IMG/VR virus record: IMGVR_UViG_3300033463_000011
Span: 32,001-96,000 of that record
Source: a virus
Lineage: Duplodnaviria; Caudoviricetes
DNA: 64,000 nt
Strand: one strand, 5' to 3'
The notes below the pieces were generated by a model. It saw only the letters and a list, made by a program, of their open reading frames with translations, did not search any database and was not told where the DNA came from. This document shows positions 1-64,000 of the stretch, one piece after another (position 1 is the first letter of the stretch; every line of letters begins with the position of its first letter). The position numbers and the translations under genes are program-made.

Positions 1-2
1 AG

Positions 3-572
3 GAACTCTTAGCTGCTAAGAATATCGCAGAATACTACAATGTAAAGCATATTGAACGAGATATTTCTAGTGTTATGCAAGATGCAAAGAATGTATGCTC
101 GCTTATGGAAGGTTCTTCTATTGAGATGAATGATAAGAGTTATGCGGAGCAAATTGCAGAAAACGGGAAACCTAACACAGAAGTGCCTATGAGAAACGGT
201 CTATTTCTCATGGTTGCTGCATCTATTGCGATGAGTATTTTTCCTAATGAGGAAGTGGCAGTGATTTATGGGGCTCATAGTGATGACGCTGCTGGGTCTG
301 CATATCCTGATTGCTCACCCGAATTTGCAGATAGAATAGATGAAGCAATTCAGATAGGTAGTAGAAACAAAGTTCATCTTGAGCGGCCACTCATAGATAT
401 GACAAAGGCAGAAGTAGTTAAGCTTGGTCTTGAATTAGGTGTTGACTTTAGTAAGACTTGGTCGTGTTATCATGGCAGAGATAGAGCTTGCAAGGTATGC
501 GGAACTTGCCGAGATAGACTTGCAGCATTTAAAGCTAATGGTGTAAAAGACCCTATTGAATACGAGGATTAA
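3..572 (+). CDS. queC: 7-cyano-7-deazaguanine synthase QueC (5' end outside window)
   Basis: Frame open from window start; VPMRNGLFL, YPDCSPEF, TWSCY and CKVCGTC..R Zn motifs. Confidence 0.95.
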   Translation, partial: ELLAAKNIAEYYNVKHIERDISSVMQDAKNVCSLMEGSSIEMNDKSYAEQIAENGKPNTEVPMRNGLFLMVAASIAMSIFPNEEVAVIYGAHSDDAAGSAYPDCSPEFADRIDEAIQIGSRNKVHLERPLIDMTKAEVVKLGLELGVDFSKTWSCYHGRDRACKVCGTCRDRLAAFKANGVKDPIEYED

Positions 573-574
573 CA

Positions 575-1018
575 ATGAAAATAACTGAAGTAGAAACATT
601 CGTAACATTTGAAGCCGCTCATAGATTATATGCAGTAGACACATATACTCAAGAATGCCGAAAGAATCTCCACGGTCATAGTTACGGAGTGAGGGTAGTT
701 GCTAGTAGAAAATCAATGAATTCTGCAGGTATGGTTGTGGACTTTAAATTGCTTAAAGAAGTAGTTCATGATGTAATTGAAGTACCTTATGACCATTCTT
801 GCATTCTTAAAGCAGATGACCCTCTTGCTGAGCCGATTAAGCTTAATTGTGAGAAGGTTCATATTGTAAATGAAAATCCTACTGCAGAATGGATGGCTAA
901 GATATTCTTTGAAATGATTGAAGATGCACTCAAGAAGAAAGACCCTGAACTCTTCTTATCTTCTGTATCCGTTAGAGAAACTGAAAAGAATATTGCTACT
1001 GTAAGGAGAACCGAATGA
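575..1018 (+). CDS. queD: 6-carboxytetrahydropterin synthase QueD
   Basis: FEAAHRL, C..LHGHSY, GMVVDF, DH, PTAE, VRET motifs. Confidence 0.95.
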   Translation: MKITEVETFVTFEAAHRLYAVDTYTQECRKNLHGHSYGVRVVASRKSMNSAGMVVDFKLLKEVVHDVIEVPYDHSCILKADDPLAEPIKLNCEKVHIVNENPTAEWMAKIFFEMIEDALKKKDPELFLSSVSVRETEKNIATVRRTE

Positions 1019-1764
1019 TGAATACTATTCCTATTGTAGAAATATTTGGGCCTACGTTGCAAGGCGAGGGACCTAATGTAGGTGCAAGATGTATCTTTGT
1101 TCGTGTTAAGGGGTGTGATTTCAAATGTGAATGGTGCGATTCTAAATTCACTTGGAATAACAATAGTAGCGAAAAAATAGATTATGAACCTGAAACTCTT
1201 GCACAGTTACTTATTCATAAATGTCTTACTGATAATTGTAAACATATAGTACTTACAGGAGGTAATCCTTGTTTATATGATTTCACTTATGTATTATTCA
1301 AATTAAAAGCATTTGGTGTAAAAGTAGATATAGAGACACAAGGTTCATTAATTCCTGATTGGCTAACTATGATTGATACAATAGTATTTAGTCCTAAAGT
1401 TCCTTCGAGCGGCATGATAGATACCTATGATACTATTACAGAATTTATTAATAATAATGATCAAAGTAATCATACTATTGCTATTAAGATTCCAGTATTT
1501 AATGCAGATGATATAACATTTGCAAGAAACTATGCAAAGTTTGTAAACGAATTTACAAATAAAAGAGATAACAATATCAATCTTAGATTGTATCTTAGCG
1601 TAGGTAATTCAGATGTAAATACTAAAGAATCTATTCGCGATAGAGTTTTATCTGATTATGAAGAATTGCTAAATAGAATTAATCAATTCCCCAGCGATTT
1701 TGAAAATGTTTACATATTGCCTCAAATCCATACGTTAGTCTGGGGCAATAAGCAAGGAGTTTAA
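1015..1764 (+). CDS. queE: 7-carboxy-7-deazaguanine synthase QueE (radical SAM)
   Basis: EIFGPTLQGEG, CDFKCEWCDS (CxxxCxxC), LTGGNP, LPQIH. Confidence 0.95.
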   Translation: MMNTIPIVEIFGPTLQGEGPNVGARCIFVRVKGCDFKCEWCDSKFTWNNNSSEKIDYEPETLAQLLIHKCLTDNCKHIVLTGGNPCLYDFTYVLFKLKAFGVKVDIETQGSLIPDWLTMIDTIVFSPKVPSSGMIDTYDTITEFINNNDQSNHTIAIKIPVFNADDITFARNYAKFVNEFTNKRDNNINLRLYLSVGNSDVNTKESIRDRVLSDYEELLNRINQFPSDFENVYILPQIHTLVWGNKQGV

Positions 1765-1766
1765 TT

Positions 1767-1898
1767 ATGCAATTCTACGGAGGTCAGATTATATGTATGC
1801 AAGGTGAAATGAAAATTGATAATCTTAATTTCATATTAGACCTAATAGATGAATATATTGAACTTCTTGAATCTGTAGAAAATAAGCAAGGAGTATAA
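1767..1898 (+). CDS. 43-aa ORF ending in a copy of the QueE C-terminus (NKQGV)
   Basis: Translated by hand; 14-nt direct repeat AATAAGCAAGGAGT at 1747-1760 and 1881-1894. Confidence 0.5.
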   Translation: MQFYGGQIICMQGEMKIDNLNFILDLIDEYIELLESVENKQGV

Positions 1899-1900
1899 CA

Positions 1901-2029
1901 ATGGGATATAAGAAATTAGATATACCTAAGGTAGAAGAAGCAGTTAAGAATCTTCTTATAGCATTAGGCGAAGATGTAGAAAGAGAAGGATTAAAAGAAA
2001 CTCCACGAAGAGTAGCAAAGTATTGGTAA
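1901..2029 (+). pseudogene. Truncated folE N-terminal fragment (42 aa, divergent allele)
   Basis: MGYKKLDIPKVEEAVKNLLIALGEDVEREGLKETPRRVAKYW* matches the FolE start (LGDDPDREGLKKTPDRV in the intact copy); AAGGAG SD. Confidence 0.85.
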
Positions 2030-2048
2030 ATTATTAAGGAGACATTAT

Positions 2049-2633
2049 ATGAATACTCAAATTGATGCGGAAAAGATAAAGAAACTTACTAGAGAATTTT
2101 TGCTTGCCTTAGGAGATGACCCAGATAGAGAGGGGCTTAAAAAGACCCCTGATAGAGTGTCTAGAATGTGTTTAGAAATCTTCGAAGGTATGAATTATTC
2201 TAATCAGGATATTGCAGATAAGTTTAACACTTGTTTTGAAGATGTTGAAACCGGAGATCTTGTAGTAGAAAGCAATATCCCCATTCACTCATTTTGCGAG
2301 CATCATATTATGCTTATGTACGATATGTCTGTAGCAATTGGGTACTTACCAAAAGGAAAAGTTATTGGCTTAAGTAAGCTTGCTCGTATTGCAGATATGG
2401 TAGGTAAGCGATTGCAGCTACAAGAACGAATTGGATCCGATATTGCCGATATTCTTCAGGAAGTTCTTGGGACTTCGGATATTATTGTTGTAATTGAGGG
2501 AAAACATGGCTGCATGACTGCAAGAGGTATAAAGGCAAGAGAAGCAGTTACTCGAACAGCTACTTTAAGAGGTCGATTTGAATCAGATTCAGATCTTCGT
2601 TCTGAATTTTATGCTTTAATTCATAAACCTTAA
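2049..2633 (+). CDS. folE: GTP cyclohydrolase I
   Basis: REGLKKTP, SFCEHH, GLSKLARI, LQLQER, HGCMTARG. Confidence 0.96.
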   Translation: MNTQIDAEKIKKLTREFLLALGDDPDREGLKKTPDRVSRMCLEIFEGMNYSNQDIADKFNTCFEDVETGDLVVESNIPIHSFCEHHIMLMYDMSVAIGYLPKGKVIGLSKLARIADMVGKRLQLQERIGSDIADILQEVLGTSDIIVVIEGKHGCMTARGIKAREAVTRTATLRGRFESDSDLRSEFYALIHKP

Positions 2634-2649
2634 ATATATCCAATCATAT

Positions 2650-3984
2650 ATGCGAGGTGATGATATGATCCCACTTAACTCTGCTCAAACAGCTGAACTT
2701 GCTGAGTTCTTAGGTCACGATCCATCTATTGATGGAGAATGGTCAATTACTCGTTCGCTTAATAACGGTCCGTGTATATACGCAGTTAATTCAAAGGGTA
2801 CTCTAGTAGTGAGATTAACTTGTATAGACCGTGCAGGTAGGATTCAAAAGCCTAGGTTATCTTCTATACGAGAGTACCCAGATCATTATTTGTTTTGCAA
2901 TTTAAATAATAAAGATATTAGAATGCATCGACTAATGGCCTATGTGTGGTTAGATGATTACGATGAAAATCTAACAGTTAACCATAAAGACGGAAACAAG
3001 CATAATAATGATTACCATAATTTAGAAATGCTGTCAGTCCATGATAACTGCATGCATTATCATCATTCTGATGAAATGTTACAAAAACGTAATCGGGATT
3101 ATGCGTATCATGGAACTCGGATCAAGGGCAGGATTCATATAACTAATGGAGTTGAATCCAAGATGATATACGAATCTGATGGAATTCCAGAAGGATGGTG
3201 GAGAGGTCGTTCAGATAGCGTGAAAAAGAAGTTGTCTGAATCATGCAAAGGGCATTCACCTTCTAATGCAGGTAAGTATTCTATAACTAACGGAATTGCA
3301 GTAAGATATATTTCTCCTGATGAAACTCTCCCTCAAGGATGGTCGAGAGGAGGGATTAACATGTCTGAATCTAAAAAGCAAAATATACGAGATAAAATGA
3401 CTGGAAAGGTGTTTGTTCATAGAGGTAAAGAAAATAAACGTGTATATTCTTATGAATTAGCTTCTTATTTATCCGAAGGTTGGGAATTAGGCATGTATGC
3501 AAAGCAATGGGATAGAACAGATACAGAATATACTGAAGAACGAAGAGAACATATGCGAAAAATAATGACTGGAAGTGGAAACCCTATGTATGGAAAGCAC
3601 TTATCAGAAGAAACAAAAGCTAAGTTGAGTGCTGCAAATAGAAATAGAGTGGTTTCTGCGGAGATAAGAAATAAAATAAGCGAATCTAAAAAAGGATATC
3701 ATCACACAGAAGAAGCTAAACAGAAGATGCGAGATGCTATGAAAGGGCGTGCAGCTAATAACACGGGATATATCTGGATAACTAATGGAAAAGATAATAA
3801 ACAAATTCCTGAAAGTGAATTGAATAAATATCCCGATTATAGGAAAGGCATATCTCGAGAGAAAGTCATACGAGTATTTGTCAACGATGGATATATTAAT
3901 CATAAGATCCCTATTTATGAACTTGATAGCTGGCTATCTCAAGGATATGTTCGAGGGTTATTGAAACATTCGAAAAATTCTTAA
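2650..3984 (+). CDS. HNH homing endonuclease with NUMOD3-type DNA-binding repeats
   Basis: MHRLMA..VNHKDGNKHNN..NLE; GNPMYGKHLSEETKAKLS and HHTEEAKQKM repeats; repeated ITNG motifs; start may be 2665. Confidence 0.85.
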   Translation: MRGDDMIPLNSAQTAELAEFLGHDPSIDGEWSITRSLNNGPCIYAVNSKGTLVVRLTCIDRAGRIQKPRLSSIREYPDHYLFCNLNNKDIRMHRLMAYVWLDDYDENLTVNHKDGNKHNNDYHNLEMLSVHDNCMHYHHSDEMLQKRNRDYAYHGTRIKGRIHITNGVESKMIYESDGIPEGWWRGRSDSVKKKLSESCKGHSPSNAGKYSITNGIAVRYISPDETLPQGWSRGGINMSESKKQNIRDKMTGKVFVHRGKENKRVYSYELASYLSEGWELGMYAKQWDRTDTEYTEERREHMRKIMTGSGNPMYGKHLSEETKAKLSAANRNRVVSAEIRNKISESKKGYHHTEEAKQKMRDAMKGRAANNTGYIWITNGKDNKQIPESELNKYPDYRKGISREKVIRVFVNDGYINHKIPIYELDSWLSQGYVRGLLKHSKNS

Positions 3985-4048
3985 AATTTAAGAAAAGAAA
4001 TAGAAGGAAAAAGTACAAGAATTGCATCTATCTTCAATTAGGTAACAT

Positions 4049-4062
4049 GAATCGTTATAATA
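4049..4062 (+). promoter_or_regulatory. Phage-specific promoter candidate, class GAATCGTTATRRTA
   Basis: One of six intergenic copies (4049, 21318, 25447, 28003, 35513, 49626). Confidence 0.7.
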
Positions 4063-4092
4063 GGTAGAGGAATTTATTTTCTACCTATTTTG
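4059..4092 (+). terminator. Hairpin plus T-run, overlapping the promoter motif
   Basis: AATAGGTAGA-loop-TCTACCTATT then TTGT. Confidence 0.55.
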
Positions 4093-4113
4093 TACTTAAG
4101 GAGACCTCGTTAA

Positions 4114-5592
4114 ATGGATAATATTTTTTACTGCTCAGCACTTGAGTTAGGTAATAAAGTAAACAAAGGAGATATTTCTCCTACAGAAATACTAGACGCA
4201 TATGAAAAGCGTATTGAAAAGATTAATCCTAAAATCAATGCTATCGTATATACGAAGTTTGACGAAGCTAGAGAACGAGCACTTGAGTTAGAAGCTCGAT
4301 TAGCAAAAGGCGAATATTGTGGGCCTTTCGCAGGAGTTCCAGTAGGATTAAAAGATTTCTTACCCAGTAAGAAGGGGTGGATATCTACTCACGGAGGTGT
4401 AGCCAGTTTAACTACTATTGATGAGTATGATTCAGAGATATGCAAAGCAATGGAGAAGTTAGGAGCTATTGTAATTGGCAAAACAAATTCACCTGCTTTT
4501 GGATTTAGAGGAACAACAGATAATAAGTTATACGGACCTACATCTACTCCATTTAACATCGAACATAATTCTGGTGGAAGTTCGGGAGGTAGTGCTTCGG
4601 CAGTAGCTGCAGGTATGATGGCAATTGCTGAAGGAGGCGATGCAGGTGGTTCAATCAGAATTCCTGCTGCTTGGTGCGGATGTTTTGGTCACAAACCTTC
4701 TGCTGGATTAGTTCCTAGTGTATGTAGACCCGATGCCTGGACCGCTACTCATCCTTATTGTTGCGGAGGTCCTATTACTAGAACAATAGACGATGCTGCA
4801 TTAGTATTAGCTTCTATGATAAAGTATGATCCGAGAGATCCGATTAGTGTAATGACTCCGCCTAGTTTGATTCAGAATATCTTAGATACTCATGGGATAG
4901 TTAAGAATAGAAAATATAAAATAGCCTATACTATGAATTTTGGTACACTCTTTCCGTATCCAGAACTTCAGATTGCCGAAGCTATAGAGAAAGTAATTAA
5001 TATTTTAGAAGAAAAAGGCAATACTATAAGTAAAGCTAATTTCAAATTCAATTATTCCCGTAAAGAAATTGAAGAAGCTTGGTTGCGTGGTATCAGTATT
5101 GATTCATCTATTGATAATGCTATTGCAAAAGATAATGGATTTGATTTAATCGGATACCATTCAGATGAATTACCTGAAGCATTCATTAAGTGGGATAAGC
5201 TCGCGTTTGAATCTACGATGATGGATTATAGAAAATTTCATGAAATCAGAACAGATATCTTAGATGCACATCTTAGAGTATTTGAAGATTGTGATATTAT
5301 CATTGCTCCAGTTGCTGGATGCATGCCTCCAAAAAATTCTGATAATTATGATACTCAAGGACCCGACCATATTGGAGACATAGAAGTTGATCCTTTAATC
5401 GGATTTTCATACACCTATCTTGAAAATATGATAGGAACTCCTGCAGCATCAGTACCTATTGGACTATCAAAAGATAATTTACCTATTGGGTTACAAATAA
5501 TTGGTAAACGATATCATGATGACGAAGTATTCGCAATCGCAAGACAGATAGAAATGATGATACCTTGGGATTATACTAAAATTCAGATTTAA
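4114..5592 (+). CDS. Amidase-signature family enzyme (GatA/amidase-like)
   Basis: GPFAGVPVGLKD (catalytic K), GGSSGGS, DAGGSIRIPA (nucleophile S), GHKPS, LPIGLQIIG. Confidence 0.92.
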   Translation: MDNIFYCSALELGNKVNKGDISPTEILDAYEKRIEKINPKINAIVYTKFDEARERALELEARLAKGEYCGPFAGVPVGLKDFLPSKKGWISTHGGVASLTTIDEYDSEICKAMEKLGAIVIGKTNSPAFGFRGTTDNKLYGPTSTPFNIEHNSGGSSGGSASAVAAGMMAIAEGGDAGGSIRIPAAWCGCFGHKPSAGLVPSVCRPDAWTATHPYCCGGPITRTIDDAALVLASMIKYDPRDPISVMTPPSLIQNILDTHGIVKNRKYKIAYTMNFGTLFPYPELQIAEAIEKVINILEEKGNTISKANFKFNYSRKEIEEAWLRGISIDSSIDNAIAKDNGFDLIGYHSDELPEAFIKWDKLAFESTMMDYRKFHEIRTDILDAHLRVFEDCDIIIAPVAGCMPPKNSDNYDTQGPDHIGDIEVDPLIGFSYTYLENMIGTPAASVPIGLSKDNLPIGLQIIGKRYHDDEVFAIARQIEMMIPWDYTKIQI

Positions 5593-5609
5593 GATTGAAG
5601 GAGGCATCT

Positions 5610-6287
5610 ATGGAAGAACACTGGAGACCTGTTAAAGATTACGAAGGTTTGTATGAAGTAAGCGATTCAGGTAACGTTAGAAGCATAGATAGATATGAAA
5701 CATTTGTGAATAAGGAATCTACATATCCAGTAGTAAGATTTCGAAAAGGCACAAATTTACATATAACATATGAAGGAAAATCTCCTCGTGTCCAACTGTC
5801 TAAGTATCATAAACTCAAAAATGTACCTATATGCAACTTAGTTGCAGAAGCATTCATCCCGAATCCAAATGGTTATACATGTGTAAATCATAAAGATGGC
5901 AATAAGTTAAATAACTGTAAAGAAAATTTAGAATGGGCACCATTTTACTCTGTTGGCAAGTTTGAAAAAGAAAGCATAATCTCCGAAGAGTGGAGACCCA
6001 TTCCTGATTATGAAGACCTTTATGAAGTTTCAAATACTGGAAAAGTTAGGAGCATTCCACGAAAAGTAGTAAGAACTCGTAACAGAAATAACAGAAGTTT
6101 TGATGATTTAGCTAAATATAGCGCAAGAGAATTAAAACCGTGTAGGCATAATCAGAAAACTGGATTTGCAGTATACCATCTGCATAGAAGATACAAACCC
6201 GGATTTTATGGTCAAACGGATACATATCACGTCATCGAAGATTTGATTCAACTAGCGTTTCCAGAGTTGCATTCATGGGAGGATTAA
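5610..6287 (+). CDS. NUMOD4-HNH homing endonuclease
   Basis: Two EEWRP..DYE.LYEVS..G.VRS NUMOD4 motifs; VNHKDGNKLNN..NLEW; AGGAGG SD before ATG 5610. Confidence 0.88.
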   Translation: MEEHWRPVKDYEGLYEVSDSGNVRSIDRYETFVNKESTYPVVRFRKGTNLHITYEGKSPRVQLSKYHKLKNVPICNLVAEAFIPNPNGYTCVNHKDGNKLNNCKENLEWAPFYSVGKFEKESIISEEWRPIPDYEDLYEVSNTGKVRSIPRKVVRTRNRNNRSFDDLAKYSARELKPCRHNQKTGFAVYHLHRRYKPGFYGQTDTYHVIEDLIQLAFPELHSWED

Positions 6288-6536
6288 ATGTTGGAAAATA
6301 TCATAATTGCAGTATTAAGCATAACGCTTGGAATAATTATAGCGAATATATTTAATCATGTAGAAATAAGTAACCTCAAAACTCAGCTGTTTAATTCTGA
6401 AGAAGAAAATGACAAACTGATGAAAGAAAACAAAGGGTTAAGAGAACACAACGCCAAACTATATGATCACTTGAAGGAAATACATGAATTACATGATGTT
6501 GCATTAAGCAACATACCTGATTTTGAGGAGTGGTAA
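6288..6536 (+). CDS. Small membrane-anchored coiled-coil protein
   Basis: N-terminal hydrophobic helix then heptad-like segment. Confidence 0.5.
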   Translation: MLENIIIAVLSITLGIIIANIFNHVEISNLKTQLFNSEEENDKLMKENKGLREHNAKLYDHLKEIHELHDVALSNIPDFEEW

Positions 6537-6554
6537 GCAATTTCTTTACTGATC

Positions 6555-6570
6555 AACCTTATTTACATAT
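6555..6570 (+). promoter_or_regulatory. Late-promoter candidate, class AACCTT+AT-rich
   Basis: AACCTT in intergenic gaps before structural genes (6555, 10763, 42275, 45787, 48967, 51374, 56106). Confidence 0.55.
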
Positions 6571-6611
6571 GTAAACAATATAAAAATTACATGTGTAATT
6601 GAGGTGACTGT

Positions 6612-8579
6612 ATGGCTTCTAGCTATCCGAGAAAATATTATTCCACAAGTTATGACGATTTATCTACTATTCCTTTAGTTGAAGGAAATGTAATCGCTAC
6701 ATATGATGCTGATGGCATTTATTATGACATAGGAGTTCCTGCAGGTAGCGGTCAAAATCTTGTAAGACGAAAAGCAAGAGGAATTGAATATATTGCAGCT
6801 GCTGATTTAAGTGCTCATCAAGAACCTGAAACTATTTTTGTTGTGAATACAGGTACAGGTACTGATGCAGATGGCAATACATTTCCTATGTATTCAGGAT
6901 ATATTTGGGATATAACATTACAAGATCATGTTAATATATTTAACAACTCTACAGATTTCCAAGTAAAGTCAGTAAGCAATGCAACTACTCAAGCATATAT
7001 AGTAGGTAGCGTTGCATCTACTACTAATGTTGGTACATTAATTAAAAATCCTAACATATATATCACATCTACCGATAACAAAATTCACGCAGACCTTGAA
7101 GGTACTGCGGATATTGCTTTGCAGTCGAGTCATTCATCAACTTCAGATATTGCAACTAGTGCAACATATGATAATCCAGATAACAATGTAACTCCGCATA
7201 AGATAACAAAATATCTATACGATGTTACTAGCGATGCATCGACTAACTTAGGTTCAACACTTACATTTACGCTAGGCGATGAGAGCGTAAAAACTGTGAG
7301 AGTTAGCGATACAACATATTCGATATTTACTTCTAGTACATCTGGCTTAGTTCCTGATACATCTACAACAGTTCAATCCGACAGCACTGGGGTATTATTA
7401 TCTGGCAGTGGTTGGCTTGCTACATCGTTAATTCCTGCAGGAAAAGACGGTGATGGAAATGTTATCACTGAAACATACTATGCAGATGCGACATTTGATA
7501 CCAACACAAAAGACCTAACATTAACAAAAGGTGATGGATTACACGTTACTGTAGTTCCTATACCTTATACCGATACTGTTTTTGATACCTCAGACCCTGG
7601 ATTAGTTCCTTCAGCACCTAGCAGCGATGCTTCAATAAAATTCCTTAAAGGCGACGCTACTTGGGGTACAATAACAACATATCAAGGGGCGTCAGTTGGA
7701 TCTGCGGGTGTAGCTGGATTAGTTCCTGCAGCAGCTTCTGGAGAAACAAATTATTTTCTTAGAGGTGATGGTGATTGGGGAACGACTTTTGATGCAAGCA
7801 ATGACGGATTAGTGCCTAATACATCCGCTGCAACTGCTGGTGATATATTAAGCACATCCGGTTGGGTACCTCAAAATTCTACAGGATCTAACGATTATAA
7901 TTTAGGAAATACTTCAAACTTATATCTTGTAGGTGCTATATCTCAAGCGGCATCTGCTCAAACATATGCTGACCAAAGAGTATTTGCTAACAGCGGTAAG
8001 TTATATAGCAACAGCATAGAAGTAGTAAATTTATCTGATACACAATCGCTTACTAACAAAACATACAACGGATATACTTTAGGTGCAGCTTGCGAAAAAT
8101 CAGTAACTACCTCTTTAGATTCCTCTTCACCCTCCACTAATTTACCTACAAATGGTGCAGTTAGAGGTTATGTAGCAGATGAAGTAGATTCAAAATTAGA
8201 TGTTTCGATAGTTGCAGACATCTATGATGATACATCCACATCTTACGCAGTAGGCGATTATCGTATGTATGATGATGGTAATGGTTATGCTCTATATCAA
8301 TGTAATACTGCAATATCATCACCTGCTGGTTCTTTTGATGATACAAAGTGGGATTCTAAATTAATCACTGGATTAGATACTTGGTTATCCGGAACATTAA
8401 CTTCTGGCCAAACATCAGTAACACTTTCTAATGCAGCTATCAAAGTAGGATCTATGCTAGAGATTTATACAGATGTATATGGTATAGAACCTACAAATGT
8501 AGCGGTAACTGCAGGTCAGGTAGTGCTTACGTTTGTGGCACAAGGCTATGATATTAATGTCAAAATAAAGGTAATTTAA
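6612..8579 (+). CDS. Tail fibre-like structural protein
   Basis: Ser/Thr/Gly-rich; repeated GLVP and FL(K/R)GD..W fibre motifs; QSLTNKT motif. Confidence 0.7.
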   Translation: MASSYPRKYYSTSYDDLSTIPLVEGNVIATYDADGIYYDIGVPAGSGQNLVRRKARGIEYIAAADLSAHQEPETIFVVNTGTGTDADGNTFPMYSGYIWDITLQDHVNIFNNSTDFQVKSVSNATTQAYIVGSVASTTNVGTLIKNPNIYITSTDNKIHADLEGTADIALQSSHSSTSDIATSATYDNPDNNVTPHKITKYLYDVTSDASTNLGSTLTFTLGDESVKTVRVSDTTYSIFTSSTSGLVPDTSTTVQSDSTGVLLSGSGWLATSLIPAGKDGDGNVITETYYADATFDTNTKDLTLTKGDGLHVTVVPIPYTDTVFDTSDPGLVPSAPSSDASIKFLKGDATWGTITTYQGASVGSAGVAGLVPAAASGETNYFLRGDGDWGTTFDASNDGLVPNTSAATAGDILSTSGWVPQNSTGSNDYNLGNTSNLYLVGAISQAASAQTYADQRVFANSGKLYSNSIEVVNLSDTQSLTNKTYNGYTLGAACEKSVTTSLDSSSPSTNLPTNGAVRGYVADEVDSKLDVSIVADIYDDTSTSYAVGDYRMYDDGNGYALYQCNTAISSPAGSFDDTKWDSKLITGLDTWLSGTLTSGQTSVTLSNAAIKVGSMLEIYTDVYGIEPTNVAVTAGQVVLTFVAQGYDINVKIKVI

Positions 8580-8581
8580 TT

Positions 8582-10657
8582 ATGGGACAAAGTACAGTAG
8601 GGCCATCCCCTATAGTTAGTTTTACTACAGCTTATGCTAAACCATTAACACGATGCCTCGTAAACATCAAGGCAACGGGCGGAAATGGCACACCATCGGC
8701 ACCCGTGCCGATTGTTGGCTTTTCGAGTGCGAATATTTATCACACGGGAGCGAATGTTTGGGATGAACAAACCGAGGGTGGCTCAATCAATGCATCAACA
8801 GGCGAAACAAAAAATGACAACAACGCAATAAGGTCAACACATCTTTGCCCTTGTTCTCCAAATGCAGAGTATTGTCTTGTCAAGCCTGCGGGAACTTGGC
8901 TCGGTATTTTTTGGTATGACGAAAATGAAAATTATATAAGTTATTATGCCTTCCAAAGCCAAGCAAATAAGACACAAACGTCACCATCAAACGCAAAATT
9001 TTTTAAGGTTGCAATAGGCAATAGTGCCGTGCCTGTTACAACATACGGAAACGATACAAGTATAAACTACCCAAGCACAGATACAACCTACCACGCTTAC
9101 AATCAATCAAGCGACACTCACACAATCGACCTCGGGCAGACTGTCTACGGGGGTTATATTGACTTGATAACAGGGGTGTTGACGATAACGCACGAAATAA
9201 TAGATTTAGGCAATTTAACTTGGTCATATTTTACTGCTCAAAATCGCTTTGCAACTAAATTATTAGACGGAAAATATACGGGCGTAATAACAGGTTTAGA
9301 TACTGCGCTTTGTTCTGAATATGAAATATCAAGCGTTAGATTTGAAAATCTTGGAGATAAAAAAATATCAGTAGGAAGTAATTTTTATAATTCTACAACA
9401 TGTGCTATTGTTGTTCATGATGAAGATTATACAGATGCTGACCTATTCAAGACAGCTCTGCAAACTGATAATGCTAAATTAGTCTATGAATTAGCAACTC
9501 CCATAACGGTTCAACTTTCACCCGAAGAAATAACCGCATTTCTTGGTATCAATAATTTTTGGAGCGATACAAATGGGGATATTTCAGTAGATTATATATC
9601 TTTTTTGAACTATTATAAATGCGGTCAAATATTTGTAACAGCTAATAGTAATGTTGGTTTAATCACGACCTCGCCTGCACCGATAGCCAACTTTGATACA
9701 GACCTTGCTCTGCCCTTGAAGTCGCTTGTCGCTAACATCAAGGCAACGGGCGGAAACGGCACACCAACGACACCCGTGCCGATTGTCGGCTTTTCGAGTG
9801 CGAATATTTACCACAGAGGCAAAAATCTGATTGATTTATCAAGTTTGGTTGCAGGCTATGTCAATTCAGACGGAACCTTCAACACTTCGCAAACACAAGG
9901 CGAAATGAGAAGCGGTTTTATATCTGTAAAACCAAACACGACTTATTATTTTTCAATCAAGGAAACAAGTTCAAGTTATAATGCTTGGCTTAGAGTAGGT
10001 CAATATTCAAGCGAGGACACGTCTTCGTTTATTCAGAGCAATTCTTATTGGACTTTTACAACAACGGCAACAACAAGATACATTGTTATTTCAGCCAGAA
10101 ACCTTGCAGACGCAACTAAAATTCAATTGGAATTAGGAAACACTGAAACCGCATACGAACCCTATCAAGGCAACACGCACACAATCGACCTCGGACAGAC
10201 TGTTTACGGCGGTTATTTGGATTTAATAACAGGGGTGTTGATGATAACACACAGCACATTACTTGATTTAGGTAATATCAATTGGACTAATATCACGGCA
10301 AATGGAACTGTTAGTACAGAATCACAATCGGCTTACAAGTTTAAGGGTGATGTTGTTTGTGATAGTTATGACCCATATTTAGGCGGTCTGTATGAATTGC
10401 CCGACAACTCAATAGGTGTTACTAATTCGCAGGCGAACCCTTTTATCCGTTTAAGAGATACGACTAATTTAGGCGGTAAAACACTTGATGAGGCTAAAAC
10501 CTTTTTAAGCGGTAAAACGGCAGTTATTGAACTCGCAACACCCGTTTCAATTCAGTTAACACCCGAAGAAATAACCGCATTTATAGGTTCAAATAATTTT
10601 TGGAGCGATACGAATGGGGATATATCAGCGAGTTATCTAAAAATCCTTTCTTCTTAA
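8582..10657 (+). CDS. Receptor-binding/tail adhesin with two tandem ~350-aa modules
   Basis: Duplicated NIKATGGNGTP..PVPIVGFSSANIYH, HTIDLGQTVYGGY, ELATP...EEITAF.G.NNFWSD blocks. Confidence 0.7.
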   Translation: MGQSTVGPSPIVSFTTAYAKPLTRCLVNIKATGGNGTPSAPVPIVGFSSANIYHTGANVWDEQTEGGSINASTGETKNDNNAIRSTHLCPCSPNAEYCLVKPAGTWLGIFWYDENENYISYYAFQSQANKTQTSPSNAKFFKVAIGNSAVPVTTYGNDTSINYPSTDTTYHAYNQSSDTHTIDLGQTVYGGYIDLITGVLTITHEIIDLGNLTWSYFTAQNRFATKLLDGKYTGVITGLDTALCSEYEISSVRFENLGDKKISVGSNFYNSTTCAIVVHDEDYTDADLFKTALQTDNAKLVYELATPITVQLSPEEITAFLGINNFWSDTNGDISVDYISFLNYYKCGQIFVTANSNVGLITTSPAPIANFDTDLALPLKSLVANIKATGGNGTPTTPVPIVGFSSANIYHRGKNLIDLSSLVAGYVNSDGTFNTSQTQGEMRSGFISVKPNTTYYFSIKETSSSYNAWLRVGQYSSEDTSSFIQSNSYWTFTTTATTRYIVISARNLADATKIQLELGNTETAYEPYQGNTHTIDLGQTVYGGYLDLITGVLMITHSTLLDLGNINWTNITANGTVSTESQSAYKFKGDVVCDSYDPYLGGLYELPDNSIGVTNSQANPFIRLRDTTNLGGKTLDEAKTFLSGKTAVIELATPVSIQLTPEEITAFIGSNNFWSDTNGDISASYLKILSS
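8663..10628 (+). repeat. Three pairs of conserved direct-repeat blocks within the adhesin gene
   Basis: 8663-8743 vs 9734-9814 (5 mismatches in 81 nt); 9119-9193 vs 10178-10252; 9520-9587 vs 10561-10628. Confidence 0.9.
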
Positions 10658-10803
10658 AAATAGACATAGACCACCCCCCACACCTCTCTCACATACTTTA
10701 TTGCTAGCAATTCGTGACATAAGAGTATAGGCGAGCATACTATGTGAGCCTTTACCTTTTCTAACCTTTTATTTCTATATAGGATAATATAAGGAGAATT
10801 ACT

Positions 10804-12786
10804 ATGCCTCAAGAAATTTATAACGAAGGTAGAGTTGTAGGACTTTCTGCTTGGGAGATATTTGCTAAGACTAAATTAGACGGAGGAACTCCACCAGAGG
10901 ATATACCTAATGAACGTGAATGGTTAGCTAGTATGATAGGTAGCGGTGCTTCTATGATACTTAGAGTTCCTGCACATTCATCTGGCGTATTAGATTTTGA
11001 ATTGCCTGAAAATTCCAACTTAACTGCAGCTGGAGCAATATTAGCTACTCCATTTATTGGATCATGCGATTGGACCGATACTGCTCCCTATTGGGCAAAA
11101 AGAGTAAAGTCTTATGGAAGACATCTTATATTGAATGATAGTGATGACGGATATCCTTCTGCGGACGGAACATCCGTTCCTTTTTATAATACTTCTCCTT
11201 CAGCATACTCTGGGGTAGTTAAAGAATATGTTAAAATTACCGATGGCATTGTTTATACTAAAAAAGCTAGATGGGCACCTATTGGAGGAAGTCCTGCAGC
11301 TATTTCACCTTATGAAGATATAGTAGATACTAATTTTAATGAGTCTACTACAGTTATTCGATTATATATCAGCGATGAAATTGATGTGAATGTCGATATA
11401 TTATTTACAGGATTTGCCAACAAGCGAATAATTGAAGGATTTGCAGCACACGCTGAGGACGAAGGAGACCACACAGTAGGCGGTTCTTGTGATATCGATA
11501 ATAATGATTGGAAGAACGGCGGTATGCTTGGCCCAGAAATGATTCCTTGGGCAAGCAAAATTATTTTCAGTGTTCCTAATCTTGCGTATGAAGGTACTAG
11601 TTCTTTACATAGATTAATTCCATCAGACCAATCTTATGTTGCTGAGAAGATAGCAAATGCGTACACATTTCAATATGCAGACCACGAAGTAACATCAGCT
11701 CCATTAATTGATTTTGATTCTATAAATTTAGTAGATTATTATAATGAACATGCTTCAGAATTCTTAGGATCTGTTACATTAGCTACATCAGTTTCAGATA
11801 ATCCTAGCAGATGTAACTATATTGTAGCTTGGTATCCTGGAATGACTGCCGCAAATATTAATGCTACTAAAGCTTTAACTTATGATACAGAGAAAAAAGC
11901 AAGATTTTTTCCTCCTGCAATCTATGGGCAGCAAATATCTTCCAATGGAAATAAGACATTAGTCCCTTTAGATGTTGCAGCACCTGGTACAGTTAAAGGA
12001 TTTACAGATTCGTTCCAGGCATACAATTATAAGAATTTGATGCCAGATAATTATGCTATATATCATGACACTGTTAATAACACATTTTCATTTGCTATAA
12101 ACAATACTGATTCTGCTAGTTGGCCAGGAACAGCTACTATAACATATGAATCCACAGGTCCTTTAGCTAATATATTAGTAGGTACTAAAAAAGTAAAAGC
12201 ATTGTCCTTTGTAAATTCATCAGGAATTGCTTATAGCACTGCAGGACAAGCAGGTACAATTAACAAAGGGCCTACAGTTCAATCTCCAGAAAATTATATC
12301 TGCTGGAATGACATGATTAATGCACTGCAGAACAATAAATCTGTTGACACATTAGGTCCTTGGTTAAGAACAATAGGTTTAGAATTAAGTTTTAACTCAG
12401 CTACATCAATCGGAAGTGCACATACATTAGGATTAAAAGATACTCTTGTAGGCGATTCCGAAACATCAGGACATATTGATTATATAGGCTCAAAATACAT
12501 ACTTCTGAATCCAGGGTCATCCGCAGATTACTACTGGACAAGTCCTACACACAGTATATGGTTAGGTTCTCAAACAATGAGTGATGATGGACTTAAATAT
12601 TTAAGACTTAATTACGGATACAACCAAGATACTCATACCGATATGAATGCCTCAATATATTTAGGAACTAATTTTATAAGATTTACAGGAACTCAAAATG
12701 ATCCTGATGGAATAAAATTATATGTATCTACAGTAAATCCAGGTACATCTGGAGTTCCAAATAATTCAATAGGATTAGGTTGGTAA
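10804..12786 (+). CDS. Putative tail/baseplate structural protein
   Basis: GRVVGLSAWE..EREWLASM N-terminal motif typical of fibre-attached proteins; context. Confidence 0.55.
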   Translation: MPQEIYNEGRVVGLSAWEIFAKTKLDGGTPPEDIPNEREWLASMIGSGASMILRVPAHSSGVLDFELPENSNLTAAGAILATPFIGSCDWTDTAPYWAKRVKSYGRHLILNDSDDGYPSADGTSVPFYNTSPSAYSGVVKEYVKITDGIVYTKKARWAPIGGSPAAISPYEDIVDTNFNESTTVIRLYISDEIDVNVDILFTGFANKRIIEGFAAHAEDEGDHTVGGSCDIDNNDWKNGGMLGPEMIPWASKIIFSVPNLAYEGTSSLHRLIPSDQSYVAEKIANAYTFQYADHEVTSAPLIDFDSINLVDYYNEHASEFLGSVTLATSVSDNPSRCNYIVAWYPGMTAANINATKALTYDTEKKARFFPPAIYGQQISSNGNKTLVPLDVAAPGTVKGFTDSFQAYNYKNLMPDNYAIYHDTVNNTFSFAINNTDSASWPGTATITYESTGPLANILVGTKKVKALSFVNSSGIAYSTAGQAGTINKGPTVQSPENYICWNDMINALQNNKSVDTLGPWLRTIGLELSFNSATSIGSAHTLGLKDTLVGDSETSGHIDYIGSKYILLNPGSSADYYWTSPTHSIWLGSQTMSDDGLKYLRLNYGYNQDTHTDMNASIYLGTNFIRFTGTQNDPDGIKLYVSTVNPGTSGVPNNSIGLGW

Positions 12787-12792
12787 TAAATT

Positions 12793-14598
12793 ATGGCAAG
12801 TAATCCTTGTTCTTCGCATATAAATTGTAAATTACATGGTGATAACGTCGCAAATTGCGGGCCGTATCCCCAAATATACGCAGATTTCACTATAACATTT
12901 ACTCGACAATCCTCTCCTCCTAGTCAAGTTAACTGGGCAATTACAGGGATGGATAGAAATACATGTTTTCCAAATCCTAACGGAGATTACGGACAAAATT
13001 GGTACGGGTTTGTTTTCAACGCTTATGTAAGCGTAAATGGCTCTGACGAAGATCTATTATCTTCAAGTTCAAATTTAAGCCCATTGATTGCAAAAGTAGC
13101 TAGCCCATATCAAGATCTTAATTGGTGGAAAAGTACATATGCAACTTTATACACTCCTAGCGGAACTTTAACATCTACATATAATACAACTACTATAAGT
13201 TTATATGTTGAGAACAAGCATGATTGCACATATAATAGTAAATATTGCTATAGGTTAGGCAATATAGGAACTTATATGCGAATAGCAACGTTTACTGTAG
13301 ATATTCCTGATGGCGATTATACAATATCCTATAATACTAATGGCGGATTACCTGCAATTAGTTCTCAAAAGAAATTAACAACTTCACCTTTAACACTTAC
13401 CAGTTCTGTTCCTTCTAAGACATTTGAAGTAGTTTATTATAATGCAGATAGGTCTACTATAAGGTTTGCAGATATAATACCAATGACCTTTGGTACTACA
13501 AGTGAAAATAAATGGAAATGTTCTGCAGATAATAATTTATATGCACCAGGTTCGTCTTATAGCATAAATCAAAGTTGTACTATGACTGCAAATTGGGTTG
13601 CAAAATTTAATTTAATTGATATGCCTGATGCATATTATAGACTGACATATAATTATAGAGGTGGTTCTGATTCTCGTGAGTATGATGATGTAGCACGAGG
13701 CTCAAAATGTTACGTCGATGTGAATTCACAATATATAGGTGATCCAGATGAAGAATATACTACTGATTTTAATCCTGTGGGTCAATTAAATCTATATCCG
13801 TCTTATGGCTCAGCCACATATCCTGTATCTAATATGCCAGTTCCTACCAGAAGTGGTTATTCTTTTGTTGGTTGGTATAAAGATCCTCAATTAACTCAAA
13901 AAATAACTAGTGTTCTTATTATGGATGGTGATACAACCATATATGCAAAATGGGAACCTTCAACAATTCACTACTTTGGTCCGGATTGGACTACTTCTAC
14001 AGATTTCACTTGGAGATATGTAGACGGTGCTTGGCATAAGATTGGACACATGTACAGATATGATGCTTCGCAAGGTAAATGGATTGATTTAATCCCTGCA
14101 CCTCAGCCCGCTGTTGTATTTAAAGCAGGGGAAGGACTTACTCCTTATTATGATGAAGGTACAATAAATCTTTATAATGGTAATATATCCTTTTGGCACG
14201 TCCAGCAAGATTATATTTTAAAACCAGCAGGGTTCATGGATAAAAATAATGCTATGATAACATTTGGTGGTGAGTGTGAACGAGGTAATTATCGCTATCT
14301 ATGTTGCGAAGGTGAAGTATGGGACGGTAGCGATGGTCCCTTCAATAGTTGCAGTATTAGTATTAGAGCTAAGAGAAAGGGCAAGGGTGACTCCGCTGAC
14401 AACAGACCTGCCCCAGAGTTGATGGCATATTTAGTAAATTATGCAGATCGTTCTAATGCCGCAGGTACATCTCCTTGGTACAACGTAGACAAAACTACTA
14501 TAAGAATAGATTTATCACAATTTATTGCAGAAACATTCTATATTAGTATTCACGGATGTGATTGCCAAGCAAAAATTTATAACATCTGGTTTGAATAA
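12793..14598 (+). CDS. Virion adhesin-like protein with InlB B-repeat (Listeria-Bacteroides repeat) domains
   Basis: YTISYNTNGG and PTRSGYSFVGWYKD...TIYAKWE. Confidence 0.7.
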   Translation: MASNPCSSHINCKLHGDNVANCGPYPQIYADFTITFTRQSSPPSQVNWAITGMDRNTCFPNPNGDYGQNWYGFVFNAYVSVNGSDEDLLSSSSNLSPLIAKVASPYQDLNWWKSTYATLYTPSGTLTSTYNTTTISLYVENKHDCTYNSKYCYRLGNIGTYMRIATFTVDIPDGDYTISYNTNGGLPAISSQKKLTTSPLTLTSSVPSKTFEVVYYNADRSTIRFADIIPMTFGTTSENKWKCSADNNLYAPGSSYSINQSCTMTANWVAKFNLIDMPDAYYRLTYNYRGGSDSREYDDVARGSKCYVDVNSQYIGDPDEEYTTDFNPVGQLNLYPSYGSATYPVSNMPVPTRSGYSFVGWYKDPQLTQKITSVLIMDGDTTIYAKWEPSTIHYFGPDWTTSTDFTWRYVDGAWHKIGHMYRYDASQGKWIDLIPAPQPAVVFKAGEGLTPYYDEGTINLYNGNISFWHVQQDYILKPAGFMDKNNAMITFGGECERGNYRYLCCEGEVWDGSDGPFNSCSISIRAKRKGKGDSADNRPAPELMAYLVNYADRSNAAGTSPWYNVDKTTIRIDLSQFIAETFYISIHGCDCQAKIYNIWFE

Positions 14599-14610
14599 GG
14601 AGTATTCTTT

Positions 14611-14829
14611 ATGGATAAAGATACAGAGCAGACAAATGACGAAATCAGAAAACTAGCAGAGGAAGTTGAAAAACTCAAACAAGAGATAATAAGGCTTCAC
14701 GCTATTTCTGATATTAAGAATGATTCTTATTCTAATATTCCAGTAAATTGCAGAAATTGTAGCAACCATCCGTCAAATGGTGGTAGTGGGGTCTGTCACT
14801 GTATCTTAGGTTCACAGGTAGGTTATTGA
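14611..14829 (+). CDS. Small Cys-rich hypothetical protein
   Basis: CRNCSNHPSNGGSGVCHC; SD AAGGAG. Confidence 0.6.
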   Translation: MDKDTEQTNDEIRKLAEEVEKLKQEIIRLHAISDIKNDSYSNIPVNCRNCSNHPSNGGSGVCHCILGSQVGY

Positions 14830-14830
14830 T

Positions 14831-15301
14831 ATGAAAATCTATGCTAAATCAAAGGGCAACAAAAATGACGAGTATTATAATCGACTTCCATTACCTTCAC
14901 AAGTAAAACGGTTAGGTAAATATTTAGAAGACAATCTTGTAGGTGTAGATCATACAAAATCACATCAGCCTCCAAATGAATACATAATTTATGATACTAT
15001 TTTATATCAGATAAAGAAATCGCTTCGTCAAGAAATGAAACAGTATCCTGAATTAGAAGGTGTAGAAGAAAAAATATATACCGCAAACTTATATTTTAAT
15101 ATAACAACATATCAACAATATATACGACTTGATGTAATTAAGCTTGATAAATATGAAAAGACATTAGGATACTTAAGATTTGAGCCTAAAGACCTGATCA
15201 GTTTACCTTATTGTAAAAAGAAATTATTGGATTATGTTAAGAAAGTAATTGGTAAAGAATATAAAGGCTATGACGTTTTGTTAGTTGATGAGGACATATA
15301 A
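14831..15301 (+). CDS. Hypothetical protein with MKIY N-terminal tag
   Basis: Starts MKIYAKS. Confidence 0.6.
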   Translation: MKIYAKSKGNKNDEYYNRLPLPSQVKRLGKYLEDNLVGVDHTKSHQPPNEYIIYDTILYQIKKSLRQEMKQYPELEGVEEKIYTANLYFNITTYQQYIRLDVIKLDKYEKTLGYLRFEPKDLISLPYCKKKLLDYVKKVIGKEYKGYDVLLVDEDI

Positions 15302-15643
15302 ATGCGTACACTTAATCTGCCAGATACTAATCATTTCTATGCTCCTGCAGATGATGAATGTTGGATTATTTTAGCTAAAGAAATAATGGGATCATATTCT
15401 CAGCAATATGCTAACCAAATTGTATATAGTGCATTCAGCCAAGAAGAATATGATAGATTAGATAGGCAAAGATGTGTACCTCAGAGACGAAGCATATTAC
15501 GCAAAGTTAAACATGGTCCATTAAAAAATATTATAGATATGCCCTCAGTATATCGCGCATTTGAAATCAAAAGATTAGAGAATTTAAAGTCATTAGGAGT
15601 ACAGTGGGAGGATAAATATTTTGAAAATATCGAAGACCTCTGA
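15302..15643 (+). CDS. Hypothetical protein
   Basis: ORF coupled to neighbours. Confidence 0.55.
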   Translation: MRTLNLPDTNHFYAPADDECWIILAKEIMGSYSQQYANQIVYSAFSQEEYDRLDRQRCVPQRRSILRKVKHGPLKNIIDMPSVYRAFEIKRLENLKSLGVQWEDKYFENIEDL

Positions 15644-16232
15644 ATTTAATTATACAGATATGTTAGAAGCAATCAAGATGTTGGGGTTTGAACATCTTGA
15701 AATGAATTTCTTTAGACGAGTCGAAGAAATAGATATAGATTCTAATTTAGTATTATATTGCGAAATATATGATGATTGCGCTAAAGTAGATGTTTATGAA
15801 GATGCAACTCAAATAGATTCACAATCATTTAAGAGACCTATAAAATTAATAGATTACATTGAGAATCTTTTAAAATCTTATGATATTGAAAGTATTAAAT
15901 TAGTGCCCCGCGAAGACGACAATTCTACTTCAGTATTTGGGGCAACTACACGAGATTTTGCAAAGAAGTTACTTAGAGTTAAATCATCAAATGTATGGAG
16001 TTATGCATTTCAACCAAAAACAGAACAAATCGGCGACTTGCTAATGCAATTTAAGGGAGATAATGGAGGTCCGGGAGATATTTATATCTATTATGATGTC
16101 CCTAGCAAGATATGGCGAAAGCTAGTTGCTGCCCCTTCGAAAGGACACGCATTTTGGGAATATATAAGGAACATATTTAAATATGCTAAATTAACAGGCG
16201 ACAAGAGGACGCATTTACCGAATGGAATTTAA
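15621..16232 (+). CDS. KTSC-domain protein
   Basis: C-terminal VKSSNV..Y...L.MQF...Y.YYDVP..W..L..APSKG..F...IR. Confidence 0.8.
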   Translation: MKISKTSEFNYTDMLEAIKMLGFEHLEMNFFRRVEEIDIDSNLVLYCEIYDDCAKVDVYEDATQIDSQSFKRPIKLIDYIENLLKSYDIESIKLVPREDDNSTSVFGATTRDFAKKLLRVKSSNVWSYAFQPKTEQIGDLLMQFKGDNGGPGDIYIYYDVPSKIWRKLVAAPSKGHAFWEYIRNIFKYAKLTGDKRTHLPNGI

Positions 16233-16257
16233 TTAAATAATATAAAGGAGAACAATT

Positions 16258-16509
16258 ATGCACTACTTAGTAATTGAAATTCAAACAAACGAGGGAGTTA
16301 TGTCTGTACTGAATTATCAGTATAATGATTTACCTACTGCAGAACAGCAGTATTATCTTATCCTTTCATCTGCTGCAGTAAGTACATTAGATGTTCATGC
16401 CGCTATGATCGTAGATGAGAATGGTTTTGTAATCAAAAACAACAGTTATAGACATACTAAAGCACCTGACATTGAACCTGAAATTGAATCTGAACCTGAA
16501 GAAACCTGA
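16258..16509 (+). CDS. Conserved phage hypothetical protein
   Basis: SD AAAGGAG; YLVIEIQ..AEQQYY.ILSSAAVS..VHAA. Confidence 0.6.
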   Translation: MHYLVIEIQTNEGVMSVLNYQYNDLPTAEQQYYLILSSAAVSTLDVHAAMIVDENGFVIKNNSYRHTKAPDIEPEIESEPEET

Positions 16510-16514
16510 TAGTT

Positions 16515-16847
16515 ATGAAAATATACGCATCAAAACAGCCCACACTTGATACATTTGTTGGAAGAGATGTTTGGGTTAAAGTAAATATCATGACAGATGA
16601 AGGATTTCCAATATCTTTTTTACACGCGTATTATTGGATCCGAGTTATTTCAAAAAGATGTCTGGATTCAGAAACAGTATATAAAATAAACAGATTATCT
16701 GATTGGGATTTAGATGACGAAAATCATTATGACGGATCAGTTCCGCAGGATTGGGCATTAAATAACACAGAGGAATATCTTGAAGGATATATCAATCTAG
16801 TTAAGCCTGTAGAAGCACTTCCTACATCGGAGATATTTGAAGAATGA
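16515..16847 (+). CDS. MKIY-tag protein, paralog of 16844
   Basis: MKIYAS..LDTFVGRDVWVKV..PVEALPTSEIF. Confidence 0.65.
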   Translation: MKIYASKQPTLDTFVGRDVWVKVNIMTDEGFPISFLHAYYWIRVISKRCLDSETVYKINRLSDWDLDDENHYDGSVPQDWALNNTEEYLEGYINLVKPVEALPTSEIFEE

Positions 16848-17209
16848 AGATATATTGTAGTGGGTTACAGCCTGTAACTGAAGAACTTATCGACAAATTT
16901 ATCGGCAAAGATATTTGGGTTAGAACTTGTTATGTTACTTATGGAACTCAATGGATGAAGTTTCTGTCTAAAAAAGTGGATGTAGACAAGCGAGGATTCA
17001 AATTTGTATATTGTTTAGTATCTCGAATTGCTCAGAAATATGTAGAAAACACGTATATCGGAGATTCTGACGATGTACAGAAAATACTAGACTCAATGGA
17101 AGATAGTCCAATGTTCATAGATATACGAAACTTGAGATTTGACTATCCTCCAGAAGTTTTAACAGAAGATGAAATTATAGAGATAGTAAAATCAAATGCA
17201 CAAGGATAA
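16844..17209 (+). CDS. MKIY-tag protein, paralog of 16515
   Basis: MKIYCS..IDKFIGKDIWVRT..PPEVLTEDEII. Confidence 0.65.
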   Translation: MKIYCSGLQPVTEELIDKFIGKDIWVRTCYVTYGTQWMKFLSKKVDVDKRGFKFVYCLVSRIAQKYVENTYIGDSDDVQKILDSMEDSPMFIDIRNLRFDYPPEVLTEDEIIEIVKSNAQG

Positions 17210-17849
17210 CATTACAAATGAAATTTTAACCACATTTGGATCCAACAATCCGCAAGTTGGCTGTACTTTTATTGCAGAAGGTGGAACTTTCATAAATATC
17301 TACCCTAAATTAGATACTCACGAAGATTTATGTTGGTGGGTTGAGGAAAACTTAGGTATAGATCTCCCTTATGAAGATGAAGAATATTTTGTAAGAGAGT
17401 ACAACTGGGTCAGATTAAGAAGTGATCCGAGTATGCTAATAATTGAATTACCTAAGAATTATCCTACAAGGAAACAGTGGAATTCAATCGGAGATTGGTT
17501 ATTATTCTGTGAAGATATGACATCACATTATCCAATAGTCCAGGCCAGAGAATTATATATTGGAGTAGTAGATGGAGATTCACATGAATATGAATTTGGG
17601 AAAGAAATTTTCACCGAAGAAATATTAAGATTACTAAAAAGGTCGTACACTTCAGGAAAATTCTATGCTTCGACATATATAAGATCAAATTACTATGATT
17701 ACAGAAAAGACGATTTAGTAAACTTTTATGTTAGTAGCGAAATGAAATTATCTGCTATATGGTATGAAATTCACAGCAAATATGGGAGTAGAGAATTAGC
17801 AGATAGCGTAACAGAAAAGATTGAAGATATTAGGGGTAGGTTGTTGTAA
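17196..17849 (+). CDS. Hypothetical protein
   Basis: Overlapping, coupled ORF. Confidence 0.55.
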   Translation: MHKDNITNEILTTFGSNNPQVGCTFIAEGGTFINIYPKLDTHEDLCWWVEENLGIDLPYEDEEYFVREYNWVRLRSDPSMLIIELPKNYPTRKQWNSIGDWLLFCEDMTSHYPIVQARELYIGVVDGDSHEYEFGKEIFTEEILRLLKRSYTSGKFYASTYIRSNYYDYRKDDLVNFYVSSEMKLSAIWYEIHSKYGSRELADSVTEKIEDIRGRLL

Positions 17850-17860
17850 GGAGAACTAAT

Positions 17861-17995
17861 ATGCCAGTACATCAAACAAAAGGTGGAGGATATCAGTGGG
17901 GTAAATCCGGAAAGATCTATTATGGGAAAGGGGCAAAAGCTAAAGCTGAAAAACAAGGTAGAGCTGCATACGCTAACGGGTATAAAGGAAAATGA
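17861..17995 (+). CDS. Small basic conserved phage protein (44 aa, not in ORF track)
   Basis: MPVHQTKGGGYQWGKSGKIYYGKGAKAKAEKQGRAAYANGYKGK; SD AAGGAG. Confidence 0.8.
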   Translation: MPVHQTKGGGYQWGKSGKIYYGKGAKAKAEKQGRAAYANGYKGK

Positions 17996-18015
17996 AAATA
18001 TATGGACCAATTATT

Positions 18016-19501
18016 TATGTAATTCTATTAAATTATATTTAATAGAATTATAATTTATATTAAACCATAAAATATCGGATTTTATAATAAGAGTATTTAT
18101 TTTTATTATATCAGGTATTATAATATTAATATGATATTGAAAACCTGGAAACAAAATATAAAACATATTTCTTCTGCGGAGTATGAAATACTACGTAAGA
18201 TGTGTAGATTGTCTAAAAATGTATATAATACTTCTTTATATAATATTAGACAACATTATTTTGCTGAGAAGTCATATCTTAGGTTTGAAGCTAACTACCC
18301 TTTAATGAAATGTGATGATAATTATAGATTATTAGGTGCTAACGTAGCTCAACAAACTATGCGGTCTGCGGACCAATCATTTAAGGCGTTCTTCGGGTTA
18401 TTGAAGTTAGCCAAATCTGGCAGATATGAATCCTGGAGGATTAAATTACCTAAATACTTGGATAAAGATGCATATTATCCAATAAAATTTGCACAGGCCG
18501 CTATAACTGATGGCAAATTACTTGTTCCAATGTCTCCGGAAATGAAGAGAGTTACAGATACTAGAATAAGAATACAAATTCCTAAGTATTTAGCAGATAA
18601 GAAAATTCATCAAGTTCACATAATCCCTAAGCATAATGCTAAGTTCTTTGAAATAAGATATATGTTTGAAGATATTGAGGAGGGTATCAATTATGATTTA
18701 GATAGAACTAAAGCACTAGCTATTGATTTTGGTATCAATAATTTCTGCACTTGCGTAACTAATGATGGTAACTCATTTATAGTAGACGGTAAAAAATTAA
18801 AATCTATCAATCAATGGTACAATAAAGAATTGGCCAGACTGTCATCTATAAAAGATAAACAGAAGATTAAGCATTGCACAAATTTACAGTATTCCAAAAT
18901 TAATAAGCGGAATAATCAAATTAATGATTACATTTACAAATCGGCTAAATTTATAATTAATTATTGTGTAGAGCATAAAATCGGTAATCTAGTAGTTGGC
19001 TACAATGATGGCTTCCAAGACAAAGTAAATCTCGGTAAGGTTAATAATCAGAAATTTGTTATGATTCCATATGGTCGACTGAAGGACAGGTTAGAATATC
19101 TTTGTAAATTACATAATATTAATTATATCTTACAAGAAGAGAGTTATACTTCTAAAGCGAGCTTCTTCGATTACGACGATGTCCCTGTATGGAATCCTCA
19201 AAATCCTAAACAAGGTAATTTTTCGGGTAAAAGAATTTCACGAGGCCAATATCTAACTCAAGATAAAACTGTAATTAATGCCGATGTAAATGGAGCGCTG
19301 AATATTTTAAGAAAAAGTAATGTTGTAAGCTGCAAAGCTTTATACAGTAGTGGCGACGTGATTACGCCTTTAAGAATAAGGTTGGTCAGAAGCAATTCTG
19401 GTGGAAACTTAAACAGCAAACTTCTTAATAATTAGTTTTATACAAAATCGTTAATAGTAATTAACAATTTTTATAATTCTATTATCATAACAATTATTCA
19501 A
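18016..19501 (+). mobile_element. tnpB-only IS200/IS605-family element (IS1341-like); ends approximate
   Basis: Perfect left hairpin AATTCTATTAAA/TTTAATAGAATT (18021-18049), imperfect right hairpin ~19453-19483, no tnpA. Confidence 0.75.
18131..19435 (+). CDS. tnpB: RNA-guided endonuclease TnpB
   Basis: LAIDFGINN (RuvC-I), QEESYTSKAS, INADVNGALNI (RuvC-III). Confidence 0.92.
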   Translation: MILKTWKQNIKHISSAEYEILRKMCRLSKNVYNTSLYNIRQHYFAEKSYLRFEANYPLMKCDDNYRLLGANVAQQTMRSADQSFKAFFGLLKLAKSGRYESWRIKLPKYLDKDAYYPIKFAQAAITDGKLLVPMSPEMKRVTDTRIRIQIPKYLADKKIHQVHIIPKHNAKFFEIRYMFEDIEEGINYDLDRTKALAIDFGINNFCTCVTNDGNSFIVDGKKLKSINQWYNKELARLSSIKDKQKIKHCTNLQYSKINKRNNQINDYIYKSAKFIINYCVEHKIGNLVVGYNDGFQDKVNLGKVNNQKFVMIPYGRLKDRLEYLCKLHNINYILQEESYTSKASFFDYDDVPVWNPQNPKQGNFSGKRISRGQYLTQDKTVINADVNGALNILRKSNVVSCKALYSSGDVITPLRIRLVRSNSGGNLNSKLLNN

Positions 19502-19664
19502 CCTCTTGCACTTTTAACTACAGAAGAAATCATTGAACTATATAATGAGGGCATGCAAGGTTCTTAAACATATCGCATCGGGCGAGATCTTAGTTCTCTG
19601 AAATTTTCTAAAAATATTAGATAGATTAGTAAGGAATTGATATCAACTAAATCTCAAGGTTAAA

Positions 19665-20516
19665 TCATTCATCAGATTCAGAATAGTATTCATCAGAATA
19701 ATTAAAGGCTTCTTGAACGCTAATAGCTTCTTCAAGTTGCCTTTTTAATTTTTCCTCAGCACCAGGACGTGCTGCTACTAATTCATCGAACGGGATACCA
19801 TACATCTGAGACATCTTAAGTAAAAATGAATCTTCTAATTTAGATTCTCTTTCAAGCATTTCATGAATGATTAAATCTTCAATAGAATCATATTCGTCAT
19901 TATATAACTCATCAATTCTATCTTCGACAACAGTTGCCGCAGGCTTATAAATAGAGATATCATTAACATCAGCATTATTCATTGTGCAGAATATTGCTCT
20001 AAGAGCTTCCATTTGGTCAGGAGGTAATTTAACTTTAGCAATATCTTCATAAGTAACATCTGACCAATACTTGCCTAATTGTTCTCCTGCTTTCATACAT
20101 AAGGAGCGCCGCAATGTCCACTTGACATTATCAAATTCACGCTCCATACACTCTGTTATTCTCGGTTTAAAGAAACTAGTAAACGCTAAATCAGTTCTAT
20201 ATTTTTTACCTATCTCAGGAGTAAACATATATTTTGCCCATAACTGATTACTCATAAAATGACAAATCGCTGATTGATATTTATCCTCTAAAGTAGCAGT
20301 TTGATTATTAACATATTTTGTTTTCGCTATATACCAGAAAAAATTATCATTCAACATAATAACTTCATCTCGTATATCTGTATAAGAATCTCTTTCTGCT
20401 AATGTAGTTTGCGGAAGAAAACTATACAGCTCTAATGTACGTAATTTAATCCAATCAACATTTTTCAACGATGATTTATCTAGTTGTGTTGGGTAAGAAG
20501 AACAATAATAATCCAT
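19665..20516 (-). CDS. Phage sigma70-like factor
   Basis: IRDEVIMLN..FFWYIAKTKY..LEDKYQSA..FTSFFKPRI resembles sigma region 2; SD GAGGTG. Confidence 0.6.
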   Translation of the reverse strand: MDYYCSSYPTQLDKSSLKNVDWIKLRTLELYSFLPQTTLAERDSYTDIRDEVIMLNDNFFWYIAKTKYVNNQTATLEDKYQSAICHFMSNQLWAKYMFTPEIGKKYRTDLAFTSFFKPRITECMEREFDNVKWTLRRSLCMKAGEQLGKYWSDVTYEDIAKVKLPPDQMEALRAIFCTMNNADVNDISIYKPAATVVEDRIDELYNDEYDSIEDLIIHEMLERESKLEDSFLLKMSQMYGIPFDELVAARPGAEEKLKRQLEEAISVQEAFNYSDEYYSESDE

Positions 20517-20519
20517 AAC

Positions 20520-21150
20520 TAATCACCTCAGGAATAGAAAACAAAAGTATTATTATATGTGACATTTGGAAATGTTCTTGATAATGAACCTATAAATAAA
20601 TTATATATAAAACTTAGAAAATTTAAAGTAAATTTCATATAAAATCGAGAAAATTATTATGAAAATTTTAAAATTTAATCTGATCGTAATAATTGAGATT
20701 GCAGGTCAATTGTCAGTATTTTCTATAAAATAAATTTTAGAATTAGAAATTACCAAAAACCATTAAAAATTAACAGAATTTTAGATATTGTGTTAAAATG
20801 AGCCACTTTTTGAAAATATCAGAGAATTCACATTTTTAGCAACTATAAAATCAACTAAAATTTTACTTTAGCAAACTAAAATAATTAGGTCAATTCTCAG
20901 AATATGCGAAATTTTGATCGAAATATAAATATAGAAATATAAATCTTGAAATATAAATAACTTAAAAGAAATATAAATTAAATAAGTAAAAGTAAATTAA
21001 ATAAATAATTTAGTTCAAAATCTTGTTCGAATTCATATTTGTATTTGCCCGCAGGCCTATCCGCCAGCGTCAAACCCTGCGTTGACCTGATTCGCCCGTT
21101 GACCTATTTCTTGTAATTCTAAAAATTTTTTAGAAAAATTTGCGTTCTTA
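20520..21150. other. Putative replication origin
   Basis: Very AT-rich, ORF-free; GAAATATAAAT at 20920, 20934, 20948, 20968; AGGTCAA x2 upstream and TTGACCT x2 downstream; precedes the replication operon. Confidence 0.5.
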
Positions 21151-21152
21151 TA

Positions 21153-21181
21153 TTGATTTTGCGAACAAGACATCATATACT
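21153..21181 (+). promoter_or_regulatory. Host sigmaA-type promoter
   Basis: TTGATT-17 nt-TATACT. Confidence 0.65.
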
Positions 21182-21187
21182 ACAAAA

Positions 21188-21308
21188 CATTACATCAAAA
21201 ATAGTCCAGCAGATACCGCTGCTAGGTGTGTCACTTTAAAGTCGATTTGTAGTGCGGTATCACTCAACTCCTCATTTTAGAGACTCACCTAGTAGCGGTA
21301 TTTGTTTT
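21188..21308 (+). ncRNA. Candidate structured small RNA or leader (long hairpin)
   Basis: 21208-21232 pairs with 21282-21306 (25 positions, 1 mismatch, 3 G-U); follows the promoter and ends in a U-rich tract. Confidence 0.55.
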
Positions 21309-21317
21309 AGCTATTCT

Positions 21318-21331
21318 GAATCGTTATGATA
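21318..21331 (+). promoter_or_regulatory. GAATCGTTATRRTA promoter candidate for the replication operon
   Basis: GAATCGTTATGATA. Confidence 0.7.
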
Positions 21332-21362
21332 GTGTATCAATATTGTATCTGGAGGTAGTGAA

Positions 21363-22277
21363 TTGAAAGAATTAGATGATAAGCAATTGAAATACCTCGA
21401 AATATATCCTTCAGAAGTTGCTGCGAATAAAATTTTATCTCACATGGACAAAATGTTGGAAGATAAGCCAAAAGTATATAAGAAGACTATTCTTAGATAC
21501 AAACAGCTGGCGAATATATTAATAGCATGTTTAGATAAAATTAATAAATTTATTGAATCTGAAACATTATTATCATCTGATGATACAGAGTTTGATGAAT
21601 TAAGCAAGCCTTTGGAAGATACTATTAAGCCATTTAAGAATTCTGCAGAACTTAAAAGATTGTCTGACAGCACTGAAGAATTTGATGAAATGCACACTAG
21701 TGCAAAAGAAAAATATAATACTGCATCAAATATTGCTCAATATAGTTCTATATTGCAAACGGGTGCTAATGCAGAGTTTGGTTATGAAGAAATTAATCAA
21801 TGTGCAAGATTAATTAATATGTGGTTCCAAGCAAGAATTCCTAGATCTTCCAAGAATACAGAATTCAGATATAATGTTAGCCAGATTCCCCTTTGGATTT
21901 CTCACATAATAATAACATACGGATATTATTTTGAACAAGGTAAAGTATACGATTTTGAACAGGAATTAAAGCATTGGTGCAAAGAGATCCAAGAAGATCC
22001 ACATAATACATATAGAGTTCCTTATTGCGTATATAATATTGGTCGTTCAGACAATCATGAATATTATACATTATCTGCAGTTTTGATTTCAGACATACTT
22101 TTAGAAAAATGCTATTATCCGATGTTAGATAAATGCAAGGGTACAAATTGTGACGTAGCGTCAATCGTTAAAGCGAATAATCCAGGGTTATCTGGAGCAA
22201 TAAGAACACGAATTAATAAGCAGGACGAATTACTTGAAACACTTGGATTTACATCTACTGAAGGAGGTAATAAGTAA
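21363..22277 (+). CDS. Hypothetical protein heading the replication operon
   Basis: TTG start with GGAGGT SD. Confidence 0.6.
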   Translation: MKELDDKQLKYLEIYPSEVAANKILSHMDKMLEDKPKVYKKTILRYKQLANILIACLDKINKFIESETLLSSDDTEFDELSKPLEDTIKPFKNSAELKRLSDSTEEFDEMHTSAKEKYNTASNIAQYSSILQTGANAEFGYEEINQCARLINMWFQARIPRSSKNTEFRYNVSQIPLWISHIIITYGYYFEQGKVYDFEQELKHWCKEIQEDPHNTYRVPYCVYNIGRSDNHEYYTLSAVLISDILLEKCYYPMLDKCKGTNCDVASIVKANNPGLSGAIRTRINKQDELLETLGFTSTEGGNK

Positions 22278-23506
22278 TGTTATATACCTCTGGACATAAG
22301 ATAAGATTCACAAACATTTCTGAAAATTATCAAGTGAAAAAAGCATTTAAAGGCACATTATCTTCACTTCATTCGTCTGTTATTACTTATGTTATTGCTC
22401 ATTATGAAGGAACTAAGAAGTATAAAGAGCAGGTTGTAAAAATACTCAACATTATAACATATGCAGTATATGCAGCGGAGCCTCTTCCATTAGATTGGTC
22501 TCCTCAAAATCCTTTTGTAAATATCCCTATAGTAGAAGATGATGCTATTCAAGAAGTTTTAGGTAACATCTATTTAACTGTAGATGGAATTGAGTGGGAC
22601 ATTGAACCTGTAACTCATCCGCAAGAAAATGTTACTGAATTAAAACCGGTTACAAATAGTGAGAAGAAAAGCTACATTGTAAAAGAGCCTACCCAATCAT
22701 TATTTACTCCAGTTACTTCTGCAGGTTCAATTAAATCTGCAACATCAACACCTACACAGGATCTTTCTGTTAAACCTACAGATCCGCTCGATTTATATTT
22801 GCAAGCACCTGAAGTACCTCAGTTTGATATAAACAAGCCATTTATTTCAGGAGTAGATGGAGCAGATAAACTCGTTATATATACAACTTTACCTGAAATA
22901 CCTAGGAGACAACGAGATATTTCAGTAACAACAGATATTAATAAGATGTCTGATAGCGATTTAATGAATTTGTTTCCTAATCATTTTATTCGCACTCGTG
23001 CTGAATGCATGTATGACGATGTCGGATTAGATACAGATGAATTGTTTGGTAATATTATTCCAATTGAAGGATATACAAAAGAGCAGGTCCTTAAGTGTAT
23101 AATTGAGTATCCGCATCTTTATAAACTCGCAAGACATCAATCTGGATTACAAGCAGGAACAAATTATCCTGCATTTTACGGATGGATGGAAATTGAAGGC
23201 GAGTTAATTCCTACTATGGATATCTGGGATACACTTCCTGTATCTAAACAAATTCCTCGTCAAGCAGAATATGTCAAAGAATATGTAGTAAGAAAATATC
23301 TTCTTGATAGAGATATTAATAATTATTATTTCAAATATCCGTTGTTTGGAGACCTGCAACCCTTCTTAACATTAGTAATGCCTGCAGAAGAATACATCAA
23401 GCGTGGATATGATCCACTAGAAATAGCAAAACAATGCGTTAGAAGTAGAGTTGCTTTTAAGCAATCGAGAAATCCAGTTTTAAGGAGGTTGAATAAAGAT
23501 GCATAA
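22277..23506 (+). CDS. Hypothetical protein (possible initiator/replication factor)
   Basis: Coupled ORF upstream of loader and helicase. Confidence 0.55.
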   Translation: MLYTSGHKIRFTNISENYQVKKAFKGTLSSLHSSVITYVIAHYEGTKKYKEQVVKILNIITYAVYAAEPLPLDWSPQNPFVNIPIVEDDAIQEVLGNIYLTVDGIEWDIEPVTHPQENVTELKPVTNSEKKSYIVKEPTQSLFTPVTSAGSIKSATSTPTQDLSVKPTDPLDLYLQAPEVPQFDINKPFISGVDGADKLVIYTTLPEIPRRQRDISVTTDINKMSDSDLMNLFPNHFIRTRAECMYDDVGLDTDELFGNIIPIEGYTKEQVLKCIIEYPHLYKLARHQSGLQAGTNYPAFYGWMEIEGELIPTMDIWDTLPVSKQIPRQAEYVKEYVVRKYLLDRDINNYYFKYPLFGDLQPFLTLVMPAEEYIKRGYDPLEIAKQCVRSRVAFKQSRNPVLRRLNKDA

Positions 23507-24086
23507 TTGTATGTTTACTGGATTCTGCGTAAACGGTGAATGCGATAAATCGTGTCCTGATTATGTAGAATCTACATACCTCTTAGAACGGAATAATATT
23601 TCGCTTAACAGTAATGTATTTCACGCAGACCCTAAGTTAATTCAAAAATATTCTAATATCATAACAAATTCAGAAGGTAATTTAGCCACTGTAATTGCAA
23701 GTAATACAAATGATGCTGCAGAATTACTTACATATTGTGGTATATGTAAATATTGGAAACACAGTAGATTAAACACTGTTGTTTATAATCTTAGATTCTC
23801 TCAGTATATTGATAATATTCAAAAAAGTTGGAATGCAAAAGTAAATTCTGATGAAATGGAATATATCAATAAATGGCTGGAAAAAGCAAAGTTAGTTATT
23901 ATTTCTAATATTGACTATGTAAATTTTAAAGAGTTTCAATGCCAAACATTATTAACTCTTATTCAAAATAGAGATGCAGATGGATTATCTACTATTGTTG
24001 TTTCTCCTAATATAAACTCGCTCGCCGGAGATGGAATGTTCTTCGGCAGAATGAAAAAGATTTTTACAGATTCTACTGTTAAGTGA
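23499..24086 (+). CDS. Degenerate DnaC/DnaI-like helicase loader
   Basis: N-terminal Cys cluster; AKLVIISNID, LLTLIQNR..GLSTIVVS resemble the loader AAA+ core; no Walker A seen. Confidence 0.5.
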   Translation: MHNCMFTGFCVNGECDKSCPDYVESTYLLERNNISLNSNVFHADPKLIQKYSNIITNSEGNLATVIASNTNDAAELLTYCGICKYWKHSRLNTVVYNLRFSQYIDNIQKSWNAKVNSDEMEYINKWLEKAKLVIISNIDYVNFKEFQCQTLLTLIQNRDADGLSTIVVSPNINSLAGDGMFFGRMKKIFTDSTVK

Positions 24087-24095
24087 TTAGTATAA

Positions 24096-25448
24096 ATGAA
24101 CGGATCTATAGAGTTACAAGTAATATCTAAAATAATATCGTCTCCAAACGATGACGCTGTTCTCGATGAGCTTTGTAGTTTTGATGAAAGTTACTACGGA
24201 GTTCAAGAATTGCATGATGCAATAGCGTTTATTTTGAAACACAGAGAGAATTATGGATCTATTCCAGATAGATTTACTTTCCAAGCAGAGTTCCCAAAAG
24301 TAACTATTGTTCAAGTAGATGAACCTGTTGAATATCTTGTAAGTGAGCTAAAGAAAAATAAACAGCACATACTGTTTATGGAAACATTCAACAAGCTTAA
24401 AGATCTAGGTTCTGGAGATATCAATGAAGCATGGGACTATCTAAGTCAACAGTGCGATTTATCTGCTCAGTTGAATGATACTGCTCCAATGGATATCATT
24501 CAGTCTGCCCAAGAACGAAGTGATCAAGTAGCGGAGTGGAGCAAACAAACAAGAATTCCTACAGGATTTGCGGAAATTGATAAACTAAGTTATGGAGGTT
24601 TATCTACTGTAGAGGAACTTGTTGTATTGATAGCCCGAACAGGTATTGGTAAATCTTGGTGCTGTACTAAAATGATGGAGGCAGCACAAGCAGCAGGTTT
24701 CAATGTAGCTTATTATTCTCCCGAAATGCAAGCAGCTTATCTTGCTACACGATTTGATACTTGGAGAGCACATTTTAAAAACAGTGATTTATTCCGTGGG
24801 CAATATAGCGAAGAATACGCAAAATATATTTCAGATTTACCTAAACAATTATCTCACGCATTTGTAATTGAAGATAAAGATATGCCTGATGGTGTATCTC
24901 CAAGGCATCTTTCTGCATTTGTTAAGAAAAACAAGATTCAATTACTAATAATTGACGGTATTTCTTATATGGTAGACGACAGAAAAGGATTTAGCGATCA
25001 TGAGAAATATGGTAACATCTGTCATGATTTATTTCAGTTGAGTAAGAAATATGGTTGTGCAGTAGTTATTGCAACTCAAGCAAACAGAGAAACAAAAGAA
25101 TCAAAAGATGAAAAGGGCGTGCCGTTCCCTACAATTTATAACATTTCTGGATCAGATGCTATTGGTAGAATTGCTACTCAAGTATATGCATTACGCCAAG
25201 TATTTGACAAACACGTATTTGAAATTCGACTTGAGAAGTCAAGAATGGCACTCAATGAAAATAATACATTATCATATTCTTGGGATGTTAACAACGGAAA
25301 TATGCAATACTTGCCTGGTGGAGCTGATGATGATCCGATGATTAATACACCTAATATTGATACAAATATTTTACCTACATCTAACGGTCCTGAGCCTGAT
25401 ATTATTCAAGGACTTGATCTTACAAGTGATCCGGATATGGAATTCTGA
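24096..25448 (+). CDS. dnaB: DnaB-like replicative helicase
   Basis: IPTGF, ARTGIGKS Walker A, SPEM, LLIIDGISY, QANRE, SGSDAI. Confidence 0.92.
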   Translation: MNGSIELQVISKIISSPNDDAVLDELCSFDESYYGVQELHDAIAFILKHRENYGSIPDRFTFQAEFPKVTIVQVDEPVEYLVSELKKNKQHILFMETFNKLKDLGSGDINEAWDYLSQQCDLSAQLNDTAPMDIIQSAQERSDQVAEWSKQTRIPTGFAEIDKLSYGGLSTVEELVVLIARTGIGKSWCCTKMMEAAQAAGFNVAYYSPEMQAAYLATRFDTWRAHFKNSDLFRGQYSEEYAKYISDLPKQLSHAFVIEDKDMPDGVSPRHLSAFVKKNKIQLLIIDGISYMVDDRKGFSDHEKYGNICHDLFQLSKKYGCAVVIATQANRETKESKDEKGVPFPTIYNISGSDAIGRIATQVYALRQVFDKHVFEIRLEKSRMALNENNTLSYSWDVNNGNMQYLPGGADDDPMINTPNIDTNILPTSNGPEPDIIQGLDLTSDPDMEF

Positions 25449-25491
25449 ATCGTTATAGTATGTAACATCAATAATACTGGAGGTATGCGTA

Positions 25492-25839
25492 ATGTTTGCT
25501 ATCGAATGTATCAATAAGTTTTACAAATATCACAGATATGTAGGATTACGAGATACTAATCTTCCGTATCTTGTATATGAAGGTAATTCAGATTGTCCTA
25601 AAGATATTCACGATTTTCAAACAAAAGAAAACGCAGAAAAGTATCTTGCTAACTTTATTTCTCGTGAAAACATAGATGTAATGAAGCTTGGAATATCTGA
25701 AATGGTTGATATTGCATTAGTTAACAATTCCAATAAATTTAGCATACTAGAATATTCAATTGACAATGACAAGTTAGTTGTTGTTAATGAGTATCCTCAG
25801 GATCAATTTACACGAAAAGAATGGTGGCTATCTCAGTAA
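25492..25839 (+). CDS. Hypothetical protein
   Basis: GGAGGT SD; motif promoter at 25447. Confidence 0.6.
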   Translation: MFAIECINKFYKYHRYVGLRDTNLPYLVYEGNSDCPKDIHDFQTKENAEKYLANFISRENIDVMKLGISEMVDIALVNNSNKFSILEYSIDNDKLVVVNEYPQDQFTRKEWWLSQ

Positions 25840-25848
25840 GGAGTTAAA

Positions 25849-26013
25849 ATGTACGAGTGTTTTCATTGTGGATGTAAATCTGTTGTATGGAACGCAGATT
25901 TTGATTTCAGCGATTTAGAATACGAAGGTGAAGGCATAGTTCATTTACTTCACTGTTCAAATTGCGGAGCTGATATAGAATACAGACTTGCTATTCCGGA
26001 TAAGGAAGATTGA
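25849..26013 (+). CDS. Small zinc-ribbon protein (54 aa, not in ORF track)
   Basis: MYECFHCG...LHCSNCGADIEY; SD AAGGAG. Confidence 0.75.
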   Translation: MYECFHCGCKSVVWNADFDFSDLEYEGEGIVHLLHCSNCGADIEYRLAIPDKED

Positions 26014-27047
26014 TGGAAAATGTAGAGCAAATACTGCATAAGATGGAAGAACTTGATATGATCCGCTTAGTGCGAATCACAGGAAATTATTATCAAGTTC
26101 ATTGCCCTAATGTTGAAGGACACATAGGCGGAGATAAACATCCATCATGCGGTGTTTTGTTACAGGATGAGATAAGAAATGGTCAATCGTTTAAAGCTGG
26201 ATGGTGCCACTGCTTTTCATGCGGATATTCACGAATGCTTCCTGGAGTTATTTCAGACATTCTGAAAAGAAAAAACATTAATCAATCAGGGCTAGCTTGG
26301 CTCAAAGAAAATATACCTGGATTTGAAGTAGACGATACAAACTTTGATTATTTGATTCCAAAAGAAATTTCAGCAGATATAGTTAATAAATACGCAGTAG
26401 ATTATTTAAACTCATTAACACAACCTAAGCAAACATTTATTAGTGAAAAAGAATTAGCATCGTATCGGCTTACTGTTCCGTATATGTATGAACGAAGACT
26501 CACGGATCCAGTAATTGAGAAATATGATGTAGGTTTCGATGCTAACTTTAGGCCTGAAGGAAGTAAAAACTCTATTCCCTGCGTAACATTTCCTATTAAA
26601 GACATTCACGGTAATGTAGTAACTATTTGCAGAAGAAGTATCAAAGGGAAAAAATTCTTCATGCAAAAGGGCATAGAGAAACCAGTATATGGAGTATATG
26701 AATTACCTAAGAATGCAAAATCAATATGTATATGTGAAAGCATATTTAATGCATTAACTTGTGTAACATATGGATATAATGCTGTTGCGTTATTAGGTAC
26801 TGGAACTCAATCCGAGATTGATCAGCTCCAACAGCTAGGTGCACAAGAATTCATATTATGTTTAGATAACGATGATGCGGGGCACAGAGGTATACGCAAA
26901 CTTAAAAAAGCACTATCCGGATTAGCTATTGTATGGACAATGACCATTCCTCCATTAGTAGATCCCGAAACTGGTGAGGTAACAAATAGAGATGTAAACG
27001 ATTTGACTAAATCGGAGTTTGATTACTATTACTCGTTAAAAGAATAA
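26013..27047 (+). CDS. dnaG: DnaG-like primase
   Basis: Zn finger CP..H..HPS..CHCFSC; TOPRIM ICESIFNAL and LCLDNDDAG; DVND. Confidence 0.9.
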   Translation: MENVEQILHKMEELDMIRLVRITGNYYQVHCPNVEGHIGGDKHPSCGVLLQDEIRNGQSFKAGWCHCFSCGYSRMLPGVISDILKRKNINQSGLAWLKENIPGFEVDDTNFDYLIPKEISADIVNKYAVDYLNSLTQPKQTFISEKELASYRLTVPYMYERRLTDPVIEKYDVGFDANFRPEGSKNSIPCVTFPIKDIHGNVVTICRRSIKGKKFFMQKGIEKPVYGVYELPKNAKSICICESIFNALTCVTYGYNAVALLGTGTQSEIDQLQQLGAQEFILCLDNDDAGHRGIRKLKKALSGLAIVWTMTIPPLVDPETGEVTNRDVNDLTKSEFDYYYSLKE

Positions 27048-27067
27048 TAGGAATTTTATAAAATCGC

Positions 27068-27096
27068 TTGATTTTTCTTCTATTGTATATTATAAT
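27068..27096 (+). promoter_or_regulatory. Host sigmaA-type promoter for the 27153 gene
   Basis: TTGATT-17 nt-TATAAT. Confidence 0.75.
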
Positions 27097-27152
27097 TTAT
27101 ATAATTCAACACAGGATATCAATATTTATCAATACTTCAGGAGGAAGAACTT

Positions 27153-27989
27153 ATGTCACAGTTTAGAACTACACGTAACCTTTATTTAGAATACCTTTCA
27201 AGTTTTGAATTTCCGCTTACATATGAGTCATGGCTTGCAGCAGATGACGAGTATAAGGCGGTTTTATTATTTGTGAATTTCTTCGATGAAATCGAACTCG
27301 CTTGGTATAAGCAGAGATGGTCTTATGTTCTCGAAGAAGAAGCTGTTTCGACAGTTAACCTTTACCTCATTAAGAATGTAGAAAAGATCAAGGCGGATCC
27401 AAAGAGGTTCCGTCCTGGATACATTTACACTGTTGCATCTAATTGCATCTACTGTTTGAGGGAACCCCTTGTAGAAATAAATCGCGATAAGTATGAAGTT
27501 TCCAATGAAATATCTGTTGGAGACGATATTGTCAACCTCTATGATCTCGCACCTTCTGTAGATGATTCTTATGAAGTTAAGCAGGCCAAAGAGGCTGTAT
27601 GGGATATTATCGCTAAGATGGGCCCTAAGGCTGAAAAGGTTGTAAATCGTCTTATCAATCCTGACGATTCTCTTGCAGTAACAAGAGGTAAGAGCAACGC
27701 TAATGACAAATTGAAGGATGTGTCTGTATCTGCAGAAGAATATGATTCAATTATATCATCTCTTCGCAGTAATTCTGAGTTAGTAAGGCATCTTGAACTC
27801 ATTGCTAACGGTTCGGATATTCCTGTAGGCGATAAGAAGAGAGAAGAATTTGTCAAAGAAATTGAGAAATATGAATCTGCTATCGCATCTGCAAAAACTG
27901 ATAAGCAGAAGAGAGATTATCGCAAAGCCCTTAAGCAGATGCTTAAAGACCTCAGCGAATACGATAGACATCACTTAGCTTTGAATTAA
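27153..27989 (+). CDS. Sigma-factor-like transcription protein
   Basis: EEEAVS..YIYTVASN (region 2-like) and AVWDIIAKMGPKAEKVV (region 4-like); weak match. Confidence 0.45.
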   Translation: MSQFRTTRNLYLEYLSSFEFPLTYESWLAADDEYKAVLLFVNFFDEIELAWYKQRWSYVLEEEAVSTVNLYLIKNVEKIKADPKRFRPGYIYTVASNCIYCLREPLVEINRDKYEVSNEISVGDDIVNLYDLAPSVDDSYEVKQAKEAVWDIIAKMGPKAEKVVNRLINPDDSLAVTRGKSNANDKLKDVSVSAEEYDSIISSLRSNSELVRHLELIANGSDIPVGDKKREEFVKEIEKYESAIASAKTDKQKRDYRKALKQMLKDLSEYDRHHLALN

Positions 27990-28138
27990 AGTAACATTTT
28001 CTGAATCGTTATAGTAACATATAACTTCAACATAAGTTATCAAATGTGACTAAGTTTTAATATCAATAAGTGCAAGAGTACAGACGGACTAAAGCCACAT
28101 CAAAAATACAATAATCAAAACACTAGGAGGAGTTTGAA

Positions 28139-28906
28139 ATGGCTTTTAAGTCTGTAGAGCAGTTTAATGGAGATCGTTATCACGGAATGTTCCGACTCGT
28201 AAATGACGGAGATCATGCTAATGTAATCTTTCTTTATAGGTCAAAGAAAGATATGTTAGTAGCTCAAGCGCATTATATCAAGTCCGCAGATTATTCCGGA
28301 TACGTTCATTGTTGTGAGCAGGGTTGCCCTGCATGTAGTAAAGGAATTAGAGTTCAAACTAAGTTATTTATTCCTATCCTTAATTTAGACGCAAATGATG
28401 GCGAAGGCGAAATTCAGTTCTGGGACAGGACCCTCAAGTTTGAACCTCAGTTCCAGAAAGATGTTTTTGATAGATATCCTAACCCTTCAGAATTTGTATT
28501 TACAGTTACTCGTCACGGTATTCCTAATGATGTGAATACAACTTATAGTATTGAAGCAGTTTACAGAAATTCATTAGGTTCTTATGATACGCTTCTTTCT
28601 AAGTATAATGCTGAGATGCCAGACTATTATTCTGAGATAATTAGAGAAGTATCTACATCTCAGTTAGCTGATATGCTTAAGAATGCAGGAAATGAATCTG
28701 CTGCAGGTTTGCCTGAATATACACCAATTCCAAGATCCGGCTATCAGGCTAATATGCCAGAAACATTTGTAGATACTTCTGAAGCTACTTCAATTCAGGA
28801 AACCGTGCAGGTCCATTTTGATTCTCCGAAGGGACCTGATACATCAATTATTCCTGAGGATACTGACGACGATAGCGATAGCGAATTGCCTAACCCTATT
28901 TTCTAA
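28139..28906 (+). CDS. Single-stranded DNA-binding protein (gp32-like)
   Basis: H..YVHC..GCPAC, IQFWDR, TRHG...TTY; acidic tail ending PIF; motif promoter at 28003. Confidence 0.75.
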   Translation: MAFKSVEQFNGDRYHGMFRLVNDGDHANVIFLYRSKKDMLVAQAHYIKSADYSGYVHCCEQGCPACSKGIRVQTKLFIPILNLDANDGEGEIQFWDRTLKFEPQFQKDVFDRYPNPSEFVFTVTRHGIPNDVNTTYSIEAVYRNSLGSYDTLLSKYNAEMPDYYSEIIREVSTSQLADMLKNAGNESAAGLPEYTPIPRSGYQANMPETFVDTSEATSIQETVQVHFDSPKGPDTSIIPEDTDDDSDSELPNPIF

Positions 28907-28947
28907 CTTTTCTTAGATTCGTTTATGAAGAATAAGGAGAGTGGCCT

Positions 28948-30498
28948 ATGGGGTTATTTAGTCAGGCAAAGATGGATGAAATCAATGCTATTGCTGAAAA
29001 ATCAAAAGAAGTACTTAAACCAATCAAAGTATCAAAAAACGTAACTTCTTCACAACACGCTATTCAGGAAGCAACGAATAAGGTACTGGAATATTTTAAA
29101 GACAGTCCCGCAATATTGATTACGAGTAAGGAGCAGTTGCACGAGTATGTGCTTAAAGCGATTGAAAGTGGATATTGCGGAATTGATACAGAAACCACAG
29201 GACTTGATAGAGTGCATGACACTATTGTAGGTGCATCACTCTACTATCCTGGAGGTGTCGAATGTTATATTCCATGTAAACATCTTGCTCCTGTATTTGA
29301 AGTGCCTTATGAAGGTCAATTAACTTATGAAGAAGTAGGTTCAGAGCTTCAATTATTTGTAAATGCTAAGACCAAAATGATTTTCGCTAATGCGGATTTC
29401 GACTTAGCTATGATTTATAAAGATCTCAAAGTAGATCTAATCTCTGTATGTTATTACGACGTAATCACTGCTTGGCGATGCATCAAAGAAGATGAATTAG
29501 ATAATCGCTTGAAAGCGTTATATATGAAGTATGTAAAAAGAGGTCAAGGAGATCCAAAATCTTTTTCGGATTTCTTTGACCCAAAATTATTTCCATATTC
29601 ACAACCTGAAGTTGCAAAGTTATACGCAGCAAATGACGCTAAAATAACATTTGAATTATTCCTGTGGCAGTTACCTTATGTAACAAAACAACATCCTAAG
29701 TGTCAAAAACACAAATTAGAAAAAATCGCAGATCTCTTATGGAATATTGAAATTCCTATGATAAGAGTTTGCGCTTTAATGCATCGTACAGGTGTTTATT
29801 TTGATAAAGCAGATAACGCAATATTGAAAGAAAAATATGATAAGCAGTACGCAATAGAAATGCAGAAGCTTGCAGAAATAATTCAAGAAATTATTGATAA
29901 TTCTGATGCAGTTACAGTATCAAAATCTCCATTCAAAACAGGATCAGCGTTCAATGAAGCAAGCTCACCTCAAGTAAAATACTTACTTAATAATTTCTTG
30001 CATTGCGATGTAGACTCCGGTAACAAAGAAACATTAAAAGAGTTAAATCTTCCTGTAACTAATCAGATATTAAAGGTAAGAGCAACAAATAAATTACTTA
30101 ATACTTTTGTTGATAAATTGCCAAAAGAAGTTGGAAAAGACGGCAGAATTCACGCCACATTCAAAGCAATTGGCGCAGACACAGGTCGCTTATCTTCCGA
30201 GCGCCCCAATGTACAGCAGATCCCTTCTCACGCTCTTGATATCCGTCATCAATTTAGGGCAACTCCAGCTATGGAAATGATTGTAGATGCTGATTATAAT
30301 GAATCTTCGAACCTAATAACAGCCTCGCTCTGTAGGTGGGATAGTGTAACTACTGAGCATGGTCAAGTAGATATAGAAGACTTAGTTGTAGGCGATAGAA
30401 TAAGATTACTTGAAGATAATAAGCCGGTTTCAAAAGAAATTATTGAAATAGTATTATCAACTGACGACCCAACTAAGAAGGATATAACATTAAAATGA
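28948..30498 (+). CDS. polA: DNA polymerase family A, N-terminal part (3'-5' exonuclease, thumb) with Hint-like tail
   Basis: IDTETTGLD, ANADFD, YAANDA; TGRLSS..PNVQQIP; tail SLCRWDSVTTEHGQVDIEDLVVGDRI. Confidence 0.9.
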   Translation: MGLFSQAKMDEINAIAEKSKEVLKPIKVSKNVTSSQHAIQEATNKVLEYFKDSPAILITSKEQLHEYVLKAIESGYCGIDTETTGLDRVHDTIVGASLYYPGGVECYIPCKHLAPVFEVPYEGQLTYEEVGSELQLFVNAKTKMIFANADFDLAMIYKDLKVDLISVCYYDVITAWRCIKEDELDNRLKALYMKYVKRGQGDPKSFSDFFDPKLFPYSQPEVAKLYAANDAKITFELFLWQLPYVTKQHPKCQKHKLEKIADLLWNIEIPMIRVCALMHRTGVYFDKADNAILKEKYDKQYAIEMQKLAEIIQEIIDNSDAVTVSKSPFKTGSAFNEASSPQVKYLLNNFLHCDVDSGNKETLKELNLPVTNQILKVRATNKLLNTFVDKLPKEVGKDGRIHATFKAIGADTGRLSSERPNVQQIPSHALDIRHQFRATPAMEMIVDADYNESSNLITASLCRWDSVTTEHGQVDIEDLVVGDRIRLLEDNKPVSKEIIEIVLSTDDPTKKDITLK

Positions 30499-32315
30499 GA
30501 CGGATCTGTAAGGAATGTGGAAAGGAATTTGATACTTCGTCCTCTAGGCGTCTCTATTGTTATGAGAATCATTATAGAACATGTAAAGTATGTGGAACTT
30601 CTTTCTTAGTAGAAGACTGCAATTCCGATAAGCATACCTGTTCTGAGAAATGTAGGAGAAAAGCAATCTCTTCGGCAGATATATATAGAACACCTCGGTT
30701 TAAATGTATATGTATATTATGCAATAAAGAATTCTTATCCACTCACCCTAATGGAAAATTGTGCCCAGATAAGCATTATAGCATATGCAAATTTTGTGGA
30801 AATCAATTTGAAATTTCCGATATTGCAGATATAGCTAAGTTGACTTGTTCAGAAAAATGTAGATATCAGTTAGCTAATATTGGATGGATGCAAAATAAAG
30901 ATTCTAATGTAGCGAAACAGCAGGAAACTATGTTGGCTCGTTATGGAGCAATAAATGCACTACAATTACCTGAATTTAAAGAAAAAGCTAAGCATACTAA
31001 TCTAGCTAGATATGGTGAAACTTCATTTACTAAGACTGGGGAATTTTTAGAAAAAGCAAAAGCGTCTAATCGTGAACGATATGGCAAAGATTGGTATATG
31101 CAGACATCTGAATACAAAGAAAAATCTGCTGCTACCTGCATGGAAAAATATGGAGTAACTAATGCAAGTAAGGCAGGAAAATTCATTGCAGACAGGATGA
31201 GCTGCCCTGAAAAGCTACAAGAATTGATGAAATTCAGAGAAAATCCAGAAGCTTACATAAACGAACATTTTACTGAAGAATATCCTACATTAGCTCAGTT
31301 ATCTGAATTATGCGGAATCAGAGAATCTTCTATAGGTGAAATCATAGCTAAGTATAATCTGAAACATCTTATCAGATTTAATTATTCAAGAATGGAAGAT
31401 GAAGTTTTTAGTTTTTTACTTAGTTATCTACCAGAAGAAGATATAATCAGAAATACTTTTAAGGTAATTACTCCATACGAGTTAGATATTTATATTCCTA
31501 AGTATAATATTGCAATAGAATGCGATCCTACCTGGACACATAACGCTAATCTAGGAATATTTGATAGCAAGCCTATTTCTCAGAATTACCATAAAATGAA
31601 AACTGATCTGTGCGAATCTAAGAATATCAGATTAATTCATTTGTTCGGATATGATTGGATTAATCATAAAGATACTTGTAAATCTATTATATTAAATGCA
31701 ATAGGTAAGACTCCTGTCAAGTACTATGCTAGGAAGTTAACTATAAGAGCAGTCTCAGGAAATGATGCTTATCGATTCCTAGAAGATAACCATCGACAAG
31801 GCGGAGTCAATTGTAAAATCAGATTAGGTCTCTATAATAAAGACGAATTACTTTCTTTGATGACATTTTCTACTATGCGACATACCATAGGTACCGGAAA
31901 CGACGATACTCAAGATTGTTGGGAGCTGGTTAGATTCTGCAATAAGAATTATACTTCGGTAGTAGGCGGAGCAAGTAAGTTACTAAAGCATTTTATTGCG
32001 GAGTATAAACCTAAAGAAATCAGATCATTTTCAGATCGAGCACATACTTCAGGTAAATTATATTCTATCTTAGGATTCATTGAGCTGCGCAGAAGCGATT
32101 ACGGATATGTTTGGGTCAACCTTAATACAGATAAAGCATATTCTCGATTTAATTCGCAAAAGCGTAATATTAAGCAATTTCTCAAAGATGATACTATTGA
32201 TTTATCTAAAACAGAAGTGCAGATAATGGTTGAGCATGGATTTGTGCAGGTATTTGATTCAGGAACAATTACATGGCAGATGATACTAGATAATAGAAAG
32301 GAGGATATTGCATGA
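30495..32315 (+). CDS. Free-standing homing-endonuclease-like protein (Zn-ribbon repeats plus nuclease domain) inside polA
   Basis: CxxC..HY..CxxCG repeats; RYG repeats; ELDIYIP..IAIECD..WTH; WELVRFC..VVGGASKL; ATGA overlaps on both sides. Confidence 0.85.
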   Translation: MRRICKECGKEFDTSSSRRLYCYENHYRTCKVCGTSFLVEDCNSDKHTCSEKCRRKAISSADIYRTPRFKCICILCNKEFLSTHPNGKLCPDKHYSICKFCGNQFEISDIADIAKLTCSEKCRYQLANIGWMQNKDSNVAKQQETMLARYGAINALQLPEFKEKAKHTNLARYGETSFTKTGEFLEKAKASNRERYGKDWYMQTSEYKEKSAATCMEKYGVTNASKAGKFIADRMSCPEKLQELMKFRENPEAYINEHFTEEYPTLAQLSELCGIRESSIGEIIAKYNLKHLIRFNYSRMEDEVFSFLLSYLPEEDIIRNTFKVITPYELDIYIPKYNIAIECDPTWTHNANLGIFDSKPISQNYHKMKTDLCESKNIRLIHLFGYDWINHKDTCKSIILNAIGKTPVKYYARKLTIRAVSGNDAYRFLEDNHRQGGVNCKIRLGLYNKDELLSLMTFSTMRHTIGTGNDDTQDCWELVRFCNKNYTSVVGGASKLLKHFIAEYKPKEIRSFSDRAHTSGKLYSILGFIELRRSDYGYVWVNLNTDKAYSRFNSQKRNIKQFLKDDTIDLSKTEVQIMVEHGFVQVFDSGTITWQMILDNRKEDIA

Positions 32316-33607
32316 CAAAGTATCAAATTCCAATAATAACGTCTCCTTATGTAATGATGTCGTCAGACTATTCGCAACAGGAGCCAAAACTCACTGCTTA
32401 TTGTAGTTCTGACCCTAACATGATTGATGCTTTCCAACATAATAAAGATATCTATTCTACTATTGCGTCGCTTGCATTTCATAAATCATATGAAGATTGT
32501 CTTGAATTCTTTGTAGATGAAAATGGAAATAAAACAGATGAAGTAAACAGGGAGGGTAAAGAGCGAAGAGGAAGTGCTAAGAGCATTGTATTAGGAATTC
32601 TTTACGGGCGTTCTACAAAAACTATCGGCGATCAGTTGTTTGGGGGAAATAAGCAAATGACCGATGATGAAAAAACTGCAGAAGCTCAAAAAGTTTATGA
32701 TGCAGTTCTTAATGCGTTTCCTAATCTTAGGGCGTTTATGATTAAAGCTCAAGGAGATGCTCGCAAACAAGGATATGTAGAAACCATACTTGGAAGACGT
32801 AGGCATATTCCTGATATGCAATTACCTCCTTTTGAATTTAAAGCAGGAAAAGGTTATGTTAATCCCGATATTGATCCATTAGATCCATCTACCCTCCAGA
32901 ATAAGAATGAGATTCCAGAAAGAATCGTTAAACAACTTGAGAAAGAATTTGCTAATTATAAGTATTTTGGTCAAATAGTCAAAGCAACTAAGAGACTTGA
33001 AGCAGAACATATAAGAGTTATTAATAATTCTAGAAAAATTACTGACGCTTCAAGGAAAACAGTAAATAGCATAATCCAGGGAAGTGCAGCAGACTTAACT
33101 AAGATGGCTATGCTTAAGATATTTGATAACCCAGAATGGAGTCAGTTAGGTGCAAGAGTACTGCTTCCTGTACACGACGAAATCATTGCTGAAGTACCTA
33201 TAAGAAATTCAGAAAGAGCTGCAGAAATTTTAGGTGCAATGATGAGTGAAGCAGGCAATTTCTTGCCGTTTTCTATCAGCTGCGATGTAGATGTAACACA
33301 TAAATGGTATGGATTAAGCTATCCTTGTCAATATGACAGGCCTTCTAGGATTGATGCTACTGAGCAATTAACCGAATCAGAAATCAAATGGATACAGTAT
33401 CATTTATTTGAATGTGAATATACTTTGCCTGTATACAAGGACAAAGACGGAAAGAAACCTATAGGTGATGCAGCATTAGGAGTAAACGGTATATGGTCAG
33501 AAGAAGCACAAGCTGCTTTAGATAATTATTTACAAAAATATAATGTTGCTAATGATAATTTTGTAGATAATATCTATCATAGAGTTAATGGAGACATAGT
33601 AAAATAA
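32312..33607 (+). CDS. polA: DNA polymerase family A, C-terminal catalytic part
   Basis: Motif A DYSQQEPK, motif B RGSAKSIVLGILYG, GYVETILGRRR, NSIIQGSAAD, motif C VHDE; own AGGAGG SD. Confidence 0.92.
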   Translation: MTKYQIPIITSPYVMMSSDYSQQEPKLTAYCSSDPNMIDAFQHNKDIYSTIASLAFHKSYEDCLEFFVDENGNKTDEVNREGKERRGSAKSIVLGILYGRSTKTIGDQLFGGNKQMTDDEKTAEAQKVYDAVLNAFPNLRAFMIKAQGDARKQGYVETILGRRRHIPDMQLPPFEFKAGKGYVNPDIDPLDPSTLQNKNEIPERIVKQLEKEFANYKYFGQIVKATKRLEAEHIRVINNSRKITDASRKTVNSIIQGSAADLTKMAMLKIFDNPEWSQLGARVLLPVHDEIIAEVPIRNSERAAEILGAMMSEAGNFLPFSISCDVDVTHKWYGLSYPCQYDRPSRIDATEQLTESEIKWIQYHLFECEYTLPVYKDKDGKKPIGDAALGVNGIWSEEAQAALDNYLQKYNVANDNFVDNIYHRVNGDIVK

Positions 33608-33632
33608 AAACACATAAAGGAGAAATCAAAAC

Positions 33633-34739
33633 ATGAAATTTACTGTATCAACCAAGCCATTACAGAACGCAGTTGATTTAGGAATTATTAAAGAGAATAT
33701 TTCCAAATTCAATCAGAAGAGCTGTCTTGCTCAGATAACAGCAACAAGAGAAGAGCTTAGAATCAACATTGAGGCTCCGTCAATTTATACAGAAATTGTG
33801 CTTAAAGGTTCAGGAGATTCCGATACTACAGAAACAATATTTGTAGATTGCGCATTGCTCAGACAGCTCATTGATTCATTTGATAAGGATATCACATCAA
33901 TTGATTTCGTAGATGGAGGTATCGTATTACATTCTGGGTCAAGTAAATTTACTTTGCCTAAGTTGTTAGATGCAAACAACCTTTCACTTAATAGACCTGC
34001 AGCTATTACTGACGGCAATCCTATTGAATTAAAGTCTAGTGATTGGAAGTTTGTTAAGGAACATCAGATGTTCGCAATTTCAATTTGGATGATTCACCCG
34101 GTATATACTAAAGTTTGGATTGGCGATGACGGCAAAGTAATTATTGGCGATATTGATAATGCTATTTTTACATTATCTAATAAGTCTAATTTAGGTTCTA
34201 CATGTCTGCTTAATCCTACAATTATTAACTTATTCACTAACCTTCCCGAAGGTTCGAAGATTCAGAAAAATGATAATAGTTATATTCTCAAAGTAGACAC
34301 TGATGGATATACACTTACTTCTCAGTTTGTTCCAGAGTATGAATCAGATGAAGGTGTAGGAAGTTATAATTCAGATGCTATTCTTGGCACATTAAAGTAT
34401 CCTGAAAATTATATTACCGTAGATGTAGCTCCTATTAATAAGTTCTTAGGTCAAGCAGATATTGTTGCAACTGCACAAGATACTTCTACATTCTTCAAGT
34501 TTGAGCATGGAGTATTAATTCTTAATAGAGGTTCCGGTGATTTTAAAGTTAACGTAGATGTTTCTGGAAATCTCGAAGGATATTCAGGCGATTTTAAGTC
34601 AACATTCTTTAAGTCAATATTCTCAAGTATTGATGGCGATAAGATTAAGATTGGTCCTGTGTATAATGAAGGCGAGTTATCTGGTAGCTTGTTCTGGACG
34701 GATAATATTTCAATTGTACTTGCATTCCAAGAGGAGTAA
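33633..34739 (+). CDS. dnaN: Beta sliding clamp-like protein
   Basis: MKFTVSTKPLQNA start, 368 aa, SKFTLP; next to clamp-loader genes. Confidence 0.7.
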   Translation: MKFTVSTKPLQNAVDLGIIKENISKFNQKSCLAQITATREELRINIEAPSIYTEIVLKGSGDSDTTETIFVDCALLRQLIDSFDKDITSIDFVDGGIVLHSGSSKFTLPKLLDANNLSLNRPAAITDGNPIELKSSDWKFVKEHQMFAISIWMIHPVYTKVWIGDDGKVIIGDIDNAIFTLSNKSNLGSTCLLNPTIINLFTNLPEGSKIQKNDNSYILKVDTDGYTLTSQFVPEYESDEGVGSYNSDAILGTLKYPENYITVDVAPINKFLGQADIVATAQDTSTFFKFEHGVLILNRGSGDFKVNVDVSGNLEGYSGDFKSTFFKSIFSSIDGDKIKIGPVYNEGELSGSLFWTDNISIVLAFQEE

Positions 34740-34742
34740 CAT

Positions 34743-35513
34743 ATGGCATTTAAATCTATTGACGAAGTAAGGCTCGCTAGATTTAATTCTGCATTAAGTA
34801 GTGATTTTCTAGATTACTATGAAACTTCTTTAGACAATTTTATTCGTCAAGCTGAGGCAACTCCTCCATCTAAAACATTTGCTCCATCATCAATACGATG
34901 TAAACGAGTAAGCTGGTTTAGGTTAAGAGGAGTTGACCCTGAAGTTGAAACTAAAGTTGATAGATCTTTGAGATTTACTGCCGATGTAGGAACAGCGTGT
35001 CATCATATCATACAATCTACATTGATTGGAAGTTTAGGGAATGATTGGGTTGATGTAAAAGAATACCTTTCTAATCTCAACCCTCCGTACAAGTATTCTT
35101 GCGAACAGCTTGGATTTGAAACAAGGATAGAGATACAAGACCCTCCAATCAAGTTCGCTCCAGATGGAATCATTAATTTTCAAGGAGAAACCCGATTGTT
35201 GGAAATTAAAACATCTGATAAAATAAGTTTCGACAAACTTTCAGATCCAAAATCACATCATATTGACCAAGTAAAATGTTATTGCACTTTACTTAACTTA
35301 CATAGCGCTTTGATGATTTACCAAGATAGGCAGTATGGTGATATGAAGTGTTACGAAGTAAAAGTAACAGATAATGACATGAAAGAAATGTGGAAAATGT
35401 TTAGCGAAGTGCAAGATTACGTGAGTAAGAATATAGCTCCACCTAAACCTGAAAATCAAAGATATTGTACACCTAGTTATTGCAGATACTATAACAGATG
35501 TAAAGAATGGTAG
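34743..35513 (+). CDS. Cas4-like PD-(D/E)XK exonuclease
   Basis: PSSIRC, GTACH, PDG..LLEIKT, QVKCY, C-terminal CxxxxCxxxxxC. Confidence 0.8.
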   Translation: MAFKSIDEVRLARFNSALSSDFLDYYETSLDNFIRQAEATPPSKTFAPSSIRCKRVSWFRLRGVDPEVETKVDRSLRFTADVGTACHHIIQSTLIGSLGNDWVDVKEYLSNLNPPYKYSCEQLGFETRIEIQDPPIKFAPDGIINFQGETRLLEIKTSDKISFDKLSDPKSHHIDQVKCYCTLLNLHSALMIYQDRQYGDMKCYEVKVTDNDMKEMWKMFSEVQDYVSKNIAPPKPENQRYCTPSYCRYYNRCKEW

Positions 35514-35558
35514 AATCGTTATAGTAAATGTATTTTATGGTATTAGGAGATATATGTA

Positions 35559-36578
35559 ATGGCTTCATTAGCAACAAAATATAGACCTAAAGATTTTTCC
35601 TCAGTAGTTGAGCAAACTCTAGTTGTTGATTTGATTCAAAAGATGTGTTCATCTGAAAAATTGTCTAACAGATGTTTTCTTCTTATAGGTCCGGCGGGGT
35701 GTGGAAAGACGTCTTTGAGCCGGTTGGTTGCTCAAGAACTCAATGAGGGTAAAGGAGAACCTATAGAAGTAGATGCAGCTTCACATGGAAGTACTGAAGA
35801 AATTCGCCTATTGATGTCACAAGCTGCGCAGTATCCTATAGGAATGAAATATAAAGTATTCATAATTGATGAGGTTCATTCTGTTAGTTCTCAAGGTTTC
35901 CAAGTTATGTTGAAAACACTTGAAGAGCAGCCTGCACGTGCAGTTTTTCTTCTGTGTACTACAAATCCGGAAAAGATTCCTGCAACAATATTGTCAAGAG
36001 TACAAACTTTTAGACTTTCAAAGATAAGTACAGAAGGAATTCAGAATAGACTTAAATATGTAATTGAGCAGGAAAACAAAGAGGGTCAGGAAATTACTTA
36101 TAATGAAGATGCCTTAAACTATATTGCTAGATTATCTAATGGTGGAATGAGAGATAGTTTAACTAATCTCGATAGATGTTTAGCGTTTAGTAAAGATGTA
36201 ACAATGGAAAATGTTACTGAAGCGTTAGACCTACCAGATTATGATACTTATTTTTCTCTATTAAATTATCTTGTTAAAAAAGATAACGAACAGGTAACTA
36301 AGACTATAGATGAGGTGTATAACTGCGGTACAAACTTTGTTAAGTGGTTTGAAGGATTTCATTCGTTCTTGTGTAATATTGTAAAGTACATCTATATGAA
36401 AGACATCGGCATGACAATGATACCTTCACAGTATGCAGATAAATTATCAAATTATACAGAAGCACATGCAGTAATTTGTTTGAAACTTTCAACAGTATTA
36501 TTGCAGCTTAATAAAGATTTAAAAACAACTCAATACCAAGTAGAAACAGCATTAACATATTTACTTTCGAAGAAGTGA
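35559..36578 (+). CDS. dnaX: Clamp-loader ATPase, DnaX (gamma)-like
   Basis: LATKYRP, GPAGCGKT, EVDAAS, IIDEVH, LKTLEE, TILSRV, GGMRD. Confidence 0.92.
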   Translation: MASLATKYRPKDFSSVVEQTLVVDLIQKMCSSEKLSNRCFLLIGPAGCGKTSLSRLVAQELNEGKGEPIEVDAASHGSTEEIRLLMSQAAQYPIGMKYKVFIIDEVHSVSSQGFQVMLKTLEEQPARAVFLLCTTNPEKIPATILSRVQTFRLSKISTEGIQNRLKYVIEQENKEGQEITYNEDALNYIARLSNGGMRDSLTNLDRCLAFSKDVTMENVTEALDLPDYDTYFSLLNYLVKKDNEQVTKTIDEVYNCGTNFVKWFEGFHSFLCNIVKYIYMKDIGMTMIPSQYADKLSNYTEAHAVICLKLSTVLLQLNKDLKTTQYQVETALTYLLSKK

Positions 36579-36587
36579 GGATGTATT

Positions 36588-37118
36588 ATGGGAACAATAG
36601 CAAATGCTTTATCTTCATTGCAGGAAGATTTCAATGCTGCCGATAAGGTAGTAGACGATATTTATAATAATTATTTTGCAAAATATTTTCAGCGTGAAGT
36701 TGAAATGCAAGAAAAATTTAGAGATATAAATGTATCAATAACTGATAAAGAGTTAGAGTGGATTATTACTTCGCTCCCGCTAGATTTATTTGCAGCTTCT
36801 GATGCATTATCTCAATTTAAGCAGCATAATGAGATTGTTAAACTTACAATCAAACAGCGCAAAAGCAAAGGAGTAGAATCGCAGGAAATTGATGAAGAAT
36901 ACAAACTAATGCAAATTGTATATACTTCAGTAATTGATAAAGTTGAGCATCAAATTTCTTTTTCAAAAGAGTTAATTATGGGTGCTAAAAAAGTATGGGA
37001 TGCTCGCAAGCGTTCCGAACAACCTCCTATTAATGAAGTTAATATTCCAGAACTCCCTGAATATAAGCCGATTGTAAAACAAACAGGAGTGTATGTTAAA
37101 GGAGTAGACAATGTCTAA
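36588..37118 (+). CDS. Hypothetical helical protein
   Basis: ORF with SD GAGGA. Confidence 0.55.
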   Translation: MGTIANALSSLQEDFNAADKVVDDIYNNYFAKYFQREVEMQEKFRDINVSITDKELEWIITSLPLDLFAASDALSQFKQHNEIVKLTIKQRKSKGVESQEIDEEYKLMQIVYTSVIDKVEHQISFSKELIMGAKKVWDARKRSEQPPINEVNIPELPEYKPIVKQTGVYVKGVDNV

Positions 37119-37284
37119 AGTAAAATTCATCTACACTAAGAACAGAACATATCGATGTTCAGTATGCGGTTGGGAGTATAAAGAATTACCTCCAGAAGAT
37201 AATAATTCTGAAAGTAATGGTTGTCCCAATTGCTGGTTGATAGAAAATACGAAAGGACGTAGACAGAATGCCAACATTCAGTGA
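37111..37284 (+). CDS. Small rubredoxin/zinc-ribbon-like protein (57 aa, not in ORF track)
   Basis: YRCSVCGWEY...CPNC; SD AAGGAG. Confidence 0.6.
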   Translation: MSKVKFIYTKNRTYRCSVCGWEYKELPPEDNNSESNGCPNCWLIENTKGRRQNANIQ

Positions 37285-38446
37285 AATAATCAAAAAGTGC
37301 GAAAAAGATTGGGCATGTCCTGAATTGATGGAGAGTGTTAATAAGGTTGGTGGAAGGAAAATTCCGTTTTCATCGCCTACACTTAATTGGGCAACTTATG
37401 GAGGCATTCCTAGAGCTGCAATAACAGAATTTTACGGAATACCTTCTGGCGGAAAATCAACCACCGCAATTGATATATGTAAAAACGCATTAGATATATT
37501 CATTCAAGAATATAATGATGAAGTTCTTGCTCTTGAAGAGAAAATAGCAAGCGGTAAAAAAGAATATAAAACAGCATTGTCAGATCTAAAGGATAGAGGA
37601 CCTAAAAAAGTTCTGTATTTAGACCTTGAGCATGCGTTTGATAGAAAATGGGCAGCAACCTTAGGCATCACTAATAAAGCTATTGAAGTAATGCAACCGC
37701 CGAATGTTGCAGCTGAACCTATATTGCAAGCAGTTCAAGGTCTTATAGAATCTGGTGAATTAGGGCTACTTGTATTAGATTCAATTCCTTCCCTTGTAAC
37801 TCAATCAGAACTTGAAAAGAAATTTGGAGAGCGTACTGTAGCATCTCTTGCAGGTTTGTTAACTATATTTCTTAGAAAAGTAACTCAGCTATTATCTAGA
37901 TATGATTGCACAATATTACTCATCAATCAGATTCGTGACAACATGGAAAATCCTTATGTAGATAATACACCGGGAGGAGAAGCAGTTAAATTTTACTCAT
38001 CTTTGATACTTTCATTCAAGCTAGGCAATCCTGTTGATTTCTTAGGTAATGAGCTTCCTCAAAAAGCAGAAAATCCTGCAGGTTATAAGATTGTTGTTAA
38101 GGTAGTTAAGCAGAAGTCAGCTCCGTTTGATAGAAAGTTAGGTGAATATTTCTTAATGGCTCAATCCGGTTTGAGGGTTGATTTTGAATTTGCAGAGTTA
38201 GCAATTAAACGATACGAAATAATTCGCAAAGGTGGAGCTTGGTTTACTGTTTGCGATCCCGAAACTAAAGAGCCACTTGAAAATGAAGATGGCGTAATCG
38301 TTAAATTAAATGGACAAGCAAAAGTATACGACTATCTTCAGAATAATCCTGAGTATTATGAAAAGTTGTGTAATTTTATTGTTGCTGATATAAATAAAAA
38401 CGGAGTTGAGGTAGAGGATAATATTCCTGATATAGTAGATGACTAA
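37268..38446 (+). CDS. recA: RecA/UvsX-like recombinase
   Basis: GGIPR..ITEFYG..SGGKST, DLEHAFD, VLDSIPSL, INQIR, TPGGEAVKFYSS, KGGAWF. Confidence 0.93.
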   Translation: MPTFSEIIKKCEKDWACPELMESVNKVGGRKIPFSSPTLNWATYGGIPRAAITEFYGIPSGGKSTTAIDICKNALDIFIQEYNDEVLALEEKIASGKKEYKTALSDLKDRGPKKVLYLDLEHAFDRKWAATLGITNKAIEVMQPPNVAAEPILQAVQGLIESGELGLLVLDSIPSLVTQSELEKKFGERTVASLAGLLTIFLRKVTQLLSRYDCTILLINQIRDNMENPYVDNTPGGEAVKFYSSLILSFKLGNPVDFLGNELPQKAENPAGYKIVVKVVKQKSAPFDRKLGEYFLMAQSGLRVDFEFAELAIKRYEIIRKGGAWFTVCDPETKEPLENEDGVIVKLNGQAKVYDYLQNNPEYYEKLCNFIVADINKNGVEVEDNIPDIVDD

Positions 38447-38948
38447 TAAGGAAGCATCAGCAAAACAAGAGAAAATGGTAGCCGATTTTATGGGTTGGGA
38501 TGTCGTTTCTGGAAGCGGCGCCCGCCCTTTTGCTCCTGGTGATGTTAAAAATGACCATTATTTAGTCGAATGCAAAACACATATAGACGAGAAAAATAAC
38601 ATTGTTTTCTATAAAAAGCATTGGATTAAAATTTTAACTGAGTCGCAATCAACCCATAAATATCCTGCATTAATTGTAGATAATGGTACACAAAAATCCC
38701 AAAATACTTGGGTGATGATTTCTTGGAGAGTGTTACCTACTAATACTAATATCATTGCTGGAGTAATTAACACATCTAAAAAAGACACTACATTTACATT
38801 TAATCACAATAATACATATTCGTTATATAAGTCGAATTATAAATCTGGACGCATAAATTGTATCTCAACTTGGTTTGATAATTATGAAGTTGCGATAATG
38901 TTATTAGAAGAATTCAGAAATTATTATCATCAGGAGTTTGAATCATGA
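38439..38948 (+). CDS. Holliday-junction resolvase-like PD-(D/E)XK nuclease
   Basis: QEK.VA..SGSGA..GDV..LVECKT. Confidence 0.75.
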   Translation: MTNKEASAKQEKMVADFMGWDVVSGSGARPFAPGDVKNDHYLVECKTHIDEKNNIVFYKKHWIKILTESQSTHKYPALIVDNGTQKSQNTWVMISWRVLPTNTNIIAGVINTSKKDTTFTFNHNNTYSLYKSNYKSGRINCISTWFDNYEVAIMLLEEFRNYYHQEFES

Positions 38949-39202
38949 AAAAGTCAATTGCATTACTTTTAATCCTTACAGCATTTCTTACTTTAACTAG
39001 TTGCAACTATAACGTAGTCGATTTGACATATTCTTTTGATTATGGCTATATCAGATTACCTAATGGTGAGCTTATTGAAGGTGAGGTATCTGCTTGGAGA
39101 GATTACGAAGATGGCGATCAGCTTCAAGTTACAATAAATGACAACACTTATCTAGTACATTCGAATAACTGTGTTTTAGTTAAGTACGGAGATCAATACT
39201 GA
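38945..39202 (+). CDS. Small lipoprotein
   Basis: Signal peptide with lipobox LTSC. Confidence 0.7.
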   Translation: MKKSIALLLILTAFLTLTSCNYNVVDLTYSFDYGYIRLPNGELIEGEVSAWRDYEDGDQLQVTINDNTYLVHSNNCVLVKYGDQY

Positions 39203-40113
39203 TGTTAACTATTCAAGAGCTGGGTCTTAGTATAATGTCAGATTCACCTAAGAATTTTTATATCTTAGGTGGAACAGAATTTGGAATCAAAGAGAAATAT
39301 ATCGACATTCTTGCTTCAAAGATAGGAACTAAAATAGAGCATTCTAATCTTTTAGAATTACTTCCTTCAATGGAAAAGAAACAAATGATTCCTGTACCTC
39401 CGTCACTATATGTTATCAGATATGATAAAACATTCTTAAGCAAACTTAATCCAGAATTAGTTCAAAGAATACATAAATGCAAAATCAATGGATGTATTGT
39501 GCTGTTATATGAATCTGATTCTGATATAAACAAGTGCGATAAGTTTTTTCCAGATAACACTTCAACTATAATGCACATTGACAGTAAGTTTATCATCAAA
39601 TATCTTAAATCAGATTTTCCAGAACTCAAACCGGAATATTATACAATAGCTGCAAATGTTGCTTCTGATTATTATCAAGCAAAGAATATTTGCAGATGTT
39701 TGTATTCAATACAAGATAGATATACGTTAACAGAGAGCCAAATAAAATACATATTTGGATTAGACACTTCCTATTCTGACAATGATGTAATGTTAGCTGT
39801 TGCAAATAGAGATTTTGGATCGTTAGTGTATATATCGGAACATTACGACGGTGAAATACAAAACATTCTCTACACAATGTTAAGAACAATGATTGAGCTA
39901 GATAAATGCTTAGATAATAAGTATTCAGATTCAATAGTTAAAAAAGCAGCAAAATTATGGACAAGATATGATGTATACTTTTTCTTTAATCATGTGTATA
40001 ATGCAGTTAAGCAACTCAGATTAGGGTATTCTAATGATCCTTCCTTATATATTGTGTACTTAGCAGCATTGCTTAGGTTTAAACAAATTCCAGATACGAG
40101 GGCATTTCAGTGA
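39202..40113 (+). CDS. Clamp-loader delta (HolA)-like subunit
   Basis: KNFYILGGTEFGIKEKYI resembles the HolA N-terminus; size and context. Confidence 0.6.
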   Translation: MLTIQELGLSIMSDSPKNFYILGGTEFGIKEKYIDILASKIGTKIEHSNLLELLPSMEKKQMIPVPPSLYVIRYDKTFLSKLNPELVQRIHKCKINGCIVLLYESDSDINKCDKFFPDNTSTIMHIDSKFIIKYLKSDFPELKPEYYTIAANVASDYYQAKNICRCLYSIQDRYTLTESQIKYIFGLDTSYSDNDVMLAVANRDFGSLVYISEHYDGEIQNILYTMLRTMIELDKCLDNKYSDSIVKKAAKLWTRYDVYFFFNHVYNAVKQLRLGYSNDPSLYIVYLAALLRFKQIPDTRAFQ

Positions 40114-40283
40114 GCATCTTAATCGAATGTGATAGCTGTAAGCATCAAGTTTACGTAGATAGTAACACAATTGATAGTTATGTTGAAATTGCCGCATCTT
40201 GCGAGCATAGAATTAAAACATATCATCTGTGTCGCGATTGTTATGAATCAAAGTTTTTGAAAGAGATCTTTGGCGAGGATTAA
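40110..40283 (+). CDS. Small zinc-finger protein (57 aa, not in ORF track)
   Basis: IECDSC...HLCRDCYE; GTGA overlap. Confidence 0.6.
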   Translation: MSILIECDSCKHQVYVDSNTIDSYVEIAASCEHRIKTYHLCRDCYESKFLKEIFGED

Positions 40284-40285
40284 AT

Positions 40286-41065
40286 ATGGATTTTCAATGT
40301 CATTCACAAGCTATAAAGAATCTTCGTCAGATATGTGACGCTAATCGGCATACAATAATTGTAACAGGTGCATCTGGTTCAGGAAAAACGTTTTTAGTTA
40401 AACAATGGGCAACTATGCTCAATATTTCTGATGTAGCTGTTGTTAACCCTTCAGTCAATGAATTAAAAACAATAATTGATACTCTTTTAGATAATCATGC
40501 ACCTGCAGTTATGTGTATTGAAAATTTAGATGAAGGTGTAACACAGGCTGCATACCCTCTATTAAAATTCTTAGAAGAGTGTCCGGATTATCTGTATGTT
40601 GCAGTAACTTGTACCAACATAAGAAATATTCCTGAAACTATTGTTAGCAGATGTATTGTTGTTGATGTAGCAATGCCAACAGCTAAAGATTTGTCTGATT
40701 TTGCATTATCAATTAATTCAGAAAATTATTATCTTGTTAAAGATAAACTAATTTGGAAATGTGCAAAAACTTTCACAGATGTTAAAAATATCTTATCTCT
40801 TGATTCAAACAAATTAGCTTATTTTGAATCGTTATCTAATATAACAGAATTTAATGAAAATGTTAGCAGTATTGCATGGAAATTGCAACATTATCCAGAC
40901 AATTCGGAATCTCCAATAATATTAGTAGTCAGATATCTTATGCAAATTGTTAAACCTAATCAAGTAAGTTCATGTATTGAATGTTTAAATGACTTAAATT
41001 ACAATAGGTTATCTAAAAACGCTATAATAAGTAAATTAATATTCGATTTAAAATATACCGAGTAA
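40286..41065 (+). CDS. Clamp-loader delta-prime (HolB)-like subunit
   Basis: GASGSGKT, LLKFLEE.P, IPETIVSRC (SRC motif). Confidence 0.8.
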   Translation: MDFQCHSQAIKNLRQICDANRHTIIVTGASGSGKTFLVKQWATMLNISDVAVVNPSVNELKTIIDTLLDNHAPAVMCIENLDEGVTQAAYPLLKFLEECPDYLYVAVTCTNIRNIPETIVSRCIVVDVAMPTAKDLSDFALSINSENYYLVKDKLIWKCAKTFTDVKNILSLDSNKLAYFESLSNITEFNENVSSIAWKLQHYPDNSESPIILVVRYLMQIVKPNQVSSCIECLNDLNYNRLSKNAIISKLIFDLKYTE

Positions 41066-41075
41066 GGAGAATTGT

Positions 41076-41273
41076 ATGAATGAATACGAATACAAAGTTG
41101 TCGTTGATAACAAAGTTTATGCAAGGGAAATGGATCTGCAAACTGCACTAACTTTAACAGAAGCTTTGTTTAACAAATGGCATGGAGAGACAAATCTTGC
41201 AATAACTATTGAAAGAGAAGACTTTAGTGTTAGGGTGTCAGAAGATAAGGTTAGATTAGAAGTAACAAAATAA
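41076..41273 (+). CDS. Hypothetical protein
   Basis: SD AAGGAG. Confidence 0.55.
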   Translation: MNEYEYKVVVDNKVYAREMDLQTALTLTEALFNKWHGETNLAITIEREDFSVRVSEDKVRLEVTK

Positions 41274-41283
41274 GGAGAGTATA

Positions 41284-42276
41284 ATGGAAAAATATGTATT
41301 CAGCGGGTCAATAAGACCTTTTGTCCATGATAAGTTGATGTCGCTACCTGATTTTGAACCTCTTGATGTTCTTGTAACTCAGCTTGATAGGCGTGAAATT
41401 GAAACTGTAATCAAGTATAAGCAAGATGGATTTTGCAGATGGTTATTCATTGATTCAGGTGCATTTAGTATACACACAGGTAATGCCCATTTTCCCGATA
41501 AATCAATTAAAGAGCCTACATTCAGACAGTGGGAAGATAATTATATTGATTATCTTAATAGCATTGATGAATATATTGATGTCTGCGCTCAACTTGATAC
41601 TATTCCTGGTAAGTTCCAGCAGCCTAAGAAACCTGAGGACTATGTAGAATCTGCCCAAAAATCTTGGGATAATTATCTTTATATGCGTAGTAAACTTAAG
41701 TCTCCTCAAAAGGTAATGCCAGTATTTCACTACGGAGAAGATCTTAGTGCATTAAAGAATATGTTAGAGTGGCGTGCAGAAGATGGAAGTAAACTAGATT
41801 ATATCGGGATATCTCCTGCTAATGATGCTTCGCAAGATGAAAAAGATACATACATTGCGCAATGCAATGATATAATTGCAAAATCAAGTAATCCTAATGT
41901 AAAAACACATTTATATGGAATGACATCATTACAGTCGCTTGCAAAGAATAAGTGTTATTCGGCAGATAGCGTAAGCCATAGATTGCAAGCTGCATATAAT
42001 CATCTTCTTTCGCCTACATTCGGAACAATTTCAGTATCTACTAGAATACGTAAGAAGAACGGTAAGTCGAATGCTTCGTTTGATTATTTTGCAAATGAAC
42101 ACGACATGAATACACTTAAGGAAGAATTAGCTAAGTGTCAATTGACCTTTGAAGAGGTTCAAGATAGTTCTGATGCAAGGACTGTTTTTAACATCTGGGG
42201 AATTCAACAAATGATAAAGGGCAAGTATAGATATAACGAAGATAAGAAGGTTAAGAAGGCTAAGAAGTTGTTCTAA
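41284..42276 (+). CDS. dpdA: DpdA-like 7-deazaguanine DNA transglycosylase (TGT fold)
   Basis: FIDSGAFS, QLDTIPG, MPVFHYGE, HLYGMT, SADS; que genes in the same window. Confidence 0.82.
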   Translation: MEKYVFSGSIRPFVHDKLMSLPDFEPLDVLVTQLDRREIETVIKYKQDGFCRWLFIDSGAFSIHTGNAHFPDKSIKEPTFRQWEDNYIDYLNSIDEYIDVCAQLDTIPGKFQQPKKPEDYVESAQKSWDNYLYMRSKLKSPQKVMPVFHYGEDLSALKNMLEWRAEDGSKLDYIGISPANDASQDEKDTYIAQCNDIIAKSSNPNVKTHLYGMTSLQSLAKNKCYSADSVSHRLQAAYNHLLSPTFGTISVSTRIRKKNGKSNASFDYFANEHDMNTLKEELAKCQLTFEEVQDSSDARTVFNIWGIQQMIKGKYRYNEDKKVKKAKKLF

Positions 42277-42316
42277 CCTTTAATAGAAGTATATATTATG
42301 TAAAGGGGTATATACT

Positions 42317-42715
42317 TTGAAAAATTGCTTCACTATAACAATTCAATCTTCAAAGATGGATGACTTAGCTCTTCATACAGAAGTATTTAATTCCAAAGAA
42401 GTACCTGACGTGATTTGTGTAAAATTGCCTGATAGTATGCCACGAGATATGGATCTATCAGGTATTTATGATTTAACAAATAACAAAGAATTAGAATTTT
42501 CGGATTATGTATCTAGAGATGAACACAGACCTTGGATTGATATATCTACTGCATTATTAGATGTGCTTTCAGGGCAACATATATACAAGTTAACATTCTC
42601 TAAAGAAGCTTGCAAGTTAACTGCAACTTGTTGGTTTAGCTACATAATTCAAGATACTTTTGTTAATAAGCCTTATGTATACATGAAGCGAGAAGAAGAG
42701 GAATTAGATACATGA
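42317..42715 (+). CDS. Hypothetical (possibly structural) protein
   Basis: Follows AACCTT motif at 42275. Confidence 0.5.
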   Translation: MKNCFTITIQSSKMDDLALHTEVFNSKEVPDVICVKLPDSMPRDMDLSGIYDLTNNKELEFSDYVSRDEHRPWIDISTALLDVLSGQHIYKLTFSKEACKLTATCWFSYIIQDTFVNKPYVYMKREEEELDT

Positions 42716-43194
42716 AGCTATATATAAAAGCAAGTTTAAATTCTGAATTATATGAAATTAGCGTAGCAGGAATTAACGGAGGAAGTGAAACTGAACTTCA
42801 AGCTAAGTTACAAAAACTTTTAACTCGTGTCCCTGATGGAAGGTACGTATTAGATTTAGGACCTAAAGGCTATAACACAGGTTATTTAAAAGTTGATAAA
42901 GATAACTTTAAGTGGTTATATAATGGGGAATCTTATCCAGTTACTAATTATTGGGAGATCAAAGACCATTACATAGTTCTTCCCGAAGGATTTATGATTA
43001 GTGATAGAATTGATCACGAAGATGATAATGTAATTGTTTATGAAATATACGGAAGCGATTCTGTGATATATAGCGGTATAGAAGATTATGAACCAATGAA
43101 AGATGACGATTGGCGTTACTGCAAAGAATTAGGTATTTATTATCTTATAGATTATCAAAAAAGAGCAATATATGTTAAATGGAAGGTGATTTGA
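42712..43194 (+). CDS. MKLY-tag hypothetical protein
   Basis: MKLYIKAS. Confidence 0.6.
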   Translation: MKLYIKASLNSELYEISVAGINGGSETELQAKLQKLLTRVPDGRYVLDLGPKGYNTGYLKVDKDNFKWLYNGESYPVTNYWEIKDHYIVLPEGFMISDRIDHEDDNVIVYEIYGSDSVIYSGIEDYEPMKDDDWRYCKELGIYYLIDYQKRAIYVKWKVI

Positions 43195-43196
43195 TT

Positions 43197-43961
43197 ATGA
43201 GGTTAAGCAGAATCTATACATCAAAAATGTATTTAACTAATCCTCGTAGGGATAGGATTCATGCAGCTATTAATAGCCCTGAGAATGTAGAATTAGTTCA
43301 GCAATTTGCAGATTATTTAGATGATGATTCTAAAGAAATATTAAAGCAGGCTATTAAAGAGCAAGCGGAGGCTAAACAGGCAGAAGATGTAAAATCAGAA
43401 CCTAAGGAATCTGGTGAAGGCGGTACGTCTGAAGAAAACTTCCCTGATGCAGAACATAATGTATTTTCCCCTTCTTATAGCGGAGGATCTTCGTTTGATA
43501 TTCCTGACGAGGGCGGAGACGTTGATGAGGGTGTTGACATATTTGATGTTCCTGAAGAAGGCTCAGAATCTGCTGAACCTGAACCTGAGGCTGAAGTTGC
43601 TGACATAGAAGAGTCTACTGAAGTTTCTGGAAAAGTAATTACTGCAGATACTTCAATCGAAGAGATAATAGTTGACATTGTAAGTGAGTCAAATGTAATT
43701 AAAGGAACACTTAATAGCATCAAAGATACTGCAGGAGTTATTAGAATTGCTGTTGATGACAATGAGCTTTGGATTTATTATAAAGACGAAGTTAACATCG
43801 GCGATATAATGGTAAATGTAATTGAAACGCTCAATGGCGCTAACTATACATACCTTACATTTAGCAGATTAGCAAGGTCTAATAATGCGATTGTATTTGA
43901 TATTAATTTTAACTTACAAGAACCTGTAAAATCTATCAATGAGGTATCGGAGGAAACTTGA
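43197..43961 (+). CDS. Acidic protein, possible head core/scaffold
   Basis: Likely start MRLSRIYTS (SD GGAAGGTG); long acidic linker. Confidence 0.55.
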   Translation: MRLSRIYTSKMYLTNPRRDRIHAAINSPENVELVQQFADYLDDDSKEILKQAIKEQAEAKQAEDVKSEPKESGEGGTSEENFPDAEHNVFSPSYSGGSSFDIPDEGGDVDEGVDIFDVPEEGSESAEPEPEAEVADIEESTEVSGKVITADTSIEEIIVDIVSESNVIKGTLNSIKDTAGVIRIAVDDNELWIYYKDEVNIGDIMVNVIETLNGANYTYLTFSRLARSNNAIVFDINFNLQEPVKSINEVSEET

Positions 43962-43962
43962 T

Positions 43963-44184
43963 ATGTCAAATGATTATGATCCAACATTTGATGCTTTTCA
44001 AGATGAATTGAATCATGCGGTCTATGGAGCAATAAGCAGCGTATTATATAAATATGTAGGATATTTTGAAATGCGTCCCGAAAGACTTGAGGCATTACTT
44101 ATATCTTCAGTAGATACTGCTTTAGAAAATTGGGTTTATAGATATATTGAAAGTGAAAATTATTTAGAATTACTTGGAGAGTAA
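43963..44184 (+). CDS. Hypothetical protein
   Basis: GGAGG SD before MSNDY. Confidence 0.5.
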   Translation: MSNDYDPTFDAFQDELNHAVYGAISSVLYKYVGYFEMRPERLEALLISSVDTALENWVYRYIESENYLELLGE

Positions 44185-45378
44185 ATGAATATACTTGCTG
44201 CTGATTTAATCAGATACAATGCAAATAATAGGGGAACATACACTGGCGATTGTACTGCCCGTGCTATTTCTCTTGCGTTTAATATGGATTATCATAAAGC
44301 AAGAAAATTATTGAATGATTCTGCGAGAGAAAATTGGAGACTTAATTGGCAGTATAATTCTACTAACAATGTCAAGAAAGTAATTGAAAAACTCGGCGGC
44401 GGAAAAGCAGCAATATTGGTTGGTAGAGAATACACAGTTAATAGTTTTGCAGATTCACATAATCAAGGTACATATATTCTTCATTGTAATGATAATGGTA
44501 AAGAAGGCGGACCTGGAGGTCATTTAGTTACCATAATTGACGGTAAAGTATATGACAGTTGGGATTCTAGAAATTGTTATGTATTAACTTATCATAGAAT
44601 TGATTCGGGAATTCGCGGAGAAGATATAACTGATGTAGGCGAGTATCTTGCTCAATTCTTTAAATCAATGACTTCTCAAGGCCTAATTTCTTATGCCAAT
44701 AATGTATTTGATACAGTAGTTGACAAAAATAAAAAGTTAAAGAAACTCTCAGATGAGTATGGTGTAGATATAAGTCTATCTTTATCAGTAAGAAAAGCAG
44801 TATTCAAAGACTACGTGTTCAAATTTGTATATTCTGTTAGCGTAGATATTCCTTCCTATAACATATACAACAGTTCATATAGCAGTAAATTTGGAATTAC
44901 ATTTTCACCTACAATGACACCTGATCAAGTAGAGCCTTCATTCAATGCAAGATTTTATACAAAGATCTATGATTTTGTTAATTCAATCGTTAAGAAAATT
45001 GAAGATACTTGTGATGGGTATAGATTAATTGAACAGAATCGCGAAGGTATTACTATTCCTGATAGATTAAGATATCAATATGATAGATGGGACAGTGCAA
45101 CTGAGAAAAGCTTTAATGCATTACCTTATTGGGTAAGAAGATTAACTAAATGGTTTAGTAGGCGTAGTCCTTTTGAAGGTGGAGATTATGATAGCGTTGA
45201 ATTAACTATCTACACTCCGCCATTTGATACTAAATATGGACAAGCTACAGAAAATACAGTAGATCCAGATACACGGTACTTTCATGCGTACAATATGAAT
45301 GATTTAATGCGAGGATTGCAACATTATAGAGTTACTGGAGATTACGATGAAGCATATTTAATCGCAGGTGATTATTAA
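44185..45378 (+). CDS. Protein with papain/C39-like Cys-His-Asp N-terminal domain
   Basis: GDCTARAIS..GHLVTIIDGKVYDSWDS. Confidence 0.6.
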   Translation: MNILAADLIRYNANNRGTYTGDCTARAISLAFNMDYHKARKLLNDSARENWRLNWQYNSTNNVKKVIEKLGGGKAAILVGREYTVNSFADSHNQGTYILHCNDNGKEGGPGGHLVTIIDGKVYDSWDSRNCYVLTYHRIDSGIRGEDITDVGEYLAQFFKSMTSQGLISYANNVFDTVVDKNKKLKKLSDEYGVDISLSLSVRKAVFKDYVFKFVYSVSVDIPSYNIYNSSYSSKFGITFSPTMTPDQVEPSFNARFYTKIYDFVNSIVKKIEDTCDGYRLIEQNREGITIPDRLRYQYDRWDSATEKSFNALPYWVRRLTKWFSRRSPFEGGDYDSVELTIYTPPFDTKYGQATENTVDPDTRYFHAYNMNDLMRGLQHYRVTGDYDEAYLIAGDY

Positions 45379-45788
45379 TGAAATTGTATATTCGAGCATC
45401 GTTATCTAAAGAAGAACAGTTTCAAATTATCAATGAAACTAATCCTGCTCCTGAAGAGATGTATACTTGGATAAGGTCGGTAGATGATATACAAACTTTT
45501 CAAGAAGCTTTTGAAAATAATCGGGATGGCTATTCGGAAGGATTTACTGAGGACTATACCACAGAAGATATGTTAGCTGCTATACGCACTGGTAAGATAA
45601 CTGTATACAGCTCATATCCAATAGAGAACGGAAAATTTGTAACGCCTTCATATATGGAAGCAAAAAGCTACGGAGGCAGTTATGGAGTATATACAGCAAC
45701 TGTTGATTTAGATGATATTGCTTGGATAGATGTAGATCAAGGGCAGGTTGCAACAAATAAGAAGATAAATTACAAAAAGATAAAGTAA
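45378..45788 (+). CDS. MKLY-tag protein, possible ART-like fold
   Basis: MKLYIRAS; ITVYSS..FVTPS..EAKSY..V.LDDIAW. Confidence 0.5.
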   Translation: MKLYIRASLSKEEQFQIINETNPAPEEMYTWIRSVDDIQTFQEAFENNRDGYSEGFTEDYTTEDMLAAIRTGKITVYSSYPIENGKFVTPSYMEAKSYGGSYGVYTATVDLDDIAWIDVDQGQVATNKKINYKKIK

Positions 45789-45833
45789 CCTTATATCTAT
45801 TTGTATAAAAATTCATAAAGGAGATATTATATC

Positions 45834-46295
45834 ATGAAGAGATATATCCGTTCCGCTAATAAAATTTCTAACAAGATTACTCAGAAGATTGCTGATAAGA
45901 AATTCAACGAGAACGAAATCTTAGTAAGAGCTCTTGCAGGTGAGCATAAGGGTGAACCTATGATGTATGTATTCTTCAACATCATGCTTGATCCTAATGT
46001 TCAGATTGAAAATCCTAATCAGCTTGAAGGTAACCACACAATTTTCTACAATGGTAAGAATATTGGTTGGATTAATTTTGAGAGAGGTATGGGTTGGATT
46101 GACGATAGAGCTTATGATAAGATTCAGAAAGTTGATCCTGCTGTATTAGATCAGCTCATTGCTCAGTGGTTTGCTCAATTCGGTCTCGGTGCTGGCGCTG
46201 ATTATGCTCCTGCAGACGAATCATTAAGAATTGATGATGGCAGAACAACATACGGCCCTGACTTCTTTGATGACGATCAGAGTTATTGGTCATAA
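45834..46295 (+). CDS. MKRY-tag hypothetical protein
   Basis: MKRYIRSA; AACCTT motif at 45787; strong SD. Confidence 0.6.
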   Translation: MKRYIRSANKISNKITQKIADKKFNENEILVRALAGEHKGEPMMYVFFNIMLDPNVQIENPNQLEGNHTIFYNGKNIGWINFERGMGWIDDRAYDKIQKVDPAVLDQLIAQWFAQFGLGAGADYAPADESLRIDDGRTTYGPDFFDDDQSYWS

Positions 46296-46301
46296 TATAT
46301 T

Positions 46302-46613
46302 ATGATAGATTTGCCTGTAGCAGAAGAATTAGATTTTCAATATTTACTGCAACTTCTTCCTCCTCTGGAAGATACACCAGAATTTGCAAATCTTCCTGAG
46401 TTGTTTAGCATAATTGGTGCAAAATCGCTGATTAGTCTATGCAAATATGCAGGCGGAGAAACAATAACAATACCTACACTTGAGCAGTTATGCAACGATA
46501 TAGAAGCTCTTCAATGGTATTATGATGTATATATAGCAAAAAGAAAATCTTTCGGAGAAATTCCTGCAAATTTATATCCATTAGTTAGCAAAATAAAAGA
46601 AGTGTATAAATAA
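46302..46613 (+). CDS. Mor/C-type transcription activator-like protein
   Basis: LFSIIGAKSLISLCKYAGGETITIP. Confidence 0.55.
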   Translation: MIDLPVAEELDFQYLLQLLPPLEDTPEFANLPELFSIIGAKSLISLCKYAGGETITIPTLEQLCNDIEALQWYYDVYIAKRKSFGEIPANLYPLVSKIKEVYK

Positions 46614-46627
46614 GGAGAAATTAAGAA

Positions 46628-46975
46628 ATGAAGATTTATATTAGGTCTGCAAGAAAAGTTGATGAATCCTATGAAGACATTGAGTGCACAGATTACAGCA
46701 AGTTCAGTGTTGTATTCATGCTCATGCAAAAGTATTCAGATGGAATGTACTGCTTAGGCAAGTTCTACGCAGATAACTTATGGGCAGCTAAAGAAGCCCT
46801 CCAAGAAGCCCTCAAAAAACATCCTAACCTCGCCGATGCTAATCTCTATGTATCTAAGTACAATTCATATTTTGATACTGAAGAGAATAGAAAAGATCCA
46901 GACGGTGTAGAAGTTGACGTAGCCGATTCATTAGAAGATCTCATCGAAGAATTTGATTACGAATACGCAGAGTAA
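46628..46975 (+). CDS. MKIY-tag hypothetical protein
   Basis: MKIYIRSA. Confidence 0.6.
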   Translation: MKIYIRSARKVDESYEDIECTDYSKFSVVFMLMQKYSDGMYCLGKFYADNLWAAKEALQEALKKHPNLADANLYVSKYNSYFDTEENRKDPDGVEVDVADSLEDLIEEFDYEYAE

Positions 46976-47045
46976 ATAATAAATAACTTAAATTAGTGCG
47001 ACAATCAGATTTCTGGTTGTCCATTAATTTAGTAGAGGTGATAAT

Positions 47046-48002
47046 ATGAAAAGAAAGTATATCCAATCCGCAGAATCTGATTATGTTCGTGTAGGAAACA
47101 TGATGTTTCCTAAAGATGCAAGTGAATACGGTTATGAAAGTGCAGAACAGATAAGTGAGAAAACTAAAAGAAAGTATCAAGCCGAACTAGATGCAAAAGC
47201 TGCAGAAGAAAAACGCATTGCAGATATCGCAAGAGGTAGATTAAATTATCAGATGACAGTTTCTCAAGTGGATCCATCACTTTCTGTAGATGATCAATTA
47301 GCTGCAATGTTTGATAATTGCGTACCTTACGAAGGCAAGTGCGATAACATTGGTGCAGAATTAATTCGTGCTATCAACAGACTTGGATATCGTTGGAGTA
47401 ACGACGGAGATAGATTCTATGAAGGTTACGGATTAGAAACATGTGGAGGAGATGCTGCTTTCATTATTGACTTCACTGAAGGTTCGGATATTCCAGAATG
47501 GATGTATGATATGGTTGAACGAGGTGCAGAGCCTGACGACTTATATGATGAGCATCTTAAGGTGTTAGAGGAAAAAGTGCTTGATTACGTAAGAAATAAC
47601 CCGCAGTTGTTTGGTCAAGATACTCCAGATTCTCGTGAATATTCATCAGATACACTTGATGAGATAAAAGAAATGTCACCTAAATATGAATTCGAACCTG
47701 ATGTATATGAATTGTGGGATTTTGTATCAAGAGAAAAAATTGACGACAGTGACATTAAGGATTGGCTTGATTCCTTAGCTGAATATGACTTTGGCGGAGA
47801 AGTACGACAGTGGGCTAGAGATGGGTTCATAGTTGAAGATCTTGATAAAGAACAGCTTCAAGAGTGGGAAAGCAGATATTCTAAAGCACTTGAATACCAC
47901 CTCGAAGAACTTCGTGGGGAATTTCCCGAAGACGAGGATGAAGACGAAGACGAAGAGTACGAGGATGATGAGTACGAAGACGAAGAGGATAGCGATTTCT
48001 AA
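47046..48002 (+). CDS. Acidic tag-family protein
   Basis: MKRKYIQSA; D/E-rich C-terminus. Confidence 0.6.
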   Translation: MKRKYIQSAESDYVRVGNMMFPKDASEYGYESAEQISEKTKRKYQAELDAKAAEEKRIADIARGRLNYQMTVSQVDPSLSVDDQLAAMFDNCVPYEGKCDNIGAELIRAINRLGYRWSNDGDRFYEGYGLETCGGDAAFIIDFTEGSDIPEWMYDMVERGAEPDDLYDEHLKVLEEKVLDYVRNNPQLFGQDTPDSREYSSDTLDEIKEMSPKYEFEPDVYELWDFVSREKIDDSDIKDWLDSLAEYDFGGEVRQWARDGFIVEDLDKEQLQEWESRYSKALEYHLEELRGEFPEDEDEDEDEEYEDDEYEDEEDSDF

Positions 48003-48007
48003 TTGAT

Positions 48008-48193
48008 ATGCTTGAAACAGTCAAAAAGTACATCCAAGAACTTCCTGACATAGATTTCAATACTTATTATCAAAACTACGTATTATCTGTACAAGATGAG
48101 AATATTGGTATAGAATCTAAACAATTCAACACCTTTAATGATATTAATAAATTAATCGCTAAAATTCAAAGAGAGCTAGGTAACATATCGTGA
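48008..48193 (+). CDS. Hypothetical protein
   Basis: Coupled ORF. Confidence 0.45.
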   Translation: MLETVKKYIQELPDIDFNTYYQNYVLSVQDENIGIESKQFNTFNDINKLIAKIQRELGNIS

Positions 48194-48663
48194 AACAAGA
48201 AGAAATAGTAATTACTTCTAGTGATATTCAATCTGCATATACAAGATTCTACACGTATATGATGAAATATCTATGGGACATAAATACTACAATGGATTTA
48301 GCAAAATTAGAGATTGCTATCTATAAGAGATTTCCAGATCAAGATGAGATGAAAGAATGTCTTTATAGATTAGAAAAAGACATAGATGATACTTATCGTG
48401 ATGAGGATGATCCAAACAGCAAAGATTTCAAAAAGAAGTTTGAGGTATTAAAGGATTACATCGAAAAGTATAATACTCCGGGATTTGATATTTATAGAGT
48501 TGAACCCGAACTTGATTTAGATGAGATAAAGGGTGAAAGCGAAGAAGCTCACGATGACGAAAATATATTTGACGAAGAAAATATTGGTGAGCTTGAAGTA
48601 AAAGAAGAACCCGAAAAACAAACGAAAAAGAAAATTAAAATAGGAAAAATAGTTCGTAAATAA
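48190..48663 (+). CDS. Hypothetical protein
   Basis: GTGA overlap. Confidence 0.5.
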   Translation: MKQEEIVITSSDIQSAYTRFYTYMMKYLWDINTTMDLAKLEIAIYKRFPDQDEMKECLYRLEKDIDDTYRDEDDPNSKDFKKKFEVLKDYIEKYNTPGFDIYRVEPELDLDEIKGESEEAHDDENIFDEENIGELEVKEEPEKQTKKKIKIGKIVRK

Positions 48664-48692
48664 GCAGTCGAAGCTAAGAAAGGATTACATGC

Positions 48693-48902
48693 ATGGAACA
48701 AATACTTAAACAGTTCGGACTGGATCAGTTCTGGAATGAAGAAGAGGGTATGATAATCATTATGGATGATGATATTGATATGTCAGATCCTTTTCAGTTC
48801 TCTAAGATTAGACGTTTCTTGTTAAACAACGAGAACTGGGTGCTTGGGCATGATCTTTGGGGTACAGATGATGGTTATTGGTATCTTATGCCGATTCGTT
48901 AA
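48693..48902 (+). CDS. Hypothetical protein
   Basis: SD AAGGA. Confidence 0.5.
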   Translation: MEQILKQFGLDQFWNEEEGMIIIMDDDIDMSDPFQFSKIRRFLLNNENWVLGHDLWGTDDGYWYLMPIR

Positions 48903-49024
48903 AATTATAATATTTGGGCAAGCACATGGTTGTCTATCAGTCAAAGGTTAAGATCAAATAGGTCTTAACCTTAATTAATTATGAAATAACATCTAAAATT
49001 TATGATTTTAGGAGAATAGGAAAA

Positions 49025-49627
49025 ATGGTTATTATAGCCGCAGAAGCACTTGATTGGGGCAAGTTAGTAGTAGATTTCTTTGTCGCCTTACTTGCATTTT
49101 TCGCATGTACTGGATTCTGGGAATTGCGTAAAACAAAATTTTTAGCAAAACGAGAAGATAAAAAGGAAGAAAAAGATTACGATAGTAAGCTTGAGCATAT
49201 GTCGGAGCAAATGACCGGGATATCAGATCAGGTAACATCTTTATCAGATAAATTCGACTTTATGGCAGAAGATATGCAGGAGTTGAAAAAAGATATCATT
49301 CTTCTGCAGCAAGCTAATGAGGAAACTGTAAAGTATCGAGAATTAAGAGATGCTCAAGATAGAAAATCATTAAAGGCACAAGAAGCCGTAATTGAATCCC
49401 TTAAAGGGTTACTTCGAGATCGTTTACTAGAAGTATACAAGCAATGTATCGCTAAAGGTTATTACACCAAAGAGGAAAGAGAAACATACGGCGAGTTGTT
49501 TACCTGCTATGAAAGCGAGCCGTTTGACGGAAATGGTGTAATGCATCAACTGAGGCCTATTGTTCAAGCACTTCCTTGGACAGCCGAAGATGCAGGCAAA
49601 TTAAACGACACAGATAGCGATGATTGA
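49025..49627 (+). CDS. Membrane protein, holin-like phage family
   Basis: N-terminal TM helix, coiled coil, LRDRL..GY...Y..GNG motif. Confidence 0.5.
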   Translation: MVIIAAEALDWGKLVVDFFVALLAFFACTGFWELRKTKFLAKREDKKEEKDYDSKLEHMSEQMTGISDQVTSLSDKFDFMAEDMQELKKDIILLQQANEETVKYRELRDAQDRKSLKAQEAVIESLKGLLRDRLLEVYKQCIAKGYYTKEERETYGELFTCYESEPFDGNGVMHQLRPIVQALPWTAEDAGKLNDTDSDD

Positions 49628-49670
49628 ATCGTTATGATAAAATAACACTCATTCTTATTGAGAGAGCGAT

Positions 49671-49943
49671 ATGAAAATCTATTCACACAGCAAAATCAGT
49701 CAAAAGACAATAGATTACAAACTCAAATATGTAAACAATGTAATCGCAAAAGTTAGAAGAGGTTCTGCTTCAATGGAAGAGCTTAATCAAGCTTGCGAGA
49801 TGATACATTGGTTATGGAAATGGAAGGTCATAGACAGAGAAGAATCAGGTAAGTTAGCTGATATGATTTCTGACGCTATGGAAGGCAAATATCCCGAAGA
49901 TGATTGGGAAGATGGAAATAATTATTTCAAAGGAGAAGAATAA
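49671..49943 (+). CDS. MKIY-tag hypothetical protein
   Basis: MKIYSHS; motif promoter at 49626. Confidence 0.55.
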   Translation: MKIYSHSKISQKTIDYKLKYVNNVIAKVRRGSASMEELNQACEMIHWLWKWKVIDREESGKLADMISDAMEGKYPEDDWEDGNNYFKGEE

Positions 49944-50165
49944 ATGGAAATTGTAACAATATCCGCAGAATTATGGGGCTATACTGGTTCAGAAGTATTT
50001 TATATCATGTCTGATAAAAGGGATATGAATAAAAATAAGAAAAAGTTAGTAGATACTCTTTATGGCTTAGCATTAGCTCGTAATTATCCTACAACAAAAG
50101 AAGATATTGAAGCTACTGTTGAGTATGATATGGATATTCAGTTAGGTGAAGTTTATAAGCAGTAA
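49944..50165 (+). CDS. Hypothetical protein
   Basis: SD AAGGAG. Confidence 0.5.
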   Translation: MEIVTISAELWGYTGSEVFYIMSDKRDMNKNKKKLVDTLYGLALARNYPTTKEDIEATVEYDMDIQLGEVYKQ

Positions 50166-50183
50166 CTATTTCAAAGGAGATAA

Positions 50184-50633
50184 ATGAAGTTATATGTAAG
50201 GACAGCTGAATCAGAAAAGTCTACTCCCGAAGGAAATGTAGGCATCTGGTGGTATTGCAACGGCAACGTTGTAGGGGAATTCTGTCCTGTGGCTGAAGGG
50301 GTGGAAGATAGAGGCTACATCCAATTCAGTAAGACAAAGAATCATATAACAGAATGGGAAACAACAATCAAAGAGCAGCTTCCTGAAGCTATTGATTTAA
50401 TTTCAAAAGGATATAGGTCAATAGAAAGAGGTCGTGTAGTTTATGATATTCGTTCTCAAGTATATGAAATCATATGTAGTCAAGCAATTGCTGCTGATAA
50501 AGATGCTATAGACCTTATTGCTAAAGAATTTAGTATTTCAGATTTGAGATATGATGTAATACCGAGTTCTCATTATTATGTTCCTACATATACAGGAAAT
50601 CCTGCATTAGATAATTTTGATTTTGGAGATTAA
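50184..50633 (+). CDS. MKLY-tag hypothetical protein
   Basis: MKLYVRTA; GIWWY..H..W..RGRVVYD. Confidence 0.6.
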   Translation: MKLYVRTAESEKSTPEGNVGIWWYCNGNVVGEFCPVAEGVEDRGYIQFSKTKNHITEWETTIKEQLPEAIDLISKGYRSIERGRVVYDIRSQVYEIICSQAIAADKDAIDLIAKEFSISDLRYDVIPSSHYYVPTYTGNPALDNFDFGD

Positions 50634-50658
50634 ATAGATGAAAATAGGAGGAGAATAA

Positions 50659-51012
50659 ATGGATTTATATAATCAATTTATAAAATATTATGAAAGAGCA
50701 TTAGACAGAGGTCAAGACGATAAGACTGCTGCTGTTGAAAATATTTACAACGCTTATGGTCTCGATGAATCTTCTGGAGACATGTATGAGTGCTTTATGT
50801 TACTTCCAGAAGATGCACAGATGGAAGTTATCAATATATTACTTCCTGAATTAGAGCCGGGTGATATTGGATATGCAAAAGAGATGTATAAATATGCATT
50901 AACTTTAGGTAATGAGTTAGGCTATGGAGAGGAACCTAAGTATCCTTACTACGCAGGTATAGTTGATTTCTACGAAGCCCTCAAAGCAGAAGGAATTGAT
51001 TTAGGATTTTAA
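50659..51012 (+). CDS. Hypothetical protein
   Basis: SD AGGAGG. Confidence 0.55.
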   Translation: MDLYNQFIKYYERALDRGQDDKTAAVENIYNAYGLDESSGDMYECFMLLPEDAQMEVINILLPELEPGDIGYAKEMYKYALTLGNELGYGEEPKYPYYAGIVDFYEALKAEGIDLGF

Positions 51013-51030
51013 TTTGAGAGAAGTACATAT

Positions 51031-51075
51031 ATGAAGATTTATATCAAATCTACGTCAGATTTACATGAGAAATAA
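51031..51075 (+). pseudogene. Tag-only mini-ORF MKIYIKSTSDLHEK
   Basis: Translated by hand; matches the family tag with no cargo. Confidence 0.45.
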
Positions 51076-51119
51076 ATAACACAGAGAATAGCAGTTTAAT
51101 TTCTAGGAGGAATACATAA

Positions 51120-51305
51120 ATGCAGATTAAGAAAACAAAAAAGTCAGAAGTAACAGCTTCAAAGAAATCATCCGATAATGATAAAGCATTATCTCATATT
51201 AAAGCTGCAATCGACATTCTTGCTACACGCAATGACGAAGTATCCAAAGACAGTATCGCTAATCTTGGTGTAGTAATGTTCGATTTAATGGGCAGTGAAG
51301 AGTAA
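51120..51305 (+). CDS. Small protein with basic N-terminus and VTAS motif
   Basis: SD AGGAGG. Confidence 0.6.
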   Translation: MQIKKTKKSEVTASKKSSDNDKALSHIKAAIDILATRNDEVSKDSIANLGVVMFDLMGSEE

Positions 51306-51342
51306 TTACAAACAGACAATTCATTTAGGTTTTATAACTATT

Positions 51343-51368
51343 AAGGTAAGAGCAATCCTACCTTTTTT
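51343..51368 (+). terminator. Rho-independent terminator
   Basis: AAGGTAAGA-GCAA-TCCTACCTT plus T-run. Confidence 0.65.
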
Positions 51369-51424
51369 AGTTTAACCTTATATACAATTATCAAATAATT
51401 CAAGAAATAAAGGTACAATTTAAT

Positions 51425-52048
51425 ATGATAGATGAACACGAACTCAATACCTTTGGGGCGGGCAATTCTCAGGATACAATTAGTACCTCAGATGATTTAG
51501 TAAATCCCCTTTTAAGAGAACAACAAGCACAGGCAGCTCAAATGCGAGATGCCCTTTTAACATGTAAGAAAAACGACATAACTTCTGCAAAAGTAGCGTT
51601 ACAAAACATTGCAGTATTACAAGTATACCATCAGGTCGCAAGAATAATAAGATATACAGAAGTAATGGATAGGCTTGAGGATAAGTTATACGCTTCTATA
51701 GATGCAAATCTTGCACAGATGGATGATTTTGATCCAGCTACAATGATGATGCTAACTAAAGTACAAGCCGATTTAATGAAGTCAATGGTTATGTCGCAAG
51801 ATTTACTCAAACCCTATTTAGACATAGATTTAGATGCAATAGCACCTCCTCGAGATGTAAATGAAGAAACATCATTTGGTGCTGCAATATTGCCTAAAGA
51901 ATCTCGAAATGCAATTAGAAACGGCGCACAGGCATTATTGACTGAATTACGCAAGACTGAAACCAAACAACCTGAAGCTGAACCTGCTGAAAACCGTTCA
52001 ACAAGTGAGGAACAAGATGTCAGACCTGATACAGCCGATACGCAGTGA
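51425..52048 (+). CDS. Putative terminase small subunit
   Basis: Helical protein directly upstream of and overlapping terL; positional inference only. Confidence 0.45.
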   Translation: MIDEHELNTFGAGNSQDTISTSDDLVNPLLREQQAQAAQMRDALLTCKKNDITSAKVALQNIAVLQVYHQVARIIRYTEVMDRLEDKLYASIDANLAQMDDFDPATMMMLTKVQADLMKSMVMSQDLLKPYLDIDLDAIAPPRDVNEETSFGAAILPKESRNAIRNGAQALLTELRKTETKQPEAEPAENRSTSEEQDVRPDTADTQ

Positions 52049-52967
52049 TTCTTTAGATTACGAAGATATCATATCTCGTATTAAAGCTATATACAATAGC
52101 TCCAGTCCGGTTGAGCAGAATTATTTCTTAAAAATCCTTGAAGAACTTGGAGATAAAGGTTATTCAGAAACTCTTGAGCAAGTCTACTTAGTAGATTTCA
52201 AAGAGGTTCCTGTAAGTATTGATAGATTTTTATGCGATCCTGAATACTTAGGTGAAACTAACGATTGTGGTAATCAAATATATCCAGGTTGGTGGAAAGT
52301 ATATAGTAGTGTATTCGATGCTCAGAATGATATTTATGAAGTAATCTTATCCGGAGCTACAAGAATCGGTAAAACATCAACAGCAGTTTCAATGATGTGT
52401 TATATGACATATCTATTGATGTGTTATAGAAATCCTCAAAGATATTTCGGATTAAAGGAAGTTTCCAGAGCAACAATTGGATTTGCTAACTTGACCAAAG
52501 AACTTGCAACTTCAGTTGCTTATCGAGAGTATCACGATACACTGATACAATCTCCTTGGTTTATGAAGCATGGTACAAAGAATAGTAGTGCAACTAAACC
52601 AATATTCATTCCCGAAGGAAATCAGATAGAAATCGTAGCCGCATCAGATGCTGCACACTTGCTCGGCATGCAGTTGTGGGCTTGTTTGGTTGGTGATACA
52701 AAGATAACCACCGATAAGGGAATATTCCCTATATCTGAATTAGATGGTAAATCAGTTAATGTATTGCAATACGATTACGATGCGAAGAAATATTGTTATG
52801 CAAATGCTGATGTTGTAAAAACGAAATATGTTAGCGATACTATAAAAATTACTTTAGAAGACGGTACAGTCTTTGAAGGAACACCTGATCATAAAGTAAT
52901 GCTTGCAGATGGTACATATAAGAGATTAGACGAATTGACTGAGAATGATGAGGTATTTTCATTATGA
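52017..52967 (+). CDS. terL: Terminase large subunit N-part fused to split-intein N-fragment
   Basis: Walker A SGATRIGKT; GMQLWA|CLVGDTKITTDKG...GTPDHKVM (blocks A and B); likely start MSDL. Confidence 0.92.
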   Translation: MSDLIQPIRSDSLDYEDIISRIKAIYNSSSPVEQNYFLKILEELGDKGYSETLEQVYLVDFKEVPVSIDRFLCDPEYLGETNDCGNQIYPGWWKVYSSVFDAQNDIYEVILSGATRIGKTSTAVSMMCYMTYLLMCYRNPQRYFGLKEVSRATIGFANLTKELATSVAYREYHDTLIQSPWFMKHGTKNSSATKPIFIPEGNQIEIVAASDAAHLLGMQLWACLVGDTKITTDKGIFPISELDGKSVNVLQYDYDAKKYCYANADVVKTKYVSDTIKITLEDGTVFEGTPDHKVMLADGTYKRLDELTENDEVFSL

Positions 52968-53023
52968 ATGATTATTACAAGGATAGAAAATACTTTGTAT
53001 ATCGACATGTTGCGCCTAATTAA
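52964..53023 (+). pseudogene. 19-codon remnant of a GIY-YIG endonuclease between the split-intein halves
   Basis: MNDYYKDRKYFVYRHVAPN*; ATGA overlap, GAGGT SD. Confidence 0.6.
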
Positions 53024-53038
53024 TTCGGAGGTCTATTA

Positions 53039-54526
53039 ATGAAAGTTGCTAAAATAGAACATATTCATTATGATGACTCAATACCTGTATATGACGTTGT
53101 CAATGCAGGAGACTTACATAATTTTGTAATACACACTGAGGATAGTGATGTTATTGCTCATAACTGTCTCATGGATGAGGTAAACTTCGCACGTGCCGGT
53201 ATAAAAGATATTACTATATCTAAAGGCCAGATGAAGAAAATGTACGATACAGCTAATGCACGTATTACAGGTACATTTAAGCTTGAAGGTAGAATATATG
53301 GTAAAATGTTCACCTGCTCATCTAAGAGTAGTGATAATGATTATCTTTCTGACCACATAGAAAAGCAGATAGATGCAGGCAATACGCATATGTATCTCTT
53401 TGATGAACCTCAGTGGAAAGTATTACCTGCATACAGATTTGGTAAAGAGAAGTTCTATATTACTATCGGTGATAGATATAAGAGAGGTTTCGTTGTCCCT
53501 GATGAAAATTCTGATGAAGAACATTTACAGGAATATAGAAATGAAGGCTATGAGGTCCTGGAAGTTCCTGCGGATTATAAACCTAACTTCAAAGCCGATT
53601 ATGATATCGCTTTAAGAGATATAGCCGGTAGGTCAGTAGTAGGTTCAATGGGTTTCATTACTCAGGAAATGATTACTCCTAATGTAAGCACTACTAGAGT
53701 AAATCCTTTCTTTGAGGATTACTATGAAATCGGCGTAAGAGATAATGATACAATAGAACGTCATTTTCATCTAGAAGTGGTTCCTGCTTACCTCAAGCAA
53801 TTACCTATGTATATTCACATCGACTTCGCTGAAAAGTCAGACCATATTGGCATTTCAGGAGTAGTAACTGATGGTAATAAGACAATATTAGATATTGAAA
53901 CAAATAAGAAGATAATGATGCCATTCTTTAGACAGATGTTCCAAGTAGCTATCGGTGCTCCTAGAGGAGATAAAATGTCATTCCAGAAAGTAATCAACTT
54001 CATACTGTGGTTGAGGCGAAGTGGATTTAATATTGGATTAGTTACTACCGACCAATATCAATCTTCTTATGTAAGAGAGACTTTAGATCAGCAAGGTTTT
54101 GAGACAGATAAGATTTCAGTAGATAGAACAATTGACCCATATATCTCACTTAGAAACTTGCTTCAAGATCAGAGAATCGAATTAGTTAAGTGCGATCTGC
54201 AAGAAATTGAGATGATTAACTTAGAGAGAAATGGAGATAGAATCGACCACAAACCTCAAAGTAATGCAGGAGCAGGTAGCGCTCTACCATGTTTAGCTAA
54301 TGGATACAATAGCAAAGGTATTGGTAAGGACTGTGCAGACGCTCTTTGTGGTGCTTGTTCTACAGCTATCGCCCATCTTGATTTAGTACGGCCTCCTGCA
54401 AAGAATGTTATTAATGCAATAGCATCAGTGAATACAGGAAAGGGTACTGGAATGTTTCCCAATAGATATGGGACAGGAACACGTCAACCACTACCTGGTT
54501 TTGGTAGTCAATATAGAAGATTTTAA
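53039..54526 (+). CDS. terL: Split-intein C-fragment fused to terminase large subunit C-part
   Basis: MKVAKIE..VYDVV..HNFVI..IAHN|CLMDEVNF (Walker B); nuclease HIDFA..D, DQYQS, KDCADA; own GGAGG SD. Confidence 0.92.
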   Translation: MKVAKIEHIHYDDSIPVYDVVNAGDLHNFVIHTEDSDVIAHNCLMDEVNFARAGIKDITISKGQMKKMYDTANARITGTFKLEGRIYGKMFTCSSKSSDNDYLSDHIEKQIDAGNTHMYLFDEPQWKVLPAYRFGKEKFYITIGDRYKRGFVVPDENSDEEHLQEYRNEGYEVLEVPADYKPNFKADYDIALRDIAGRSVVGSMGFITQEMITPNVSTTRVNPFFEDYYEIGVRDNDTIERHFHLEVVPAYLKQLPMYIHIDFAEKSDHIGISGVVTDGNKTILDIETNKKIMMPFFRQMFQVAIGAPRGDKMSFQKVINFILWLRRSGFNIGLVTTDQYQSSYVRETLDQQGFETDKISVDRTIDPYISLRNLLQDQRIELVKCDLQEIEMINLERNGDRIDHKPQSNAGAGSALPCLANGYNSKGIGKDCADALCGACSTAIAHLDLVRPPAKNVINAIASVNTGKGTGMFPNRYGTGTRQPLPGFGSQYRRF

Positions 54527-54544
54527 TTAAAGGAGGAACACAAA

Positions 54545-56107
54545 ATGCTGTTCACAAAAACCGTTTGTAGTGCCGGTTCGTTAGTATATATCGTACCGAC
54601 CGGACTGCTTGTAACACTCCGCTACGATGCCCATGGAATACTTTACAAAGTGTATCAAGGTATCAATGTATTAGAGGAACTTCCTGAAGATTTCCTCAAA
54701 ACAATTGTACGAATGGGGTTAGTTCCTAATTCTATCAAGCTTCACGGAGGTACAACAGATATTTCTGGTGTATTCTATTCTAATACTATTAAATCCAAGG
54801 AAGGTCTTCTTCCTGATTGCGAATTTAATAGACTTGTAGAAGACATCAAATCTGGCACACCTGGATATAGATTCTATGTAGGTAATGTAGAAAGTGGAGC
54901 AATGCAAATAACTCCATCATCCATGCAAGCTTGGACAAAGATGGTAGGATTTGAATCGTTACCTTGTTGGGCAGTTCCAATTAATGCAACTGAAGAAACA
55001 CTTAGATCATATATAACAGATAACACATATATTCCTTTTGAATATCCTTTGCTTTCAGGATTCTTTATATTTGAAGGTCAGAATAAGGCAAAGTATTATG
55101 ATTTGCATTTAAAAACAGCTACAATATCAGAGAAACCCGAAAGATTTACTGATCATGACGGTTATATCAAATACGGTTTAGCTTATGGTAATAATGAGTC
55201 TATCAGCATTGATTATCCCGATGCTGTTAAATTCAATATTCAAAAAGGATCTCAAGTTGTTTTTGATGGAGATAAAATTATCTGGAGCGACACTAAATCT
55301 TTAGAAGATAAGTTACCTACAAGAACTGTATGCACATATTGCAACAAGATTCTTGATGTACCTTCTAATGGCCCAATGACTTGTTCTGATGATTTTTGTA
55401 TCTCTAAGTTATATCCTAGAATCCAGAGATTCTGTAAAATACTTGGTTTAGAAGAATTAACTATAGAAGAATTTGATAAAGCAATTACTAAACAGCAGAT
55501 TCAGATACTTCCTGATCTATTGTTGCTTCCAAAGTATTCTGATATTAAGATTAAGAATCATCTGTCCGAAGTACTTCTTGCAAGCATAAATGGCGATGTA
55601 GGAATGAATAGAGAATGGCTGGTTAAGTTCTGCAATAAATGTAACAATTCTTATAAGACTGTTAAATATTATTTTGAAGGTCCTAGAAGAATTGCAACTG
55701 AATTAGATATGCAATTGCCTCCGAGATTTGGTAATTGGTTAGCAGAACCTCGCAATCTTATTGAGTTAGATACAATAATGAACTCAGAACAAATTGAATT
55801 GCTTGAAGCAAATCGAATTGTTAAGTTTGACGGAATGCCTCTTCTTAGAAATAAGAAACTAATGATAACAGGAACATTTATGCATGGGTCTACCGAAGAT
55901 ATAGTTGCCATATTACAAAGCTACTCTGCAGAGGTTGTAACTCAATTTGATAAAAAGGTTCAATGCGTCATTGTTGGAGACATCAAAGAAAACATTGATG
56001 GGCTTGCTATTCAAGCTGCAAGAGAATTAGATCTTCCAATGTTTACAGAGAGTGAATTCTTTGCAAGATACCAGATAGACGAAGACCTTGAGAAATTCTT
56101 GAAGTAA
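54545..56107 (+). CDS. NAD-dependent DNA ligase-fold protein, probably inactive, with BRCT domain
   Basis: GLLVTLRYD resembles post-motif-I LigA but KxDG reads VPTG; LPTRTVCTYC..C....C Zn finger; ITGTF..VIVGD..ARELDLPMFTESEF BRCT. Confidence 0.7.
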   Translation: MLFTKTVCSAGSLVYIVPTGLLVTLRYDAHGILYKVYQGINVLEELPEDFLKTIVRMGLVPNSIKLHGGTTDISGVFYSNTIKSKEGLLPDCEFNRLVEDIKSGTPGYRFYVGNVESGAMQITPSSMQAWTKMVGFESLPCWAVPINATEETLRSYITDNTYIPFEYPLLSGFFIFEGQNKAKYYDLHLKTATISEKPERFTDHDGYIKYGLAYGNNESISIDYPDAVKFNIQKGSQVVFDGDKIIWSDTKSLEDKLPTRTVCTYCNKILDVPSNGPMTCSDDFCISKLYPRIQRFCKILGLEELTIEEFDKAITKQQIQILPDLLLLPKYSDIKIKNHLSEVLLASINGDVGMNREWLVKFCNKCNNSYKTVKYYFEGPRRIATELDMQLPPRFGNWLAEPRNLIELDTIMNSEQIELLEANRIVKFDGMPLLRNKKLMITGTFMHGSTEDIVAILQSYSAEVVTQFDKKVQCVIVGDIKENIDGLAIQAARELDLPMFTESEFFARYQIDEDLEKFLK

Positions 56108-56143
56108 CCTTGTATGTATTTATAAAGTTGGAGGATTCTCAGA

Positions 56144-57673
56144 ATGCCTAGATGGTTAGATAAATTATTTGGACCCCGAAAGCTTAACCTTCCTTCTCGT
56201 TTGAGAAGTACTGTTTGCGTAGGCGGTACATTTTACAAGATATCCGATCTTCGCGGAGATTCAGATATTGAAGATATTAGGACACAGATAACAGTAATGA
56301 GAGCACTTGCAAGAGACTCTCAAATCAGCACTGCTTTATCTTATTATGCAACAGATGCTACTACGCCAAATACTGCAGGCGACGTTATTTGGGCAACTGC
56401 AATAGATGAAAATCATCAGCAAGTGGCTGATATTATAAATACTTGCTTCAAAAGATGGCGAGTAAACGATTACGCAAGAGACCATATTCTTGAGTTAGCT
56501 ACAATTGGTCAGCTATATATGCCAACAACGGAAATGTATAGAGTACCTGGAGCTCATCAGAATAGAAACCTTGTATCTTTAGACGATAATACACTTCCTA
56601 ACATGGAATATGACATTATTCCGTCATATATGATACCGCCTGAGGATATTATTCACTTGTGGTATCAAGGACAACCTCAAGGTTACCTTTATCAAGAAAC
56701 TGCAAATGCTAATACTTCGTCGTTCTCCGGTGAACAGATAATCAGCTATCCTGAATCTTCTGTAATTCATTTTTCATTAGGCGGATTACTTGGAAACTAT
56801 AGCATTACAGGCACAGATAATCAAGGTAATGCTGTAAGTTATGATATTCAATTTGCAGAACCTATATTATCACAAGCAGTTCAGCCTACACAAACATTAA
56901 GTCTTTTAGAGGACGCTATGTTACTTTCTTCGTTAACTCGTACAGTAAGATTCATCAACGTAGATTGCGGTACAACCACTGAGGAAGATGAAATAAGACA
57001 AAATCTGCAAATAATTAAAGACATGATTGAGCAGCAATTAGCGCTTAATACAGCTACAGGTAATGCAGAAAGTTTTGTAAATCCTCAGAGCCCTAATAAC
57101 TTAATCTATCTTGCTAAAGTAAATGGCCAAGATGCTGTATCTATTACAGACCTTAACATGGGTGAGCCTACAGAAAGTGAGAATAAACTTCTTGATTATT
57201 ATCAAGATAAGAAGTTATCTGTATTGGGCGTTCCTAAAGAAGCAATGAATTTTTCCTCTGCTGAAGGTTTAGGCGGTGCAGGTGCTGTAATGTCACAAAG
57301 ATCTGCATTATATGCTAATCACTTGCTTCGAATTGAAACAGCTTATAAAAATGGTTGGCGAGATGCGCTTAACAAATACTTCGAATCAAGAAATATGAGC
57401 GGATTTAAGGATAAGTATATTCTTAATATGTCTCCTATTATCACAAACATGGATCAAGTACAATTTGAGAAGCGTGATGCGTCTATTCAGCAGGCAGCTT
57501 CACTTATTGATTTGCTTAAGAACTTAGGCGTAGAGGAAAATGATGCTTATAAGAAAGCATTAACTGAAATATTGACACAAGCATTCCCTCAAACCGGTGC
57601 ATCAGTTATGAAATGGGATATCAATGTTGAATCCGGCGGAGAAGAGGGCGAAGGCGGAATGGGAGGATTTTAA
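56144..57673 (+). CDS. Portal protein (T4 gp20-like)
   Basis: DSQISTALSYYA, R.VRFINVDCG, LLDYYQDKKLSVLGVPK; position after terminase. Confidence 0.75.
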   Translation: MPRWLDKLFGPRKLNLPSRLRSTVCVGGTFYKISDLRGDSDIEDIRTQITVMRALARDSQISTALSYYATDATTPNTAGDVIWATAIDENHQQVADIINTCFKRWRVNDYARDHILELATIGQLYMPTTEMYRVPGAHQNRNLVSLDDNTLPNMEYDIIPSYMIPPEDIIHLWYQGQPQGYLYQETANANTSSFSGEQIISYPESSVIHFSLGGLLGNYSITGTDNQGNAVSYDIQFAEPILSQAVQPTQTLSLLEDAMLLSSLTRTVRFINVDCGTTTEEDEIRQNLQIIKDMIEQQLALNTATGNAESFVNPQSPNNLIYLAKVNGQDAVSITDLNMGEPTESENKLLDYYQDKKLSVLGVPKEAMNFSSAEGLGGAGAVMSQRSALYANHLLRIETAYKNGWRDALNKYFESRNMSGFKDKYILNMSPIITNMDQVQFEKRDASIQQAASLIDLLKNLGVEENDAYKKALTEILTQAFPQTGASVMKWDINVESGGEEGEGGMGGF

Positions 57674-57921
57674 ATGAAAGCATACAAATCTTACAAATTT
57701 AGAATCTACCCTGATTTTGATCAAAAAACTAAATTAAATAAAACTTTTGGATGTGTCAGATTTATATATAACAAAATGCTTGAAGATAAGAAGGATTATC
57801 TATGTTAACTATTTAAACTTATATTGAACCGTAGGAACTACGGAGATAGCTCGTTGATACTTAAAACAGTAGTTTTATTGAGCGAGAATCTAATTCTAAT
57901 GTAATTTAGAAAGGAGTTCAC
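57674..57921 (+). mobile_element. Internally deleted tnpB element: 44-aa TnpB N-terminus plus right-end/omegaRNA-like sequence
   Basis: MKAYKSYKFRIYPD..KTFGCVRFIYNKML (57674-57808); ACCGTAGGAACTACGGAGATAGCTCG..CGAGAATC..GGAGTTCAC. Confidence 0.8.
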
Positions 57922-57924
57922 ACC

Positions 57925-58278
57925 GTGAGATCTTCAAAAGAACTAACTGACATATTTTTCAAAAACTTAAAAGATTATAACTCAACTAATTTCAAAACTC
58001 TTGAAAAGGCAGACCTGTCTAAATATAATGCTGTAACTCATAAAGCGTTTAGTTCAGTACTCACTCGTTATTTCATATTCATAGAAAAGAACCCAGAAAT
58101 AACTGATGAAGAAAACAAAGTATTATACTTTAAGCTTAAGTTAGACATGATTGGAACTTATTTTAGTCAGTATCCTGAAAGTGATACCAATTATTTAAGA
58201 GGATTTCAATTAGAGTTGCGAGATTGGATAAAAGAACACAAAGAATATCTAGAAGACACTGAGAGGGCTACTGCATGA
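57925..58278 (+). CDS. Hypothetical protein
   Basis: GTG start; SD AAAGGAG lies within the IS end. Confidence 0.55.
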   Translation: MRSSKELTDIFFKNLKDYNSTNFKTLEKADLSKYNAVTHKAFSSVLTRYFIFIEKNPEITDEENKVLYFKLKLDMIGTYFSQYPESDTNYLRGFQLELRDWIKEHKEYLEDTERATA

Positions 58279-58910
58279 ATGCTCCATTACGTTACAACAT
58301 ATCCAATTGGCTTCAGTTATCTGAATGTAAATCAAACAATTCGACCGATTTATATATTACAGTTAGGCAAATAATAGATGACGGTAGTCATAGATTAAGT
58401 GGTACATCTATATTAGTTCAGCATACTCAATATGGCACACTTTTTGCTTGCTTAGTAAATTCTAAAGGAAGTTTATTAACTCCTGACCCTGAATCTGGAA
58501 TAATTAAAGAATTTAGTACAGATGAAATCCTTGCAGAGTTAAACAAGTTTGGATTTGATGTAACCTTTGAAATTAATCAACATCTTAGCGGAGAACAAAT
58601 TTCTTATCTTATCACATTATCTGGTCTTAATTATGATAAGATAAGAAAACTCCCTGTATTTGAATACGATACAATGGGCAATAAATTATTTTCTGAATAC
58701 ATTGTTGCATTTAACGTAGAACATTGTCCTGATTGGATTGATGTAGATTATGTTTGCCGCAAATCGGATTTCTTAGAAAAGTTAAACGACGGAGTAGCAT
58801 CTAACCTAACATATATGAGTCAAACACAATTATTTGATTGGACTTGGCTTACTTATGTAGCAAACATTGATGACATTATTGAAGATAACGGATATGGAGA
58901 AGACGAGTAA
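58275..58910 (+). CDS. Hypothetical protein (structural module)
   Basis: ATGA-coupled. Confidence 0.55.
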   Translation: MNAPLRYNISNWLQLSECKSNNSTDLYITVRQIIDDGSHRLSGTSILVQHTQYGTLFACLVNSKGSLLTPDPESGIIKEFSTDEILAELNKFGFDVTFEINQHLSGEQISYLITLSGLNYDKIRKLPVFEYDTMGNKLFSEYIVAFNVEHCPDWIDVDYVCRKSDFLEKLNDGVASNLTYMSQTQLFDWTWLTYVANIDDIIEDNGYGEDE

Positions 58911-59455
58911 TGGCTCAACACTTAATAGGTCCAGATATAAAGTTGATGCGAAAGCGCTACGATGACGCACTTTCTATGCAAGGAGTTCCTTGTACTTATC
59001 AGTTTCCTAATCTTGCAAAAGCAAACGAGCAAGGTGAACCAGAAATTGATTCTTATTCAGAACCTATGGACACATATATCTTCTTTGAAGGTAACGTAAA
59101 AGCAACAACATTTAAGAGATACGGGTGGGTTGTAGATAACTCTAAAGAACTTCCATTTTTAATCCACTGTAGCTGGAACTTACCTAAAGTACAAAAAGAC
59201 AGTATTTTTACAATGTCAGGATTATATTCTGAACTAACCGAAAGAAAATTCAGAGTTACTGAGATTACTTATGACATGGTTGCAGCGGATCATCTCGTTT
59301 GCCAAGTAGTTCCGATAGCAAATGGGCAGCCTATCGTTGGAAGAACAAGAAAAGAAATTTCACAAACCTTTAATTCTTCTAGCCACTTTCTTAAAAAAGA
59401 CTCTGATTATCGTGGTGATACATATAGCGGAACTTACCATCCAGGAGATAAGTAA
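58910..59455 (+). CDS. Putative neck/head-closure protein
   Basis: Size and context; RYGW, FRVTEI pattern. Confidence 0.45.
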   Translation: MAQHLIGPDIKLMRKRYDDALSMQGVPCTYQFPNLAKANEQGEPEIDSYSEPMDTYIFFEGNVKATTFKRYGWVVDNSKELPFLIHCSWNLPKVQKDSIFTMSGLYSELTERKFRVTEITYDMVAADHLVCQVVPIANGQPIVGRTRKEISQTFNSSSHFLKKDSDYRGDTYSGTYHPGDK

Positions 59456-60090
59456 TGATTTATCTTTATGACCGAGCAATTGCAGATGATTTACAAAAAT
59501 CAATAAATTCTGAAAACGCAGAACCTAATGTGTTTATAGCAGATGCTGAAACATACGCTGGAGTATTTGCTCAAGTAAAAGAAGATACAATAACATATCC
59601 TATAATTTTGCTTGCAAGAGATCCGGATATGCCAGTAATAACTGATTTATGCAATTTTACTCGGTCACATTTCGGAGTACCTGCAGCTTTTGACAATAAA
59701 ACAAATACAATATACAACGAGCGGGCATTACCTGTAGATATTCGATATACATTAAGAATAATATCTACAAATGTAGCGGATTCAGATGAGTTAGCCCGGG
59801 AATTATTCTATAAATACTTATCGATGTATTATTTAACAATACAGCTTCCATATGAATCTGATAGAAAAATAAGATTTGGAATTGAAGTTGATAAAGATTA
59901 TGGAATAAAAAGAGAGTCAGGTAGTTTTGAATACCTCAAAAGTGGAGCGCTATATCAATCAACACTGCATCTTAACACGCAAGGTTGCGTATCGTTAACT
60001 TACACAGGACGTCATGTTCAAAGAATCGTTTATAATACAAAAGATATTCAAATAGAAAGTCCCGCAGGACCTGATGATAAGAAAGGGTAA
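59455..60090 (+). CDS. Putative tail-completion/neck protein
   Basis: YPIILL.R..LPVDIRYTL..D.LARE pattern; context. Confidence 0.5.
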   Translation: MIYLYDRAIADDLQKSINSENAEPNVFIADAETYAGVFAQVKEDTITYPIILLARDPDMPVITDLCNFTRSHFGVPAAFDNKTNTIYNERALPVDIRYTLRIISTNVADSDELARELFYKYLSMYYLTIQLPYESDRKIRFGIEVDKDYGIKRESGSFEYLKSGALYQSTLHLNTQGCVSLTYTGRHVQRIVYNTKDIQIESPAGPDDKKG

Positions 60091-60095
60091 GAAAT

Positions 60096-60449
60096 ATGAA
60101 AAAGACTGGTAGAAAACTTCCTTCAAACATTACAGCAGCTTCTAAGCCTAATGTGAAACTCAGAGTTGAATTTGAAACTTATGAACGCTTCGGCTCTGGA
60201 CAAATACGTAAAGCTACAGTTTCGGGAAACACATTATTAGATGCTCTTAAGAAAATGGTAGATAACATGCAGTTATATCTAGAATCTGATATGATAGAAG
60301 AAGAGAATATGACAGCAGAACAAGTTATTGAGGATATCGCAGGCTCTAATGGAGATGGTTGCGATTTTATCTTCTTATTAAAAAACCTTACAACTGGAGA
60401 AGTTTATATTGAAGAAGATTATTCTGAAGAAGATGAAGATTGGGACTAA
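60096..60449 (+). CDS. Acidic protein with basic leader and ITAAS motif
   Basis: MKKTGRKLPSNITAAS; GSNGDGCDFIF. Confidence 0.55.
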   Translation: MKKTGRKLPSNITAASKPNVKLRVEFETYERFGSGQIRKATVSGNTLLDALKKMVDNMQLYLESDMIEEENMTAEQVIEDIAGSNGDGCDFIFLLKNLTTGEVYIEEDYSEEDEDWD

Positions 60450-61286
60450 TCACTTCTTATAAGAATAAACAACTTTCTCAGTAAAATAAAACGGCACATA
60501 GTTATCAATTTCAGATTGAGATATGTGCCATTTATTATGTTCACCATTCCACCATATTTTCTTTTTACTAGTTTTATTAATAATTTTAAGTCCCCACACA
60601 GGATAAGCATCAGTGTTAAACGAATTATCTAAACTATCTTTAATCACTATTTCTGGAATTTCAAACATTTCATTTAGATAGCGCAAAAGCATAAATGTAC
60701 CATGATTAATTTTATAGCCTCGTCGAGTAACATTTGAAATAATTTGATTTCCTTTTAGAACATAGCATTGACAGATAGTTTCTTTGTCAACCCAAGCCAT
60801 TCGCAACAATGAATTATCATATATAGGGCTGTGCCCGTTTTCTTTTAAGAATCTATTAATTTCTTTCTGGCTAACTTTATAATGTAATTCAAGTTCATTG
60901 GTTTCAAAAATAACTTGAGGATACAACTTCTCTAAAATTAAAATAATATTATCATAATAATTAATACGAATATAATTATAATTCATATTTATAACAGGGT
61001 AGTATTCAAAATCCAATAACAGATCTTTATCCGGAATATACAACCTGTATAAGTGCCCATCAATTCTTTCATTCCAACTGTAGTCAATATTGCGAGAAGA
61101 CAGCCATTGAGTAGCTTGATTAACTTTTTGTTCAACTAATTCCTCAAATTGTTTATAAACTTCGGAGCTTTTATTCGGCCGGCAAATATTAACATACTCC
61201 TCGCATTGACGAATATTTTCTACACCAAATTTATCATATATTGTTTGCTTCGCTTTATTGTTTAACATTGTACCTATATTTTTCAA
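60450..61286 (-). CDS. Degenerate homing-endonuclease-like protein, related in layout to the 30495 ORF
   Basis: DKFGVEN, LYIPDKDLLLDF, EINRFLKENGH parallel the RYG, IYIPKYNIAIE and AYRFLEDNH segments. Confidence 0.5.
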   Translation of the reverse strand: MKNIGTMLNNKAKQTIYDKFGVENIRQCEEYVNICRPNKSSEVYKQFEELVEQKVNQATQWLSSRNIDYSWNERIDGHLYRLYIPDKDLLLDFEYYPVINMNYNYIRINYYDNIILILEKLYPQVIFETNELELHYKVSQKEINRFLKENGHSPIYDNSLLRMAWVDKETICQCYVLKGNQIISNVTRRGYKINHGTFMLLRYLNEMFEIPEIVIKDSLDNSFNTDAYPVWGLKIINKTSKKKIWWNGEHNKWHISQSEIDNYVPFYFTEKVVYSYKK

Positions 61287-61371
61287 ATGATAAATATGTT
61301 TTGAATAAAGGTTTAAAATTCACCTTTGATATCTATATCAAACTAAAATAAGTAAAGGAGAAATAAAAGTT

Positions 61372-62299
61372 ATGTTTACACCATTAGCAATGGGTTGAGT
61401 TTGTGCCCTCGACATTAAGTAATTAGTGTCGGCTACCGCGTTAATTGCTCTGAATCCTTAAAGCCTGTATGCTACAACGTAATCTGAAAAGATAAGCGTG
61501 ATAGAGCGAAAGCAGAAAAAAGTTACAGGATGACCCAAGGTGAAATAAACGCATAGAGATATGTCCTAAAGGTTATTACCAGTTGGTCTTCAGCAGCCAC
61601 TTCGCTAAACTTAATACAGCAAGCGAAAGGTCCATCGATTATCTCCTTGAGGGAGAGTAGAACTCGAAGCAAATGCGAGAAGAAAAATGCGGCTCCTAGC
61701 AATAGGATGAAGATATAATCACAACTTCTGATGAAAATCAGAGATTACAGCGTTGCGACCTGTAGATAAGACAAAGTACAAATCATATGTTAGGCGTAGA
61801 TTCATATGTCCCTCTGTATAAAAACAACTTCGAAATCCGTATATACAACATGGACGGATCCAGCCCTGCAGAATTTTCTGATACACTTACACTCTCTACA
61901 GACGAAGTAGGCGCTATCGAAGAAAATCAAGATGTAATTACAGTACACTATGGTAACGGTTTAATCAAGTTCCCTCAGAAAGTTGATTACGGTGATGTTA
62001 ACTGGACACTTAACTGCTATACAACACCTAATGTACTTGAAGCATTAAGAGCTTGGAGAAGACAGATTTACAATCCGTTGACAGAGACACTTGGATTGCC
62101 TTCGCAGTACATGAGACAAATTTACTTTATAAGATACGATGGTACTGGCGGACAAGCAAGAGACATAATTAAGTGTCCTGGCGCTTGGATACGAAATCTC
62201 AATAACGGCGATATGTCACAAGAAGGCGGCCTTGTCAAGGTAACTTGCTCCTTCGTAATTTCTAGAGCAATTTATCTCAAGCCAGAAGATATCCAGTAA
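61372..62299 (+). CDS. Tail tube protein (gp19-like), intron-interrupted: exon 1 61372-~61395, exon 2 ~61778-62299
   Basis: Strong SD before MFTPLAMG; in-frame join gives MGTNHMLGVDSYVPLYKNNFEI; W..QIYNP.T..GLPSQY. Confidence 0.75.
61396..61777 (+). ncRNA. ORF-less group I intron (IA-like); boundaries uncertain by about 1 nt
   Basis: P1 GGGU/GCCC, P2 with GUAA loop, P3 CCGCGUU/AAUGCGG, P4, P7 GAUUAU/AUAAUC, P7.1, P8 UCCUA-GCAA-UAGGA, P9 UCUGAU-GAAA-AUCAGA, P10 UUUGU/ACAAA. Confidence 0.88.
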
Positions 62300-62324
62300 T
62301 CGTTCAGATTTTCAGACAAATTTC

Positions 62325-62357
62325 AGGTAGGAAGTTAACTCTTCCTACCTATTTTTT
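62325..62357 (+). terminator. Rho-independent terminator
   Basis: AGGTAGGAAG-loop-CTTCCTACCT-ATTTTTT. Confidence 0.8.
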
Positions 62358-62367
62358 ATTCTGGGAC

Positions 62368-62396
62368 TTGTATTATAGGCCTATAGGGCTTATAAT
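62368..62396 (+). promoter_or_regulatory. SigmaA-type promoter, probably giving a leaderless mRNA
   Basis: TTGTAT-17-TATAAT; ATG 7 nt after the -10 box; no SD. Confidence 0.6.
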
Positions 62397-62402
62397 ATAT
62401 TT

Positions 62403-64000
62403 ATGAATAACTTTTTAAACAGTTTGAAAAATCGAGAAGTTTTTGTAGACGATGATCCTGAGTATGATGCATCTATTTCTGATGTACCTAAGGATAGGTT
62501 AAAACCTTGTGCAATTTGTGGTAAATTATTTATCAAAAAGGGTCGTGGAGTATATTGTGGAAGACAACATTATGTTGCTTGTCTTAATTGTGGAAATAGA
62601 GTTAACATAACACAAAATCACTTTTATAGCACTGCACCTAAAACTTGTAGTAAATCATGTGCTGATTTAGTAGGAGTTAGCACGTTTAAAGAGAATTGTA
62701 TTTCTAAATATGGTGTAAGTAATCCAATGCTTGTTCCAGAGCTTGTTAGAGATATGATATCTAAGCGAAATCCTGATTTTGATTTTGCGTTAAAAGAAAA
62801 GGAACAAATTCATCGATGCGAAGTTTGTGGTAAAGAATTTAAATTTGATTACACTCATCCTCGTAAAACATGTTCTGAAGGTTGCGCTGTAAAATTGCAA
62901 AAAGCTTCCATGCCTTCGTTCACAAAGATTTGTGAATTATGCGGTAAGAAATTTACCACGTCATTTAAGAACGCAAAATATTGCGAAGGTCCACACTATA
63001 GAAATTGCATAATATGTGGAAATCAATTTGAATTAAAAGACACAGGCTCTAATTCCGTTACGTGTTCAGAACACTGTAGATTAGCTGCATATAAGCAGAC
63101 CTGCATGAACAGATATGGAGTAGAGATTGGATCTCAAAGCGAACAAGCGAGAGAGAAGTTAAGTATTGCAGGAAAGAAAAATAATCCTAAACAACCTAAG
63201 GTAGAAGTAATAAAGTCTCCGATTATAAAAAATTGCAGGATATGTAACCTTCCATTTACGCTTGAAAATAATGCACAGCATATCTGTACTAGACAACATT
63301 ATAGAAAATGTGATGTATGCGGTAAGCAGTATGAATTCAATGCCCCATGGACGCAGCTATGCTGTTCAATAGAATGCACACAAAGTAAAAGAGTTTCTAC
63401 TCAAAAGAATTCTCAAGGACTAGACGGAACTCCATTAGATAGTTCTTGGGAGAAGACTGTATATGATTTTTGGAAATCACTTGGTTTAGAAGTAGAAAGA
63501 AATATTCCAATTCAATACGAATATAATGGAAAATCTCACACCACTTTTATTGATTTTAAAGTTAACGGAGTATTATACGAGGTTAAAGGTAGCCATCTGT
63601 TAAGTGGTTCATTTGATTATGGCGGAGTTCCTATTGAAGTTAAATTAGATATTTATAGAAAACATCACGTGATAGTAATTACTGAGAGGAACTCATCTTA
63701 TATTTTTGGGAGTAAAAATAGCAAAGAATCTAACGGGCTTAAGTATCTTAACGTATGCCCTAATCCCTTAATTGGAGTAGACTTCGCATTATTTAAAGAT
63801 TTTCCTAAGTTTCCATATTCAAGTGATAGGCCTATGTGCTTTTATGATGTTAAGGTAAGTAAAAAATTATCTTCGCATGATGCGTTCTATGATAAAAGAA
63901 TAAGGTGGCAAATAATCGAAAACAGGATTCAACACGTTGGAGGATTTATAGATGCAAAAGAAGTACTTAATGGCCTAAATGTAACTCGAATTGCAAAACA
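62403..64000 (+). CDS. Zn-ribbon-repeat PD-(D/E)XK homing-endonuclease-like protein (runs off window)
   Basis: Many CxxCG..HY..CxxCG repeats; DSSWE..FIDFKVNGVLYEVKG. Confidence 0.8.
   Translation, partial: MNNFLNSLKNREVFVDDDPEYDASISDVPKDRLKPCAICGKLFIKKGRGVYCGRQHYVACLNCGNRVNITQNHFYSTAPKTCSKSCADLVGVSTFKENCISKYGVSNPMLVPELVRDMISKRNPDFDFALKEKEQIHRCEVCGKEFKFDYTHPRKTCSEGCAVKLQKASMPSFTKICELCGKKFTTSFKNAKYCEGPHYRNCIICGNQFELKDTGSNSVTCSEHCRLAAYKQTCMNRYGVEIGSQSEQAREKLSIAGKKNNPKQPKVEVIKSPIIKNCRICNLPFTLENNAQHICTRQHYRKCDVCGKQYEFNAPWTQLCCSIECTQSKRVSTQKNSQGLDGTPLDSSWEKTVYDFWKSLGLEVERNIPIQYEYNGKSHTTFIDFKVNGVLYEVKGSHLLSGSFDYGGVPIEVKLDIYRKHHVIVITERNSSYIFGSKNSKESNGLKYLNVCPNPLIGVDFALFKDFPKFPYSSDRPMCFYDVKVSKKLSSHDAFYDKRIRWQIIENRIQHVGGFIDAKEVLNGLNVTRIAK

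Follow-up and report, generated by a model that had tools for sequence, protein, structure and literature searches.

In bacteriophage T4, the capsid-targeting sequences (CTS) of the internal proteins IPI-III and the propeptides of Alt are removed by the prohead protease gp21. The cleavage consensus of herpesviruses lies between Ala and Ser. The T4 CTS begins with M-K-T-Y, and residue 4 matters for targeting (PMC8442874; PMC9026906). The literature describes the internal proteins of T4 as highly basic (PMC8442874), and gp21 cuts after L/I-x-E (PMC9026906). In phages phiKZ, 201phi2-1 and SPN3US, a diverged gp21-type protease recognizes a very short motif and processes many proteins of the head interior, and the propeptides contain several redundant sites (PMC9026906). 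Herpesvirus assemblin carries a protease domain followed by the scaffold in a single polypeptide (PMC4498786), and the mature HCMV protease ends in Y-V-K-A (PMC13486704).

The phage described here is a 200-kb, uncultured one (IMG/VR virus record IMGVR_UViG_3300033463_000011). The window is a stretch of 64,000 nucleotides of this record (positions 32,001 to 96,000), and window coordinates are used unless stated otherwise. Approximately one fifth of the phage proteins, 10 of them within the window, begin with a tag of 5–8 residues whose end resembles a site at which the head protease of this phage would cut. The tag appears to have two parts, an M-K-x-Y element resembling the start of the T4 capsid-targeting sequence, and [IV]-x-[A/S/C] with S or A as the next residue, where the T4/herpesvirus-type prohead protease of this phage would cut. 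We consider it probable that this is a clip-off tag similar to the T4 CTS, a short N-terminal propeptide with herpesvirus-like Ala/Ser specificity used for head loading and then trimmed.

A shared leader on unrelated proteins

A preliminary description of this DNA listed 15 starts, and all of them translate as given (Table 1). It counted about 12 tagged genes; ten are real M-K-x-Y genes, while 17992 and 51031 are only stubs. Three further starts, then called looser relatives, carry conserved leaders of greater length, with the same site at the end. The set is also not confined to a dozen genes but is genome-wide, with M-K-x-Y starts in 56 of 318 crude gene calls. Among ATG frames of at least 55 codons, 60 with this start are on the plus strand and none on the minus strand. 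One 37-member paralog family, which includes 16515 and 16844, accounts for 29 of the 56. Outside this family, 27 M-K-x-Y starts are observed and approximately 3 expected. The core Y-[IV]-[KRQ]-[AST]-[AST] is found 17 times in the first 6 residues and once internally in the whole proteome, with a mean of 0.07 and a maximum of 2 in shuffles. Enrichment, for which a check had been proposed, is very strong.

Table 1. Tagged genes, related leaders, promoter-like motifs and the portal gene in the window
Feature	Position	Strand	Description
Tagged gene	14831..15301	+	156 aa; short form M-K-I-Y-A-K-S
Tagged gene	16515..16847	+	37-copy small paralog family; M-K-I-Y-A-S
Tagged gene	16844..17209	+	37-copy small paralog family; M-K-I-Y-C-S
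Tag-only stub	17992..18042	+	16 codons, right before TnpB-like gene; no functional cargo gene
Promoter-like motif	42275..42284	+	AACCTT-D-W-W-T, late-type; ahead of unit 42317-45788
Tagged gene	42712..43194	+	160 aa
Variant leader	43197..43961	+	Conserved, very acidic protein; leader I-Y-T-S, second site I-H-A-A
Tagged gene	45378..45788	+	136 aa; body is a polyvalent-protein/tape-measure module
Promoter-like motif	45787..45796	+	AACCTT-D-W-W-T; ahead of 45834
Tagged gene	45834..46295	+	153 aa; immediately after late-type promoter-like motif
Tagged gene	46628..46975	+	115 aa
Tagged gene	47046..48002	+	318 aa; large phage family
Candidate additional member	48190..48663	+	Conserved N-terminal I-T-S-[SA]-D site
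Promoter-like motif	48967..48976	+	AACCTT-D-W-W-T; ahead of 49025
Tagged gene	49671..49943	+	90 aa
Tagged gene	50184..50633	+	149 aa
Tag-only stub	51031..51075	+	14 codons
Long leader	51120..51305	+	61 aa; 14-residue basic leader ending V-T-A-S
Promoter-like motif	56106..56115	+	AACCTT-D-W-W-T; ahead of portal gene
Portal protein, T4-type	56144..57673	+	Pfam Portal_T4, E=1.2e-12
Long leader	60096..60449	+	117 aa; leader of ~16 aa ending I-T-A-A-S

A leader shared by otherwise unrelated proteins is expected of a T4-type system and is found here. Within the window only 16515 and 16844 cluster together, in agreement with the earlier view that the bodies are unrelated. When ten of the tagged proteins in the window were scanned against Pfam and PHROG, only 45378 gave a match (PHROG 13543), and a megablast of the 42–52 kb region against named phages found no relative. 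The replication genes identified by Pfam (DnaB, primase, both halves of a split family-A polymerase, clamp loader and RecA) are untagged, as had been claimed. Acidity, previously proposed as a mark of the bodies, does not distinguish them; the median pI is 4.73 for tagged bodies outside the family and 5.09 for untagged proteins (p=0.44). The bodies are acidic and the T4 internal proteins highly basic, a point against likeness to T4.

Alignments with relatives make the tag and its portability evident. Orthologues carry the tag in varied spellings, other bodies stand behind it in relatives, and one stub marks a deleted body, all of which agrees with the original idea of a portable tag and swappable cargo. 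The stub is 51031, what is left of a tagged gene whose 172-aa product is still encoded in full in relative L011; homology spans the tag, breaks off where the cargo body is deleted and restarts at the next gene. Among the 11 homologue clusters of 42712, all 10 full-length ones are tagged, and the remaining one, of 126 aa, has no N-terminal region. In L013 the orthologue of 45834 retains the tag, and the body of 46628 corresponds to the C-terminal part of a 249-aa protein. Orthologues of 49671 carry the full tag form Y-I-[QR]-[ST]-S. In 50184, with 99 homologue clusters, the order is conserved tag, variable 8-residue linker and body. The longer leaders are conserved as well. Orthologues of 43197 have I-F-A-S or I-Y-A-S. 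The leader of 51120 is retained by 8 of the 9 relatives that gave a hit; behind it come a variable insert and then 45 conserved C-terminal residues. The long leader type of 60096 is also found on head-module proteins in relatives, and the I-T-S-[SA]-D site of 48190 occurs in two copies in L030.

Structure prediction of the cargo, which had been recommended, places the tag in an unstructured extension in AlphaFold models of both 50184 (residues 1–17) and 47046 (residues 1–10). Foldseek searches against the PDB gave no match for either model, and against BFVD the 47046 model matched uncharacterised phage proteins only. In a wide VIA-align search with 47046, Z scores reached at most 7.6, and two of the matches, DMP19 (Z 6.5) and T4 Arn (Z 5.7), are DNA-mimic proteins. 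Such scores are in the noise range, and the possible resemblance to DNA mimics is a lead only.

Head genes and the putative cleavage site

The phage has a T4-type head module with a gp20-like portal, a gp23-like capsid protein and a putative gp21-like protease. The capsid protein (Pfam Gp23, E=1.5e-17) and the protease, which is fused to the scaffold (PHROG 207, E=8e-19), are encoded outside the window. The protease scores 22.7 bits with Pfam Peptidase_S77, below the cut-off of 27, and its candidate catalytic residues, His70 and Ser125, are invariant across 12 sequences. The motif [IV]-x-A-[SA] recurs in both the capsid propeptide and the protease-scaffold fusion. Residues 1–45 of the capsid protein contain three [IVL]-[KRQT]-[AS]-[AS] sites, and the fusion has the largest number of such internal sites in the proteome; the sites in both proteins are conserved among 11–15 relatives. 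In the fusion, a conserved [IV]-A-A-[ST] site at residues 165–168 is followed by a coiled-coil region with further sites. On sequence evidence this is a herpesvirus-type architecture, with protease and scaffold in one chain and an Ala/Ser-type site at the boundary. The leader end has the same motif as these putative capsid and scaffold cut sites, as expected of a T4-type system, a match that comes from sequence comparison alone. The T4 motif L/I-x-E itself does not mark the sites of this phage; these read [IV]-x-[A/S/C], and only homologues from other phages have the Glu form. The structural-protein sites do not have the Tyr that is typical of cargo tags, a point against the clip-off reading.

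The 47046 family allows the two kinds of site to be compared at one position. The four residues ahead of the conserved body take the form [YSK]-[IVL]-x-[AS]-A in 14 representatives; another 14 have the T4 gp21 motif, [IL]-x-E-A, with D at the end in two of them. Some junctions of the family are internal to proteins of 1400 and 1518 aa. On a contig of the Glu type, short tags ending in [LI]-x-E stand at the start of 7 out of 34 neighbouring proteins. On a contig of the Ala type (L054), the site of the 47046 homologue agrees with those of the protease and capsid proteins, and its gene lies two genes upstream of theirs. Pfam searches with eight long homologues gave nothing useful. Both the agreement with head-protein sites and the alternation of Ala/Ser with Glu at a homologous junction can be read directly from the aligned proteins. 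The cleavage after [IV]-x-[A/S] that was initially suggested gains from the motif repeated in capsid propeptide and fusion, from its retention in relatives and from this alternation, and removal of the tag by the head protease is a well supported prediction.

Expression, loading and alternative explanations

A late-type promoter-like motif, AACCTT-D-W-W-T, occurs 12 times in the window, with 11 of the occurrences on the plus strand. The expected number is 4.2 for both strands summed, and 12 was reached in 1 of 100 shuffles. The motif precedes the portal gene, the protease-scaffold gene and other large ORFs beside the head genes. It is likewise found ahead of the units that contain 42712-45378 and 45834-46628. 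The majority of the tagged genes are in same-strand units downstream of this motif common to the portal and protease genes; 14831 directly follows four large ORFs (6612-14598). Another promoter-like motif, GAATCGTTATA, precedes replication genes and is also ahead of several tagged genes, namely 49671-51120 in the window and, in genome coordinates, 29595 and 99079. Expression is thus not purely late, which counts against the proposed reading. A scan for sigma-70 promoters found fewer sites than in shuffles.

We infer actual cleavage, packaging and injection as follows. Tagged proteins would be synthesized mostly alongside the late structural genes and would enter the prohead scaffold core. The protease would remove the tag while trimming the capsid protein and cutting up the scaffold, and the freed proteins would remain in the head and presumably reach the host with the DNA. 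Capsid loading is suggested by the T4 analogy, the T4-type head genes and the gene context. The number of cargo species argues against it, as sixty, or a fifth of the proteome, is far above the tag-packed set of any phage known to us. A wider reading is possible, but we lean slightly against it. A minimal code of 5–8 residues (M-K-x-Y plus [IV]-x-Ala|Ser), read by a herpesvirus-like head protease, would load ~60 proteins into a T4-lineage capsid. These would take up a fifth of the coding capacity and include the 37-copy hypervariable family and free-standing polyvalent-protein modules. Tag and protease would evolve together, forming a portable addressing system found in many uncultured phages, because the same cargo families bear Glu-type tags in other phages.

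The body of 45378 is 47–58% identical to an internal module of larger proteins, which have ART-PolyVal, LPD3, PBECR3, MuF_C, LPD38 or tape-measure domains. The alignment begins at residue 11, directly past the tag, and 45378 is the only tagged protein recognized as such a polyvalent module. Together with the weakly DNA-mimic-like model of 47046, it gives indirect support to an anti-defence or takeover role of the cargo, and the preliminary interpretation as a whole is partly supported. The presence of this module in tape-measure proteins would equally suit a protease-removable propeptide with no capsid address, which might keep proteins inactive, time their late processing or route them to the baseplate or tail, and the cleavage-site evidence is silent on location. 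We consider this unlikely, since proteases of this class are known to work within the prohead (PMC9026906), the M-K-x-Y start corresponds to the targeting part of the T4 CTS, and the L054 homologue of 47046 is so close to the protease and capsid genes.

Even less probable is a tag that is never cleaved, either a conserved element for translation initiation or the nascent chain, or an inherited sequence spread by cassette recombination. Starts with M-K of any kind are A/T-rich and common in this genome (88 of 318 proteins), and at 51031 the tag DNA is located at a deletion boundary, as such an origin would allow. However, Tyr4, [IV]5 and the small residues 7–8 are kept while the synonymous codons below them are unconstrained (AAA/AAG, TAT/TAC and all Ile, Arg and Ser codons), so selection is at the protein level; variation of the tag codons had been noticed before. 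The capsid protein and other abundant proteins have no M-K-x-Y tag, and the same site is found again inside the scaffold and polyproteins, with the T4-type Glu site as its alternative. It is very improbable that the tag is read by a host AAA+ protease or another host factor as an N-terminal signal for degradation or recognition, giving the proteins a short, timed life; M-K-[ILV]-Y-[IV] superficially fits the Met-basic-hydrophobic run of N-terminal ClpX motifs and the tag is exposed and disordered in the AlphaFold models, but the match to capsid propeptide and scaffold sites, the longer leaders with the same end site and the Glu-type alternation are left unexplained.

If the tag is indeed a clip-off address, the T4 capsid-targeting principle would extend from a few internal proteins of one phage group to general, re-codable addressing in large uncultured gut and rumen phages, and virion-delivered early effectors are predicted among hundreds of unknown genes. 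Phage and herpesvirus protease specificity would be linked. An N-terminal protease site would be a simple sequence rule to find repertoires of injected proteins in metagenomes, and the tag would be a very short natural one for loading foreign proteins into phage heads.

Comparison with known systems

As with the T4 CTS, a short N-terminal M-K-x-Y leader is found on unrelated, fast-changing proteins, its end has the protease motif of the capsid protein and scaffold, and the portal, protease and capsid genes are of T4 type. The differences are in P1, which is Ala, Ser or Cys here and Glu in T4, and in tag length, which is 5–8 residues here and 10 in T4. There are ~60 tagged genes including the 37-copy family, with products that are predicted to be packaged, instead of a handful. 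The acidic bodies and the fusion of protease to scaffold are also unlike T4.

The fusion and the conserved site at the end of the protease domain are similar to herpesvirus assemblin, a fusion that has release and maturation sites. The Y-V-K-A end of the HCMV protease is identical to four residues of the commonest cargo tag core; in the literature, a search for the herpesvirus Ala-Ser consensus found only this HCMV sequence. Unlike herpesviruses, this is a phage with a T4-type capsid and portal, and we know of no herpesvirus in which the site serves as a portable tag at the N-termini of many cargo proteins. Phages phiKZ, 201phi2-1 and SPN3US cut after Glu (S/A-x-E), unlike the Ala/Ser-type sites here, and to our knowledge no uniform N-terminal tag has been described for them. 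Polyvalent proteins (Pfam ART-PolyVal, LPD, PBECR, MuF_C) share one of their modules with the 45378 body, and homologues of 47046 are likewise inside proteins of 1400–1518 aa with a putative cut site in front. In this phage, however, such modules are encoded singly, by small genes with individual tags, and are not strung together on one giant protein.

The tag and its genome setting

The starts listed in the preliminary description all translate as given. Of the roughly twelve tagged small proteins proposed there, ten are full M-K-x-Y genes, but those at 17992 and 51031 are only stubs, 16 and 14 codons long. Across the genome, M-K-x-Y opens 56 of 318 crude gene calls. A 37-member paralog family of 100–125 aa accounts for 29 of these, including 16515 and 16844 (proteins are named by start coordinate); the bodies of the remaining 27, 42–560 aa long, are unrelated. 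The proteome has the core Y-[IV]-[KRQ]-[AST]-[AST] 17 times within the first six residues and one further time at other positions, against a mean of 0.07 in shuffled proteins. Codons under the tag vary synonymously, as first noticed, so the constraint acts on the peptide. The tagged bodies are indeed acidic, but so is the rest of the proteome. To our knowledge, so many putative cargo species have no precedent.

The 51031 stub is 91% identical to the tag of a 172-aa gene in the relative L011. Homology ends after this tag and restarts before the next gene, indicating that the body was deleted. The 17992 stub adjoins a TnpB-like gene (local G+C 29–30%) whose paralog lies at genome position 171831.

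The viral contig is single, 200,233 bp long (the window being bases 32001–96000) and 34.6% G+C, with nearly all genes on one strand. Megablast of 42–52 kb against named phages found no close named relative. The window contains replication genes (DnaB, primase, a split family-A polymerase, clamp loader and RecA) and a packaging and structural block with a terminase fragment, a T4-type portal and a tail tube protein. Between the polymerase halves sits a 606-aa gene with a zinc-ribbon-like N-terminal start and DUF7487 and Mom-like matches; of its four genomic paralogs, two directly follow the capsid gene. At the terminase position relatives have one ORF of 654–678 aa, and an intein or homing element may have caused the interruption. 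Coordinates are collected in the table.

Features of the window and contig
Feature	Coordinates	Strand	Remarks
GAATCGTTATA	window 4051, 21320, 25449, 28005, 35515, 49628		upstream of genes
230-aa ORF	window 5595–6287		between queuosine-related genes and large ORFs; N-terminus by eye resembles HNH/NUMOD-type homing endonuclease (putative)
TnpB-like gene, 434 aa	window 18131–19435		
283-aa ORF	window 19665–20516	−	in AT-rich island between TnpB-like gene and replication block
Family-A DNA polymerase, two ORFs	window 28948–33607 (28948–30498 and 32312–33607)		
47046 gene	window 47046–48002		
Large terminase, apparently interrupted	window 52005–54526		320-aa fragment with terminase match, then 495-aa ORF without family match
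T4-type portal	window 56144–57673		
44-aa fragment	window 57674–57808		after portal gene; by eye resembles TnpB N-terminus (putative)
T4-type capsid protein and 497-aa protease-scaffold fusion	genome 154.3–157.3 kb		beyond window

Sites in head proteins and in the 47046 family

The end of the tag matches sites in the head proteins. The protease-scaffold fusion, whose Pfam S77 score lies under the cut-off, has the largest number of internal [IVL]-[KRQT]-[AS]-[AS] sites among the proteins of the genome, and three such sites fall within residues 1–45 of the capsid protein, in a basic propeptide. His70 and Ser125 do not vary across 11 related protease-scaffold proteins, which also keep three sites: the protease-domain end, R-I-x-A-S-Q and V-T-A-S. 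Every relative's capsid N-terminus has two to four [IV]-x-A-[SG] sites. In relatives, head-module proteins have a longer leader, of 16 residues, with the same Y-[IV]-x-A-S end, a type that window protein 60096 fits. Protein 51120 (61 aa) has a basic 14-residue leader ending in V-[KT]-A-S, kept in 8 of the 9 relatives with a match.

The 47046 family comprises 916 representative sequences, and in 28 representatives the conserved body start could be anchored. The junction just before the body reads [YSK]-[IVL]-x-[AS]-A in 14 of them and [IL]-x-E-A in the other 14, two of the latter ending in D. T4 gp21 cleaves after L/I-x-E (PMC9026906); thus one junction holds either a T4-type or an Ala/Ser-type site. 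Of the Glu-type sites, three lie internally in longer proteins, at residues 83, 420 and 805. One Ala-type homologue lies on a 156-kb contig two genes upstream of the protease and capsid genes, and its S-I-T-A-A site resembles those at the N-termini of that contig's protease and capsid proteins. On L050, an ENA contig with the Glu-type homologue P0213, 7 out of 34 adjacent proteins have a short N-terminal tag that ends in [LI]-x-E. This contig is from an unrelated phage (31.5% G+C); its tag, M-[VI]-K-(K)-[LI]-x-E, appears to be a Glu-type counterpart of the M-K-x-Y tag.

Putative cargo bodies and upstream motifs

AlphaFold models of 50184 and 47046 have mean pLDDT of 85 and 92, with the tags as low-confidence coil (residues 1–17 and 1–10, respectively). 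Protein 47046 is very acidic with a poly-acidic tail, and its high-confidence model resembles the DNA mimics DMP19 (Z 6.5) and T4 Arn (Z 5.7) weakly, both within the noise range. Most of the 99 clusters of the 50184 family keep the tag, followed by a variable 8-residue linker and the conserved body. Orthologues of 49671, 45834 and 43197 retain the tag in different spelling. The bodies of 42712, 45378 and 47046 are absent from the 23 related loci retrieved for the portal region. Residues 11–125 of 45378 are 47–58% identical to an internal module of 1000–1900-aa proteins, the alignment starting immediately after the tag; these proteins have ART-PolyVal, LPD3, LPD23, PBECR3, MuF_C or LPD38 domains or are tape-measure proteins. 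Comparative work by Iyer et al. in 2017 reportedly proposed that such polyvalent proteins are delivered together with the DNA.

Two promoter-like motifs recur 30–70 nt upstream of genes. GAATCGTTATA is conserved 30–60 nt ahead of about 25 genes genome-wide, including the clamp-loader gene, further replication-block genes and genes beside the queuosine cluster; judged by these neighbours only, it probably acts as an early or middle promoter. AACCTT-D-W-W-T has 12 matches in the window, 11 on the + strand, against 4.2 expected over both strands together (1 of 100 shuffles reached 12). It stands before the genes for the portal and the protease-scaffold fusion, before further large ORFs adjoining head genes, and also ahead of the units beginning at 42317, 45834, 49025 and 51425. 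Genes 14831–17209 directly follow, with no gap, four large ORFs bearing this motif. Unit 49671–51305 also bears GAATCGTTATA, so the predicted timing is not uniform.

Proposed loading and cleavage compared with known systems

Cleavage and head packaging of the tagged proteins are predicted from their sequences. The T4 capsid-targeting sequence is M-K-T-Y-Q-E-F-I-A-E (PMC8442874), in which residues 4 and 7 are important to targeting, as residues 8 and 10 are to processing (PMC9026906). Tyr4 is nearly invariant across cargo tags and absent at the capsid-protein and scaffold sites, suggesting that M-K-x-Y is the likely loading element and that [IV]-x-[A/S/C] would be the cutting element. The commonest tag core, Y-[IV]-K-A, is identical to the C-terminal end of the mature HCMV protease, its release site (PMC13486704), and herpesviruses likewise fuse protease to scaffold, with a site at the boundary between the two domains (PMC4498786).
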